A DNA stretch of 64,000 bases from Octopus vulgaris (lineage: Eukaryota). The DNA lies in assembly GCA_951406725.2 (NCBI GenBank), contig OX597815.1:213156001-213220000 (forward strand), in the 5' to 3' direction. The notes beneath the pieces are model-generated. The model was not told the origin of the DNA, made no database searches, and was given only the letters and a program-made list of their open reading frames with translations. Of this stretch, positions 1 to 64,000 are shown one piece after another. The position numbers and the translations under genes were made by a program. Each line of letters starts with the position of its first letter. Positions within the stretch are counted from its first letter, which is position 1.

Positions 1-26
1 TTAACAGACACAAATTCGTTTTGGCA

Positions 27-240
27 AAGGCAGCGAGTTGGCAGAAGCGTTAGCACGTCGGACGAAATGCGTAGCCGTATTTCGTCTGCCGTTACGTTCT
101 GAGTTCAAATTCAGCCGAGGTTGACTTTGCCTTTCATCCTTTCGAGGTCGATAAATTAAGTACCAGTTACGCACTGCGGTCGATGTAATCTGTCCTTGTT
201 TGTCCCCTCTGTGTTTAGCCCCTTGTGGGCAGTAAAGCAA
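27..240 (+). mobile_element. tRNA-derived SINE (related copies at about 277, 3270-3640, 49285-49495, 52557-52765, 54785-55600, 62205-62420)
   Basis: A-box-like TGGCAGAAGCG, B-box-like GAGTTCAAAT, shared core GCCTTTCATCCTTTCG..GTCGATAAA. Confidence 0.8.
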
Positions 241-467
241 TATATTATTATAGATATTATGCTAATCTGTAAGAAGTGGCGAGCTGGTAGAATCGGTAGC
301 GAATCGGCTTAAAATACTAAGCGGCATTTTCAGTCTTTGCTCTTCATGTTCTGGGTTCCAGTTCCATCGGGGACAAAATAAGTAGCACTCAGGTGAGGGT
401 GATCGGCTTACCCCGACAGATTAAAATTGCTGGCTTTGTGCCTAAATTTGAAGTCATTATGCTAAAT

Positions 468-993
468 CATAGGTTCTCAAAGTGGACGTTACCGCCCTCC
501 TGGTGGGCGTTGAGAGGGTCCAGCTGGGGCGGTAGAGAAAAAGGAGGTATTGGGAGGGGAGGCAGTGGATTGGGGAACACTGAATTTATATTATTATTAT
601 AGTATTTTATACAATTTATATGATATTATATTAATATCAAATGATTCGTAGTATATATAATTAGAGAAAATCCCTGGAGAAGGACATCATGCTCGGAATG
701 GTCAAGTGGCAAGAGAGGAAGAGGCCGACCAAGAACCTGCCGGCTTGACACCATTAAAAGTGACATAGGAATGGCCATATCCAATCTGAAAGAAGCGGCC
801 CAGGATAGAACTGGCTGGAGAACACGGATCCATCGAGTAACCGAGAGTTGACTTCGACTGAGCGGATCGATAGATAGATAGATAAAGTAGTTAAATATGA
901 AATATTTATTTATACATAAAAATAGGGGTGTGGACGCTGAGGGTATTATGTGACTATAAAGGGGCAGTGGCACAAAACGTTTGAGAACCACAG
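468..993. mobile_element. hAT-like non-autonomous element with a nested RTE 3' fragment (about 665-875)
   Basis: TIRs CATAGGTTCTCAAA / TTTGAGAACCACAG, 8-bp TSD TGCTAAAT/GGCTAAAT. Inner SLEKDIMLGMV..RGRGRPRT remnant. Confidence 0.7.
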
Positions 994-2007
994 GGCTAAA
1001 TTAACAATTTCGTCTTCGGTAAATTTTCTGTTTGTTCCAGTTCCCAGCGAGACAGACTTTCATTTTGGTTTCAGTTCTCGGTTTGGTTATTTCATTTTCG
1101 CACCATATTATCTCTAGCGGTAGAAGACGCACCTTTTACCTGGGATTGGGGGATTGGGGTCCCTACCACACTTCTTATTTTCTCCTCAAACAGACCCCAT
1201 CTCGATACAGACTATATTTTGTCAGCACAACAACGAAACATTTTGAAATATATCGTAATTTTTTTTCTCTCGTCTCGTATTCATTTTGCGACTTCGTGAA
1301 TGAAAAAAATTAAAGCTCCGAAGAAAAGCAGTTATTTATTAACCTTGAATTCCCCTCCCCCACAAGGCCGTACTGAAAATAAAATTGGGAAAAATCCCCG
1401 TCAAAACGAAGAAAACCCAACTTATGTGGTTGTGCTTTCGGGGACTGGGTCATCCTGTTGTACATTTCGAAAGATTACGAGAGGAGTGAGCAAGTGTTTG
1501 TTTAGTGATGATAGAAGTAGTAAATGCTTATTATTACTCTTGTTTAACCTCAGGTCATTTCTCATGTAATAATTTGAAGGATATTTCTCAGCCGTTTCTA
1601 TCAAGTTTATAAAACACTTTTCGTTTTCAAAAGATTTGGTTGCTATTTCTAACGTGTTTGGATTGAAAATGAAAGGAAAAGAAAAAGAAAAAAAATGAAA
1701 GATCGCATGTATTAAAGCATCTCTCTTCCGTGATTAAAGTTATGGGATACTGTAAACATTATTAATAGAACTCACAGTTGATGAAATGGCTTTGATTGTA
1801 AGCTTTATATTTTCAGAAAATAATTTTATTACCACATCTAATTCAGCCATGAGATTACATCAATTAATTTTTTTTCTACCGTAACTTATCCCCAATACCT
1901 TGACTTGTTAACCTCAGTTTTATTTTTATCTGGCAAATCTTCTACGCTGTGGATAATCTACTATAATCCTGTCTACTTCATTTTATATAAAATAATATAT
2001 TGATATT

Positions 2008-2296
2008 ACGGAGATGTACTTGCATAGCAAGTGACCTGATCTGAGATCATGTGCTGGAACGAAAACAATTGCAGCCTGGAAGGTGTTTATAAGAACACAC
2101 AAAAACCGTTAGATTTACTTCAACATTTAAATTTAATTTGTCAAAATATTTTCGTGCAGCACGGAGTTTTGTCAGTGAACAGGTCGCGGTCCCAAAACGA
2201 CAATATTTTGGCAAATTAAATTAAAATGTTGAAGCGAATCGAACGGTTTTTGTGTGTTTCTTAAATGGCTTACAAACACCTTCCACGCTGCAATTT
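2008..2296. repeat. Palindromic dispersed repeat (related copies at about 20378, 23065, 25670 and 42190-42395)
   Basis: Arms AATTGCAGC.TGGAAGGTGTTT...CAAAATATT inverted around a short spacer. Confidence 0.75.
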
Positions 2297-3647
2297 ATTA
2301 ATACATTATAATATAATCTAAAAGTGATAGATGTAATTTGCTTAAGTTCTTTCTTTTATTCATTTGACTGCGGTCATGCTGGAGCACCACCTTTAGTCAA
2401 ACAAATCGAACCCAGGACTTATTCTTTGTAAGCCTAGTATTTTTTCTATCGGTCTCTTTTGCTGAACCTACAAGTTACGAGGACGTAAACACACCAACAT
2501 CGGTTGTCAAGCGATGGTGGTGGTGGGGGGGGACAAACAGAAATATATACGGGCTTCTTTCAGTTTCCGTTTACCAAATCCACTCACAACACTTTGGTCG
2601 ACCTAGTTATAATAGAAGACACTTACTTAAGGTGTCACTGAGCGGGACTGAACGCGGAACCATGTGGCTGCTAAGCAAGCTCTTTACCACACGGCCACTC
2701 CTGCACCTAAATTACAGAAATAAAATGGAAAAACAACTTAAACGGGCCACTGGCTTTAACTTGGATCACTTGAAGCTGATGCATTCATTGAATGTTGAAC
2801 GTGAAGCATCTTACATAATTGTCCCTCGACACCAAATATATACAAGGAAAGCCATTCCAGGGAACAATTCCTTATTTCTTGAAATTCTCTCCTCTTTTCA
2901 GTGTCGCTAGTTTTCGTTTCGTTTTTCCACACGAAAGGTAAATTTTAATCATCTTAGGATTTCTCGCGTGCGGTAATCAGTACATCAAATCTTTATGCGA
3001 GTTATATACCAAAGCTAATTTTATTTATTTGTAATTATCACATTGAACGGTCATTCCTCAATACAAGGGAAATAATTCTATCGTTACAATTGTGAAATGA
3101 GATTAAAACATGCAATGTAGAAAAGTTTGAGGACATTTTCTCTAAATGTAAAACCTCTTCAGTTCAGGACTAACCCTCAATAAACAGAAAGTGGTAACTA
3201 TTGTGTATAAGAGACTTTGAATTTGCAGACCTGCAACATGTTGATGTCTATAATTCTTATTTTTTTTATAGCCCACAAGAAGCTAAACATAGTGGACAAA
3301 CAAGGACAAAGGGATTAAGTCGATTATAGCGACCCCAGTGCATAACTGGTACTTAATTTAACGACCCCGAAAGGATGACAGGCAAAAGTCGACCTCGGTG
3401 AAATTTGAACTCAGAACGTAACAGCAGACGAAATACTTGTTTCTTTACTACCCACAAGGGGCTAAACACAGAGAGGACAAACGGATTAAGTCGATTATAC
3501 CGACCCCAGTGCATAACTGGTACTTAATTTATCACCCCAAAAGGATGAAAGGCAAAGTCGACCTTGGGGGAATTTGAACTCAGAACGTAGCAGCAGACGA
3601 AATACCGCAAAGCATTTAGCTTTGTGTGCTAACGTTTCTGTCTATAA

Positions 3648-3901
3648 CAAGCACTCCGTCGGTTACGACGAGGGTTCCAGTTGATCGATCAACAGAGCAC
3701 TCCACAGACACGTGTACCCTTAATGTAGTTCTCAGGGAGATTCAGTGCAACAAGGCTGGCCCTTTGAAATACAGGTACTACCTATTCATTTTTGCCAGCT
3801 GAATGAACTGGAACAATGTGAAATAAAGTGTCCTCAGGAATTGAACTCGTGACCTTACAATTGTGAGCTGAATACCCTAACCACTAAGTCATGCGCCTTC
3901 A
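3648..3901 (-). mobile_element. tRNA-derived SINE
   Basis: GAAGGCGCATGACTTAGTGGTTAGG...GAGTTCAATTCC head followed by a non-tRNA body. Confidence 0.7.
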
Positions 3902-4532
3902 CTATAATTCTATAGCAACTGAAACAGTGTTAAACCTTTTGAATTTTTAAAATATTTTCTACTCTGAAAGAATGGAGGGATGAGGGAAAGAACAGTGGCA
4001 ACACCCACCTTCCATACTTTTTTATATTTATTTAGATTCTACTAAAATAAGGGATAAGAACAATTGAGCGAGGTTAAATATGATTGGTAATTAATTTGAG
4101 TAACCTTGTTGCCAGCTGACACACTTCCAGGCTTGTTTTCAGAGATGATTCGAACAAATGACTGTTTGCAGGACACCAACACTCGTTTACAAGTATTGCA
4201 ATGTCAAGGTAGGGAGAAAAAAGATATTGTCGACCCGAAATATATACACATATATATATATAGCAAATGAAAGACAGAGGATGGGAATATATGAGAATTT
4301 ATTATTAATCACGACAATTGTTTCAACATATCCAGCATCGATTCCTCATGGGTTGGAACACTCAACAACTGGTCCAGGAGCATCCGGTGGTGCAGATGTA
4401 TCTTATCAGGTGATAAATAAATAAACTTGTTAAAAAGACTGTTCCACAATGTAACTTCTTGTTTTGTAGAGAAAAGCAGCCAGATGAAGGAAATATCTTC
4501 ATTTATATAGAAAATCAAAAATAAAATCAGAT

Positions 4533-4885
4533 AGGCGCAGGAGTGGCTGTGTGGTAAGTAGCTTGCTAACCAACCACATGGTTCCGAGTTCAGTCCCACT
4601 GCATGGCATCTTGGGCAAGTGTCTTCTTCTATAGTCCCGGGCCGACCAATGCCTTGTGAGTGGATTTGGTAGACGGAAACTGAAAGAAGCCCGTCGTATA
4701 TATAAGTGTGTGTATATGTTTGTCCCCCTAGCATTGCTTGACATCCCCGTCACTTTGCGGTTCAGCAAAAGAGACAGATAGAATAAGTACTGGGCTTACA
4801 AAGAATAAGTCCCGGGGTCGAATTGCTCGACTAAAGGCGGTGCTCCAGCATGGCCGCAGTCAAATGACTGAAACAAGTAAAAGAG
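4533..4885 (+). mobile_element. tRNA-derived SINE, second family (copies at about 2350-2705, 30895-31272, 50813-51235, 61240-61510)
   Basis: TGGCTGTGTGG A box, GAGTTCAGTCC B box, core GTGAGTGGATTTGGTAGACGGAAACTGAAAGAAGCCC. Confidence 0.8.
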
Positions 4886-6708
4886 TATGACAAAAAGAGA
4901 AACGAACACACAATCCAACAATAAAAGAATATATTGATATATACACACACAACAGGCTTCTTTCAGTTTCTGCCTTCCAAATCCCCTAAGACACTGCACA
5001 ATGGGTTTGAACCCCCAAAATTTGTGGTTGTGAAATGAACTTCCTAACCACACATCCACACCTGCGCATGTATAAAGAAAACAATTCAACACAACATTCT
5101 TAATAAGAAATAATAAAACCCATTTAAGGGTTTCTGTAGCAATGCAAGAGCAAATGTTTTAATTTCAGAATAACCAAAGTTGAACAAAACCAAACCAAAA
5201 ATATTTTGAACAAATTCACAATTTTCTTCAAATTGAGACAATGTCAAATCCTTTGACAGTAAAATTGGGAAATATTTTATTTTTGCAGGGATTATTTCAT
5301 ATTCTTTTCATGTATCATTTTAAAAACTCAAGCTTGAACAGGGTTTATGAATAAATCCCTGTCATCACTTAAACATTTCTAGTTTTCTAGAAGTTGGAAA
5401 ACCAGATGTAAAGAAATGCTATACATCTCTCTAAATCAACTAACAGTAATTGGAGATGACTAATTTGCTTAAAAAGGGCCCACACTGGCCATTTTTTCAT
5501 AGTAATAGACTACTTGGAATGAGTGTTCAATAAAAGTTTTCGGTAATCACTTTTTGATGTTAGATTTTTATTAAAACATTATTGCTAATACTTATAATTT
5601 ATCAAATTATTAAGAAAATTCAGGTTTTGAATTAGTTACAATCTCAGATATTTGGCATCTTTGAGAAGCAATTTGCTGAGTTGATAGTATGTTAGCTTAA
5701 TGACCAAAAGTTCACAATTCTTTTCAGCACTTCACTTTAGGTTATCTGGCTACCTTGTAAATAGAGGTTTACATTCAGCAATGTCTAGAGAAGAGGTGCA
5801 GAGTTGAAATCTTACAGAGATCATGGAGGAAGAAACAATTAATTACCCAACTTCAAAAACTGACCCTTTTTGCAGTGCTGAAAATTATGGGACTAAAGGC
5901 CATCAAAACTACAAAACAAAAGAAATGACTATCACTGCATTTAGTTGTTGTATTGTTTAGGTTAAGTCAAAGCAATGGTTTGCTAGTAACAGGTGATGTA
6001 CCGAGCTGTACGGTTTGAATCCATGACCATCTAGAAAGTCAACAATCGTTTTAAAATAGCAATTTTAAATAAATAGTGACTTTTGTTGGGTAATTATTCT
6101 CCAATAAGCAAAGATAATTAAAAACTGTTACAAACATAACAAAACATTTGATGAAGTAAACAAACAAACATACGTAGAGAATATTTATTAATAGAATATT
6201 TATATTATAAATAATTTTTATAATAGAGATAGGAGGAGGAGGAGGGGGAAAAGAAAGAGGAAGAAATTAAGAGAGCTGGAATTGAGATAATGTTTGTCAG
6301 CAATGGCACCATTAAGCCGGTCTTCTTTAAGATTCTCTACATAATAGTAAATTGATTTCTTTCTTTTACAAATGGTTCCAAAGTCAGTAGAGAAGTCATC
6401 CAAGGCAGATGGACCAATGAGTTAAGTGCCATTGAGATGTCATCCACCATGTAAAAGCATCGTGATTTATTTAACCCACCTATTTAAATGTACAATTTCA
6501 TTTATTGTTCCAGTTTGCATGCTCCATCAAACAGCGGTGAAGGTGACGCCAATGTGGAAGAATACAAAAGTCAGACACCACCACAAGCACCACCACCCAC
6601 CACCACCGTTTTAAACTTTCTATCATGCTGACAGTATCAAATTAATTATTAAGTAGCAATCTATAGCCACAGCCAGCAGACCAGGGGCAGCCACACATCA
6701 GATATTTC

Positions 6709-6816
6709 TTACATAAAGTCTTCTGCAAAATCATCATAGCGTATATCATCTAAGTCATTTTCTTTACCAAACTTTATAGATGCTTTAGTTTTCTTTTTCT
6801 TCTTTTTCTCAATTTC
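6709..6816 (-). CDS. EIF3J: eIF3j exon 9, terminal (EIEKKKKKKTKASIKFGKENDLDDIRYDDFAEDFM*)
   Basis: CTCTTTTTAG acceptor, conserved C-terminal DFM then TAA. AATAAA on the minus strand at about 6501-6506. Confidence 0.93.
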   Translation of the reverse strand, partial: EIEKKKKKKTKASIKFGKENDLDDIRYDDFAEDFM

Positions 6817-7446
6817 CTAAAAAGAGGAGGAAAAAAAAAAACAACAGTAAAATAAAATGCTGCTTCAAAAAATATAGAAAAAATACTATTAGACAAACTG
6901 GGATTACTATTTTGAAAATAACATAACAGGCAAATGCATGGCTGTGTGGTTATACACACACATACATGTAAGTATGTTAGTGTCTGCAATGACACTGCTT
7001 GTGGCAATGTTGCCCATACCTGCTATAAACAAGTCAGATACATTTATCATTTGACATACAAAGATGTAGAATAAAGTCCCTTACTTGAACACAAGGGTTG
7101 GCGTCAGAAAGGGCACCTATAGTACTGCCACAAGAAATCTCATCCAACACATGCCAGCATGAAAAAATCAGATGTAAAAGCGTTGATGAAACTTTTTTTA
7201 AATGTTTATGCAAAACACTATTTATAAAGCAAATAACAGCAAGTTTTAAGCAGTAATCATTGTATTTAAGTCATTTACTTTACAGCTCTCGTTACTACAT
7301 TTTTAGAGGAGTTAGAATTATGGTACTAATGTGCAAAGTGACTTGAAGACTAATACTACAATTCTAACACATCTAAAAATATCATTGCTGCTTTAGTTGG
7401 CTAAAGTCTAGTTAAATCATATTGAATTCAAAATTAGAATATTTAC

Positions 7447-7520
7447 CTTCTGTTGTTTCAGTTTTTCATGGTACATACTGCTAAGTGATGCATTAATTTT
7501 TCTAATTTCCTCAGATTCAA
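7447..7520 (-). CDS. EIF3J: eIF3j exon 8 (VESEEIRKINASLSSMYHEKLKQQK)
   Basis: TAG acceptor, GTAAAT donor, in frame. Confidence 0.9.
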
Positions 7521-7794
7521 CTAATGGCAAGAAAAATTTTAAATTAAAAATTAAAAAAATATTTTACAATCAAATCTACTAAAATCTAATATTTAAAAAC
7601 AACACAGCTTTAGTGACACTGAAACATGACGAAATAAAATAAGATAAAAAGTCCAGTTGCATGCAACTTCTATCACCAAAAGTTAACTTTTAAATACTGA
7701 ACAAGAGTTCAAAAATTTAGCACAATATAAAAATAGCTTTATGCACACATCTGTGATCACTAAGAGAAAAATATAATGAATTGTTTATAATTAC

Positions 7795-7852
7795 CATTAA
7801 TAATAAGGTCTGTAAATAGCTTGTCTAAAAATGCTGTATAGTGTGGTGATTT
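7795..7852 (-). CDS. EIF3J: eIF3j exon 7 (KSPHYTAFLDKLFTDLIIN)
   Basis: CTCTCCAG acceptor, GTAATT donor, KS..Y..FL motif. Confidence 0.9.
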
Positions 7853-8809
7853 CTGGAGAGAGAGAAAGAGAAAAAAATTAGGTGAGATTTAACTGATTTG
7901 TCTTAACTTTAAATACCAGCTTCAACTTTGTTTCAAATCTCTGACTAGTCAACAGCTTATATGCCAAGAATGTTAAATGAAAACTTTAGGAAAAACTAGG
8001 ACATGCTGATCTGCCCAATGGAAGGGAGTAGGCAAATCAGACTCAGTCAATTAGCATTATGATATACTATAGTAAAACTTATGCCAATGTGGGAAGAAGG
8101 GCATTAAAATCAATGAGATAACTGCTTCTTCAGTGGTTTACAATACGTCGGCTTTGTTTTGAGAAAGTCACTGTTAACAGGACTTTAATTTATAAAGTGC
8201 TGAACTTAACACTTTTGTTATCAATCTCTACAAAATTTCTACTGGTTCAATAAAATTTATCTATTCATATTTATATAAGATTATTGAAGTAAATCTTGTT
8301 ATTTTCTTAGTGATTTCACTAGATCAAACACTTGTTGCGTATCAGTGTATTTATTTAGTGTTAAATTTGTGGTTGAATTTTTCTTTAATTTAAAATGTCG
8401 TTGTAACCTTCACGGTGCACCTACTTTCAATTTAATTTTCATGAGCATGAATCTGTTTATGTACACAATTCTTCAATACTGTCATTGCACTGGATTTAAC
8501 TTTATTTTTCACACAAAAATTCCATGAAAGTACCTTTTTTTAAACACCACAAAATAAAAACATTATAAGGTGTTTCAAAGATCCAAATCAAGCATGCAAT
8601 TATTTTAAAATTTAACTGAGACATAACTGTGTATTTTAGAAATACAATTGATATTGATTGCATCAAGTATATCTCAACATACCTTACTGTCTAGTTTTAA
8701 CATAACTAGACTTTTTGCTTATACATCAAACTGCAGTTAATAGAACGTTACATAACCTTATTTTAAAGTCTATGCATATAAGGAAAAGAACGACCATAGA
8801 AAATATTAC

Positions 8810-8910
8810 CTCAAATGTTGTTATCTTTTCTTTTAATGCTTCTTCAAATTTTATAAAATCTTCTTCTGATTCTGGACTCATTTGGTCAATACCAGCTCCC
8901 TCTACTAAAC
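8810..8910 (-). CDS. EIF3J: eIF3j exon 6 (GLVEGAGIDQMSPESEEDFIKFEEALKEKITTFE)
   Basis: TTTTAG acceptor, GTAATA donor. Matches the eIF3j GID.M.P...DF..F...LK.KIT..E motif. Confidence 0.93.
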
Positions 8911-10180
8911 CTAAAACAGAGAAATGATGTTTAGTTGAATTAACTAAAAGATAGTTAGCAACAACAGCTCTCCCCAACAAAATACTTTAAATTATGGCAA
9001 AATTGCTTATATGCTTCAAAAATTTATTAAAACTTGCACAAGTGTTAAATCTATGACACAGAAAAACCAGGAAGGATATGAGAAAAAAATTGTGGTGTAA
9101 AATCTTACAATGTTGGGTATTACTTGAGATGATGGCAGATTTGAGATGAATGGCCATTTGCTAGACTTCAGGCATGTCTAAACTCATGGAAAAATGAACA
9201 TGAAAATATTAAGTGTTAGCTAGATATATTATATATATATTCATAATTGCTTTTAAATCAAAATGTAGTTTGCACTTTTAATCAAAAGGCAACTTGTGCT
9301 TGGGGAAATTGTTAAAAAAAGGAAAAATGAGAGATATGCAACTTCCTATGTAATTCAATGAAAGGCTTCTTGTCAACAAGTCCAGTCATGCCGATATGAT
9401 AAGTTAAATTGTTTCACATGCTCAAAAAAAAAAAAGGTAGGATGCTGTCAGCTGACAAATGGTTTGCCCTTTAATGAAGGGTTGCAAATGTTACCCTTTA
9501 GATGCATAAAATGTTAAAATATCACGTTAAATTTCAAGCTACATTTTTACTATTCTTCCAAAAAGACCCAATGCAAGCACTAATAGTGAAATACAAATTT
9601 TCATATTTACATAATCCGAACGTATTTTGATGTTTTTTGAGAGAAATGTACCATGTTTCAAATATTTTAAAGAAGAAATCAAACATTTTGTTGCAGTCAA
9701 TTACTGTAAATGTTATTGACAAAAACAATGTATTATGGCTGCAGAAATATCATCTCAATTGTTTTCAGTTTCGTGAAATCACTTCAACCCTTTAGCATTT
9801 AATCTGGCCATATCCACCACAATTATTAAAACCAACCAGATTTAATCACTCACACCGACCCTGCAATGTCATTCTAATAATAATCACACTGTCAAAATCT
9901 CACAGCCAAGAGATAATGCACGATTAATTCACAACAATTGAATTAATAAGCATTACATTTGACAAAGAAATCTAAATGCCAAGGGTTTAATAAACAGATT
10001 TATGCCAAATCAACTTACTTTGCTTTTATACTATAAAGGATCACAAAAGCTTAAACACCCAAACATTTAGTCTAACAAATATTTTTATGTAAAAAATGAA
10101 AAATTTGCACCATATGAAACAAGATATATGGATCATATAAACATATTCTCAAGATAATATAATGAAACCTACTAAAAGGA

Positions 10181-10307
10181 AATTGTTGCACAGTTAGTAA
10201 TCACCAGTAAATAACTAAGTTAGTGGATTACTAACACGTACATTTAATATCCCTGAGCACTACGGCAGAACAAATAAGAAAATAAGTGTATGCTGTCAAA
10301 GTCAGGA
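10181..10307 (-). ncRNA. Box H/ACA snoRNA-like RNA, divergent copy at the 3' end of the array
   Basis: Hairpin CCTGA...TCAGG, H box ATATTA, hairpin GTAC...GTGC, ACA followed by 3 nt. Intronic and on the host strand. Confidence 0.8.
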
Positions 10308-11171
10308 TCTCTTTCAAAATTCAAATAAGTTAACCATTGAAGCCATCACAATGAATCTCATAACTAGGCTCAACCTTTTAAATCTTCATGGAAATTTCTC
10401 ATTATTGACAATTCAAGCATCATTTTACAATTTGGCACAGAAACGCTTGACAGTTTGAGTAATTTTTTTCTGCCTCACACATTCAGTGAATGACTTCTGC
10501 TACGTTTGACTCGATTTGGGTTTAAGGTAAATTTGAATGTTTTCTTTTTCGGCATGTTGAAAATATTGAAGGAAAATGTCTTAAATTTTATGCTAAATGA
10601 CATTTGAAACACTGGCCGTGAAAATTAAATTGTAAATAAATTTCAGAGTGTTAGAGACTGATGCAAGGACCCCCACAAAAACGAGATAAGGCAGAGATTG
10701 ATTTTAAAAAGTAATTTTTTGCAGATATTGTCCCCAACAAACTCTTGCAAACTGCTACCCTACACAAACACCTAGTTTCTCTCTCCCCACTCACCTCACC
10801 CTACTAAGTACCACCTGGATACCGCATCACCAATATCTATCTCTTTGTCGTAACTACTGATTCATTCTCACTCTCCCTTCAATGAGTAGCAATTGGAGCT
10901 CCTCTACAACAAAGACCTGCTCTTGCCCAAGTTTTGAACCCTTGTGAGCTGCATGGTTGCCTGTGGTGTGGGAAAAGCACCCAGTATACATTGTAACAGG
11001 GTTAGTGTTGAGAAGGACATCCAAGCCCAAGCAGGCACTGGTGGATGATACAATCTTTGGATCCATCAGACCCTGCTGAACTCTCCAGACAATGCCAGCA
11101 AGGAACATAGACATTAAACGATGATTATAAGAGACAGGCATATTATTAGTTGTTGGCAACAGAATAAACAT

Positions 11172-11303
11172 ACATGTAGCACAGTTAGTATATACCAGTA
11201 ACAATTAGATCATAGCCAGTAGATTACTAGCATGTGCACTTACTGTCCCTGAACGCACGGCACAACATATATATATAAATATATGTATGGTTCATAGTCA
11301 GGG
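11172..11303 (-). ncRNA. H/ACA snoRNA-like copy (CTATGAAC subfamily)
   Basis: Two hairpins, H box ACAGTA, ACAtgt. Confidence 0.72.
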
Positions 11304-11594
11304 CTTCTCCCCAATTTCAACTTCTGTTAGAAAAACAGTTTAAAACTTAGCAAAATCTTTTAAGTACATTTCCAATGAAAGGCAATGCAAATGAATATCG
11401 GTTTACATTTCAGATCTACACTATTACTAAATTATTTCATATCATTTATTATCTATTGAAAAAAGAAATGAATTTTAAAGTTTACACACAAAATTTGCCC
11501 AATATAAAAGCAACAAGGTTGAGGAAAGGATTACAGAAAAATTCACAAGCCAATCATCAATATATCAACACATGATAATATTATAATGTACTGA

Positions 11595-11708
11595 CAAACA
11601 TTGAGTAGACACCAGTAACAACTAGAACATACGCAGTAGATTACTAGTAAATGCATCTAATATCTCTAAACTATACAACACAATATCCTTATGCTCTCAA
11701 AGTCAGGG
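11595..11708 (-). pseudogene. H/ACA copy with damaged 3' stem and ACA box (repeated at about 13242, 14889, 16536)
   Basis: H box ATATTA retained, GTGCTACA end deleted. Confidence 0.6.
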
Positions 11709-11859
11709 TTTTTTCAACAAATTTTATAACTGACTTATATGCTACCAAGACCCACACAAAAATGAGAGAAGATTTTGATGAAAAAAAAAGAGATTCTATA
11801 ATAAACCAATGCAGATGGTCATAATATTACTTGCTGACAATAGAATAAAATAAAACAAC

Positions 11860-11985
11860 ACATGTAGCACACTATATGTACCAGTAACAATTAGAATATA
11901 ACCAGTAGATGCATGTGCATTTACTATCCCTAAACATTACGGCATAACAAATAAGAAAATATATGCATGCTGTCAAAAGTTAGGG
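11860..11985 (-). ncRNA. H/ACA snoRNA-like copy (CTTTTGACA subfamily, 5-nt deletion in 3' hairpin)
   Basis: H box ATAGTA, ACAtgt. Confidence 0.68.
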
Positions 11986-12818
11986 GTTTTTCTCCCCCAC
12001 CAAATTTCAATATTTGTCAGAAAAAGTTGAAAACTTAAGAGCAAAATCTCTTATTCTAATGATTGACAATTTTAGTTCCAGATTAACATTCGATGACTTC
12101 CTATTGCGGATGAAGCATTCAAGGATATCTTAATGATGAAAGAGAGTTTGTTTTTTCATTCACAGTTATCATAGGACTAAGAATTAATACTCAAGTGAAA
12201 TCAGTAGCCACTTCTTTAGCCCTTTCGTTACTATATTTCTGACCAAAATACACCCCTCATGAGTTTCAATTATATTCTGCAATGATGAACTCTATCTAAT
12301 CCATGCAGGCATGGAAAAGATGTTAAAACGTGGATGAGTATGATAAATTCATGCAATATAAAGCTTTTAGACAGCAACTACAGGGGTTAGCACCACAAAA
12401 CACTGCCCCAAAATCACATATTGGAAGCATGATAACATAGAAAAGCAAACAAAAAACGACAATGAAAAATAATGAAGATTCAATAATAAACCAATACTGA
12501 TGGCAACAGAATAAACAAACTCCCTTGAATGAGTAGCAATTGGAGCCCCTCTACAACAAAGACCTGCTCTTGCCCAAGTTTTGTACTCTTGTGAGCTGCA
12601 TGGTTGCCTGTGGTGTGGGAAAAGCACCCAGTATACATTGTAACAGGGTTAGTGTTGAGAAGGACATCCAAGCCCAAGCAGGCACTGGTGGATGATACAA
12701 TCTTGGGATCCATCAGACCCTGCTGAACTCTCCAGACAATGCCAGCAAGGAGCATAGACATTAAACGATGATTATGAGAGACAGGCATATTATTAGTTGT
12801 TGGCAACAGAATAAACAT

Positions 12819-12950
12819 ACATGTAGCACAGTTAGTATATACCAGTAACAATTAGATCATAGCCAGTAGATTACTAGCATGTGCACTTACTGTCCCTGAA
12901 CGCACGGCACAACATATATATATAAATATATGTATGGTTCATAGTCAGGG
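12819..12950 (-). ncRNA. H/ACA snoRNA-like copy
   Basis: Duplicate of the 11172 copy at +1647. Confidence 0.72.
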
Positions 12951-13506
12951 CTTCTCCCCAATTTCAACTTCTGTTAGAAAAACAGTTTAAAACTTAGCAA
13001 AATCTTTTAAGTACATTTCCAATGAAAGGCAATGCAAATGAATATCGGTTTACATTTCAGATCTACACTATTACTAAATTATTTCATATCATTTATTATC
13101 TATTGAAAAAAGAAATGAATTTTAAAGTTTACACACAAAATTTGCCCAATATAAAAGCAACAAGGTTGAGGAAAGGATTACAGAAAAATTCACAAGCCAA
13201 TCATCAATATATCAACACATGATAATATTATAATGTACTGACAAACATTGAGTAGACACCAGTAACAACTAGGACATATGCAGTAGATTACTAGTAAATG
13301 CATCTAATATCTCTAAACTATACAACACAATATCCTTATGCTCTCAAAGTCAGGGTTTTTTCAACAAATTTTATAACTGACTTATATGCTACCAAGACCC
13401 ACACAAAAATGAGAGAAGATTTTGATGAAAAAAAAAGAGATTCTATAATAAACCAATGCAGATGGTCATAATATTACTTGCTGACAATAGAATAAAATAA
13501 AACAAC

Positions 13507-13632
13507 ACATGTAGCACACTATATGTACCAGTAACAATTAGAATATAACCAGTAGATGCATGTGCATTTACTATCCCTAAACATTACGGCATAACAAATA
13601 AGAAAATATATGCATGCTGTCAAAAGTTAGGG
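13507..13632 (-). ncRNA. H/ACA snoRNA-like copy
   Basis: Duplicate of the 11860 copy at +1647. Confidence 0.68.
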
Positions 13633-14465
13633 GTTTTTCTCCCCCACCAAATTTCAATATTTGTCAGAAAAAGTTGAAAACTTAAGAGCAAAATCTCTTA
13701 TTCTAATGATTGACAATTTTAGTTCCAGATTAACATTCGATGACTTCCTATTGCGGATGAAGCATTCAAGGATATCTTAATGATGAAAGAGAGTTTGTTT
13801 TTTCATTCACAGTTATCATAGGACTAAGAATTAATACTCAAGTGAAATCAGTAGCCACTTCTTTAGCCCTTTCGTTACTATATTTCTGACCAAAATACAC
13901 CCCTCATGAGTTTCAATTATATTCTGCAATGATGAACTCTATCTAATCCATGCAGGCATGGAAAAGATGTTAAAACGTGGATGAGTATGATAAATTCATG
14001 CAATATAAAGCTTTTAGACAGCAACTACAGGGGTTAGCACCACAAAACACTGCCCCAAAATCACATATTGGAAGCATGATAACATAGAAAAGCAAACAAA
14101 AAACGACAATGAAAAATAATGAAGATTCAATAATAAACCAATACTGATGGCAACAGAATAAACAAACTCCCTTGAATGAGTAGCAATTGGAGCCCCTCTA
14201 CAACAAAGACCTGCTCTTGCCCAAGTTTTGTACTCTTGTGAGCTGCATGGTTGCCTGTGGTGTGGGAAAAGCACCCAGTATACATTGTAACAGGGTTAGT
14301 GTTGAGAAGGACATCCAAGCCCAAGCAGGCACTGGTGGATGATACAATCTTGGGATCCATCAGACCCTGCTGAACTCTCCAGACAATGCCAGCAAGGAGC
14401 ATAGACATTAAACGATGATTATGAGAGACAGGCATATTATTAGTTGTTGGCAACAGAATAAACAT

Positions 14466-14597
14466 ACATGTAGCACAGTTAGTATATACCAGTAACAATT
14501 AGATCATAGCCAGTAGATTACTAGCATGTGCACTTACTGTCCCTGAACGCACGGCACAACATATATATATAAATATATGTATGGTTCATAGTCAGGG
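14466..14597 (-). ncRNA. H/ACA snoRNA-like copy
   Basis: Duplicate of the 11172 copy. Confidence 0.72.
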
Positions 14598-15153
14598 CTT
14601 CTCCCCAATTTCAACTTCTGTTAGAAAAACAGTTTAAAACTTAGCAAAATCTTTTAAGTACATTTCCAATGAAAGGCAATGCAAATGAATATCGGTTTAC
14701 ATTTCAGATCTACACTATTACTAAATTATTTCATATCATTTATTATCTATTGAAAAAAGAAATGAATTTTAAAGTTTACACACAAAATTTGCCCAATATA
14801 AAAGCAACAAGGTTGAGGAAAGGATTACAGAAAAATTCACAAGCCAATCATCAATATATCAACACATGATAATATTATAATGTACTGACAAACATTGAGT
14901 AGACACCAGTAACAACTAGGACATATGCAGTAGATTACTAGTAAATGCATCTAATATCTCTAAACTATACAACACAATATCCTTATGCTCTCAAAGTCAG
15001 GGTTTTTTCAACAAATTTTATAACTGACTTATATGCTACCAAGACCCACACAAAAATGAGAGAAGATTTTGATGAAAAAAAAAGAGATTCTATAATAAAC
15101 CAATGCAGATGGTCATAATATTACTTGCTGACAATAGAATAAAATAAAACAAC

Positions 15154-15279
15154 ACATGTAGCACACTATATGTACCAGTAACAATTAGAATATAACCAGT
15201 AGATGCATGTGCATTTACTATCCCTAAACATTACGGCATAACAAATAAGAAAATATATGCATGCTGTCAAAAGTTAGGG
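15154..15279 (-). ncRNA. H/ACA snoRNA-like copy
   Basis: Duplicate of the 11860 copy. Confidence 0.68.
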
Positions 15280-16112
15280 GTTTTTCTCCCCCACCAAATT
15301 TCAATATTTGTCAGAAAAAGTTGAAAACTTAAGAGCAAAATCTCTTATTCTAATGATTGACAATTTTAGTTCCAGATTAACATTCGATGACTTCCTATTG
15401 CGGATGAAGCATTCAAGGATATCTTAATGATGAAAGAGAGTTTGTTTTTTCATTCACAGTTATCATAGGACTAAGAATTAATACTCAAGTGAAATCAGTA
15501 GCCACTTCTTTAGCCCTTTCGTTACTATATTTCTGACCAAAATACACCCCTCATGAGTTTCAATTATATTCTGCAATGATGAACTCTATCTAATCCATGC
15601 AGGCATGGAAAAGATGTTAAAACGTGGATGAGTATGATAAATTCATGCAATATAAAGCTTTTAGACAGCAACTACAGGGGTTAGCACCACAAAACACTGC
15701 CCCAAAAACACATATTGGAAGCATGATAACATAGAAAAGCAAACAAAAAACGACAATGAAAAATAATGAAGATTCAATAATAAACCAATACTGATGGCAA
15801 CAGAATAAACAAACTCCCTTGAATGAGTAGCAATTGGAGCCCCTCTACAACAAAGACCTGCTCTTGCCCAAGTTTTGTACTCTTGTGAGCTGCATGGTTG
15901 CCTGTGGTGTGGGAAAAGCACCCAGTATACATTGTAACAGGGTTAGTGTTGAGAAGGACATCCAAGCCCAAGCAGGCACTGGTGGATGATACAATCTTGG
16001 GATCCATCAGACCCTGCTGAACTCTCCAGACAATGCCAGCAAGGAGCATAGACATTAAACGATGATTATGAGAGACAGGCATATTATTAGTTGTTGGCAA
16101 CAGAATAAACAT

Positions 16113-16244
16113 ACATGTAGCACAGTTAGTATATACCAGTAACAATTAGATCATAGCCAGTAGATTACTAGCATGTGCACTTACTGTCCCTGAACGCACG
16201 GCACAACATATATATATAAATATATGTATGGTTCATAGTCAGGG
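16113..16244 (-). ncRNA. H/ACA snoRNA-like copy
   Basis: Duplicate of the 11172 copy. Confidence 0.72.
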
Positions 16245-16801
16245 CTTCTCCCCAATTTCAACTTCTGTTAGAAAAACAGTTTAAAACTTAGCAAAATCTT
16301 TTAAGTACATTTCCAATGAAAGGCAATGCAAATGAATATCGGTTTACATTTCAGATCTACACTATTACTAAATTATTTCATATCATTTATTATCTATTGA
16401 AAAAAGAAATGAATTTTAAAGTTTACACACAAAATTTGCCCAATATAAAAGCAACAAGGTTGAGGAAAGGATTACAGAAAAATTCACAAGCCAATCATCA
16501 ATATATCAACACATGATAATATTATAATGTACTGACAAACATTGAGTAGACACCAGTAACAACTAGGACATATGCAGTAGATTACTAGTAAATGCATCTA
16601 ATATCTCTAAACTATACAACACAATATCCTTATGCTCTCAAAGTCAGGGTTTTTTCAACAAATTTTATAACTGACTTATATGCTACCAAGACCCACACAA
16701 AAATGAGAGAAGATTTTGATGAAAAAAAAAAGAGATTCTATAATAAACCAATGCAGATGGTCATAATATTACTTGCTGACAATAGAATAAAATAAAACAA
16801 C

Positions 16802-16927
16802 ACATGTAGCACACTATATGTACCAGTAACAATTAGAATATAACCAGTAGATGCATGTGCATTTACTATCCCTAAACATTACGGCATAACAAATAAGAAA
16901 ATATATGCATGCTGTCAAAAGTTAGGG
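16802..16927 (-). ncRNA. H/ACA snoRNA-like copy
   Basis: Duplicate of the 11860 copy. Confidence 0.68.
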
Positions 16928-17495
16928 GTTTTTCTCCCCCACCAAATTTCAATATTTGTCAGAAAAAGTTGAAAACTTAAGAGCAAAATCTCTTATTCTA
17001 ATGATTGACAATTTTAGTTCCAGATTAACATTCGATGACTTCCTATTGCGGATGAAGCATTCAAGGATATCTTAATGATGAAAGAGAGTTTGTTTTTTCA
17101 TTCACAATTATCATAGGACTAAGAATATTCTAGTGAAATCAGTAGCCACTTCTTTAAACTAAAATGAAAATTAAAAGGACATAATATCAAATATATTTCT
17201 AAGACTCTCTCACAGGATAAACAAGAAATGAAAAGAAAGAAGTATTCATTTAGAGAAAATATTCTACTAGTTAAATAGAAAATATTAGCTAACACAAGAC
17301 AACCCATGGATGCCAGTACCATCTTCAAAAGATTTTCCATTGAGTATCTAGTTTGTTGTTACACACCCTACGTATTGTAATAAAATCAAAAATTTAAAGT
17401 TTACAAAAAGAAATTAGTCAATATAAAAACTATAATAAAGAAGCAATAAAATCCACAAGAAAACAATCAACATGTATCAGTACATGGTAATACTA

Positions 17496-17613
17496 ACATG
17501 TAGCACAGTGAGTAGTAACAACTAGAATATACCCAGTAGATTACTAGCAAGTGCATTTAGTATCCCTAAACTATACGACATAACAAAATATTTGTATGCT
17601 CTCAAGGTCAGGG
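17496..17613 (-). ncRNA. H/ACA snoRNA-like copy (CCTTGAGA subfamily, small deletion)
   Basis: H box ATACTA, ACAtgt. Confidence 0.62.
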
Positions 17614-18893
17614 TTTCTTTCTTTGATTGTATTTTTCTTTCAGCATGTTGAAAACAGAGAGAGAAAATATTCTTTTACTGTAGAGGAGACTTGAAGTAAT
17701 GGTAGTGGAAATGAAAGTGAAAGTAAAGTAATTTATGCCAACAAAGGAAGCAGCTGATAGGATATAAATATTCCAGAGTTTTAATAAATGATACCAGGAC
17801 ACACAAAAAAAGATAACGCACAAGTAAATTTCTAAAAATATTTCTCTCTTTGAACAATAACAGGAAATTATGGTTGAAGAGTCAAACATAGAAGATAATT
17901 AGAAGAGACAGCACTGCAACAGAAAAAGGTATGAAGCCATTGAAGAAATGAAAGCCTTTCTTGTATAAACAATGGAGGTGAAACACCCCAATTCCAACAT
18001 ATGACCAATAAATGTTTTCTGGAAAATACTGTGTACATTCAAGATATGAACCCTATTATTAAAAAGAATATTTTACAAAGAGATTGTGCTTAGTCCTTCA
18101 TAACGGTCATGGGGCAAATGCCTAATTTTGCATAGGACTAGGAAGATAAATGCCTACTGTATGGTGTTTTAGATAGTAATATTTCATATATGTGTGTGTG
18201 TGTATATATATATATATACATATGTACACACACATATGTATACGTATGCAAGTATGTATGTATATATGTAATGTGAGATAATAGTTTCACTATGTATATG
18301 ATATGAAACTATTATCTCACATTACAATAGAGATGTTATTGTTTCACTTTTGACTCATAATACTGAAACAGGCTAAAAGATTGCTCGAGACTCGCATTAG
18401 GCAAGAAGGTGGAAAATTATTTTAGCCCATGACACTCTATAGACCCTATGCAGTGTATGTGTAAAATTTAAATGAAATCGGCTGAGTAGTTCTAGAGTTT
18501 TAGTGATACATACTTTCTCAGCTTTATATGCATAGATATCCTTAGAACTTTGTGCATATGTTTTCATGTACTGACACATGTCCAGCCAAAGAGCAATATA
18601 TTTAGAAACAGGCAAGTGTCGATTACTGGACAGGCCTGCCTTGTAGAAAATCTGCCACAATGAACTTTATCTAATCCATGCAGGCATGGAAAAGATGTTA
18701 AAACGTGGATGAGTATGATAAATTCATGCAATATAAAGCCTTTAGACAGCAACTACAGGGTTTAGCACCACAAAACACTGCCCCAAAAACACCTATTGGA
18801 AGCATGATAACATAGAAAAGCAAACAAAAAACGACAATGAAAAATAATGAAGATTCAATAATAAACCAATACTGATGGCAACAGAATAAACAA

Positions 18894-19023
18894 ACATGTA
18901 GCACAGTTAGTGTATACCAGTAACAATTAGATCATAGCCAGTCGATTACTAGCATGTGCATTTACTGTCCCTGACCACACGGCATAACAAATAAGAAAAT
19001 ATAAGTATGGGACATAGTTAGGG
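18894..19023 (-). ncRNA. H/ACA snoRNA-like copy (CTATGTCC subfamily)
   Basis: H box ACAGTA, ACAtgt, both stems intact. Confidence 0.72.
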
Positions 19024-19168
19024 TTTTCTTTTCCTTCCAAATTTCAATATTTGTTGGAAAAACAGTTTAAAACCTTTGATAACAGCAAATTCTTCCAAGT
19101 ATATTCCTACCAAATAGCAATGCAAATGAACCATCACTAAATTATAATTCCACACTAAATTACTTCAT

Positions 19169-19510
19169 ATCATCATCATCATCATCGTCGTTTAACGTCC
19201 GTTCTCCATGCTAGCATGGGTTGGACGGTTCGACCGGGGTTCTGGGAAGCCAGAAGGCTGCACCAGGCTCCAGTCTAATCTGGCAATGTTTCTACAGCTG
19301 GATGCCCTTCCTAACGTCAACCACTCCGTGAGTGTAGTGGGTGCTTTTTACGTGCCACCTGCACAGGTGCCAGGCGGGGCTGGCAACGGCCACGGTCAGA
19401 TTGGTGTATTTTATGTGCCACCGGCACGGAAGCCAGTCGAGGCGGTGCTGGCATCGGCCACGAGTCGGATAGTGCTTTTTACGTACCACCAGACCAGGGA
19501 TCCTGGCTGG
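19169..19510 (-). mobile_element. RTE-tail retroposon (SINE or short LINE 3' end) inserted in one array unit; same family at about 20607, 40520, 40983, 55825, 57055, 57595, 63898
   Basis: Matches the 3' end of the 37409 LINE (GGCACGTAAAAAGCACC repeats, CCATGCTAGCATGG, (GAT)n). Absent from sister units. Confidence 0.85.
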
Positions 19511-20051
19511 TGTTCTGTAGAAGAAATCTATTTCTTCTATTCAAAAATATTTACAAGACCCTCTATCAGTATAATAAGAGATATTTATTGAAGCTAAAAA
19601 TATCCTAGACTAAATATGGTTAATCATGGATCACATGATGCTTTTCAAAAAATTAATCCATAGAGTATCTAATTTCATTTTACTCAGTCTCTAATGTGAT
19701 GAACTTAAATATTACAAAGAGAAATTACCCAATATAAAAACTATAACAAACTGAGGGAGAAATATATTTGGAAACAGACATGTGTTGATTACTGGACAGG
19801 CATCTCTTGTAGAAATGATAAACTTTATCTAATCCATGCAGGCATGGAAAAGATGTTAAAACGTGGATGAGTATGATAAATTCATGCAATATAAAGCTTT
19901 TAGACAGCAACTACAGAGGTTAGCACCACAAAACACTGCCCCAAAAACACCTATTGGAAGCATGATAACATAGAAAAGCAAACAAAAAACGACAATGAAA
20001 AATAATGAAGATTCAATAATAAACCAATACTGATGGCAACAGAATAAACAA

Positions 20052-20183
20052 ACATGTAGCACAGTTAGTGTATACCAGTAACAATTAGATCACAGCCAGT
20101 CGATTACTAGCATGTGCATTTACTGTCCCTGAACGCACGGCACAACATATATATATAAATATATGTATGGTTCATTGTCAGGG
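20052..20183 (-). ncRNA. H/ACA snoRNA-like copy (CAATGAAC variant)
   Basis: H box ACAGTA, ACAtgt. Confidence 0.7.
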
Positions 20184-21243
20184 CTTCTCCCCAATTTCAA
20201 CTTCTGTTAGAAAAACAGTTTAAAACTTAGCAAAATCTTTTAAGTACATTTCCAATGAAAGGCAATGCAAATGAATATCGGTTTACATTTCAGATCTACA
20301 CTATTTCTAAATTATTTCATATCATTTATTATCTAAATGTTTAGTAGGTGGAATTATTATTTCAAAATGATCTTTTAAAACAATTGCAGCATGGAAGGTG
20401 TTTATAAGCCATTTAAGAAACACACAAAAACCGTTAGATTCACTTCAACATTTAAATTTAATTTGCCAAAATATTTTCGTCACTCTGAGAGCACGACCTG
20501 TTCACTGACAAAATTCCATGCTGCATCTGAGAAAGTAACAGTTAGTACGTGGTATGTATGTGTGTATGTATGTAATTTAGCATTAGACATCTAGTTCAAA
20601 TATTCTCATCATCATCATCATTTAACGTCCGCTCTCCATGCTAGCATGGGTTGGACGGTTCAACTGGGGTCTGGGGAGCCCGAAAGCTGCACCAGTCCAG
20701 TCAGATCTGGCAGTGTTTAAACTTGCCAGACCCAACCTCTTACACTTATCTCTAAACTATACAACACAATATCCTTATGCTCTTAAAGTCAGGGATTTTT
20801 CAACAAATTTTATAACTGACTTATATGCTGCCAAGACCCTCACAAAAATGAGAGAAGATTTTGAAGAGCAGTTTTCCCAAACAGATGCATGAAAAATACA
20901 GCAGCCCAATAGAAAGTGGTATGACACCATTAAAGAAATGAAAGCCATTCTTGTATGTACTATGAGATAGAAAAATATCTATTTGGAAATCGGTGAAGCT
21001 GTAGAAAATTTGTGCCAATGTAATTTTGCAGGTCTGCAAAATAGGACAAATTCATGCAATAAAAAGCTTCCTGACAGCAACTACAAGGGTTAGTACCAGA
21101 AAAAACTGCTGAAAAAATTTCCATTGAAATCATGACAACATGGAAAAGACATAAAAATGATGAACAAAAAAAAGAGATTCTATAATAAACCAATGCAGAT
21201 GGTCATAATATTACTTGCTGACAATAGAATAAAATAAAACAAC

Positions 21244-21369
21244 ACATGTAGCACACTATATGTACCAGTAACAATTAGAATATAACCAGTAGATGCATGT
21301 GCATTTACTATCCCTAAACATTACGGCATAACAAATAAGAAAATATATGCATGCTGTCAAAAGTTAGGG
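21244..21369 (-). ncRNA. H/ACA snoRNA-like copy
   Basis: 11860-type, H box ATAGTA, ACA. Confidence 0.68.
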
Positions 21370-21901
21370 TTTTTCTCCCCCACCAAATTTCAATATTTGT
21401 CAGAAAAAGTTGAAAACTTAAGAGCAAAATCTCTTATTCTAATGATTGACAATTTTAGTTCCAGATTAACATTCGATGACTTCATATTGCAGATGAAGCA
21501 TTCAAGGATATCTTAATGATGAAAGAGAGTTTGTTTTTTCATCCACAATTATCATAGGACTAAGAATTAATACTCAAGTGAAATCAGTAGCCACTTCTTT
21601 AGCCCTTTCGTTACTATATTTCTGACCAAAATACACCCCTCATGAGTTTCAATTATATTCTGCTATGATGAACTTTATCTAATCCATGCAGGCATGGAAA
21701 AAAAGTTAAAACGTGGATGAGTATGATAAATTCATGCAATATAAAGCTTTTAGACAGCAACTACAGGGTTTAGCCCCACAAAACACTGCCCCAAAAACAC
21801 ATATTGGAAGCATGATAACATAGAAAAGCAAACAAAAAACGACAATGAAAAATAATGAAGATTCAATAATAAACCAATACTGATGGCAACAGAATAAACA
21901 A

Positions 21902-22031
21902 ACATGTAGCACAGTTAGTGTATACCAGTAACAATTAGATCATAGCCAGTCGATTACTAGCATGTGCATTTACTGTCCCTGACCACACGGCATAACAAAT
22001 AAGAAAATATAAGTATGGGACATAGTTAGGG
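21902..22031 (-). ncRNA. H/ACA snoRNA-like copy
   Basis: 18894-type. Confidence 0.72.
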
Positions 22032-22738
22032 TTTTCTTTTCCTTCCAAATTTCAATTTTTGTTGGAAAATCAGTTTAAAACCTTTGATAACAGCAAATTC
22101 TTTCGAATATATTCCCACCAAATAGCAATGCAAATGAACTAGCACTAAATTATAATTCCACACTAAATTACTTTGTGTTTTTAATTATCTAATGATGTGT
22201 TCTGTAGAAGAAATCTATTTCTTCTATTCAAAAATATTTACAAGACCCTCTATCGGTATAATAAGAGATATTTATTGAAGCTAAAAATATCCTAGACTAA
22301 ATATGGTTAATCATGGATCACATGATGCTTTTCAAAAAATTAATCCATAGAGTATCTAATTTCATTTTACTCAGTCTCTAATGTGATGAACTTAAATATT
22401 ACAAAGAGAAATTACCCAATATAAAAACTATAATAAACTGAGAGAGAAATATATTTGGAAACAGGCATGTATTGATTACTGGACAGGCATCTCTTGTAGA
22501 AATGATAAACTTTATCTAATCCATGCAGGCATGGAAAAGATGTTAAAACGTGGATGAGTATGATAAATTCATGCAATATAAAGCTTTTAGACAGCAACTA
22601 CAGGGGTTAGCACCACAAAACACTGCCCCAAAAACACATATTGGAAGCATGATAACATAGAAAAGCAAACAAAAAACGACAATGAAAAATAATGAAGATT
22701 CAATAATAAACCAATACTGATGGCAACAGAATAAACAA

Positions 22739-22870
22739 ACATGTAGCACAGTTAGTGTATACCAGTAACAATTAGATCACAGCCAGTCGATTACTAGCAT
22801 GTGCATTTACTGTCCCTGAACGCACGGCACAACATATATATATAAATATATGTATGGTTCATTGTCAGGG
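22739..22870 (-). ncRNA. H/ACA snoRNA-like copy
   Basis: 20052-type. Confidence 0.7.
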
Positions 22871-23847
22871 CTTCTCCCCAATTTCAACTTCTGTTAGAAA
22901 AACAGTTTAAAACTTAGCAAAATCTTTTAAGTACATTTCCAATGAAAGGCAATGCAAATGAATATCGGTTTACACTTCAGATCTACACTATTTCTAAATT
23001 ATTTCATATCATTTATTATCTAAATGTTTAGTAGGTGGAATTATTATTTCAAAATGATCTTTTAAAACAATTGCAGCATGGAAGGTGTTTATAAGCCATT
23101 TAAGAAACACACAAAAACCGTTAGATTCACTTCAACATTTAAATTTAATTTGCCAAAATATTTTCGTCACTCTGAGAGCACGACCTGTTCACTGACAAAA
23201 TTCCATGCTGTATCTGAGAAAGTAACAGTTAGTACATGGTATGTATGTGTGTATGTATGTAATTTAGCATTAGACATCTAGTTCAAATATTCTAGCTCTT
23301 TTATATTCAAACTTGCCAGACCCAACCTCTTACACTTATCTCTAAACTATACAACACAATATCCTTATGCTCTCAAAGTCAGGGATTTTTCAACAAATTT
23401 TATAACTGACTTATATGCTGCCAAGACCCTCACAAAAATGAGAGAAGATTTTGAAGAGCAGTTTTCCCAAACAGATGCATGAAAAATACAGCAGCCCAAT
23501 AGAAAGTGGTATGACACCATTAAAGAAATGAAAGCCATTCTTGTATGTACTATGAGATAGAAAAATATCTATTTGGAAATCGGTGAAGCTGTAGAAAATT
23601 TGTGCCAATGTAATTTTGCAGGACCCATGCAAACATGGGTCTGCAAAATAGGACAAATTCATGCAATAAAAAGCTTCCTGACAGCAACTACAAGGGTTAG
23701 TACCAGAAAAAACTGCTGAAAAAATTTCCATTGAAATCATGACATGGAAAAGACATAAAAATGATGAACAAAAAAAAGAGATTCTATAATAAACCAATGC
23801 AGATGGTCATAATATTACTTGCTGACAATAGAATAAAATAAAACAAC

Positions 23848-23973
23848 ACATGTAGCACACTATATGTACCAGTAACAATTAGAATATAACCAGTAGATGC
23901 ATGTGCATTTACTATCCCTAAACATTACGGCATAACAAATAAGAAAATATATGCATGCTGTCAAAAGTTAGGG
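23848..23973 (-). ncRNA. H/ACA snoRNA-like copy
   Basis: 11860-type. Confidence 0.68.
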
Positions 23974-24506
23974 GTTTTTCTCCCCCACCAAATTTCAATA
24001 TTTGTCAGAAAAAGTTGAAAACTTAAGAGCAAAATCTCTTATTCTAATGATTGACAATTTTAGCTCCAGATTAACATTCGATGGCTTCATATTGCGGATG
24101 AAGCATTCAAGGATATCTTAATGATGAAAGAGAGTTTGTTTTTTCATTCACAGTTATCATAGGACTAAGAATTAATACTCAAGTGAAATCAGTAGCCACT
24201 TCTTTAGCCCTTTCGTTACTATATTTCTGACCAAAATACACCCCTCATGAGTTTCAATTATATTCTGCTATGATGAACTTTATCTAATCCATGCAGGCAT
24301 GGAAAAAAAGTTAAAATGTGGATGAGTATGATAAATTCATGCAATATAAAGCTTTTAGACAGCAACTACAGAGGTTAGCACCACAAAACACTGCCCCAAA
24401 AACACATATTGGAAGCATGATAACATAGAAAAGCAAACAAAAAACGACAATGAAAAATAATGAAGATTCAATAATAAACCAATACTGATGGCAACAGAAT
24501 AAACAA

Positions 24507-24636
24507 ACATGTAGCACAGTTAGTGTATACCAGTAACAATTAGATCATAGCCAGTCGATTACTAGCATGTGCATTTACTGTCCCTGACCACACGGCATAA
24601 CAAATAAGAAAATATAAGTATGGGACATAGTTAGGG
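24507..24636 (-). ncRNA. H/ACA snoRNA-like copy
   Basis: 18894-type. Confidence 0.72.
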
Positions 24637-25343
24637 TTTTCTTTTCCTTCCAAATTTCAATTTTTGTTGGAAAATCAGTTTAAAACCTTTGATAACAGCA
24701 AATTCTTTCGAATATATTCCCACCAAATAGCAATGCAAATGAACTAGCACTAAATTATAATTCCACACTAAATTACTTTGTGTTTTTAATTATCTAATGA
24801 TGTGTTCTGTAGAAGAAATCTATTTCTTCTATTCAAAAATATTTACAAGACCCTCTATCGGTATAATAAGAGATATTTATTGAAGCTAAAAATATCCTAG
24901 ACTAAATATGGTTAATCATGGATCACATGATGCTTTTCAAAAAATTAATCCATAGAGTATCTAATTTCATTTTACTCAGTCTCTAATGTGATGAACTTAA
25001 ATATTACAAAGAGAAATTACCCAATATAAAAACTATAATAAACTGAGAGAGAAATATATTTGGAAACAGGCATGTATTGATTACTGGACAGGCATCTCTT
25101 GTAGAAATGATAAACTTTATCTAATCCATGCAGGCATGGAAAAGATGTTAAAACGTGGATGAGTATGATAAATTCATGCAATATAAAGCTTTTAGACAGC
25201 AACTACAGGGGTTAGCACCACAAAACACTGCCCCAAAAACACATATTGGAAGCATGATAACATAGAAAAGCAAACAAAAAACGACAATGAAAAATAATGA
25301 AGATTCAATAATAAACCAATACTGATGGCAACAGAATAAACAA

Positions 25344-25475
25344 ACATGTAGCACAGTTAGTGTATACCAGTAACAATTAGATCACAGCCAGTCGATTACT
25401 AGCATGTGCATTTACTGTCCCTGAACGCACGGCACAACATATATATATAAATATATGTATGGTTCATTGTCAGGG
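25344..25475 (-). ncRNA. H/ACA snoRNA-like copy
   Basis: 20052-type. Confidence 0.7.
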
Positions 25476-26451
25476 CTTCTCCCCAATTTCAACTTCTGTT
25501 AGAAAAACAGTTTAAAACTTAGCAAAATCTTTTAAGTACATTTCCAATGAAAGGCAATGCAAATGAATATCGGTTTACACTTCAGATCTACACTATTTCT
25601 AAATTATTTCATATCATTTATTATCTAAATGTTTAGTAGGTGGAATTATTATTTCAAAATGATCTTTTAAAACAATTGCAGCATGGAAGGTGTTTATAAG
25701 CCATTTAAGAAACACACAAAAACCGTTAGATTCACTTCAACATTTAAATTTAATTTGCCAAAATATTTTCGTCACTCTGAGAGCACGACCTGTTCACTGA
25801 CAAAATTCCATGCTGCATCTGAGAAAGTAACAGTTAGTACATGGTATGTATGTGTGTATGTATGTAATTTAGCATTAGACATCTAGTTCAAATATTCTAG
25901 CTCTTTTATATTCAAACTTGCCAGACCCAACCTCTTACACTTATCTCTAAACTATACAACACAATATCCTTATGCTCTCAAAGTCAGGGATTTTTCAACA
26001 AATTTTATAACTGACTTATATGCTGCCAAGACCCTCACAAAAATGAGAGAAGATTTTGAAGAGCAGTTTTCCCAAACAGATGCATGAAAAATACAGCAGC
26101 CCAATAGAAAGTGGTATGACACCATTAAAGAAATGAAAGCCATTCTTGTATGTACTATGAGATAGAAAAATATCTATTTGGAAATCGGTGAAGCTGTAGA
26201 AAATTTGTGCCAATGTAATTTTGCAGGACCCATGCAAACATGGGTCTGCAAAATAGGACAAATTCATGCAATAAAAAGCTTCCTGACAGCAACTACAAGG
26301 GTTAGTACCAGAAAAAACTGCTGAAAAAATTTCCATTGAAATCATGACATGGAAAAGACATAAAAATGATGAACAAAAAAAGAGATTCTATAATAAACCA
26401 ATGCAGATGGTCATAATATTACTTGCTGACAATAGAATAAAATAAAACAAC

Positions 26452-26577
26452 ACATGTAGCACACTATATGTACCAGTAACAATTAGAATATAACCAGTAG
26501 ATGCATGTGCATTTACTATCCCTAAACATTACGGCATAACAAATAAGAAAATATATGCATGCTGTCAAAAGTTAGGG
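26452..26577 (-). ncRNA. H/ACA snoRNA-like copy
   Basis: 11860-type. Confidence 0.68.
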
Positions 26578-27110
26578 GTTTTTCTCCCCCACCAAATTTC
26601 AATATTTGTCAGAAAAAGTTGAAAACTTAAGAGCAAAATCTCTTATTCTAATGATTGACAATTTTAGCTCCAGATTAACATTCGATGGCTTCATATTGCG
26701 GATGAAGCATTCAAGGATATCTTAATGATGAAAGAGAGTTTGTTTTTTCATTCACAGTTATCATAGGACTAAGAATTAATACTCAAGTGAAATCAGTAGC
26801 CACTTCTTTAGCCCTTTCGTTACTATATTTCTGACCAAAATACACCCCTCATGAGTTTCAATTATATTCTGCTATGATGAACTTTATCTAATCCATGCAG
26901 GCATGGAAAAAAAGTTAAAACGTGGATGAGTATGATAAATTCATGCAATATAAAGCTTTTAGACAGCAACTACAGGGGTTAGCACCACAAAACACTGCCC
27001 CAAAAACACATATTGGAAGCATGATAACATAGAAAAGCAAACAAAAAACGACAATGAAAAATAATGAAGATTCAATAATAAACCAATACTGATGGCAACA
27101 GAATAAACAA

Positions 27111-27240
27111 ACATGTAGCACAGTTAGTGTATACCAGTAACAATTAGATCATAGCCAGTCGATTACTAGCATGTGCATTTACTGTCCCTGACCACACGGC
27201 ATAACAAATAAGAAAATATAAGTATGGGACATAGTTAGGG
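27111..27240 (-). ncRNA. H/ACA snoRNA-like copy
   Basis: 18894-type. Confidence 0.72.
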
Positions 27241-27946
27241 TTTTCTTTTCCTTCCAAATTTCAATTTTTGTTGGAAAATCAGTTTAAAACCTTTGATAAC
27301 AGCAAATTCTTTCGAATATATTCCCACCAAATAGCAATGCAAATGAACTAGCACTAAATTATAATTCCACACTAAATTACTTTGTGTTTTTAATTATCTA
27401 ATGATGTGTTCTGTAGAAGAAATCTATTTCTTCTATTCAAAAATATTTACAAGACCCTCTATCGGTATAATAAGAGATATTTATTGAAGCTAAAAATATC
27501 CTAGACTAAATATGGTTAATCATGGATCACATGATGCTTTTCAAAAAATTAATCCATAGAGTATCTAATTTCATTTTACTCAGTCTCTAATGTGATGAAC
27601 TTAAATATTACAAAGAGAAATTACCCAATATAAAAACTATAATAAACTGAGAGAGAAATATATTTGGAAACAGGCATGTATTGATTACTGGACAGGCATC
27701 TCTTGTAGAAATGATAAACTTTATCTAATCCATGCAGGCATGGAAAAGATGTTAAAACGTGGATGAGTATGATAAATTCATGCAATATAAAGCTTTTAGA
27801 CAGCAACTACAGGGTTAGCACCACAAAACACTGCCCCAAAAACACATATTGGAAGCATGATAACATAGAAAAGCAAACAAAAAACGACAATGAAAAATAA
27901 TGAAGATTCAATAATAAACCAATACTGATGGCAACAGAATAAACAA

Positions 27947-28076
27947 ACATGTAGCACAGTTAGTGTATACCAGTAACAATTAGATCATAGCCAGTCGATT
28001 ACTAGCATGTGCATTTACTGTCCCTGACCACACGGCATAACAAATAAGAAAATATAAGTATGGGACATAGTTAGGG
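27947..28076 (-). ncRNA. H/ACA snoRNA-like copy
   Basis: 18894-type. Confidence 0.72.
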
Positions 28077-28784
28077 TTTTCTTTTCCTTCCAAATTTCAA
28101 TATTTGTTAGAAAAACAGTTTAAAACCTTTGATAACAGCAAATTCTTCCAAGTATATTCCCACCAAATAGCAATGCAAATGAATTATCACTAAATTATAA
28201 TTCCACACTAAATTACTTCATATATTTTTTATTATCTAATGATGTGTTCTGTAGAAGAAATCTATTTCTTCTATTCAAAAATATTTACAAGACCCTCTAT
28301 CAGTATAATAAGAGATATTTATTGAAGCTAAAAATATCCTAGACTAAATATGGTTAATCATGGATCACATAATGCTTTTCAAAAATTAATCCATAGAGTA
28401 TCTAATTTCATTTTACTCAGTCTCTAATGTGATGAACTTAAATATTACAAAGAGAAATTACCCAATATAAAAACTATAACAAACTGAGGGAGAAATATAT
28501 TTGGAAACAGGCATGTGTTGATTACTGGACAGGCATCTCTTGTAGAAATGATAAACTTTATCTAATCCATGCAGGCATGGAAAAGATGTTAAAACGTGGA
28601 TGAGTATGATAAATTCAAGCAATATAAAGCTTTTAGACAGCAACTACAGGGTTTAGCACCACAAAACACTGCCCCAAAAACACCTTTTGGAAGCATGATA
28701 ACATAGAAAAGCAAACAAAAAACGACAATGAAAAATAATGAAGATTCAATGATAAACCAATACTGATGGCAACAGAATAAACAA

Positions 28785-28914
28785 ACATGTAGCACAGTTA
28801 GTATATACCAGTAACAATTAGATCATAGCCAGTCGATTACTAGCATGTGCATTTACTGTCCCTGACCACACGGCATAACAAATAAGAAAATATAAGTATG
28901 GGACATAGTTAGGG
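28785..28914 (-). ncRNA. H/ACA snoRNA-like copy
   Basis: 18894-type. Confidence 0.72.
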
Positions 28915-29264
28915 TTTTCTTTTCCTTCCAAATTTCAATTTTTGTTGGAAAATCAGTTTAAAACCTTTGATAACAGCAAATTCTTTCGAATATATTCCCA
29001 CCAAATAGCAATGCAAATGAACTATCACTAAATTATAATTCCACACTAAATTACTTCGTGTTTTTAATTATCTAATGATGTGTTCTGTAAAAACATTTAC
29101 AAGACCCTCTTTCAGTATGAGGAATGAAAATAAGAGATATTCATTGAAGCTAAAAATATTCTACAGGCTTAAGACATGAATCATGGATCACATGGAGATT
29201 TTCAAAAAATTAATCCATGGAGTATCTAATTTCATTTCACTCAGTCTGTATTGTGATGAACTTA

Positions 29265-29391
29265 ACATGTAGCACATTGAATAGTAACCAATAACAACAA
29301 GAATATATCCAGTAGGTTACTAGCAAGTGCATTTTTAATAGCACTTAACAATACAACATAACAAAATTTTTGTATGCTCTCAAAGTCAGGG
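29265..29391 (-). pseudogene. Diverged H/ACA copy with degraded H box and 5' stem
   Basis: ACA retained, no clean ANANNA, basal stem mismatched. Confidence 0.55.
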
Positions 29392-29727
29392 CTTCTTTCA
29401 ACTAACTTTATAACTGACACCAAGTGGAAAGAATGTGAGTGTATGTGTGTGTGTGTGTGTATATATATATGTATGTGTATGTGTTGTGTGTGTATGTATG
29501 TATGCAGGCTTGTTTTCATGTCTCAAGATTGTATGATAGTTGTGATTAAGTTTCATTTTCATGTAAACGACACCATTTGTATCCAGTTCTCCATGAAAAC
29601 ATGTCCAAAGAGGAACATTATATTTGGAAACATACAAGTGTTGATGACAGGATAGGCACCTGTTGCAGGTAACATTACAACTAATACAGATGGTCATAAT
29701 ATTACCTGCTGAGAACAGAATAAAATC

Positions 29728-29859
29728 ACATGTAGCACAGTTAGTGTATACCAGTAACAATGAGAATATAACCAACAGATTACTAGCATGTGCATTTACT
29801 ATCCCTAAACATTACGGCAAAACAAATAAGAAAATATATGTATGCTGTCAAAGTTAGGG
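29728..29859 (-). ncRNA. H/ACA snoRNA-like copy (CTTTGACA subfamily)
   Basis: H box ATAGTA, ACAtgt. Confidence 0.75.
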
Positions 29860-30169
29860 CTTCTTTTCCAAATTGTAATATTTGTAAGAAAAACAAAGGG
29901 CAAAAGTCTTTTAAATACATTTCTTACAATTTTCATTGTTTCTTTTCGTTTATTATCTAATGATAAAGAAATAATGATATGTTCAGTACAAGGAATACAA
30001 AAATATTCACTAGACTCTCCATCAGCATGAATAAAAAATGAAAATAAGGGATATTCATTGACAAAGATATTTTCCAGGCTAAATAAAACAAATCACCCAA
30101 TATAAAAGCTAGAATAAACCGTGGATGAGGAGTGAGTTACAAGAAAATGATAAAATACATAGTAATATG

Positions 30170-30442
30170 TGGAGGCGCAATGGCCTAGTGGTTAGGGCAG
30201 TGGACTCACGGTTTCGATTCCCAGACCGGGTGTTGTAAGTGTTTATTGAGCGAAAACACCTAAAAAGCTCCACGAGGCTCCGGCAGGGGTGGTGATCCCT
30301 GCTGTACTCTTTCACCACTCTTTCGTCAGTTGGCCTGCTCGCTTAGCCAGCGGGGTGGCGTCATTCGAAGGCTAAAACAATGCAAACGCATTGTGACCAG
30401 CGATGTGTAACTACATCTGATGGACTGGTCGGTCACGTGATG
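30170..30442 (+). mobile_element. tRNA-derived SINE with probable TSD
   Basis: TGGCCTAGTGG and GTTTCGATTCC boxes, flanked by ACATAGTAATAT/ACATAATAATAT. Confidence 0.75.
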
Positions 30443-30470
30443 ACATAATAATATTACTATGCAGTGACAA

Positions 30471-30600
30471 GCATGTAGCACCGAGTAGTCACCAGTAACA
30501 ACTAGAAGATGACCAGTAGATTACTAGCATGTGCATTTACTATCCCTAAACATTACGGCATAACAAATAAGAAAATATATGTATGCTGTCAAAGTTAGGG
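30471..30600 (-). ncRNA. H/ACA snoRNA-like copy (CTTTGACA subfamily)
   Basis: CCCTAA/TTAGGG stem, H box ATAGTA, GCAC/GTGC and CTAGTAA/TTACTGG stems, ACAtgc. Confidence 0.8.
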
Positions 30601-31405
30601 CTCTTCCCCCCACCAAATTTCAATGTTAGTAAAAAGGTTTAAACTTTAATAAGAGCAAAATCTGTTATTCTAATGAATGACAATTTAAGCTCCACATGAG
30701 CACTAAATCATTCCACATTATTCATTATCTATGATAGGTTCAGCAAAAGGAATTTATTTCTTCTATTCTACAATATTTACTGGACCCTCTGCAGGAAGAA
30801 TAAATGAAAATAGGGAATAGTCATTTGCAAAAAAAAAAAAAAAAAAAAAAGACTAAATAAGACAATGAATCATGGGTCACATAATGATTAACTCATTCTT
30901 TTATTTGCTCCAGTCATTTGACCATGGCCATGCTGGAGCACCACCTTTAGTCGAGCAAATCGACTGTAGGACTTATTCTCCCTAAGCCCAGTACCTATTC
31001 TATCGGTCTCTTTTGCTGAAGCGCTAAGTTACAGGGACGCAAACACACCAGCATTGGTTGTTAAGCGATGTTGGGAATGGGGGGGAAGAGACAGACACAG
31101 ACATATGCATATATATGACAGGCTTCTTTTCAGTTTCCGTCTACCAAATCCACTCACAACACTTTGGAAGGGCCGAGGCTATAGTAGAAGACACTTGCCC
31201 GAGGTGCCATGCAGTGGGACTGAACCTGGAACCATGTAGTTGGTAAACAAGCTATTTACCACACAGCCACTCTGATGAACTGAATTTTCAAGTTTACAAA
31301 GAAATATTACACAATATAAAATCTATAATCTGAGAGTAGAGAGCGTTTACAATAAAATCCACAAGAAAATGATCAATACATGGTAATACTACCATGTGGC
31401 GACAA

Positions 31406-31528
31406 ACATGTAGCACCGAGTAGTCACCAGTAACAACTAGAATATACCCAGTAGATTACTAGTAAGTGCATTTAATATCCCTAAACTATACGACATAACA
31501 AAATATTTGTATGCTCTCAAGGTCAGGG
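31406..31528 (-). ncRNA. H/ACA snoRNA-like copy (CCTTGAGA subfamily)
   Basis: H box ATATTA, ACAtgt. Confidence 0.75.
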
Positions 31529-32623
31529 TTTCTCTCAACACACTAAATGACTGACGCAAACTGGACTTAAATTCAAACCTTTTTTATCTCTCAGCATTTT
31601 AAAAATATAGAAAGAAAATAATTTCAATTTTACACTAGAAGACACTTTAAGCAATGGTAGTGAAAATCAAAGAAACTGAAAATAAAGAAACTTATGCACA
31701 CAAATGAAGCATTTGATACAATATTGTAAATATCCCAAACTTTTAAGAAATGATGCCAGGACACACAGAAATGAGATTAGGCAGGAATAGATTTTTAAAA
31801 ATACTCCTCTCTGAATATCTAAATAAAATTATGGCTGAGGAGACAAACACACTAGATATATGAAAGGTATAGTACTCCAATAGAATATCATATGAAACCA
31901 TTAAAGAAATATGCATTTATTATCTCAAAACATTCAGCCAAAATATGAAAATATATGTATGATTTAAAGACAAGGAATTTATATGTGAACCCCAAAATAT
32001 TCTATTAAAATGTCCTTGAATACAAATGATTTTTTACAATTATATAGCTCTGTGTTTTTCTTTTAGAAACAGCAATATTTTAGAGATTTTGATTTCAAAC
32101 AAATCTTTTTTAATAAACAACACAAATATGAAAGCAATAGTAATTTCTTCAAACTAAAACGAAAGTTAAAGGAATATAATACCAAAAATATTTACCAGAC
32201 TCTCAGTATAAAGAAATGAAAATAAAGGAATATTCATTTAGACAAAATAAAATTTACAGGCTAAATAAAATGTTAGCTAGCACAAAAAATGCATTCCATG
32301 GATCCTACAATCATCTTTGATGAAAGATTGATTCACTGAGTATCTAACATAGTTTTACACACCCTGTCTATTGTAATAAAGTTCACACAAATCAACATAA
32401 GTCCATTTTCATGCTGGCATTGGTTGGAGATTTGGACTGCAGCTGGCAACTCTCAAGACTGCCAAGCTCTCTATCTGCTTTGACATAGTTTTGTAGGGCT
32501 GGATGCCCCTTCCTCACACCAAAAATAAAATAATGCAACAAAGGTGATGGAGGTGTTACAATAAATTCTACAAGGCAATGATCAATAGCAGTCAGTACAC
32601 GGTCATATTACCATGTATCAATA

Positions 32624-32755
32624 AACTGTAGCACACTGAATAGTCACCAGTAACAACTAGAAGATGACCAGTAGATTACTAGCATGTGCATTTACTATCC
32701 CTAAACATTACGGCATAACAAATAAGAAAATATATGTATGCTGTCAAAGTTAGGG
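32624..32755 (-). ncRNA. H/ACA snoRNA-like copy (CTTTGACA subfamily)
   Basis: H box ATAGTA, ACAgtt. Confidence 0.8.
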
Positions 32756-32779
32756 GACTTTGTTGGCTAGACAATAGTA

Positions 32780-33955
32780 ATAATAATAAAAAAACAAAAA
32801 CAGTAGAATTTTGTTACCTGGATGACCTGAGCATGAGTGAATGCCAAAAAAAGATGGGGAAAAAGTTCAGGAAGTTACTGCAACTACTAACAAGGATTTT
32901 AATCTTACGGTGAAGGGAAACTGTATGTTTGTGTATAATATACACAAGCACAGTTGTGAAACAAGTATTGAATGGTGAGGATATATGAAGGCCGGAGAGA
33001 AAAAGTGGATTTAAGAGGAATTGGATGTAGTGTGCAAGAAGAGGCTTCATTGGAATAGGCATATATAAAACATATAGATAACAGTTTGGGGAAAGTGCCA
33101 AGATATCCAAGAGGAAGGCAGCTGTGGAAGACAAAAACCGAGGAAATATGGGTAGAAATGGAGGAAACTGATTTGATCTGGAAGAATGAACCCTCTAAAA
33201 AAAACACAACAAACAAGATGGAAAAGATTTGTTCAATTCATGCAAGCAAGGAAAATGGACAAAATGATTTCTAATAAGAAACAATGCTAACAAAGAATTC
33301 AGCAAGCAGGTAGAAGCAGTACAGAAGGACTCAGGTCTCAGCACAATTCTATTTATTTTCCTACTCCAAACCATAATAGAGGAATCTAATACTGTTTGTT
33401 AAAGTTCTCATACCTGAATTTTTTGAAGATAGAAGAAATTCCTAACACAGAAACAAAGCTTAGAAGCCAAAAGACCTTTATTTCAACCAAGCAAATCAAA
33501 AGTTTTAGTTAGCAGAGAAGAAGGCAACTTCTTTGCTACCTGGGAAATGGCCATGCTTGGTAAGCTTCCTTTATGTACCTAACAGCTTTTGCTACTTAGG
33601 TACCATTATTAGCAATGGTGGTGAGTGCTCTGAAAGCATAATAGCAAAAATAGTGGGTTCAAAGTTTAAGGAGCCACTGCTACTGTAGGCAACAAGATTC
33701 TTTGAGTAAAGGGTGGATTTTTGTGATATTTGTGTACAAGGTATGACGTTGCATGATAGCAAAATGTAGGTATGGAATGCAGATAAAATACAAAGGTAAC
33801 AAAGAAACGAGTTGAGTTGGATGTGTAATGTTAGTGCTTAAGAAAGGCAGAGTCCATAACAGAAGAGAGAAAAACTCAGAATTAACAAAACAAAAGTAGT
33901 GTGCAACAGAGAATACTCCACTGATGCAGACACAGAATGGTCAGGAAGTATCAAG
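32780..33955 (+). mobile_element. Old, decayed RTE LINE fragment
   Basis: Remnants of GKWPC, SFCYLG and LRVKG motifs, colinear with the 37409 element. Confidence 0.65.
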
Positions 33956-33956
33956 T

Positions 33957-34011
33957 ATTTACTATCCCTAAACAATGATGACATCTAACAAGGAAATATA
34001 TGTCAAAGTCA
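33957..34011 (-). pseudogene. 5'-hairpin-only remnant of the H/ACA unit (other half copies at about 20748, 23338, 25943)
   Basis: GACTTTGACA...TTTAGGGATAGTAAAT, then abuts decayed LINE sequence. Confidence 0.55.
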
Positions 34012-34060
34012 AAATCTGTCAAACTCCAGTATTTGTTGAGAAAGAAGTTGAAATACATAC

Positions 34061-34169
34061 CAAAAGCCTCTTTTGCTAATTTAAGGTCAGATTCTTCTTG
34101 AAGCTGCCTCCGCCGAAGTTTTTCAGCATTTGGATCTACTGGCGATTCAACTTCTTCACTTCTGGATTC
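34061..34169 (-). CDS. EIF3J: eIF3j exon 5 (ESRSEEVESPVDPNAEKLRRRQLQEESDLKLAKEAF)
   Basis: AAG acceptor, GTATGT donor, hallmark EKLR..LQEESDL.LAKE.FG motif. Confidence 0.95.
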
Positions 34170-36031
34170 CTTAAACGAAAATAAAAAAAATTAAAAAGTT
34201 TTTTTTAAAAATCTAATAAAAAAAGATAAAATTTTAAAATTCAACTTCAACCCATGAAATCCTATCAGGAGAGCTTGTGTTAAGCTATAATATCCTTGCC
34301 ACTAGGTAACAATACATAGGCTTTTTGACAGACAATTACAGTATCTTGGAATTATATACTTCCTGATAAAGCTTTATATTTTAATTTATATATTTACCAT
34401 AAAAAACTTTCTTGCACTGTCCAATTAAAAAGCTGCTTACAATCACTTGTTTTTAGTATTTTGGAGCCCTTTGTTCCCTGTTCATTAACAGAGACTACAA
34501 ATTCTGAAGACAAATTTGAAGACTTTTCACTTTCAGTATATTCAAAATATAAAGAGAAAATGTTTTACTGTTTGTAGATGAAACAAAGGTTAACAATTTT
34601 AGTTTTCAATAATAGTGATTATGAAATTACAAAAGGATATAATGTGAACCCAAACAAGAGTATGAAATGAAAGAGATTTTTTTAAAAAATACTTTTCTTT
34701 GCAGCATTTCCAATGGCAGGAAAATCAGCCAATATAAAAAAGGCTGATGAGAAGAATTGAGGGGGACATTTTCTAGATGAAACTATACATAGCTTGTTTT
34801 TGACCATACCACCTGGTTAATGGTATAGTTAAAAATTAGTATTTTTATGCACATTAATAGATATATAGCAAAAACCTACAAACCTATCGTGTTCTTAAGG
34901 TCAAAACTTACACTGTAAGAATAGAGAAGCATAACAAAGTTTAAGCAGAAGGATAAGATGCCTCTCTCAATACCAATCTTCACATTTTCAAGTAAAGTAC
35001 TGCATTTCACTGGTCTACACTGGTCTATAGAACTACTGCTGCTCATATACACACATATATTTTGGACTTCTGCAGCCTTTCCAGCAACTCTATTTCATTT
35101 ACAAGGCATTAGTCAACATGATGCTATGGCAGAAAATACTTACCCAAGAAGCTACACAATTTATGAAGCAGAAAAGCAGAAAACTACCCAGAAGGCAGAG
35201 TTTCAAGATGAGTGTGCATGTATATAATATCATTGTTTTAACATCCATTTATCCAGGTTTACAAAGGTCAAACAAATTTCATGGACATTTCAAAACTGGA
35301 TGATGTTTCTGTTTCCAGGTAAGGTAACATTTCTCCCACACTCCTTCCATTACAAACAGCACAGTGACTGGACATATTGCTTACAACTGGCGCACAATGT
35401 CAAGACAGGGACATATCTAATAAGCTTCTTCCTGTTTCTGTCAACAAAATCCAACTGCAAGGCTTTGGTTAACTTGAGGCTATGGTAGATGTTGAGTATT
35501 GAGACTGGCTCCAAAACCACACAGCTATGTTTATAAAAGAGAGGATGACTAATATCTTAATCTAATGGCACCTGCCACTCCTCACTCTAGCCCACTAATT
35601 CTGATTGTCTCAGTCTCTTTTCCCCAGCTTGCAACTGGTCTTGTGATAACTTCATCCTTCCACTCATATTCATTTTACTTCTCATAATACCATTCATTTT
35701 ATTTGTCCTTACACTACTCCATTAGCCTGGCAGCAAAATATGTAAATGATGCAAAATGTTACAGAGAGATGATCAAAGAAAATTGGAATTTATTCCATAT
35801 TTATTACTGAAAATTGTATAGAAATGTTAATATTGGAACATTGGGAAGTCTTTTGGTTATCACCAATTTGTGTTATCACATGAAAAAGGTTAAAAATAGA
35901 TTTGTTTAAAACTAAAATGTGCTCTACGAAATACAGAGAAGCAAGTAGGCTAAAAAAATATTAAATTGAAATATTACAGATTGATACCCTTTGAAGAAGA
36001 AAAACACAGACACACACAGAGAGTGACTTAC

Positions 36032-36120
36032 TTCATCTTTCAATTTTTCTTGTTGAGCTTCTTTTTCAGCTATGATTTCAGCTATGGGTCGTTTTTTCTT
36101 TTTTTGAAAAGCTCTAACAC
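36032..36120 (-). CDS. EIF3J: eIF3j exon 4 (SVRAFQKKKKRPIAEIIAEKEAQQEKLKDE)
   Basis: CTAAT branch point, pyrimidine tract, GAG acceptor, GTAAGT donor. The KKKK..I.EKE motif is typical of eIF3j. Confidence 0.88.
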
Positions 36121-36300
36121 CTCAGAAGAAAAAGAAAAATACAGAGACAATTAGAGTGTAAGTGAAAGAAAACAAAACAAAAATGTACATTGAACTATGA
36201 GTGGATTAATATATATATATATATTGAGGAAATATTACACTGAGTCTTATCAATTCCAATAACAAATTCATGTTAATACCTCTAACAGTTTAGTTCTATA

Positions 36301-36938
36301 TTAACCCACCTGTAGATGCCTGAAAAAAAATTTGGCTTCTGTTATCAAAACACCTGTAACCACCCAAAATTACCCTATTCATATTTTAATGTGAATTTCA
36401 ATGTGAATCTTGTTAGTACATTCATTAAAATATGATTACCCTATGTAAACAATTGCTTACGCTCTCCAACATTTTACATGATAGCTGAATGCTACAAATT
36501 TTTGGAGATTTTTCTCCCCCCCTTCCATTTTGACTTTCTGAAATGATTTTGAAAGAAAACAGAAAAATCTAAAAAAAAACATATGGCAAACATAAAACCC
36601 ACATGTGTCATTGTGAATCACATGTTGCTATTGCGAAAAGTGACACAATTCGGTGAGACAAATCCAATAATTTGCAGAAGTCCTAGATTAAAACTTTGGT
36701 TGTAGTCTCACTGGATGTTAGCTAATAACCCATTTCCAGACTGATGGTTAAATAAAATTATTTTATGTTTTGTTGAGTTTACCAGTATTTACCTGCAATT
36801 AGATTCACTTTGAGACAAAAATTATGTAACAGATTTGGTTAAGAAATTTTTGTTAAATTGTATTCCAAAAATCACATTAATAGAAGAGTTGTTTTATGAA
36901 ATCCATGATTATTTTAGAATAAGGGAACGAATGGGTTA
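36301..36938. mobile_element. Possible piggyBac-like non-autonomous element
   Basis: TTAACCCA ... TGGGTTAA ends, internal hairpins at 36604-36713. Confidence 0.45.
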
Positions 36939-37041
36939 ATAAAGTATATATGAGCACAGATAGCTACAAACATTGAAAATATATATATTCCTATAAATAT
37001 TAAATTCATTATAAAAGTCTATAAGCAAGAAATCAACTTAC

Positions 37042-37102
37042 TAGTTGCCGTTTCCTCAGGTTTTACATCTTTCTTTTCATCTTCATCATCCTCCCAATTA
37101 TC
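37042..37102 (-). CDS. EIF3J: eIF3j exon 3 (DNWEDDEDEKKDVKPEETAT)
   Basis: TTTTCATAG acceptor, GTAAGT donor, phase matches neighbouring exons. Confidence 0.92.
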
Positions 37103-37408
37103 CTATGAAAACAAAAAAATATTCAAGGGATATTTAAAACAAAAGTATGTTCATAATTTGAAAGCATCTTTCATTAAGAGCTGATCATAAAATTAAGATT
37201 TAATTAGATTTTCTTTTCGAGAACATGCCATTTCAATTTTGTAAATACACAAGACATTGACCAACAACTTTCATTTTTTTTATTACTGATTCCCTATAAT
37301 CACATAAGTACCTCAGTTAGTACATAAAATGTTAAACAATTCCTAGATACAAAAACTATCCCAGAATCTTATGGTTAATTATACCAATATGCAAACAATT
37401 ATATTGTC

Positions 37409-39120
37409 ATGAAGTACCTAGCTAAAGATAAACCCCACTACATAGCTTTTGTGGACTTGGAGAAAGCCTTTGACAGGGTCCCCCGATCCCTTATCTGGTG
37501 GTCGATGCGGAAACTGGAGATCGACGAATGGCTAATAAGGGCTGTACAGACCCTATACAGAGAGGCTGTCAGCAAAGTTAGGATTGGCAACGAATATAGT
37601 GAAGAATTCCGGGTAGAAGTAGGTGTACACCAAGGCTCAGCCCTCAGTCCCCTTTTATTCATCATAGTCCTCCAGGCAATAACAGAGGAATTCAAAACAG
37701 GTTGCCCCTGGGAGCTCCTCTATGCTGATGACCTGGCTCTCATAGCAGAATCACCACCGGAACTAGAAAAGAAATTTCGGGTGTGGAAGCAAGGGTTAGA
37801 ATCAAAGGGCCTTAGAGTAAATGTAGCAAAGACCAAAGTTATAGTAAGCAGAAAGGCGAACTCAGCACACCCCGCCTCGGGCAGGTGGCCCTGCTCGATC
37901 TGTAGGAAAGGTGTAGGTAGAAACTCCATAAGATGCACCAGTGTAAGCTATGGACGCATAAGAGGTGCAGCAACATCAAAGGGAAATTAACTGATAAGAT
38001 AGCTTTCATGTGCGGCAGATGCACAGGGACAATAGACACCACAGATACTCAGAAAACAGATTCCATCACACTCCAGGGGAAGAAACTAGAAGTAGTTGAT
38101 AGTTTCCGCTACCTGGGTGACCAAGTTAGTAGTGGAGGTGGATGCTCAGAGTGTCACCACTAGAATACGAATAGCCTGGGCAAAGTTCAGAAAGCTCCTA
38201 CCCCTACTGGCGACAAAGCGTCTCTCACTCAGAGTGAAAGGTAGATTGTATGATGCATGTGTGCGAACTGCCATGCTTCACGGTAGTGAAACATGGGCTG
38301 TGACTGCAGAGGACATGCGTAGACTTGAAAGGAATGAAGCTAGCATGATCCGCTGGATGTGTACTGTCAGTGTGCGCGCATGACAGAGGGTAAGCACCCT
38401 GAGAGAAATGCTGGACATAAGAAGCATCAGATGTGGTGTGCAAGAGCGCCGCTTGCGATGGTATGGTCATGTACTACGGATGGATGAGGAGAGATATGTG
38501 AAGAAGTGCCACTCCCAAACAGTTGAAGGTATCAGGGGAGAGGTAGACCCAGGAAGACATGGGATGAGGTAGTCAAGCATGACCTCAGAGCGTTGGGCCT
38601 CACTGAGGCAATGGCGAAGGACCGAGATCTCTGGAGATATGCTGTGACTGCAAAGACCCGGGCTGCTTCCTGCACCAGTTCCGCATAGCCCCTGCCCATT
38701 CAAAGTACCTTGGATTCCAGAACATCCCGCTGTGCTTGAAACCTGTTGAGTCAAGTACATGAACATCAAAATAAATATCAATGGAAATAGTAGTTGTGAT
38801 ACCTGTGCCCGTGGCACATAAAAAGCACCATCCAAACGTGGCCGATGCCAGCGCCGCTATGGCTGGCTTCCGTGCCGGTGGCACGTTAAAAGCACCAACC
38901 AATCATGGCCGATGCCAGACTCCCCTGGCACCTGTGCAGGTGGCACGTAAAAAGCACCCACTACACTCGCGGAGTGGTTGGCGTTAGGAAGGGCATCCAG
39001 CTGTAGAAACACTGCCAGATCAGACTGGAGCCTGGTGCAGCCCCTGGCTTCCCAGACCCCGGTCGAACCGTCCAACCCGTGCTAGTGCGGAAAACGGACG
39101 TTAAACGATGATGATGATGA
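37409..39120 (+). mobile_element. 5'-truncated RTE-clade LINE (reverse transcriptase plus Cys/His finger), frameshifted, ending in a (GAT)n tail
   Basis: FVDLEKAFDRVP, GVHQGSALSPLLF, YADD, WPCSIC..WTHKRC, FRYLG, MLHGSETW. Frameshifts near 37938 and 38150, stop at 38381. Confidence 0.93.
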
Positions 39121-40889
39121 TATCCATCTCTTGTAAATCATTCAGTCACTCCATTTTATACATGTTTCACCCATCATATTTTATTTACTAACTGCAGTCT
39201 TTGGCAAGTCTTACCTTCTTAAATCCTAACAGATATCAAATATTTTTGCATTAAAAACATCTTTCTTACAGGTAAATTACTTTGTAATTCCAAAATGGTT
39301 AATATACAGAATGTGAATATCATCACCATCCTTAGAGCGTCAGCCTTTCATACTGGCATGGGTGAGACGCTTTGACTGAAACTGGTAAGCTGGAGCTGCA
39401 CCAGGTTCCTATCTGATTTGACATGGTTTCTACATTTCCTAATGCCAACCACTCCAAGAGTGTAGTGGGTGCTTTTTATGTGCCACAACTTTGATTTCAT
39501 TTGGATTGACAAATCTTCTCAAGCATGGCATATTGCCAAAGGTCTCAGTCACTTGATCCCATTTGTGAAGTCCAACATTTGAAGGGTGCTTTTTACGTGC
39601 CACTGGCATTGGCCATGACTATGGTTTCACTTGGCTTGACGGGTTTTCTAAAGCACAGCGTATCACCAAAGGGCTCAGTCACTTGCCATTGCCTCTGTGA
39701 AGCCCAACATTTGGAGATCATGCTTCACACTTTCTTCATGAAATAATTGCTAGAAGTATAAAAGCTAGCAACATTTTATATTGTTGTTGAAAGCATTCAT
39801 TTGATTTTAAGACTGATTCAGTTCTATCATATGAGATATTTATCTTCAAAATGATTATTTGATTTTATAGCCTATAAATAAACACAATGCTGAATGAAAT
39901 ATAGTTCAACTTAAGCTATGAATATTTTTCATTATCTGGCTTTAAAAACACTCTTGATTTTAAGGCTAATCTCGTACTGCCATATGTTACAACAGTCAGT
40001 AACGTTTAACTCACGGCCTCCAAATAGACTTCAAAATTAGCTTTATGCTATCTTAAAAACAATTTAGAGTTGCCTTCAAAAACATTTTACCTTTAAAAGT
40101 TACCTTTCATCAGTAACACTTACCATACTACTACTAGCTTACATGTAAGTTCTTTTTTATCATAAGTTTCATTTTAGTTAATGAATTCAAAAATGAAATT
40201 TATTTTAATTTTAAATATTTCCTATTTTTTCTCAAAAGGCAATTATAATGTAAACACACAAAAGAATTTGTTTAAAAAATAAAAAGTAATGTATTGCCTG
40301 CAACACTTTTATGGAATGTCATCACAGGTCTCTTTTGGCTGACCTTATTTTAGACACGATTGAAATTAAAGGAATACTGCAGTCAGTTGGTACATCACAG
40401 ACGAAATGTGCAGATTTTGTCCCAACTAGAAATAACCTTTTCAAATTTTTAATTCTCGATGAAACAATTTAACTAATCAAAATTTCTCTCAATTTACTGT
40501 CTTAAAAGGACACATTGTCATACTCTCGGAGTGGTTGGCATTAGGAAGGGCATCCAGCTGTAGAAACTCTGCCAGATCAAGATTGGAGCCTGGTGCAGCC
40601 ATCCCTCAGTCAAAATCGTCCAACCCATGCTAGCATGGAAAGCAGACGTTAAACGATGATGTTAGTCTTAGGTTGCTTCTGATCATGATTATCAGAATTA
40701 AAAGGGGCCTAACAAGAAGTAAACATTCCAGCTCTCTCGCTTGTTTACATGAATAATATTCAATCAACTGTTCTCTAACCACTATTTAGCCCTAGGAAGC
40801 ATCGACGCTTCCTGTTGGCCTTGACACATTTCCTGTGTCCTTATATATTTACGAAGGGGAGACAAGCACCCTCAACAGCTAGGCCTGCA

Positions 40890-40935
40890 TCTAGAGACAT
40901 GCATGTTTCTGGGTCTTGCCCGTCATCAGTCTAGA
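40890..40935 (-). ncRNA. Minimal type I hammerhead ribozyme in a Penelope-like repeat
   Basis: TCTAGA-CTGATGA-cGGGcaagaCCCa-GAAAC-atgcat-GTC-TCTAGA. Confidence 0.8.
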
Positions 40936-41378
40936 GTAGCAGAGGCCTGCTAGCTGAAGATATCTGTCTAGACTTCGTATATCATCATCATCATCATCGT
41001 TTAACGCCCGCTTTCCATGCTAGCATGGGTTGGACGGTTCAACTGGGGTCTGGCAAGCTCGAAGGCTGCACCAGACCAGTCAGATCTGGCAGTGTTTCTA
41101 CAGCTGGATGCCCTTCCTAACGCCAACCACTCCGAGAGTGTAGTGGGTGATTTTATGTGCCACCGACACAGGTGCCAGGCGAGGCTGGCAGACAGCCACG
41201 CTCGGATGGTGTTTTTATGTGCCACCGACACAGGTGCCAGACGAGGCTGGCGAACGGCCACGCTCGGATGGTTTTCTTATGTACCACCGGCACTGGTACC
41301 ACAAGGATACAAATTCCATTGATATATGTCCGTCCAACCCATGCTAGCATGGAAAGCGGACGTTAAACGATGATGATG

Positions 41379-41410
<32 letters not shown>

Positions 41411-41633
41411 CACATATATATATATATATTCTAATTTTGGTGATCAGTGAATAAACTTCACTGAAAAAAAATATATATATATATAATAAATAAAACATGT
41501 ACGTACCTACCTCTACATGTATATATACATGCATATATGGGTACAGGACACCAAAAAAACGTTGAACACAATGAGAAAATATATGTATTTACGAAGTCTA
41601 GACAGGTATCTTCAGCTAGCAGGCTTCTGCTAC

Positions 41634-41679
41634 TCTAGACTGATGACGGGCAAGACCCAGAAACATGCATGTCTCTAGA
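41634..41679 (+). ncRNA. Minimal type I hammerhead ribozyme, inverted twin
   Basis: Identical core CTGATGA/GAAAC/GTC with palindromic stem III. Confidence 0.8.
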
Positions 41680-43973
41680 TGCAGGCCTAGCTGTTGAGGG
41701 TGCTTGTCTCCCCTTCGTAAATATATATAAGGACACAGGAAGTGTCGATGCTTCCTAGGGCTAAATAGCGGTGGTGTAATTCCCTTTGCAGGACTGTCAC
41801 GTTATGTCGAAAGTATACAACCGCTTATCGCTCCACCACTACTCATGTCTCTCTGAGATATTTAGAAATTCAATATTTCTAATTTTGCTCCCTAACCCTC
41901 TAGCATTTAAACCAGCCAAAATAGTCTACCTGCTTTGTGTTCAAACTGGCCAAATCTGATTGTTCACACCTACCCTTTATGTCATTCTAAAAATAAACAC
42001 TCACATCAAACACCTGAAGCTACAAGATAATGCATGATTAATTCAAAACAATGTGAATTAATAAGCATTACATTTGACAGAAGAGTCTGAATGGTCAAAG
42101 CTGCCGGAATGTGAACAATAAGATATTGCAATTCAAATATTTTGCATTTCTCAAAACCATAAAACTTTCCATTTTACACACTGTATATATATGCAGCACG
42201 GATTCCTGTCAGTGAACAAGTCGCGGATTTTAGCGACAAAAATATTTTGACAAATTAAACTTAAATGCTGAAGTGAATCGAACGGCTTTTGTGTGTTTCT
42301 TAAATGGCTTATAAACACCTTCCACGCTGCAATTGTTTTCGTTTCAGCACACGATCTCAGATCAAATTACTTGCTATGCGAGTACATCTCCGTAATATAT
42401 ATATATATATATATATACATTATACATATATTCATTTTAATGTCCATTTTCCCATGCTTGCATGTGTCAGACAGAATTTTGACAGCTGGATGCCTGTCCT
42501 GTTTCCAACCTTCACCTGTCTCCACATAAGGTAATATGACCAGACAAGTCTTTCTCAGAAGATTGGGAATGAAGGATACCAATTGCATGACAGACACATT
42601 CATTTCTAACTATCATGGGATGTCTAAGCATGGAGACTAATATGCACACACACAATGGGCTTCTTTCAGTTTCCATCTACCAAATCCATTCACAAGGCTT
42701 GGTTTGGGAATCAGATAGTGAGATTGAACACAGAACCATGTGGTTGGAAAGCTAAATATATATCCTATTATAAATTTGAGTGATGTTTCTGTTACATTTT
42801 TATGTTTGCTAATTCCTCCTAGACCATTGGTGCAAGGACAGCGAAACTCAAACCAGCAACTCCCCTAATCCCAAAGAATGTCCCAAGGGGTCTATTTTTT
42901 AAAGGGCCGCAACTAACCCCCCTAGTTTCACTGCATTTTGAACTGAATACATGCCATTGGCGACCAAATCAGAGCAATGACAATGAATTTCATACTATGT
43001 ACTCCCAGGAGTATTATAAGGAGGCTCAGTTTTTGAGCCCCCCCCCCCCCCCCAATTTTTACTGCACCTTGCTTCTACGCTTATTGATCAATAACTATGA
43101 TCAATATCAGTGCTCAGCATATTGGCAGAAATACGTTTGAGCATTCTAACTACCTTCACATACATTCAAATCACGATAAAGTGTTATATAACAGGTATGT
43201 TTCAAATGTGGTAGAGTGGATAGTAATACTTTGTAGTTTATTATGTCCAGTATATATATACACATACTATTTCAGGTAGTTTCAAATTAATCTCCTAAAA
43301 ATCTAAACTTACTTCTTTTTGCATCAAGCAAACGATGATCAAAGGACATTCCAGTCATGACCATCACAGCTATTAAAGTCATAGTATTAACCAGGACTGC
43401 TATTATCTGACAGTTGCCTTTTAAGATGGCAGGTTATGAGGAAAATTTTGCCGCTATTTCTAGCAGACAAAGCAACCACATAGGCTCCCTCATCGGTCAC
43501 CCTGTAGAAATTAGCAGAAAAGGCAATGTTACCAAAGTAGAGAGATTTAGAGATGATGAATTTAATTAGATAAATATCACCAACGTGAATATCCCAGATG
43601 ATGGGAACGAATGGTAAGACAAGAATATGGAACTCATTTCAAGCTTCTTACAGACATGTAACGACTATCTCATGTAAAAAGAGTAAAATTATATTTTGTA
43701 TCAGAGTCGTATGGATTCACATCCCGGATTTATTACAAAATCAAACACTTTAAAATTATGGAACAATTTTTTTAATAAAAAAGGTTATACTACGTTTTAA
43801 ATATCTGACGAAAATACTTGGTATAATCTGTGAGATATAAAGAACCGAGACAGACGTACAGCATGGTCGCAACTACCAACGTTTGCAGATCATAAAAAAA
43901 AAAGACTACAAAATATGCGCAACATTCTGTGACCGTCACATCGAACCCATTCTGTACAGAGCAAATGATTTAC

Positions 43974-43977
<4 letters not shown>

Positions 43978-44033
<56 letters not shown>
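43978..44033. repeat. (TA)n microsatellite (others at about 44695 and 50982)
   Basis: Seen directly. Confidence 0.95.
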
Positions 44034-44037
<4 letters not shown>

Positions 44038-45527
44038 CATTAAATGCCGGTTAAAAAGTAATCCCCAAAATAAGTGGTATGACAGATGGTGACGACTTCC
44101 AGTTCTTACGTTTGAGGCTAAGAACGAAATATCTGAAGATTTCACACACACAATCGAGAGAGACATCGGAGAATAAAGGCTGTATATTTTGGCGATTTAG
44201 TTGTACTATTTAACTTCCTGAAATCTATAACCATTGTTTAAATCACTAAATCAACAGAGTATCTCGGTTTCTTAAGTCGTAGAAAGCAGAAGAATTTTAC
44301 ATCAACGAAGCTAGATTGTTCGAACGGGACACACCACTCTAGAAGATTCAATCAATGAAGGAATACGGTTAATTAGCTGGTAATTGTTTTATTTTAAAGC
44401 GAGTTATGACAAAGAAAAGAAACAGTAAGGTACAAAATAGTTACCAAATTTTCCAATAAGACCGTTTTTTTAAAACATATTTCAGGTTGAAAGTTTTACA
44501 CGTGACAACTAAAACCGGCATTAAATAGATTAATGAGAAAATAAATCGTACAATTGTATTATTAGAACAGCTGCCGCGAAACAAAAGAATTCAGCGTGAA
44601 TAGGTTTCTATCTACTATTTAATGTATTCAATTTAATCAAGTCACCCACCTAAAAGCAAAGATCGTCATAATTAGATATCGAACCGTAGCGATTTATATA
44701 TATATATATATATATATATATGATATACAAAATCCACAATATGGTGTAGAATCGGTTGTTTTGGCAATCGTGCTCGAAGCAGGTAAACGTGTTGATGGCA
44801 AAGTTTATTCCATCCTGGGACCAGCAACAGGATTACAACCTCATTATACGGATATAACCAACCGTAAAATATGAAAAAGTGCCGTTTGGGGGATATAATA
44901 TATATATATAGTTCGTTAAATATGTTAAGTGAGAGGTTAATCTGGGCAAGGAAAGTGGATCGATGATCGTTCTGGTATGAAACGAGTTGGAGAAAACTGA
45001 TTAAAAGCCAGAGAAGAACTCACATGTCTTCTTCTCTCCGACCCCGATTCTTACCTTTTCCCGACTCGAATAAAGTTTAACATCTCACAGCTGTTTAAAT
45101 GTGTTGCCTTTCAAATCTGGTTTAGGCTGTTAGATATCTTAATTCAAGAGGCCTTTCGAAGGAATTTTAGAAAAACTCCTTCTGGAATATAAATCAGTTT
45201 TTGATGCCAAAATAAAAGCGAGAATCGACGAATTGGGGAGATTTTTTACGGCGACTGAAAACGTCCACGAGGCATCTTGGATTCTTATATAAACATCTTG
45301 GATGTTTTAATAGTGAATGTGGAGGGGAATCGTCTCGAAGCAAACGATGATTATAAGTGGGGATGAGAAGGAAATTCCAATTAAAAACTTAATTAAAATC
45401 GAAAATTAAAACAAAAACTTAATGTCAGCCATTTTGGAAAAAAAGAAAAAAAAAAGGTTTTTTTGATTTTTTTTTTCTTTTTCCTTTGATTCAAAAGGTT
45501 TTTTAGGAATAAGTTTTGGGAACTCAC

Positions 45528-45601
45528 TTTGACGTCGTCGTCTTCGTCTTCTCCTTCCCATTTGTCGCTGACAACGTGTTGGAAATCAAAATCTTCCTTT
45601 T
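45528..45601 (-). CDS. EIF3J: eIF3j exon 2 (EKEDFDFQHVVSDKWEGEDEDDDVK)
   Basis: TTTTGACAG acceptor, GTGAGT donor, conserved acidic W motif. Confidence 0.93.
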
Positions 45602-45801
45602 CTGTCAAAAGAGAACCAACAATATTGAAGTGCCCCACGATGGGAGGCAGACAAAGAAATTCGAGATTAAACGACAATAACAAGCGGTTTTGTGGAGTAT
45701 AGAGAGACGGAGGTGAAAAGTAATGAGATGATATGAGCATAAAAAGTGCCCTAAACCCTCGGAATGCCCGGGTTTGGTGGAAAGCTTCGGGTCCGACTTA
45801 C

Positions 45802-45820
45802 CCCAGTCTGCGTCCGACAT
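45802..45820 (-). CDS. EIF3J: eIF3 subunit J, coding exon 1 (MSDADW)
   Basis: ATG at 45820, GTAAGT donor at 45801. The nine exons join in frame into a 230-aa protein with eIF3j motifs (DKWEGEDEDDDVKDNWED, EKLRRRQLQEESDL, C-terminal DFM). Confidence 0.88.
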
Positions 45821-46220
45821 CTTGCAAAACGTTGCCGCTACTGATTATACTCTCGCAGCTCAGCAGAAATCGCTAACATGCGGGGGTTTTTTAATTAAAA
45901 AAGAACAGACTCTCAACACATAAATATAATGTTTAGTTTTTATATTAAATATTTTTACAATTTTTATTGAACAAAAAAAGGATGATAGAGCCTTCGTTAG
46001 TTTCTTTTCAAAAATAAGTCCCTACTTGGAGATTATACGCATGTGTTTTATATGCGTATGTCAGTTAATATTTTTCTAAAACAAATTAATTTTTTTCTTA
46101 TATTATATTATTAAGAAACTTAATGTCACGTTTATTCACTTCATAAATTTATTATACCTTTTAAAATAATTTTATAATTTTCTGTTGCTATGGTTTACGG
46201 TTTTGATTTCTCGTTGCAAC

Positions 46221-46252
46221 GTGACGCATCCCGCAAAAAAGTTTGGCGCCAA
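46221..46252. promoter_or_regulatory. CRE-like TGACGCA plus E2F-like TTTGGCGCCAA upstream of eIF3j
   Basis: Motif match in a CpG-enriched patch about 420 bp upstream of the eIF3j ATG. Confidence 0.4.
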
Positions 46253-48378
46253 GTGACATAAGCAGTGCTCGAAACTGGTCCCAATGTCTCTGCCTACGTG
46301 ACTCAACGTCGGACCAGAAGCCATTCGCTCTAATTTCAACACGTTACTTCATCATTTATTTATTTATGATATTCATTTCTTTTACACTTGCCTCTGTTTA
46401 TAACGAACCTTTCAAATTACAAACTATATGGTATAAATTCGTTTAAGTGTGTCTGTCCCATTTCGCCCACTTCTTAACAGCAGGATGTCGCCATACATTC
46501 TACTCTAATAATCGTTAAAGATAATTTGTCAACTCAAAATAGTTTTTTATACCTAATTTACAAACGTATTTAATTATTTGAGCGTTTATAAATTCATTAA
46601 GTTCTTGTATCGTGAAAGGTAAATTCTGATGTTTCTTCGAAAGGTCAGCTTACCACTCCTTTACAACACAGGAACTTTTTTCGTTTTACCACCACAGACC
46701 ATTACTACTTTCTCAGATTTTAAGTTATTTTCGTTTTCTTTTTTTACATTAAGTCTTTCTTAAAGTAATGCCAACAACCAATTTTTACAAAATCAAAAGT
46801 AGAATCTTGCTAGCGAATATTTGGAAAAGTTTAAATTCTGTGTATTTGGTTCGCTTACCATTTGCCTTTCCTCATGAGGAAAGGGAAAAGGTGGCTACCA
46901 AACTGAAGTGGGAGTAACACTCGAAAAAATTAGAAATTTTTAGATTTTTATTGTTACAGAACACCGAAGAACAGAGAGAAATGGAAAAAATACCCTTCCC
47001 AGTAACTTAGCAATATATTTGAGATACCATTTAGATAAAAAGGTCTTTTAGTTCGAGATCAGATATAGAGTCAAAAGTCTTCAATGCAACTGTCCCATCT
47101 TGTTTTCAGATACTATATTCAGAACTTCGGTGAAGGTAAAGAATACGTACACCTGGTGGTTAGGGTTTCGCATATTCTTTACCTCCGCCCTGGACTTCAT
47201 TATCCATTGTAATCTTTTATTTTCCCCGAGACATTGTGATGTGATTCGAAGATTGTGCTGCTATTTCTAGCAATTTGAGCGATCTCATAAAGACTTGTTT
47301 GTTCTTTCCTAGAACGGTTATAACGAGACTACGTTTGGTGGGTCAAAAATGATCTTTGCTCGCGCAAATTTCCTCACCAGACAACAGTAGACATGGTTTT
47401 ATTTCTAGTAGGCTACTGCGTATAACAGATGCCTTGATATTTTGTTCGGGCGGGTCTGTGATCTAACAAATTCATCATAAAAGATATATATGTGTATTAC
47501 TTTCAATTAGGATACAAAACCGAAGTTGGTTTAGAAATATCGCAAAACAATAGGCAAGTATTTGTTTAGCCCCAGGACAGAACTGATCGAGCAAAACCTA
47601 TGATCAAAAGCGTTCCAGTCTAAATTATCTTGACTTTTAACCTCTGATATAATGTACATGAGACAACATGCAATGCGAACTGAGGAAGATTTGCTTCGGC
47701 TGTTATTTCTAGCCGGTCGAGCGTCAGAGAAGAGGCCTCTGATGTGACAAACAAACCCTGAACAAAAATTCAGCGGGGAAAAGAAAAGATCCATGTCTGG
47801 AAAATGTACAAATATTTATGGAAAATGGTGTATATATGGTTTCATTAGGCTTACAATACCTCATTCGCTCAAAAATGATCTCGTATAATTCCTATAAAAG
47901 TAAATGGTTAGCGAATTGAGTAAAGATCAGAACACTATATTCCTTTTGCTTTTCAAGGAAATCAATTGCCTTGATTTTAATTAAAATTTGACATACATTG
48001 CTTACATATTTGAGATTGTCTCGAATTAAGTGTTGGTAAGTATCAAGAGAAAATAAAAGATAAATATCGTATGTCAAACCTCATAAATGTGTGGTTTAGA
48101 AGTCTATGAATGACCCTGTTAAGTGCAGCACACCTTACACGAGTGTGTACTCCCCCCGACTTTGTTTTCTCATAATTTTCAGAATGAATTTTTTTTAATG
48201 AAATTTTCTACAGATACCTTAAATCGAAATTTAATGGGGAGGGGCGAAATTGGTGGGCGCACAGACATAATATTTTTTTAAATTTCAAGTTTCATTTTGT
48301 ATACATACATACATAGATATATATGGTGTGTGCGCGTGGCCACCAACTTCTTCACATCAAATTCCGATATAATCTACA

Positions 48379-48695
48379 CCGGTGGTTCTCAACTGGGGTT
48401 CATATGGCCCCTGAGGGTCCACACAACAAAATAGTAAATTGAGGATTCACAATAGTATTTTAAGGGTCCCTGAAAAAATTTTCCAGTTGACATAGGTATT
48501 GGTATGTATTGCAAGAAACAGATTTATCTCTAATATTTTATATAGTTGAACCTACACAAATTAATGTGTGGAAAAAAATAATATTCTATAAAACTAGTTT
48601 TTAAACATAGAACGGCAACGGGGGTCCAACAGAATAAAAGAGCAATCAAAGGGGACCCATTAGATAAAAAGAAAAAAAAAGGTTGAGAACCCCTG
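48379..48695. mobile_element. hAT-like MITE
   Basis: TIRs CCGGTGGTTCTCAAC / GTTGAGAACCCCTG. Confidence 0.65.
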
Positions 48696-50524
48696 ATCTA
48701 ACCCATCTAAAAGATAATAATTTTTTTTTTTTTTTTACTTGTTTCAAGTCATTAGACTGCGGTTGTGCTGGGGTACTGTTTGGAGAATTTAAGTCGAACG
48801 AATCGACCCCGAAAAATTTCATTAAAAGAAATATCTTTTTCTCTGAAAGTTATGATAAAACAAAGTCGTGGTAGGAATGGTGGGGGGGGGGGAGCATTCT
48901 TCAGGTATGCCGTTAAATATCTATTTTCGAAAAAAAAAAAAAAAAAAATCACTCTAGCACCAAGTGTTTCAATTGATCCGTTCTTTGTAAATCTGAGAGC
49001 AAATGGAATGGACAAATACATTGCAGAATGGAAAAATTAGACGAAAAGAAAACAGACAAGATTAAGGAAAGATGCATTGCAATATGGCCGAGGGAAGATT
49101 CTTTAAGGGGTGGTGGGGATGACCTGTTTTCTATACAAATATGGTAGAGGCTCACATGTGTAATATAGTGAGATGTAAAACTTCGCTTAACTAAGATTAC
49201 CAATACAAAGAATAGACAAACCATCCGTGCTTAGAAGTTTAAAAAAAAAAAAAGGTGGTGGTGGGGGACGATAACTAATAATCTTTTCTACAGTAGACAC
49301 AGGACCTGAAGTTTGGGAGAGGGTTTAGTCGATTACATCGACCCCAGTGCTCAACGGATACTTATTTTATCGACCCCGAAAAGATGAAAGGCAAAGTTGA
49401 CCTTGGCAGAATTTGAAGTTAGAACGTAAAGGCGGACGAAATGCGGTTAAGCATTTTGTCCGGCGTGCTAACGATTCCGCCAGGTCACCGCCTTCAGGGG
49501 ATGACTAATAATAACAATTAATTGGCATTTTGGGAAAGTATAGCTGTAGTATGGGATCGAATATGGTCTTCAACCCTTTGGCATTCAAATTACTCTGTCA
49601 AATGAAATGCTTATTCACACTATTTTGAATTAACTATGCATTATTTGAGATTTCAATGAGTGACTATATTTTTAGAATGGCATTGTTGGATAGGTGTGAG
49701 AGGCTGGATTTGACTGATCTGAACATAAAACAGGGATATTTGGTCTAGATATGGTTGGTTTAAATGCCAGAGAGTTAGGGAAAGCAACGTACATTTCGTG
49801 TAGACGTACAGTGTTAAAACATGGAATCCAGCCGCAAAGTCTAATGACAGGTGCTTCTGATAGGACATAATAGAAGAAATGTCTGAGGACTCTACCCCCA
49901 CGACTCACCCGGGAATAGAAGATGGAGGAAATTCGGATGAAAAGAAGCAATCGATTAAAATTTCAGAAACTGTTTTTGGGTGCTGTACAGAACTATATAT
50001 TCCTAGGAATTAAGTACCAACAGAGAGTTGCATTTGGTCAAGTTGTTGACATACTCAGTGCCGGTGGGAAGTTCACTAGTTTAAATATCAATTCTTGAGC
50101 TGCAGATGTTTAGCTTTTTATATTCTGTGCACCTAATTGTAAATCTACTCTACGCAAGCGACTTTTGTAAGTAGCAAGAACAATTTATATAGTTAGCTTT
50201 TCCTTTAATGGTTTCAGTCGTAGGACTGAAGTCATGCTGGAGCACCGCCTATAACTTTCAAGAACAGACGAAGAGTAAAGTGTATAACTTGCTGTGATAT
50301 CTATTCCTGCAACGTTCGCAAGCCTTACTTTCTGGGAACGTTTTGATATGTTAAATAAATAAATACACATGTATATAAAATCTTTTGGCACAATTTCTGT
50401 TGGGTTAAGCAGGTATAAGCTGGGGTTAGTTCGACTAAATGTCTTGCGTCTTGCTTTTAATTTCTTTAAGCATGTCAGCTCAGCTGCAACATTCATCCTA
50501 AAAGAGTAATTGATTTTAATCTGG

Positions 50525-50640
50525 ATACTACTTAAATACAAAGGTCCCGACGCCTCTACGTAACCCTAACCCTAACGAGTGTGCACTGTAAAAACATATC
50601 GTTACATAGATGCATCGGGACCCCTGTATTTAAGTAGTGT
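50525..50640. mobile_element. Small MITE/foldback with about 40-bp inverted arms and internal (TAACCC)2
   Basis: ATACTACTTAAATACA..GGTCCCGA..GTAAC versus GTTAC..TCGGGACC..TGTATTTAAGTAGTGT. Confidence 0.65.
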
Positions 50641-50977
50641 CTTAATCTGTTCATATATCATAAATTCACTGAGAAAAAAACCCCTAAATATACAATTTAC
50701 ATGTTAGTTTGGAATTAAATATATATATTTTTTATATTGGCGAAGGAAATTTGTGATGAAAATCCATTTAATTGGAGCGTTAGCGAGCTAAGTGAAACGA
50801 AATATATATTTATAGGCGTGACTGTGTTGTAAGAGGCTTGCATCTCAACCACATGGTTCCAGGTTCAATCCCATTGCAAGGCACCTTTGGCAAGTCTCTT
50901 GTACTATAGCCTAGGGGCAACCAAAGCCTTGTGAGTGGAATTGGTAGACGGAAACTGAATAAAGCTCGTCGTGTATG

Positions 50978-51037
<60 letters not shown>

Positions 51038-51369
51038 GTGTGTGTGTCTTTGTGTTTGTCCCCCGCCACCATTTGACAACGGGTATTGATGTGTTTACGC
51101 AGCCGTAACTTAGCGGTTCGGCAAAAAAAACGATAGTATAAATACTAGGCATTAGTACTGGGGTCGATTTATTCGACCACAAATTCTTCGAGACGGTGTC
51201 CCAGCATGGCTGCAATCTAATGACTGAAACGAATAAAAACATAAAAAATGATAGATGCACATAGATTTAATGAGGGAAGAGAGGAGAAAATGTGAAGGTG
51301 CGAGAATGGAAGGAAATATTTTTTCCAGTTGGACCGAAAGGGGAAATAACTCTCCGGTACTAAAAGAAA

Positions 51370-51403
51370 GCGGGAAATTTGTATTTGTTGTGAAAGGCGC
51401 GCC
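51370..51403 (+). promoter_or_regulatory. E2F-like sites GCGGGAAA and GGCGCGCC just upstream of the MMS22L ATG
   Basis: Consensus E2F motif match, typical of S-phase repair genes. Confidence 0.4.
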
Positions 51404-52498
51404 ATGCCTCAGAGCAATGGTTCATTCGGAACTCATCGGGTTTCTACAACCACCATCACCACCTTACCTATTCGTCCGCTTGTTATGTTTGTTTGTAATG
51501 GCGAAGTCAACCCGAACTGCCTGGACGATTTTCATCCTGAGAGTTATCTTAGCAAAGGTACCCTGAAGGATTTCTTCCAACACACCCAAGTCAGTGCTTC
51601 AACATCTCCACAGCTGCAAACTCAGCAAAAACCTGTTGGGTTTTTAGACGACGACGATGACGTTTGTATGAACGAGGTGAACCCAGCTGTTGACAGAAAC
51701 ACATGTTCTAACTGGATCTGGTTGTTTGGTTTTAAATATTCCGTTAGAACCGCATTAGATTTCCACCCTGAACGTTTGTTTTTATTGTTTAGACAGTCAA
51801 TCAATCATGTTGTCAACAACGCCGAGAGAGACACTCTCAGAATGGGAGAAGTCAATTCCCACCAAAGTAGAGAACTGTTAAGTCAACGAGAGCAAATTAA
51901 AACTTTTTTGGATTACATCAATTATTATTTACAGAAATATGTTCCTTCGAGTCTGAGAAATGACCCGTCGAGTGATTGTAACATTCCCGAGGAAACTAAT
52001 AACCATGTTTTTCTTCAACAATTATTTCATAACATTCAGTTATCGTTGCAACACATTGGACCCATCTCCGAATTACCAAGACACTTCCTCCAAAACAGTA
52101 CCTGTCGCCATGGAAGCAAAGGTGGTTCAGGATTCTATCACACTTTGCATATGCATCTGGATATATATTGGTCCACCATGGAACTAGTCTTCCGTATTGT
52201 TGATTTGTGTCCTGATCACAATTTTGAAATCACATCAGAAATGTTACATTGTGGGTCTCATTTGGTACCTACGGATGAAATCGAACCAGATGCATTTCAA
52301 AGAATTGTGAATTTTATCTTATGGGACTTGTCGGCAATTGCTTGCCAGCGTTTTTCTAATCTTGCATTTTCTGACTACACCAAAGTATCCCCGTTTACGT
52401 GTACCTGTGTCAAAGAGATGTGGACGATGTTAATTCAGGTGCTCAAACATCGGCAAAGATCTCGGGGTGGACGAGCGTTTTGGTACTCATTATACGAG
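51404..52498 (+). CDS. MMS22L: MMS22-like DNA repair protein, coding exon 1
   Basis: GCGCCATG start context. ESYLSKGTLK, LFLLFRQ, IGPISELP, HMHLDIYW and SPFTCTCVKEMW resemble the MMS22L N-terminus. GAG|GTAATG donor. Confidence 0.88.
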
Positions 52499-53998
52499 GT
52501 AATGTATTTTTTAAATTTCAACTATTTCATGTGATATATAACAATATATGAATTTAAGGTGGCAGAATCGTTACGGTGCCGGACAAAATGCTTAGCAGTA
52601 TTTCGTCTGGTTTTACGTTCTAAGTTCAAATTCCGCTGAGGTCCACTTTGCCTTTTATGCTTTCGGGGTCGATAAAATAAGTACCAGTCGAACACTGGGA
52701 TCGATGTAATCGATTTACCCCCTCCACCGAAATTATTGGCCTTGTACCAAAATTTGAAACCAATATTAGATATGAATCCCAGCATTTCTATAGTTTATAT
52801 CCATTGTATTTCTAGCTTTGGATTCTGCTTTTATGTTATTTCTATAAAAGATATTAAATCCTAAAGAACAACGGATAACATGTAACGTCATCTCAAATAC
52901 TTAGAAATATCATACGACTTGTACTGCCAAAAAAAGAGAGACATTTATCACTGTACTGGACAAGGGTGGGAAAAAAATCATCTCTTTCTAACAAATATAT
53001 GTACTACGTTTTATTTTTTACTTATCTTGAGGGTGGGGCCTCAGCATGACAATAATCTACTCGCTGGCACCAGTGAAGGAATGTTTGATATTTTTTAGTA
53101 AATTTGAGGCTTGTGTGAGTATCTGAGATTGACTGTGATCATGATTATGAAAAGCCTGGGGTAAGTGGGAAACGAGAGAGAGAGAGAGAGAGAGAGAGAG
53201 CATCGTGGTGATAAGAAAATTTATAAATCATATCAAAGTATGGTGAATAATGGACTTATTCTTCAAACCAGTCTGAGAATCAGTCACAATAAAATATTCT
53301 GCTCTGCTTGTGCTTTTCTTTTTGAAAAATGTTTGACTACATCCTGCCAATAAATCTTGTACCGGAGTTAAAAAGAAGCTACACAATCTGAATACAATTT
53401 GATTCGGAATAATGTTCTAATATAATGGTGTGTAACAAGAGAAATGCTCTGTCATATAAACCTGCTGGAAAATGACATATCTCTGAACTCTTGTGTAAAT
53501 CATTAGTCATCATTATTTTAATGTCCACTTTTCCATACTTGAAGAGATTGGACAGAGTTTGTTGAGGTCAATTTTCTACAGTTGAATGTCCTTGTTACCA
53601 ACCCTTACTTTTTCCAAGTAAGCTAATTTTTTCCCAATATCAGGCAAAATGATTGATAGTGGCTCTCATTTACAGCTGTCATACAGTATCAAAGCAAGGT
53701 GATACAGACATGCATAGACATACATACATTTATGCACACACACAACCGTCCAACCCATGCTAGCATGGAAAACGGACGCTAAACGATGATGATGATGATG
53801 ATGACACACACACACACACAATGGGCTTCTTTCAGTTTCCATCTATTAAATCTACTCATGAAGCTTTGGTCAGTCTGAGGTTATCGTAGATGTTTGCTCA
53901 AGGTGTCAGGGGACTTGCACCCAAAACCATGTGGTTGGAAAATAAACTTCTTAACCCCATATTTATCCCTTAATCAATAAAGGATTAAGCTTATTTAA

Positions 53999-54218
53999 CC
54001 CTTTCGTTACTGTATTTCTGTTGAGATGTTCTGTGTTTCTTTCAATTACTTTAAATATAACAAAGAATTTAGTAAAATAACTTGGTTATCATTCAGCTCG
54101 TGTTAGGAACATAAATTGTGACTAAGGTTTGGTGGAAGATTTTCATTCAAAATTTATGAAAACAAGACCTTTGTACTCAGAGCCAGAGCCGGTTTCAGCC
54201 GGGTTGGTAACGAAAGGG
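53999..54218. mobile_element. piggyBac-like MITE
   Basis: Perfect TIR CCCTTTCGTTAC/GTAACGAAAGGG flanked by TTAA on both sides. A left-end fragment of the same family sits in the array units (e.g. about 12219). Confidence 0.85.
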
Positions 54219-54389
54219 TTAACAGCAGTATTGTGAATGTAATTTGTATATCATATAAGGACAATTAATGAATAGATTTATTGCACACAATGTTCCTTGT
54301 TTTTCCATCTCTACATGTATATTGTATTTAAGAAGTGTAAAGAACTTTGACTGATTTTACTTTAAATTCATTTTCTTTATATTTTCTAG

Positions 54390-54758
54390 GTTATAAATGG
54401 ACATAAATTGGTTTCAAGTGCAACTGGTGATAAAACTGCAGGAACTATTCCCAACTTTTACTCTAAAAACGAGCTGAAAAACATTCCTGGGTTCTGCATT
54501 TGGATGATTTTCCATTTGGCACCACTCTATAAACTCAACAATTTTGGTAAACTTGATACTGGACAGAGATATGTTGAAAGCAATTATGAGGAAATTGTCA
54601 GCCAAATGAAAGGTTTACTCGCTGGTCAAGTTTCTGAGGAAGAGCTCCAATGTTATATGTTATGCTCCGTACAAATCTGTCGATTGTGGAAAGCAGATTT
54701 GACATTTCTAAATGTTCTTTGGAATTACTTTTTTCGTAAACTAAACAACACCTTTAAG
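54390..54758 (+). CDS. MMS22L: MMS22L coding exon 2
   Basis: TTTTCTAG acceptor, AAG|GTAAAG donor, phase 0 at both ends. Encodes GFCIWMIFHLA and LWNYFFRKLNNTF. Confidence 0.88.
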
Positions 54759-57700
54759 GTAAAGTACTATAATAATAATTCTTTCTAATTTGGGCACAAG
54801 GCCAGCAGTTTGAAGGGGAAAGGGTCAGTCAATTAGATCAACCCCAGTACTTGATTGGTACTTTATTACCTTATTTTATTGAACCTGAAAGGATAAAAGG
54901 CCAAGTCGACCTTGGCAGTATTTGAACTCTGAAAGTAAAACTGGAAGAAATGCTGTCAAGCATTTTGAGAGGTATGCTAATAATTCTGCCAGCTCATCAC
55001 CTTCTAATTATTCTTTCTATTTTGAGGGAAGGGGCACATCTATTAGATCAACTCCAGTACTCAATTTTACTGGGATTTTTTTCATACTACTACTACTACT
55101 ACTACTGATGAGGATGATGATAATGAGGATAATCTTTTCTACTACAGGCACAAGGCCTGAAATTTTGAGGGAGGGGATAACTCATTTTCATCGATTCCCC
55201 CCAGTGTTTCACTGGCACTTAATTTATCAACCCCGAAAGGATGAAAGGCAAAGTCACCCTCGGCGGAATTTGAACTCAGAATGTAGCAGTGGGTGAAATA
55301 CTGCTAAGCATTTCATCCAGTGTGCTAACAACACCGCCAGCTTGCTGCTTTAATAATAATAACAACAGTAATAATAATCCTTTCTGTTGTAGGCAGAAAG
55401 CCTGAAATTTTGGGGGTAGGAGACTGGTAGATTACATTGACCTCAGTACTCAACTGGTACTCATTTTATTGACCTCGAAAGGATGAAGAGCAAAGTTGAT
55501 CTCACTGGAATTAGAACACAGAATGTAAAGGTGGAAGAAATGTCACAAAGCACTTTGTCTGGATTGATAATGATTTTGCTAGCTTTGCTGCCTTACTACA
55601 GATGATAACAATGATTGCTATCAGAGGCACAAGCCATAGATTTGGGAAGAGAGAACACTTGCAAATACATACAGACTTAATGTTACTACTCTTCCCGGTG
55701 TCTTAATCTTTTGCTATTCATACTCCAGCTACAATCATGCTGCAGGAACTACTAAGACCTCCTTTAGTGAGAACATGGGACTCTCAACACTGCATATAGA
55801 TTTTATCATGAATATCATGGTCCCCATGCCGGTGGCACGTAAAAAGCACCCACTACACTCACGGAGTGGTTGGCGTTAGGAAGGGCATCCAGCTGTAGAA
55901 ACTCTGCCGGATCAGACTGGGCCTGGTGCAGCCTTCTGGCTTCCCAGACCCCAGTTGAATCGTCCAACCCATGCCAGCATGGAAAGCGGACGTTAAATGA
56001 TGATGATGATGAATCAGTTTATTTCGTACTATCTTAGTATCCATGAGCAACTCATGAAGTCCCTGCACATGCTAGCCTCACAATCTCTGATAATCTCTTG
56101 TGGCAATCTTACATATGTACATCATCAGCATCATTCAGCATCAGTTTTCCATGCTGGCATGATTCAGACAGCTTAACAAGAACCGGCAAGAGCAGGGGTT
56201 GCACCTCTCGCATGGCAACATTACATATATGATATCACGAAAACCAGGCTTCCTCTTCAGAGACAGAAATTACTTCAGTTTTCATAAGTTGCTAACCCTC
56301 TTCAACACTGCAAAACAATAAAAAAAAGTACTGCTGACGTACTTTACATAGAAATGCTGCTGAATATATTATACCACACCCTGCTTTAAATGAGTCCCAT
56401 CCAGTTGGTGATTCATTCATCAGGATGGTACTCCCCCTACTATAATGGCTTCTGTTCCTTCAATCCAGGGTCAACAAATATTTTATATCTTTGATCCCTT
56501 CATAGAATTGTTGATCACTTATCAGCCCATCATGTAAATTTCTAGAATAAATTAGAAAGTATAATTAATAAAAATTTCTTGATTGAAAGAGAATAATTCT
56601 TCCATTTTTTTTAATCATTTAATGAGAAATAGTTTAAGAGATTTAACAAAATTCATGAAGGGCAATAATGCTCAAAATTGTTTCAGGTGTTTGTCAACCC
56701 CTTGAACAGATACATAGATACCCCACCACCCCAGGGGTCAATACTGACTACTTTGCCAACCTCTGCTTAAAAGTTACAAGCTAAGTGGACTATCTCTGTT
56801 CAGCCTCTTCCTCCACTTTTTTTTTTATCTCTTGTGTTTCCCTTGAAAAATTCTGCATCAAACACTTTCCTTATTCATTCTACTCCAGTTATGCATTCCT
56901 TAGGATTTTCCTCTTTATCTATAAATGTTTGTTCCAGTACCCTGCATTGATCTTGCCACTATGTGAAACTATGGGCACTTTGTTCCCTCTAATAGCAAAA
57001 ACCTGATGTTGCACACTGAATGTATAATAAATGTAATTATTTATTATTACAGGCCGGTTGCCAGCTCTGTCTGGCCCCGTGTCGGTGGCACGTAAAAGCA
57101 CCATCCGTTCATGTCCGTTGCCAGCATCGCCTGGCCCCGTGCTGGTGACACGTAAAAGCACCATCCGTTCGTGGCCGTTCGCCAGCTCTGTCTGGCACCT
57201 GTGCAGGTGGCACGTAAAAAACACCCACTACACTCGCGGAGTGGTTGGCGTTAGGAAGGACATCCAGCCGTAGAAACACTGCCAGATCTGACTGGGCCTG
57301 ACGAAGCCTTCCAGCTTCACAGACCCCAGTTGACCCGTCCAACCCATGCTAGCATGGAAAACGGACGCTAAACGATGATGAGGATGATGATGATTTATTT
57401 TAACCAATGATCCTTTTGAGTACTTATAAATTTCTTCTGTAGACTAGTACCAAAATGTGTGCACAATGGTGCTGCCCTTCTTACTAAATAGAAATTATAT
57501 ATATATAGAAAAAAAAAGCAACTTTGTCTATAAATGTTTGTCATCAAAGATTTTGACCAGTTATAAAGTTGATGCTTTCTTAATAGATCTTTACATGCCA
57601 GTGGCACGTAAAAAGCACCCACTACACTCTCGGAGTGGTTGGCATTAGGAAGGGCATCCAGCTGTAGAAACTCTGCCAGATCAAGATTGGAGCCTGGTGC

Positions 57701-57905
57701 AGCCATCTGGTTCACCAGCCCTCAGTCAAAATCGTCCAACCTATGCTCGCATGGAAAGCAGACGTTAAACGATGATGATGATGATCTATCTGATTAATTC
57801 CATTTTACCTTAGACTAAGAATTTGTATTTGACCATATCAACATTTATGTTTTGTATCTATACTTGTAGAATGTCTTTGTAAGATCACATTTTTACTTCT
57901 TACAG

Positions 57906-60206
57906 GTTAATACATCTGGATTATCTGGCATGGTCATCAAAGTTAAAACTGCTCGTGAATTATTTGAAGAATGCTTGGAGCTAAATAATAAAGACTTTGA
58001 TCTAGCTACTCTTTCTAAAGGAAATAGTTTCCACCTATTTCTTTACCTAACATGTCAACAACTCAAAGCATTTGTTAATGATGGGAACAATTCAGCCTGG
58101 CGGAATTTTAAAGGACGACTCTTATCAAAGTTCCATCAACGAGGAATGCAAGAATTGACAGAACCTGGTCTTACACATTTCACCAAGCTGTTTCTCAGCT
58201 TAACATTATGCACACACGATGAGCAGCTACTGCGGTCTCTGTTGGATTTTTACAACATGATTGACTTTCGATTAGCTGATACCAAGCGCCAATGTGTTAT
58301 AATAAAGGGAATTTATGCAGGAATGTCCATCTTCATGCACTGGAATCATGACTGTAGTGCTGCAATTGACAGAATAATACCATTGCTGAATTACATAAGT
58401 AGTAAATTTGCATCAGATTCCATCGATGTGCACAAGCGAAGAGATCTGTGGGATGTCCTTAAAGTTTATATAGATTGTTTACAAGACTTAATTGATTCTA
58501 GTCCTGAATTCACTTTATCTGAATATAAACTCATTTCAAAAGACATCAATCTCATTTTAACAGTTTGCCATAATTTTGAAATATGTAGCATGGTTGTCTT
58601 GTTTAGTGCAGTTCTGTCAAAGCTGCTTTCCTTGGTCAAAACCCAACAAGAAACTGAAGGAGATATATTCATACCAAACGACCACCATGAACAGATGGCA
58701 CAAAGTATGTGGGTAACAGTTTTCCCATTTGTTGAGAGTGAAGCCAAATCTCCGAAAGCACTGCCCGAAATTGCTGACCTTGCAGCTCAGTTCCTCTGCC
58801 TTTCACTTACACTCCCTGACTGGAGTCCCAGTTTTTCCTCAGTCTTCTCCAAATTTGTTTGTGATATATCTATCAATGTGTCGGTTACTTGCCGTTTCCT
58901 TGGACATGTTTTGGCAGAACCATCTGTCACTGAAAATCTGGAAGCTAGTGAAGATCAGTTTCTTAAAGGCTCACTCCAGATTAAACTAATTCATAGCTGG
59001 CTTAGATGTTGTTTATTGTTAGGACCTGTTCCCTCAAGACAACTTGAAGTTGTGACCAAATATGTGTTAGATTTGCCTATCATTAAAAGAATCTGTTCTG
59101 TAGTAAATAAGACAGATCTTACAAGTGAATGTGAAGTTTTGATAGAACTTTTCAAAATGTTTGCAAAGGCTCATGAAATCACTGTGAGCTGGGAAGACAA
59201 AATGAAATTGAAAGAGGATATTAAGCTATTTTTTGAAGATATCAGTATTAGTATACAACCACTTCTTGATAATCCCTCGAATATGTCAGTTGTAAAGCAT
59301 ATATATTCTACAATAGGGAACCTTGTAAAGTTCTGTGCACCTTTGTTGTTTAATGTTCCTTCTTTGCAGCAGGTCATTGATTGCTTGCTCTTCCCCCATT
59401 CTTTATTTAACCCTTCCAAGCCTCTCAACCCAATCATAAAGTCAGTTGTACATGATACACTTCATTTATTTGTTTCGGGTTTGAGTAAAATCAGCAGCCG
59501 ATATGCCCCATATGTCCAACGAAGACTGAAAGACATAGTTCTGCAATATTTGCCAAGGTTTCCATTGAAACGTAGTGGTGGAGAACAAACTAATTTCACA
59601 TTTCAACTAAAACCTCATCCTTTGGTACATTTACTTACAGATAGACTGGTTACAAATAGCATTTGTAACATGAGAAACTTTCGAAATTTTATTTGGGCAA
59701 CTTTACAGGAAAATGTCCTGAAAGCCGAGGGCTTAAAACTTCCTGAATCTACAACTATTGGTGTTCAGTTTATTGGAGAAGTTATTGATATGACAGAATC
59801 GTCGGAAGATGTCGCTAAAGACACACTGTTACTGCTTCGACCACTTCTGGAATGCTATTTACTCACAAAAACTCCTCAACTTAGACAAAGTACAACACAA
59901 GTGTTAAACCTTCTCCTGAAAGCGTGCTACCAGTATTCAACAGAAGTACCTTGTAAAGAATTATTAGAAATACTTAATCAGTTTTTGACTGACTATTTTG
60001 CTAATTTTCCTGCTAGCCTCAGTCAACTCTGGAATAAGTTGTTCTTATTTTATCCGGACCTTTTACAAGAAAATAGACCAGTTTTGTTATTACTTCTGGA
60101 AAAACTTGAACTGAAGCGAGGTACAGGCACTGATAATCACCTTCGTCAACATTGGTTAACGTACTTAAATAAAACAGACAAGACACAAGAAACGGTGTCT
60201 TTATAA
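57906..60206 (+). CDS. MMS22L: MMS22L coding exon 3, terminal
   Basis: TTCTTACAG acceptor, 766 codons including KGRLLSKFHQRGMQELTEPGL, which is conserved in MMS22L. Total about 1254 aa. AATAAA at 60594. Confidence 0.92.
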   Translation, partial: VNTSGLSGMVIKVKTARELFEECLELNNKDFDLATLSKGNSFHLFLYLTCQQLKAFVNDGNNSAWRNFKGRLLSKFHQRGMQELTEPGLTHFTKLFLSLTLCTHDEQLLRSLLDFYNMIDFRLADTKRQCVIIKGIYAGMSIFMHWNHDCSAAIDRIIPLLNYISSKFASDSIDVHKRRDLWDVLKVYIDCLQDLIDSSPEFTLSEYKLISKDINLILTVCHNFEICSMVVLFSAVLSKLLSLVKTQQETEGDIFIPNDHHEQMAQSMWVTVFPFVESEAKSPKALPEIADLAAQFLCLSLTLPDWSPSFSSVFSKFVCDISINVSVTCRFLGHVLAEPSVTENLEASEDQFLKGSLQIKLIHSWLRCCLLLGPVPSRQLEVVTKYVLDLPIIKRICSVVNKTDLTSECEVLIELFKMFAKAHEITVSWEDKMKLKEDIKLFFEDISISIQPLLDNPSNMSVVKHIYSTIGNLVKFCAPLLFNVPSLQQVIDCLLFPHSLFNPSKPLNPIIKSVVHDTLHLFVSGLSKISSRYAPYVQRRLKDIVLQYLPRFPLKRSGGEQTNFTFQLKPHPLVHLLTDRLVTNSICNMRNFRNFIWATLQENVLKAEGLKLPESTTIGVQFIGEVIDMTESSEDVAKDTLLLLRPLLECYLLTKTPQLRQSTTQVLNLLLKACYQYSTEVPCKELLEILNQFLTDYFANFPASLSQLWNKLFLFYPDLLQENRPVLLLLLEKLELKRGTGTDNHLRQHWLTYLNKTDKTQETVSL

Positions 60207-63006
60207 AAACACCTTCTATATTTGTAGTTTTATAAAAAAATATATATATTCAAATTGTGCTGGTAACATTTTGATTTTGTGGAAAATTTTCTTTAAATTT
60301 GGGTAGTGTATTGCAGACACTATTGTCCTTCCTTTTTTAAGACAGAGACATAAAATGTTGCTGCTATTTTTGGCAGATCAAGCAACCATGTAGAGGTTTC
60401 CTCCCAATCATGCTGGTGTACATATGAAGCTGACAACTGAAGCTAGAGATAATTTAATGATTGAATGTTAATGTTATGACAGTGATAAGAGATAGCTTTG
60501 CAAGAAATGCTCAAGTAGTAACTTGAAGAGACACTTTAATATATGTATGTGTGTGTGTGTGTGTTTCTGAATGCTTTTCAAACTAATCAATGAAATAAAA
60601 GTCTGATATTGATTTTTCTTGTCCTTTTGTTTTTCATAACTAACAAAATAATCTGATATATCTTAAATTATTTTGAAATTTTGATTTTCCCACTTCCATT
60701 CAGTTTCAGACATTTGATGCTTATCTTCACAGCTGGTTTATATTTGAGGCACAGGGATGGCTGTGTGATTAAAAAGTCAACTTCCCAACCACAATTTTAG
60801 GGTCAGTCCACAGCTTTTTGAGTGGATTTGGTAAAAGAGTAAAAGAGAGAGAGGTACATGGTAACAGAAAGAAGCCCATTGTGTGTGTATATGTCTGTGT
60901 GTGTTTGAGTTTGTAATTTCCCTTTTCATGTATTTTGCTGGTTGTAAACAATGGCTCACTGATGGCATCCTTTGTTTCCAGTCTTCCATGTAAACAAATC
61001 TGGGATCATTGTTGTTCAGTGGAGTGGGAAAATATTACCTCACATAGAAAGAAGTGGGGGTTGTTAATGAGGGGCATCTGGCTGTAGAAAACTCCGCCTT
61101 GAAACTCTTGGTCGAACAAGTTGACCCTAGTATTTATATTTAAGTTAGGTAGTTATTCTACCGGTCTCTTTGGTTGAACCGGGGATGTAAACAAACCAAC
61201 TCTGGTTGTCAAGCAGTGGTAGGAGACAGACACATACATACAGGCATGGATGTGTTAAGAAGCTTGTTTCCTAACCGCATGGTTCTCAGGGTCCAGCCCC
61301 CCTCCAGGCACCAAATAAAGTGTCTTCTACTATAGCCTCAGGCTGACCAAAGCCTTCTGAGTGGACTTTGTAGGTAGAAACTGAAAGAAGCCCATCATAT
61401 ATATATGTATATATATCTATGTGTTTCTTTGTCTTTGTTCCCCAATGACCAGTGTTGGTGTCTTTGCATCTCTGTAACTTAGTGGTTCAGCAAAGTGACC
61501 AGTAGAAAAAGATGGCCTAGTGGTTAAGCTCTTGATCATAAAGTCATGGGTTCAATTCCTGGAACTGTTTCTCTGTATGATTGCTATCCAGTAACCCACC
61601 CCACCACTCTATATATACCCAAGTTTTCGCCACTGGACCCTCTGCACTCTCTAATCACACTTCCTTAGCAATACCTTGCCACTTATATATTATGACGTTC
61701 AAACCTCAAGGGTGTGTCTTGGCACTTGCCACCATCTGTATCTCTCTTCCTTTACTCAAATGTCCCGTTTACATTCGGATTCCTGTCCCTTGGGAGTATG
61801 CCCAGAACTTTCCCACCTGCTGCCTCTCTCCTTCTCCAGCACTTCACTCACTTTGGGTAATCATGTTTCTCCTTTGTGGAAGCCTGTTCCTGTCATCATT
61901 CCTCATCTCTTTCTCTCCGGCTGGGTAACCGTGTACCTCTTCTATAGCAAGACACCTGTTTCTGCCTCACTATAACCTTTCATCTGACACAAGATCCCCT
62001 CCCCTCTCAAAAGATTGTTTTTTGTCTTGCAAGGTACTTGGCGATCCGGTCAGTGCAGGTGCCACTTAAAAAGTATGCCATCCACACTGTGAAGTGGTTG
62101 GCATTTGGAAAGGCATTCAGCTGTATGTAAAAAGCACTAAATCCACTCTGCTGAGGGGTTGGTGTTAGGAAGGGCATCCAGCTGTGAGTGGATTTGGTAG
62201 GCAGAAACGTTAGCTGGGCGAAATGCTTAGCGGTGTTTCGTCTGCTGTTACGTTCTGAGTTCAAATTCTGCTGAGGTTGACTTTGCCTTTCATCCTTTCA
62301 GGGCCGATAAATTAAGTACCAGTTACACACTGGAGTCAATGTAATCGACTTAATCCGTTTGTCTGTCCTTGTTTGTCCTCTCTATGTTTAGCAATATTGC
62401 CTTGTGGGCAATAAAGAAATAAGAAACTGAAAGAAGCCCACCGTGTGTATGTGTACCCATGTTTTTTTGTCTCATCTTCACATGTCATGTAAATGAATGA
62501 CATTCATTTCCAATATTGAGGGAAAACATGTCTAACTACGGGGAAAATATTACCTTGCTTAGAAAGGAGTAAGGGTTGGCAACAGGAAGGGCATCCATCA
62601 TAAAAAATCTGCCTCAATAAACTGGTCAATGCAAGCATGGAAAAATGGCTGTTAAAATGATTAATTTTGTAGAAATTCAAGAAAAATCAAAGATATTTTA
62701 TAAAAGATTCTTTTATTGTTTGGTTTCATATTATGAATTAACCATTTAAGTTTCCCATTTTTACTGGAGTATCATTCCTTTTGTATCATTTTTAATACTG
62801 TCAAGATTTTTTGATGACACTGGAAGAATATACTCTTCATATTTAGTTTTTTTCCTGATAAAAATATATTTGCCCAGACTTTTTTTTGCTTTTTTTTCAT
62901 TCTTTCATACAAGTGAATACAAAGATCTCAGAACAGTTCTGCAGGAAGTCAAAGACGAATCTTCCAGCATTAACAGTCACATATACACACAATAATATTT
63001 TTAATG

Positions 63007-63753
63007 TCAGCTTTCATCCACATCCATGGCACTCACTTCTTGGATAGAAGATATGTCAAGAGATTGTTCCTGGTTACAAGGATCCATCATATCGGCAGCT
63101 ATGTCAAGGGATTGTTCGTGGCTGCAAGTAGCCATCATATCAGTAGATATGTCTAGAGTTTGTTCCTGACCACAGGAATCTACCATGTCAACCGTTATAA
63201 CAGCCTGGTGAATGGTGTCGGATGTTGAAACACATACAGTGTTTTCCTCTTGTGGGGCCACTGCAATAGCATGGATTTCATTGTTCTCAGTAGGAATGGC
63301 CTGTTGAACTAGTGTTACCGTTTGTAAATCCTCAACCGTATTAATGTCATTGCTCTGATCAATGTTCTCAACATTATCCACAATGTTCTCATTGTTATCG
63401 ACAATGCTATCGTTGTTATTGACAATATCGCTGACGTGATCCTCTCCACTGCAGTCACCGTTCGTCTCAACAATCTGTTCGTTCTCCTCGTTAACAACAC
63501 TCACTTCAATGTCCGACTGCTGGACAACCTGCTCTTCAGCAGGCAGAATTAAACTCTCCACAGCTTGGATGTCAAGCATGTCCAGGTTGTTCTCTTGCGA
63601 ACCTGTGCTCACAACTATGTACGATGCAGTTTCCTCAGACCCTGTGGCTTCCAACATTGAGTGCTGCACATCATGCGCATTGGCACTGATTTCTACATTC
63701 TGAATAATTTCATCTGATGATAAATTTGTATGCAGCACTACATATTCAGCAGT
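63007..63753 (-). CDS. Terminal exon of an unidentified gene; acidic D/E/Q/N-rich low-complexity C-terminus
   Basis: TTTTTTCTAG acceptor at 63754, 248 open codons to TGA, three short QSLDI-type repeats, AATAAA at about 62712-62717 on the minus strand. Confidence 0.7.
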   Translation of the reverse strand, partial: TAEYVVLHTNLSSDEIIQNVEISANAHDVQHSMLEATGSEETASYIVVSTGSQENNLDMLDIQAVESLILPAEEQVVQQSDIEVSVVNEENEQIVETNGDCSGEDHVSDIVNNNDSIVDNNENIVDNVENIDQSNDINTVEDLQTVTLVQQAIPTENNEIHAIAVAPQEENTVCVSTSDTIHQAVITVDMVDSCGQEQTLDISTDMMATCSHEQSLDIAADMMDPCNQEQSLDISSIQEVSAMDVDES

Positions 63754-64000
63754 CTAGAAAAAAAGAAAAAAAAGAAGTCAATACAGTTTCAAATTACATT
63801 TTGTTTTGCTTCAAATAATTCATCCTGTTAATAATTCAGGCAGAACAGCATTTATTTTAAGCAGTTTTTCTCCTCTTCATACTTTTGATCTAATTGTAAA
63901 AGCACCATCCGTTCGTGTCCGTTGCCAGCCTTGCCTGGCCCCCGTGCCGGTGGCACGTAAAAGCACCATCCGTTCGTGGCCGTTGCCAGCCTCACCTGGC

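Follow-up and report, generated by a model that had tools for sequence, protein, structure and literature searches.

According to the portion of PMC11028025 drawn on here, animal introns mostly carry a single snoRNA each, and the large local arrays described belong to the C/D class and have non-coding hosts. The SNORD113/114 and SNORD115/116 arrays are of this kind, being C/D arrays that occupy the repeated introns of non-coding, imprinted hosts (PMC11028025, same portion). For the H/ACA class, human 28S U3747 is a proven target, with an allowed spacing of 13–16 nt (PMC8763049). Here we describe an array in a 64,000-nt window of the Octopus vulgaris genome (the whole stretch analyzed, to which all coordinates refer). 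We consider it likely that the array is made up of true intronic snoRNAs of one box H/ACA family in which type B guides modification of helix 69, and that an old cluster was multiplied in blocks and some of its intermediates were retroposed.

Host Gene and Array Layout

The array lies in one intron of eIF3j that runs on the minus strand from GT at 34060 to AG at 8911 (25,150 nt), in agreement with the initial annotation, which had placed it in a single eIF3j intron of about 25 kb. Both flanking exons match the Pfam model eIF3_subunit (PF08597) at the E-values listed below, as short pieces under the whole-protein cut-off, and a single contig of run X1 spans their junction with a loose end at 34059 that agrees with the exon sequence. 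Within the intron, contigs from four runs give sparse, patchy cover swamped by SINE copies and are therefore uninformative on small-RNA expression.

34061 to 34169, minus strand: eIF3j exon upstream of the array (E 3.8e-6; high-depth contigs in runs X1, X10, and X15)
8911 to 34060, minus strand: eIF3j intron with the array (GT..AG; exon–exon join in run X1)
8811 to 8910, minus strand: eIF3j exon downstream of the array (E 2.5e-4)

Searches with nhmmer and with a covariance model made from the array copies themselves agree on 31 full units (106–162 bits) from 10181 to 32755. The model returned 38 matches at E ≤ 1; the seven others are two weak plus-strand matches overlapping full units and five minus-strand partial copies (20718–20796, 23308–23386, 25913–25991, 31873–31978, and 33894–34016). 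The earlier count of about 31 copies was reproduced and that of four half copies was not, since there are five partial copies; the placement of every copy on the host (minus) strand holds for all 31 full and five partial copies. The 31 copies comprise 14 sequence types and four guide types, A to D, whose pocket families number 11, 7, 7, and 6; type B accounts for seven copies and types A, C, and D together for 24. Young higher-order repeats, missed by the initial annotation, contain 24 of the 31 copies with their spacers, in blocks that are 92–99.6% identical. The proposed very large polycistronic H/ACA cluster is supported as to class and overstated on two points: its size, the 31 copies reducing to 14 sequence types and four guide types mainly through recent duplication, and the presumed release of each copy as an RNA of its own. 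Given that the repeat blocks differ from one another (98.4–99.6% identity), an exact duplication arising as an assembly artefact is argued against, and the presence of different hairpins beside the same flank in some copies points to recombination within units.

33894 to 34016, minus strand: degenerate partial copy close to the intron's donor site (24.5 bits)
32624 to 32755, minus strand: first full unit, type A, donor of two dispersed copies (covariance model)
31873 to 31978, minus strand: degenerate partial copy (23.8 bits)
31406 to 31528, minus strand: type B unit; its guide pocket for helix 69 is the best of the array, and eight dispersed copies derive from its type (pocket scan)
30471 to 30600, minus strand: single type A unit (covariance model)
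29728 to 29859, minus strand: single type A unit (covariance model)
29265 to 29391, minus strand: type B unit, likely a pseudogene, its H box broken (CTATTA) and its lower stem damaged (fold, box pattern)
27111 to 28914, minus strand: 837-bp repeat block with type D units at 28914, 28076, and 27240 (identity comparison)
20052 to 27240, minus strand: three 2.6-kb higher-order repeats, 98% identical, each with types C, A, and D and the 5' half of a type B unit
18894 to 19023, minus strand: type D unit (covariance model alignment)
17496 to 17613, minus strand: single type B unit, helix-69 pocket intact, 3' hairpin shortened (pocket scan)
10873 to 17156, minus strand: four 1647-bp higher-order repeats, 99.6% identical, each with types C, B, and A (12 units)
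10181 to 10307, minus strand: last unit, most diverged, with a type A pocket

Unit Architecture

The unit measures 118–132 nt up to its assumed 3' end, 3 nt past the ACA. Its reading as hairpin, H box, hairpin, and ACA is borne out: an ANANNA box lies in the hinge of 30 of 31 copies, ACA follows the second hairpin in all 31 (by pattern; the 3' lower stem is degraded in the 11708 type), and the minimum-energy fold has two hairpins in 10 of the 11 copies folded (z between −0.95 and −3.4), the 13355 copy alone lacking it (z +0.12). The claim that H-box changes fall only on N positions is accurate for the same 30 copies and fails for copy 29391, which reads CTATTA. In the copy alignment 91% of cells are paired, versus 26–45% in slid controls. 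RNAalifold, run on that alignment, missed the 5' hairpin. Covariation is weak, with four pairs varying on both sides and the observed measures matched by 18–94 of 500 shuffles (26 of 500 for compensatory changes). Over the array no Rfam family, snoRNA or other, reaches its gathering score, and E-value scans yield weak matches only. The H/ACA reading finds two further supports in a pocket on a known 28S pseudouridine site and in retrocopies whose 5' ends lie at the unit start.

Type B and 28S Helix 69

In all seven type B copies a 15-bp pairing surrounds the helix-69 uridine of 28S equivalent to human U3747, the target of SNORA53. The pocket, ACCTTGAGA plus GTCGTA, forms a 9+6-nt pairing around the octopus 28S U3360, 16 nt from the H box. 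In shuffle tests covering the 14 sequence types, with counts uncorrected for multiple tests, this pairing was reached by 7 of 500 shuffles for copies 31528 and 17613 and by 27–34 of 500 for the remaining sequences of type B. A bipartite pocket with a U 13–16 nt from the box is confined to type B, seven of the 31 copies, in one of which the H box is broken. The pairing requires the top stem to be partly opened; under a strict closing-pair rule the match is lost in copies 31528, 17613, and 29391 and kept only by the 11708 type (1 of 200 shuffles). From the complementarity we predict that the 5' hairpin of type B directs pseudouridine formation at this uridine. A second register for U3749 gave no match at 28S 3362 in the best two per copy, and by inspection would require GA ahead of the guide and 18-nt spacing.

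SNORA53 (human; reported in sea hare; PMC8763049) resembles type B in a 5' hairpin with CCUU..AGA upstream and a downstream antisense element of 5–6 nt directed at the same helix-69 stretch, and in a loose stem over the pocket, a target-less 3' hairpin, and an intronic location. The two differ in pocket–box spacing (16 nt in type B, 14 in SNORA53), in host (eIF3j versus SLC25A3), and in length, the SNORA53 Rfam model having 248 positions against the 118–132 nt of the unit. In addition, an extra G of type B pairs with the uridine that SNORA53 bulges, an arrangement like that of the U13+A mutant, which makes the U3747 pseudouridine only. RF00563 (SNORA53) is absent among the Rfam matches of array units. 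It has no match at E ≤ 10 in this genome, where 32 of 165,269 candidates were scored, and an exact-pattern search found no separate SNORA53 gene, results that do not imply absence. We predict that type B and SNORA53 do the same job.

Types A, C, and D

Types A, C, and D make up 24 of the 31 copies. A scan of 18S, 28S, the 5.8S/ITS flank, U2, U5, and U6 found no significant target for them, and U1 gave short unscored matches only. Type A forms a fully canonical 4+7 Watson–Crick pocket on 28S U3922 at 14-nt spacing, at chance level (15–32 of 200 shuffles strict, 177–248 of 500 relaxed). Likewise not beyond chance are type C on 28S 3799/3828 and type D on 28S 3545 (50 of 500 shuffles), and the pockets of both types are mostly folded shut. 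The 3' hairpin is nearly without a 5' pocket strand and probably guides nothing; its match to 18S U27 (14 of 200 shuffles) is within chance and uses stem bases. SNORA57 (U99) is the best weak Rfam snoRNA match of type A (E 1.2), the two having CCGUAAUGU in common ahead of the H box; homology was rejected at 11.6 bits against a cut-off of 40, with no RF00191 match genome-wide. The 18S site that we take to be the SNORA57 5' target is altered in this genome. The 18S as a whole is long (2643 nt) and changed at conserved sites.

Conservation within the unit is highest in the hinge (0.91) and ACA (0.94), followed by the upper stems (0.84–0.88), and falls to 0.62–0.64 in the apical loops; the pocket strands (0.71–0.76) lie below the stems, which differs from the pattern of a single-target guide family. 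This clustering of changes in pockets and loops, with stems and boxes retained, would suit a selected, diversifying guide library, in which one H/ACA scaffold bears four pocket families (11, 7, 7, and 6 copies) and types A, C, and D modify new mRNA or lineage-specific rRNA sites; the canonical type A pocket and the long, altered 18S also speak for it. We nevertheless regard it as unlikely, given the chance-level type A match, the closed type C and D pockets, and a copy number that stems from whole-block duplication in a genome whose U1, U2, U5, and U6 are likewise multi-copy and clustered. Improbable, too, is the broader proposal that a cephalopod intron is an evolving H/ACA guide library on a recombination-shuffled scaffold, whose 24 orphan pockets (A, C, and D) write pseudouridine in mRNA or unusual rRNA as a second RNA-rewriting layer beside A-to-I editing, by way of a cutting step undescribed for animal polycistronic introns. 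Types A, C, and D are most likely pocket variants on a common scaffold, that is, drifting or orphan guides.

Dispersed Copies

Genome-wide DNA searches, which give lower bounds, found at least 10 copies outside the array in 2.8 Gb. All are traceable to the eIF3j intron, so that the dispersed transposon fragment considered in the initial annotation is not what we see. Their 5' offsets from the unit start are −1, 3, 4, 9, 10, 26, 29, 132, 132, and 147 nt; the one that reaches furthest upstream starts 1 nt ahead of the unit, five of the 10 begin within 10 nt of the predicted 5' end, and nine continue 3' into a downstream SINE-like repeat.

32400 to 32510 (approximate), minus strand: SINE-like 3' tail below unit 32755, end of retrocopies L017 and L030
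30895 to 31273, minus strand: sense SINE-like high-copy repeat with tRNA-like head and A-rich tail, which carried the type B retrocopies (depth >1e6 in run X20)

The first of these tails we take to be a SINE from its element type. The upstream flanks of both donors (32755 and 31528) have no copy elsewhere in the genome, and the downstream linkers match outside loci, eight for the type B donor and two for unit 32755. No target-site duplications were seen by eye at the dispersed copies; SINE tails are present. The type B dispersed copies have about 30 nt in common that are missing from the flank of 31528 as it stands today. Some of them may therefore go back to a single master copy, in which case our rough estimate of 1e-7 would be weakened. 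A Pol III origin was considered, and the T4 run at unit position 25–29 argues weakly against it.

Type-2 snoRNA retroposons start where the mature RNA starts and include intron sequence downstream of it (Weber 2006, PMC1687206). The dispersed copies share this pattern and differ in ending in a resident SINE tail rather than poly(A) and in lacking a clear target-site duplication. In the platypus snoRTE, as presented in the portion of PMC4233971 drawn on here, an H/ACA RNA is joined to a retroelement tail; the copies found here number 10 and do not form an amplified family. The match of the one-sided boundaries, 5' ends included, to type-2 retrocopies points indirectly to a processed RNA.

The retrocopies found derive only from the two 5'-most full units, in 3'-extended form, and type D plus flank has no dispersed copy found genome-wide. 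Such a bias would be expected if the copies stayed uncut and exonucleases halted at the outer units, leaving H/ACA-ended RNAs of up to about 22.6 kb that bind many dyskerin complexes, and there is a vertebrate precedent in the sno-lncRNAs, such as SLERT, that arise from two snoRNAs within one intron (PMC11028025, in the portion cited). However, sense SINE tails and age also account for the donor bias, and the second unit (31528) has a defined 5' end despite unit 32755 upstream, so an internal cut or bypass is needed; we hold this reading to be quite unlikely.

Conservation of the Unit

Among diverged copies the mean identity is 0.785 in the unit versus 0.54 in the 130-nt flanks (random background 0.538), and the unit is more similar than the flank in every one of the 55 pairs drawn from 11 representative copies. 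The unit therefore stays recognizable beside diverged flanks, as first reported, and is conserved above its spacers. A non-functional satellite or transposon relic merely resembling H/ACA RNA could account for the identity of the young blocks (92–99.6%, spacers included), the several broken or partial copies, and the weak covariation, yet it is very unlikely in view of these 55 pairs, the strict host-strand orientation, and the mere 10 outside copies found, all from the eIF3j intron and with one-sided boundaries. A cluster of microRNA precursors, suggested by intronic hairpins of fitting length and weak Rfam miRNA matches (E 0.1–9), is extremely improbable: the hairpins come in pairs, the H and ACA boxes hold fixed positions, the internal loops are large, the 5' ends of retrocopies delimit the whole unit rather than a single arm, and no miRNA family attains its gathering score.

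Proposed Origin and Comparison with Known Arrays

Under the preferred reading of genuine intronic snoRNAs, the eIF3j pre-mRNA would carry the units, and dyskerin, Nop10, and Nhp2 would assemble on their two-hairpin H/ACA fold. Post-splicing nucleases would then trim the intron quickly to the protected 5' end and more slowly to the 3' end, an order well established for intronic H/ACA RNAs of vertebrates. The type B 5' hairpin would, as its pairing predicts, place pseudouridine at the helix-69 U equal to human U3747. An older cluster of about 7–11 paralogues, in which selection held the unit as its spacers decayed, would have been multiplied to 31 copies by unequal crossing-over of blocks, partly within units, as the observed block structure suggests. 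To judge from their boundaries, 5'-matured, 3'-extended intermediates ending in a SINE tail would have undergone retroposition several times or more. The most likely history is that of an old, small cluster which ran away recently through unequal crossing-over.

A 31-copy H/ACA array in one coding-gene intron raises the question of how internal copies gain their ends if terminal trimming stops at the outer copies. It also provides a natural series of guide variants for following target loss or gain, offers in type B what may be a second solution for the pseudouridine of helix 69, and warns that Rfam-based annotation (0 matches) overlooks such loci entirely.

The intronic H/ACA clusters of Drosophila are small, whereas the eIF3j array has 31 copies over 22.6 kb. 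It shares with Drosophila and plant intronic clusters the presence of several snoRNAs per intron (PMC11028025 and PMC12205218, in the portions drawn on). With the SNORD113/114 and SNORD115/116 arrays, as treated in the cited portion of PMC11028025, it shares a large local repeat with subfamilies and many orphan copies, and birth-and-death evolution with non-allelic recombination. Unlike those arrays, it is of the H/ACA class, all its copies lie within a single intron, and its host is a protein-coding housekeeping gene.

Host gene and architecture of the array

The window belongs to a genome assembly of 2.8 Gb (G000:C2:213156001-213220000). Both exons bordering the array match the Pfam model eIF3_subunit, and they are joined directly across it in one contig of sequencing run X1. 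The features of this region are as follows.

34060-8911, minus strand: host intron of eIF3j, 25,150 nt
17496-17613, minus strand: type B copy, seemingly a 31528-like unit after deletion between two ACATG repeats
37379-38383, plus strand: LINE fragment, reverse-transcriptase-like, in the first introns of eIF3j; ORF with a YADD motif
51350-60206, plus strand: MMS22L (Pfam), divergent from eIF3j; ORFs of 394 and 778 aa, unusually long coding stretches
63007-63753, minus strand, at the window end: acidic, repetitive ORF of 248 aa

Two methods count 31 full and five partial copies, all on the host strand; the initial annotation was correct on the full copies and their orientation and one short on the partial copies, which it gave as four halves. 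Full units are 118-132 nt long, an ACA lies 3' of the second hairpin in all 31, and a two-hairpin fold is obtained for 10 of the 11 copies folded. An ANANNA box is present in 30 of the 31, so that the proposal that H-box changes fall at N positions only holds with the exception of one copy. The copies reduce to 14 sequence types and to four 5'-pocket families, A (11 copies), B (7), C (7), and D (6). Young repeat blocks contain 24 copies and the remaining seven are single; hairpins differ between some copies that have common flanks.

Young repeat blocks of the array
1647 bp, four copies, 99.6% identity
About 2.6 kb, three copies, 98% identity
837 bp, 92-96% identity

Conservation of the unit

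Among 11 representative copies, unit identity is 78.5% and that of the 130-nt flanks 54%, which equals random background. The unit is ahead in all 55 pairs; it thus stays recognizable where flanks have diverged, as first claimed, and the alternative that it is no better conserved than its spacer is favored by no pair. Conservation is higher in the stems, the hinge, and the ACA than in the apical loops, with the pockets in between. Pairing is kept in 91% of cells, scored on a structure derived from the very sequences counted; covariation across copies is slight, and RNAalifold missed the first hairpin. Judged by the sequence tests of the class, the array probably works like an H/ACA guide family.

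Predicted guide targets

Pockets were scanned against the 18S, 28S, U1, U2, U5, and U6 of the source genome. In helix 69 of the 28S, the type B pocket forms 9+6 nt of pairing on the two sides of U3360, with a spacing of 16 nt to the H box. For copies 31528 and 17613, 7 of 500 shuffles reached the type B score; for the remaining type B sequences, 27-34 of 500 did. These counts carry no correction for the scanning of 14 types. The match requires a partly opened upper stem and is lost under a strict closing rule in three of the four type B sequences tested. It is nevertheless credible because the pairing coincides with a known modified site: by its flanking letters U3360 is human U3747, which is modified by SNORA53 through CCUUAGA against UCUUAAGG (PMC8763049). 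Where SNORA53 leaves a uridine bulged, type B sets an additional G against it, and an A inserted at that position limits the guide to U3747 (PMC8763049). We predict from the pairing that type B guides the helix-69 pseudouridine. Weak searches found no SNORA53 in the source genome, a sea hare SNORA53 appears in the S1 legend of PMC8763049, and the array units are not established as SNORA53 or SNORA57.

Types A, C, and D and all 3' hairpins have no above-chance target among the 18S, 28S, U1, U2, U5, and U6 scanned. That a shared H/ACA scaffold directs the pockets of types A, C, and D to new pseudouridine sites is, in our estimation, improbable. The 18S (L011, G000:C20) is 2643 nt long, and normally conserved positions near 1495-1535 are altered.

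Dispersed retrocopies

Queries comprising units 32755 (type A) and 31528 (type B), the two 5'-most full units, with their downstream linkers identified 10 loci outside the array, all of which were fetched and aligned; a search with type D and its flank found no retrocopy. Measured from the unit start, the 5' boundaries of the 10 loci are at -1, 3, 4, 9, 10, 26, 29, 132, 132, and 147 nt, and none extends upstream beyond -1 nt. For each donor, the 230 nt upstream of the unit matched only itself in a genome search. Had uncut intron been the template, the probability that every one of the five copies extending to the unit start ends within 12 nt would be about 1e-7, assuming independent events. 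These boundaries are the strongest support in our analysis, though indirect, for a germ-line RNA whose 5' end is fixed at the unit, an internal unit included.

On the 3' side, nine of the 10 retrocopies continue into a SINE-like repeat oriented the same way. Inspection by eye revealed no target-site duplications. The type B retrocopies have in common a segment of about 30 nt that today's donor lacks; it points to an earlier state of the donor or to descent from a master copy, and the latter would weaken the 1e-7 estimate. One locus (L025:1900-2420, G000:C4) is a 5'-truncated type B copy interrupted by a later repeat, directly preceded by an exon that we take to resemble transketolase.

Proposed processing and growth

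As known H/ACA biology suggests, units would be trimmed out of the spliced intron under protein protection. Units 32755, 31528, and 30600 each carry, directly 3' of the ACA, an 8-bp hairpin with a four-base loop, and three retrocopies start at or inside this hairpin, which may signal cleavage or halt reverse transcriptase. Expansion to 31 copies may have needed no special selection, given that U1, U2, U5, and U6 are likewise multi-copy in this genome and several are clustered (large local clusters of U1, U5, and U2 genes on G000 contigs C18, C25, C23, and C3). Contigs of run X20, which carries a different organism label, differ little from the intron across its 5' part, which they cover, and overlie type A and type B units; at least the old part of the array is therefore common to a close relative.

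Comparison with known systems

Search listings, in which subscription journals are thinly covered, gave no published account of an eIF3j H/ACA array. The main text of an octopus small-RNA paper mentions neither snoRNA nor eIF3 (PMC9699675), and a squid genome paper gives 41 H/ACA loci, all from Rfam only (PMC6962438). In mammals, the turnover of H/ACA families is rapid (PMC13197249). The array-derived retrocopies resemble mammalian type-2 snoRNA retroposons, which start at the mature 5' end and include downstream intron (PMC1687206); comparable retrocopies are described in PMC1802619. One snoRNA per intron is the main rule in animals, and sno-lncRNAs arise where one intron holds two (PMC11028025). 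Large tandem snoRNA arrays are described as of the C/D class with non-coding hosts (PMC11028025), whereas the eIF3j array is of the H/ACA class.

Follow-up and report, generated by a model that had tools for sequence, protein, structure and literature searches.

An array of H/ACA-shaped elements in an eIF3j intron of Octopus vulgaris and its predicted 28S rRNA targets

When the guide pockets of a repeated H/ACA-like family diverge on a kept scaffold, are new pseudouridylation guides being formed, or do the pockets decay neutrally? The question is raised by a 64-kb stretch of Octopus vulgaris DNA (contig OX597815.1; hereafter the window), for which a sequence-only reading had proposed new guides with rRNA, snRNA or mRNA targets. 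Our analysis favours the view that the 31 elements of this eIF3j-intron array are probably snoRNA genes of one ancestor, with two old pockets that likely guide two 28S uridines and two young pockets that likely drift on a kept scaffold.

Architecture, host intron and block duplications

The window contained 31 full H/ACA-shaped elements, representing 14 distinct sequences, and three half copies, all in sense (Table 1). The predicted folds of the 14 sequences fit the box H/ACA layout of two hairpins with hinge and tail, and 92.6% of 394 stem cells paired, against 27-45% when the partners were slid. An H box (ANANNA), 14 nt from the pocket top, directly followed the 5' hairpin in 30 of the 31 full copies and was broken in 29265, and an ACA lay one base past the 3' stem in 27, being absent from the four 11592-type copies. 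The earlier statement that boxes and stems are kept was correct for the 26 copies with both boxes; five had lost a box, and some stems were damaged.

The four 5'-pocket subfamilies and two 3' right-strand classes of the sequence-only reading were all found, with 29265 added to the GAGA list. The GACA type (CTTTGACA/CGTA(A,G)TG) comprised 11 copies, namely 10181, 29728, 30471, 32624 and seven 11860-type copies with one extra T and a 3' upper stem short of 5 nt. The GAGA type (C(C,T)TTGAGA/(C,T)GTAT(A,T)G) comprised seven full copies (17496, 31406, 29265 and four 11592-type) plus the three half copies. Type 3 (C(T,A)ATGAAC/CCGTGCGT) had seven copies, four of 3a and three of 3b, and type 4 (CTATGTCC/CCGTGTGG) had six. 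The 3' right-strand classes cut across the 5' classes; for example, 29728 joins a GACA pocket to a type 3/4 strand.

The whole array lies inside one intron (25,150 nt, ~25 kb, GT..AG) of the translation-factor gene eIF3j, with all elements in sense to the host. The array-flanking exons match Pfam PF08597 at profile positions 92-126 and 138-167. The E-values of the exon at 8810..8910 and of two further downstream exons were 1e-4, 1e-3 and 0.14, and two of the four earlier exons, scanned singly against Pfam, gave no match. Stretches of 16-20 nt bounded by AG..GT between elements had prompted a micro-exon reading, which was not supported, as the four contig joints listed lack splice ends and the retrocopies retain the stretch unspliced. 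No RNA data set holding the array was listed among sequencing runs, and the sequences of three possible RNA runs over 28450-29420 are contigs that span element and flank alike and are not expression evidence.

Most copies sit in duplicated blocks with 94-99.6% identity, which leaves about ten underlying lineages for the 31 copies. Unequal crossing-over may have multiplied entire blocks and exchanged 3' halves, and redundancy would have released types 3 and 4 to change.

Table 1 Features of the array and its host gene (positions within the window)
Feature	Positions	Strand	Remark
Earlier eIF3j exons	45802-45820, 45528-45601, 37042-37102, 36032-36120	-	Frame and splice sites
eIF3j coding exon upstream of array	34061..34169	-	Pfam PF08597, E=2e-7
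eIF3j host intron	8911..34060	-	PF08597 match of flanking exons and splice sites read
eIF3j coding exon downstream of array	8810..8910	-	PF08597; further exons near 7447-7520, 6712-6816
Intact GACA-type element; source of one dispersed retrocopy, L019	32624..32755	-	
GAGA-type element, intact; predicted 28S U3359 guide; parent of at least 8 dispersed retrocopies	31406..31528	-	
SINE-like repeat downstream of the 31406 element, bounds approximate	30860..31272	-	Same as 3' tail of 31406 retrocopies
GACA-type element, intact; predicted 28S U3923 guide	30471..30600	-	
GACA-type element with type 3/4 3' hairpin; near relative of young types	29728..29859	-	
GAGA-type element, H box and lower stem broken; likely pseudogene	29265..29391	-	
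Six type-4 elements, 130 nt each: 18894, 21902, 24507, 27111, 27947, 28785	18894..28914	-	A-C and U-U mismatches in 5' stems
Three half copies, GAGA-type 5' hairpin only, near 20747, 23337, 25942	20721..25994	-	
Three type-3b elements, 132 nt each: 20052, 22739, 25344	20052..25475	-	
GAGA-type element with a deletion in the 3' right strand; shares its exact 5' hairpin with 31406	17496..17613	-	
Seven GACA-type elements, 5-nt deletion in 3' upper stem: 11860, 13507, 15154, 16802, 21244, 23848, 26452	11860..26577	-	
Four GAGA-type elements without ACA box, likely pseudogenes, near 11592, 13239, 14886, 16533	11592..16649	-	
Four type-3a elements, 132 nt each: 11172, 12819, 14466, 16113	11172..16244	-	
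Most diverged GACA-type element; two pocket changes leave U3923 pairing unbroken	10181..10307	-	
~2600-bp blocks (98%) and 837-bp blocks (94%) with types 3b, 4, GACA-deletion and half copies	19510..29265	.	
Tandem run of ~3.8 copies of a 1647-bp block (99.6% identity), each block with three elements	10873..17156	.	

Old pockets and two 28S uridines

The target scans covered 28S and 18S rRNA, with uridines numbered from the Rfam-defined starts, and the snRNAs U1, U2, U4, U5 and U6. Once the four types, the several geometries and the four rule sets are corrected for, no single match holds up. The GACA 5' pocket is predicted to guide 28S U3923, which lies in the P-loop region ten bases past the start of a GGGG run, through 7+4(+3) pairs (11-14 in all) at the canonical 14-nt spacing. 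U3923 was the top match of every GACA pocket scanned in repeated rRNA target scans, and shuffled pockets were as good in 5/120, 7/150 and 9/100 cases for 30471 and in 2/150 and 3/100 for 10181. The pairing arms are constrained: the 11 core columns carry no change over five GACA lineages, compared with 39 changes in 107 other columns (4.0 expected, P=0.018). Gene conversion could be the cause of part of this constancy, and 30471 and 32624 form a possible conversion pair (2/127 mismatches, flanks not alignable). In the Rfam LSU model the consensus is U both at U3923 and at U3359, the predicted GAGA target. Among seven other rDNA stretches, U3923 and U3800 were covered and identical in two, and U3359 was covered fully in two and partly in three. 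By its numbering, the site of fly snoRNA Psi28S-3091, which our literature search did not return, would be the U3923 equivalent. We found no paper reporting a pseudouridine at the U3923 site, for which supplements or databases may list an equivalent, and the search returned no pseudouridine map of this animal.

The GAGA 5' pocket is predicted to guide U3359 in helix 69 of 28S through 8+6 pairs at 16-nt spacing, a less canonical geometry which requires two base pairs at the foot of the upper stem to be opened. The intervals between the helix-69 sites given in PMC2794176 place U3359 at yeast Psi2264 and human Psi3747. It was missed for 31406 in the first scan and was the top match for this element in later scans (p=0.010, strict rules). 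Most of the pocket letters by which intact GAGA departs from GACA replace a mismatch or wobble by a base pair to helix 69. The GAGA element is constrained, as 31406 and 17496 differ at 4 of 118 positions within the element versus 43 of 252 in the flanks (p=9e-5). The parent 31406 alone gave no significant constraint since retroposition (3/116 vs 8/134, p=0.23). The fit of the GACA and GAGA pockets to two different 28S uridines suggests one target switch after duplication.

At least nine dispersed retrocopies were found, at least eight derived from 31406 and one from 32624, and five begin at the predicted 5' end. Among eight retrocopies of 31406, four begin -1 to +10 nt from the hairpin base and none extends into the 271 bases upstream, and the retrocopy of 32624 begins 9 nt in. 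Seven of these eight (L055 ends before the tail) and L019 carry a tail repeat, which we read as SINE-like from its abundance and its A/B-box-like head and not from a database identification. In the retrocopies, mutations are as frequent in the element as in the flank (49/544 vs 47/664, p=0.24). Since their starts lie at the hairpin base and they extend through the 3' flank, the RNAs would have been excised from the shared intron with the 5' end trimmed before the 3' end. The retrocopies point to processed RNA, for the two old types only.

The 3' pockets of intact copies gave no target above chance (93, 86, 97, 19, 81 and 61 of 100 shuffles as good), and that of the broken copy 29265 was equalled by 3/100. 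An 8-nt 3'-pocket match to 18S 19-26 was set aside for having almost no left arm. The 3' hairpin may be structural, not guiding. The CAB box of scaRNAs is UGAG; no UGAG occurred in the terminal loops of the 14 sequences, and no top 5'-pocket match fell in U1, U2, U4, U5 or U6. None of these snRNAs stood out as a target.

Young pockets and alternative readings

The best rRNA match of type 3 was 28S U3800 (7+4+2 pairs, 14-nt spacing) and that of type 4 was 28S U3544 (7 + 2/bulge/5 pairs). Depending on the rules, 2-46% of shuffled pockets did as well, so that these matches are mostly within chance. The idea of new guides with new targets is partly supported: a target change after duplication is backed for the old types, which fit two 28S uridines with constrained GACA pairing, and for types 3 and 4 the alternative of neutral decay fits as well. 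Young pocket columns changed more often than stem columns (8/17 vs 4/25, p=0.04), which counts against plain drift. The differences between types 3 and 4 were about equally frequent in pockets and flanks (4/14 vs 30/139, p=0.51).

Unlikely, in our view, is a reading in which types 3 and 4 act as functional new guides of lineage-specific 28S uridines near the L1 stalk (U3800, U3544), with the array as a continuing source of guides. The canonical 8/8, 14-nt geometry was restored in the young pockets by one deletion per strand and one opened pair, their 4-5 substitutions in 17 sites are mildly above the per-lineage rate of 0.10-0.12 (P=0.02-0.14), and in the Rfam LSU model U3800 falls within an insertion and the column of U3544 has G as its consensus. 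The match of 3b to U3800 was equalled by 3/120 shuffles, with the sole pocket change from 3a adding a pair. However, with flexible rules the shuffles were as good in 26/100 cases for 3b, 46/100 for 3a and 10/100 for type 4, and the best matches moved between scans (3b to U2987 in one scan; type 4 from 18S U1013 or 28S U591 to U3544). Type 4 also shows two extra mismatches in its stems and a less open pocket. Type 3b and a type-4 5' hairpin without changes are present in organism C as well, but this organism has many exact 31-mers in common with this genome, a closeness at which conservation carries little weight. An exact pattern joining the targets of types 3 and 4, run with strict pairs on genomic DNA as the one probe of mRNA targets, gave no match in the genome and five with the reversed control. 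No retrocopies of these types were found, which is weak evidence. Rather unlikely, too, is the wider proposition that one H/ACA gene gave rise to four working guides, two for the conserved U3923 and U3359 and two young ones for the octopus-specific U3800 and U3544.

We regard it as quite improbable that GACA alone guides, with GAGA and the young types decayed and the helix-69 match due to chance; GAGA might then be the U3923 guide with one base altered and its fit lost, or it might guide 18S U32. Under energy rules, shuffles matched U3359 as well in 10/120, 22/150 and 19/100 cases (8-19%), five of the seven full GAGA copies have lost a box, and in the ACA-less 11592-type copies U32 outscores U3359 as the top match (6/100 shuffles as good). 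Against this stand the identical 5' hairpins of 31406 and 17496 despite flanks 15-19% apart, the GAGA-specific letters that improve pairing at a site listed as a pseudouridine of yeast and human, and the retrocopies left by 31406; a search for an rDNA variant with a GAGA-matching flank at the U3923 site returned none. A structured intronic repeat that forms no stable H/ACA RNPs, its guide look incidental or ancestral, is highly improbable. Such a repeat would agree with Rfam (no match at the gathering threshold in the 64-kb window and no element match below E=2 in the 3.6-kb part 29200-32800) and with covariation, where only 2 of 29 pairs changed on both sides and shuffles were as good in 124/500. 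It does not fit the constraint on the element relative to its flanks, the correct placement of both boxes, the unchanged target-pairing arms or the start of retrocopies at the hairpin base.

Comparison with known systems and implications

In our literature search neither this locus nor H/ACA RNAs of cephalopods turned up, nothing relevant was found in PMC7528653 and PMC8351944, and a metagenome pattern scan gave no match. Judged by the box H/ACA guide rules (De Zoysa et al. 2018, PMC6049503), the elements resemble guide snoRNAs in their hairpin-hinge-hairpin-tail order, ANANNA and ACA boxes, bipartite 5' pocket with at least eight predicted pairs, and intronic position in a translation-factor gene. 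They differ from them (Rfam type HACA-box) in matching no Rfam family, in having a usable pocket only in the 5' hairpin and in sharing a single intron as 31 copies. Yeast snR3 guides 25S Psi2264, the equivalent of human Psi3747 (PMC2794176), and the predicted GAGA target is the same helix-69 uridine; unlike snR3, with which the missing Rfam match gives no sign of homology, the GAGA pocket seems paralogous to a guide that aims at a different site. Drosophila also has clustered H/ACA snoRNAs within introns (PMC3089462), likewise with several genes in one intron, whereas the octopus array is larger and is built of multi-gene blocks with four pocket types of one family.

The platypus snoRTE, described in PMC4233971 and PMC11028025 as an H/ACA snoRNA with a retroposon tail dispersed in almost 40,000 copies, is like the octopus retrocopies in its snoRNA head, retroposon tail and dispersal. 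The octopus retrocopies, at least nine as found, form no high-copy self-amplifying family, and their tail is the neighbouring SINE-like repeat, with ~120 nt of intron between. SNORD115/116 are C/D RNAs in repeated introns of non-coding hosts, unlike the octopus array, which is H/ACA, occupies one intron of a coding gene and has predicted rRNA targets. Arrays of the SNORD115/116 type share with it subfamilies, partial tandem duplications and changing guide elements with retained boxes (PMC11028025).

The suggestion of a second RNA-modification expansion beside A-to-I editing was not supported: a single locus whose roughly ten lineages carry four pocket types does not compare with that editing, nothing in this analysis links the two, and the locus shows no expansion on the cephalopod-editing scale. 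The usual animal rule is one snoRNA per intron (PMC11028025), against which this locus would need many snoRNAs to be freed from a single intron, and the retrocopy start points hint at a precursor cut site. If all four pocket types were working guides, lineage-specific rRNA segments would be gaining new pseudouridines from a tandem array, watchable in the act. The gain of snoRNA targets is usually inferred across distant species; here one genome combines the presumed parent with a retargeted paralogue, the two young pockets, pseudogenes and retrocopies that evolve neutrally, and the four named 28S uridines make the question of retargeting testable by a single pseudouridine map.

An H/ACA-like array in an eIF3j intron

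A profile search of the window identified 31 full elements of 117-132 nt each, three half copies and two weak relics, and a covariance model confirmed the array copies. The 31 full copies comprise 14 distinct sequences, and all four 5' pocket subfamilies proposed in the sequence-only reading were recovered (see table). Its statement that boxes and stems are kept held for most copies, with 26 of 31 carrying both boxes and 92.6% of 394 stem cells paired, but five lacked an intact pair of boxes. Compensatory stem changes were rare and not above shuffles in a covariation test on the array elements, and an Rfam search of the window gave no family matches. In every sequence-level feature of the class, the elements resemble box H/ACA guides. 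Intronic H/ACA clusters are also known in Drosophila, according to passages of PMC3089462.

Features in the window, named by start position
Feature	Coordinates	Strand	Remarks
GACA pocket type			11 copies; 5' pocket class
GAGA pocket type			7 copies; 5' pocket class
Type 3 pocket			7 copies; 5' pocket class
Type 4 pocket			6 copies; 5' pocket class
Host intron of eIF3j	8911-34060		One GT..AG intron, 25,150 nt
Array	10181 to ~34014	-	Every copy on this strand
Type 3 element	11172-11303	-
Type 4 element	18894-19023	-
GACA element 30471	30471-30600	-
GAGA element 31406	31406-31528	-
GACA element 32624	32624-32755	-
Weak relic	31888-31975	-	Covariance model E 0.006
Weak relic	33897-34014	-	Covariance model E 0.014
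C/D-box-like spacer	31270-31336; homologous spacers, e.g. 19697-19755	+	TGATGA ... CTGA, short terminal complementarity; antisense to eIF3j
Matched by organism B contig	28870-28900		Run X15, low depth
Reverse-transcriptase fragment	37379-38640	+	Broken; Pfam RVT_1; inside earlier eIF3j intron
MMS22L-like gene	51350-60203	+	Open frames of 394 and 778 aa, both very long (Pfam MMS22L_N/C)

The elements lie in sense, and the exons on either side of the intron are consecutive (Pfam PF08597 profile positions 92-126 and 138-167). Most copies are carried by blocks of 1647 bp (99.6% identical), ~2600 bp (98%) and 837 bp (94%), indicating that recent block duplications raised about ten lineages to the present copy number. 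The 5' and 3' hairpins gave discordant trees, and in type 3b the 5' side is of type 3 and the 3' side of type 4, a pattern that unequal crossing-over would produce. A single clade near the GACA copies held types 3 and 4 (96/92); the GAGA copies formed a separate one (98/98). The left pocket strand of the 3' hairpin is 3 nt or closed onto the right strand, where variation is highest (1.67 changes per column). No above-chance 3'-pocket targets were found for intact copies in an rRNA/snRNA scan with shuffled pockets, and the 3' hairpin is likely structural.

GACA elements 30471 and 32624 differ at 2 of 127 positions, yet their 200-nt flanks are unalignable, reflecting either recent gene conversion or strong constraint. 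The GACA-type copy in the X15 contig has C at the second left-pocket position, like intact GAGA, which may be error or conversion. The MMS22L-like gene and eIF3j stand head to head, and the reverse-transcriptase fragment is likely a LINE. Elsewhere in the 2.8 Gb genome, U1, U2, U5, U4 and U6 genes form local multi-copy clusters (contigs C18, C3, C23, C25, C4, C1), and an 18S copy (L048, contig C28) that matches the main unit at 95.3% identity and has no 28S in the following 7 kb is either a variant or a pseudogene.

Retrocopies of the old pocket types

Element 31406 is the parent of eight dispersed copies and 32624 of one; they carry intron flank followed, where traceable, by a neighbouring SINE-like repeat as a tail. 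The start points of the eight 31406 retrocopies fall between -1 and +10 of the hairpin base in four cases, within the 5' loop in two and 10 nt past the element in the other two; the 271 bases upstream occur in none (P ~1e-3, uniform truncation). The simplest reading is that a 5'-trimmed, 3'-extended precursor was reverse transcribed, for GACA and GAGA types only. Mutations are spread evenly over element (49/544) and flank (47/664), so the retrocopies provide a neutral control.

Two independent retrocopies (L056, contig C6; L057, contig C20) share the same start base, parent position 31396. This is the foot of a hairpin (8 bp, 4-nt loop) 10 nt after the 31406 element; a similar post-ACA hairpin is present at 32624 and 17496 and absent in types 3 and 4. 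It is possibly a processing signal.

Predicted targets of the GACA and GAGA pockets

Targets were scanned under four rule sets in 18S, 5.8S, 28S, U1, U2, U4, U5 and U6 from the source genome (1520 uridines in one scan). GACA pockets chose 28S U3923 in every scan, pairing through seven Watson-Crick pairs on the left and four, a mismatch and three on the right, 14 nt from the H box. Between 1% and 9% of shuffled pockets equalled this fit. Stronger support for U3923 comes from the pattern of change: across five GACA lineages the 11 core pairing columns had no changes and the 107 others had 39 (P=0.018). In 10181, the most diverged GACA copy, one of two pocket changes falls on the mismatch and the other turns G-U into G-C. 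U3923 is a consensus U in the Rfam LSU model, and the fly guide Psi28S-3091 would presumably target the equivalent site.

The intact GAGA pocket matches U3359 in 28S helix 69 (8+6 pairs, 16 nt spacing; p=0.010 under strict rules), and under energy rules 10/120, 22/150 and 19/100 shuffles did as well. By the spacing of helix-69 sites in yeast (Am2256, Psi2258, 2260, 2264, 2266; excerpt of PMC2794176), U3359 corresponds to yeast Psi2264 and human Psi3747. The fit requires opening two pairs at the upper-stem foot; portions of PMC6049503 give a minimum of 8 pairs for H/ACA pairing and report flexibility on the substrate side, whereas this opening is on the guide side. Alternatively, the GAGA pocket may pair with 18S U32, which outscores U3359 in ACA-less copies, the only GAGA copies for which the earliest scan listed U3359. 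Elements 31406 and 17496 differ at 4/118 element positions and 43/252 flank positions (p=9e-5), indicating constraint on the GAGA element.

Three segments of 31406 are complementary to 18S 35-42 (left pocket), 27-31 (adjacent stem strand) and 19-26 (3' right strand). No canonical pocket geometry uses all three, and the complementarity may be chance.

Divergence of types 3 and 4

Types 3 and 4 lost one base per pocket strand and opened a basal G-C, restoring an 8/8 pocket at 14 nt; type 4 has two additional stem mismatches. Pocket columns changed more often than stem columns (8/17 versus 4/25, p=0.04), but between types 3 and 4 pockets diverged no faster than flanks (4/14 versus 30/139, p=0.51). 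Type 3 matched rRNA best at 28S U3800 and type 4 at U3544; at both positions the animal's sequence departs from the Rfam consensus. Shuffles equalled the best matches of 3b, 3a and type 4 in 3, 9 and 39 of 120 cases in one scan, in 2, 25 and 22 of 150 in another, where 3b shifted to U2987, and in 26, 46 and 10 of 100 in a further one. Type 3b and the type-4 5' hairpin are both present in contigs of organism C, with all seven differences of the type-4 contig in flank, and an organism B contig carries a partial type 4 with four differences (three of them listed). Both are close relatives, which dates types 3 and 4 a little and does not imply selection.

In type 4 the new left pocket matches the reverse complement of 6 nt from the element's own stem/H-box junction (chance 0.035, simple simulation), and in type 3 it matches that of 5 nt from the right arm (chance 0.10, simple simulation), resembling products of template switching.

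The sequence-only reading had set new guides against neutral decay. For types 3 and 4 the tests do not separate the two; we lean towards drift on a kept scaffold over new targeting, and modification of U3800 or U3544 by either type is unlikely. The ideas that snoRNAs gain or lose targets after duplicating and that they can retropose are not new (parts of PMC11028025, PMC4233971). Our literature search found no publication describing this locus. The H/ACA array is real and apparently undescribed, and among its old types one target switch is probable.
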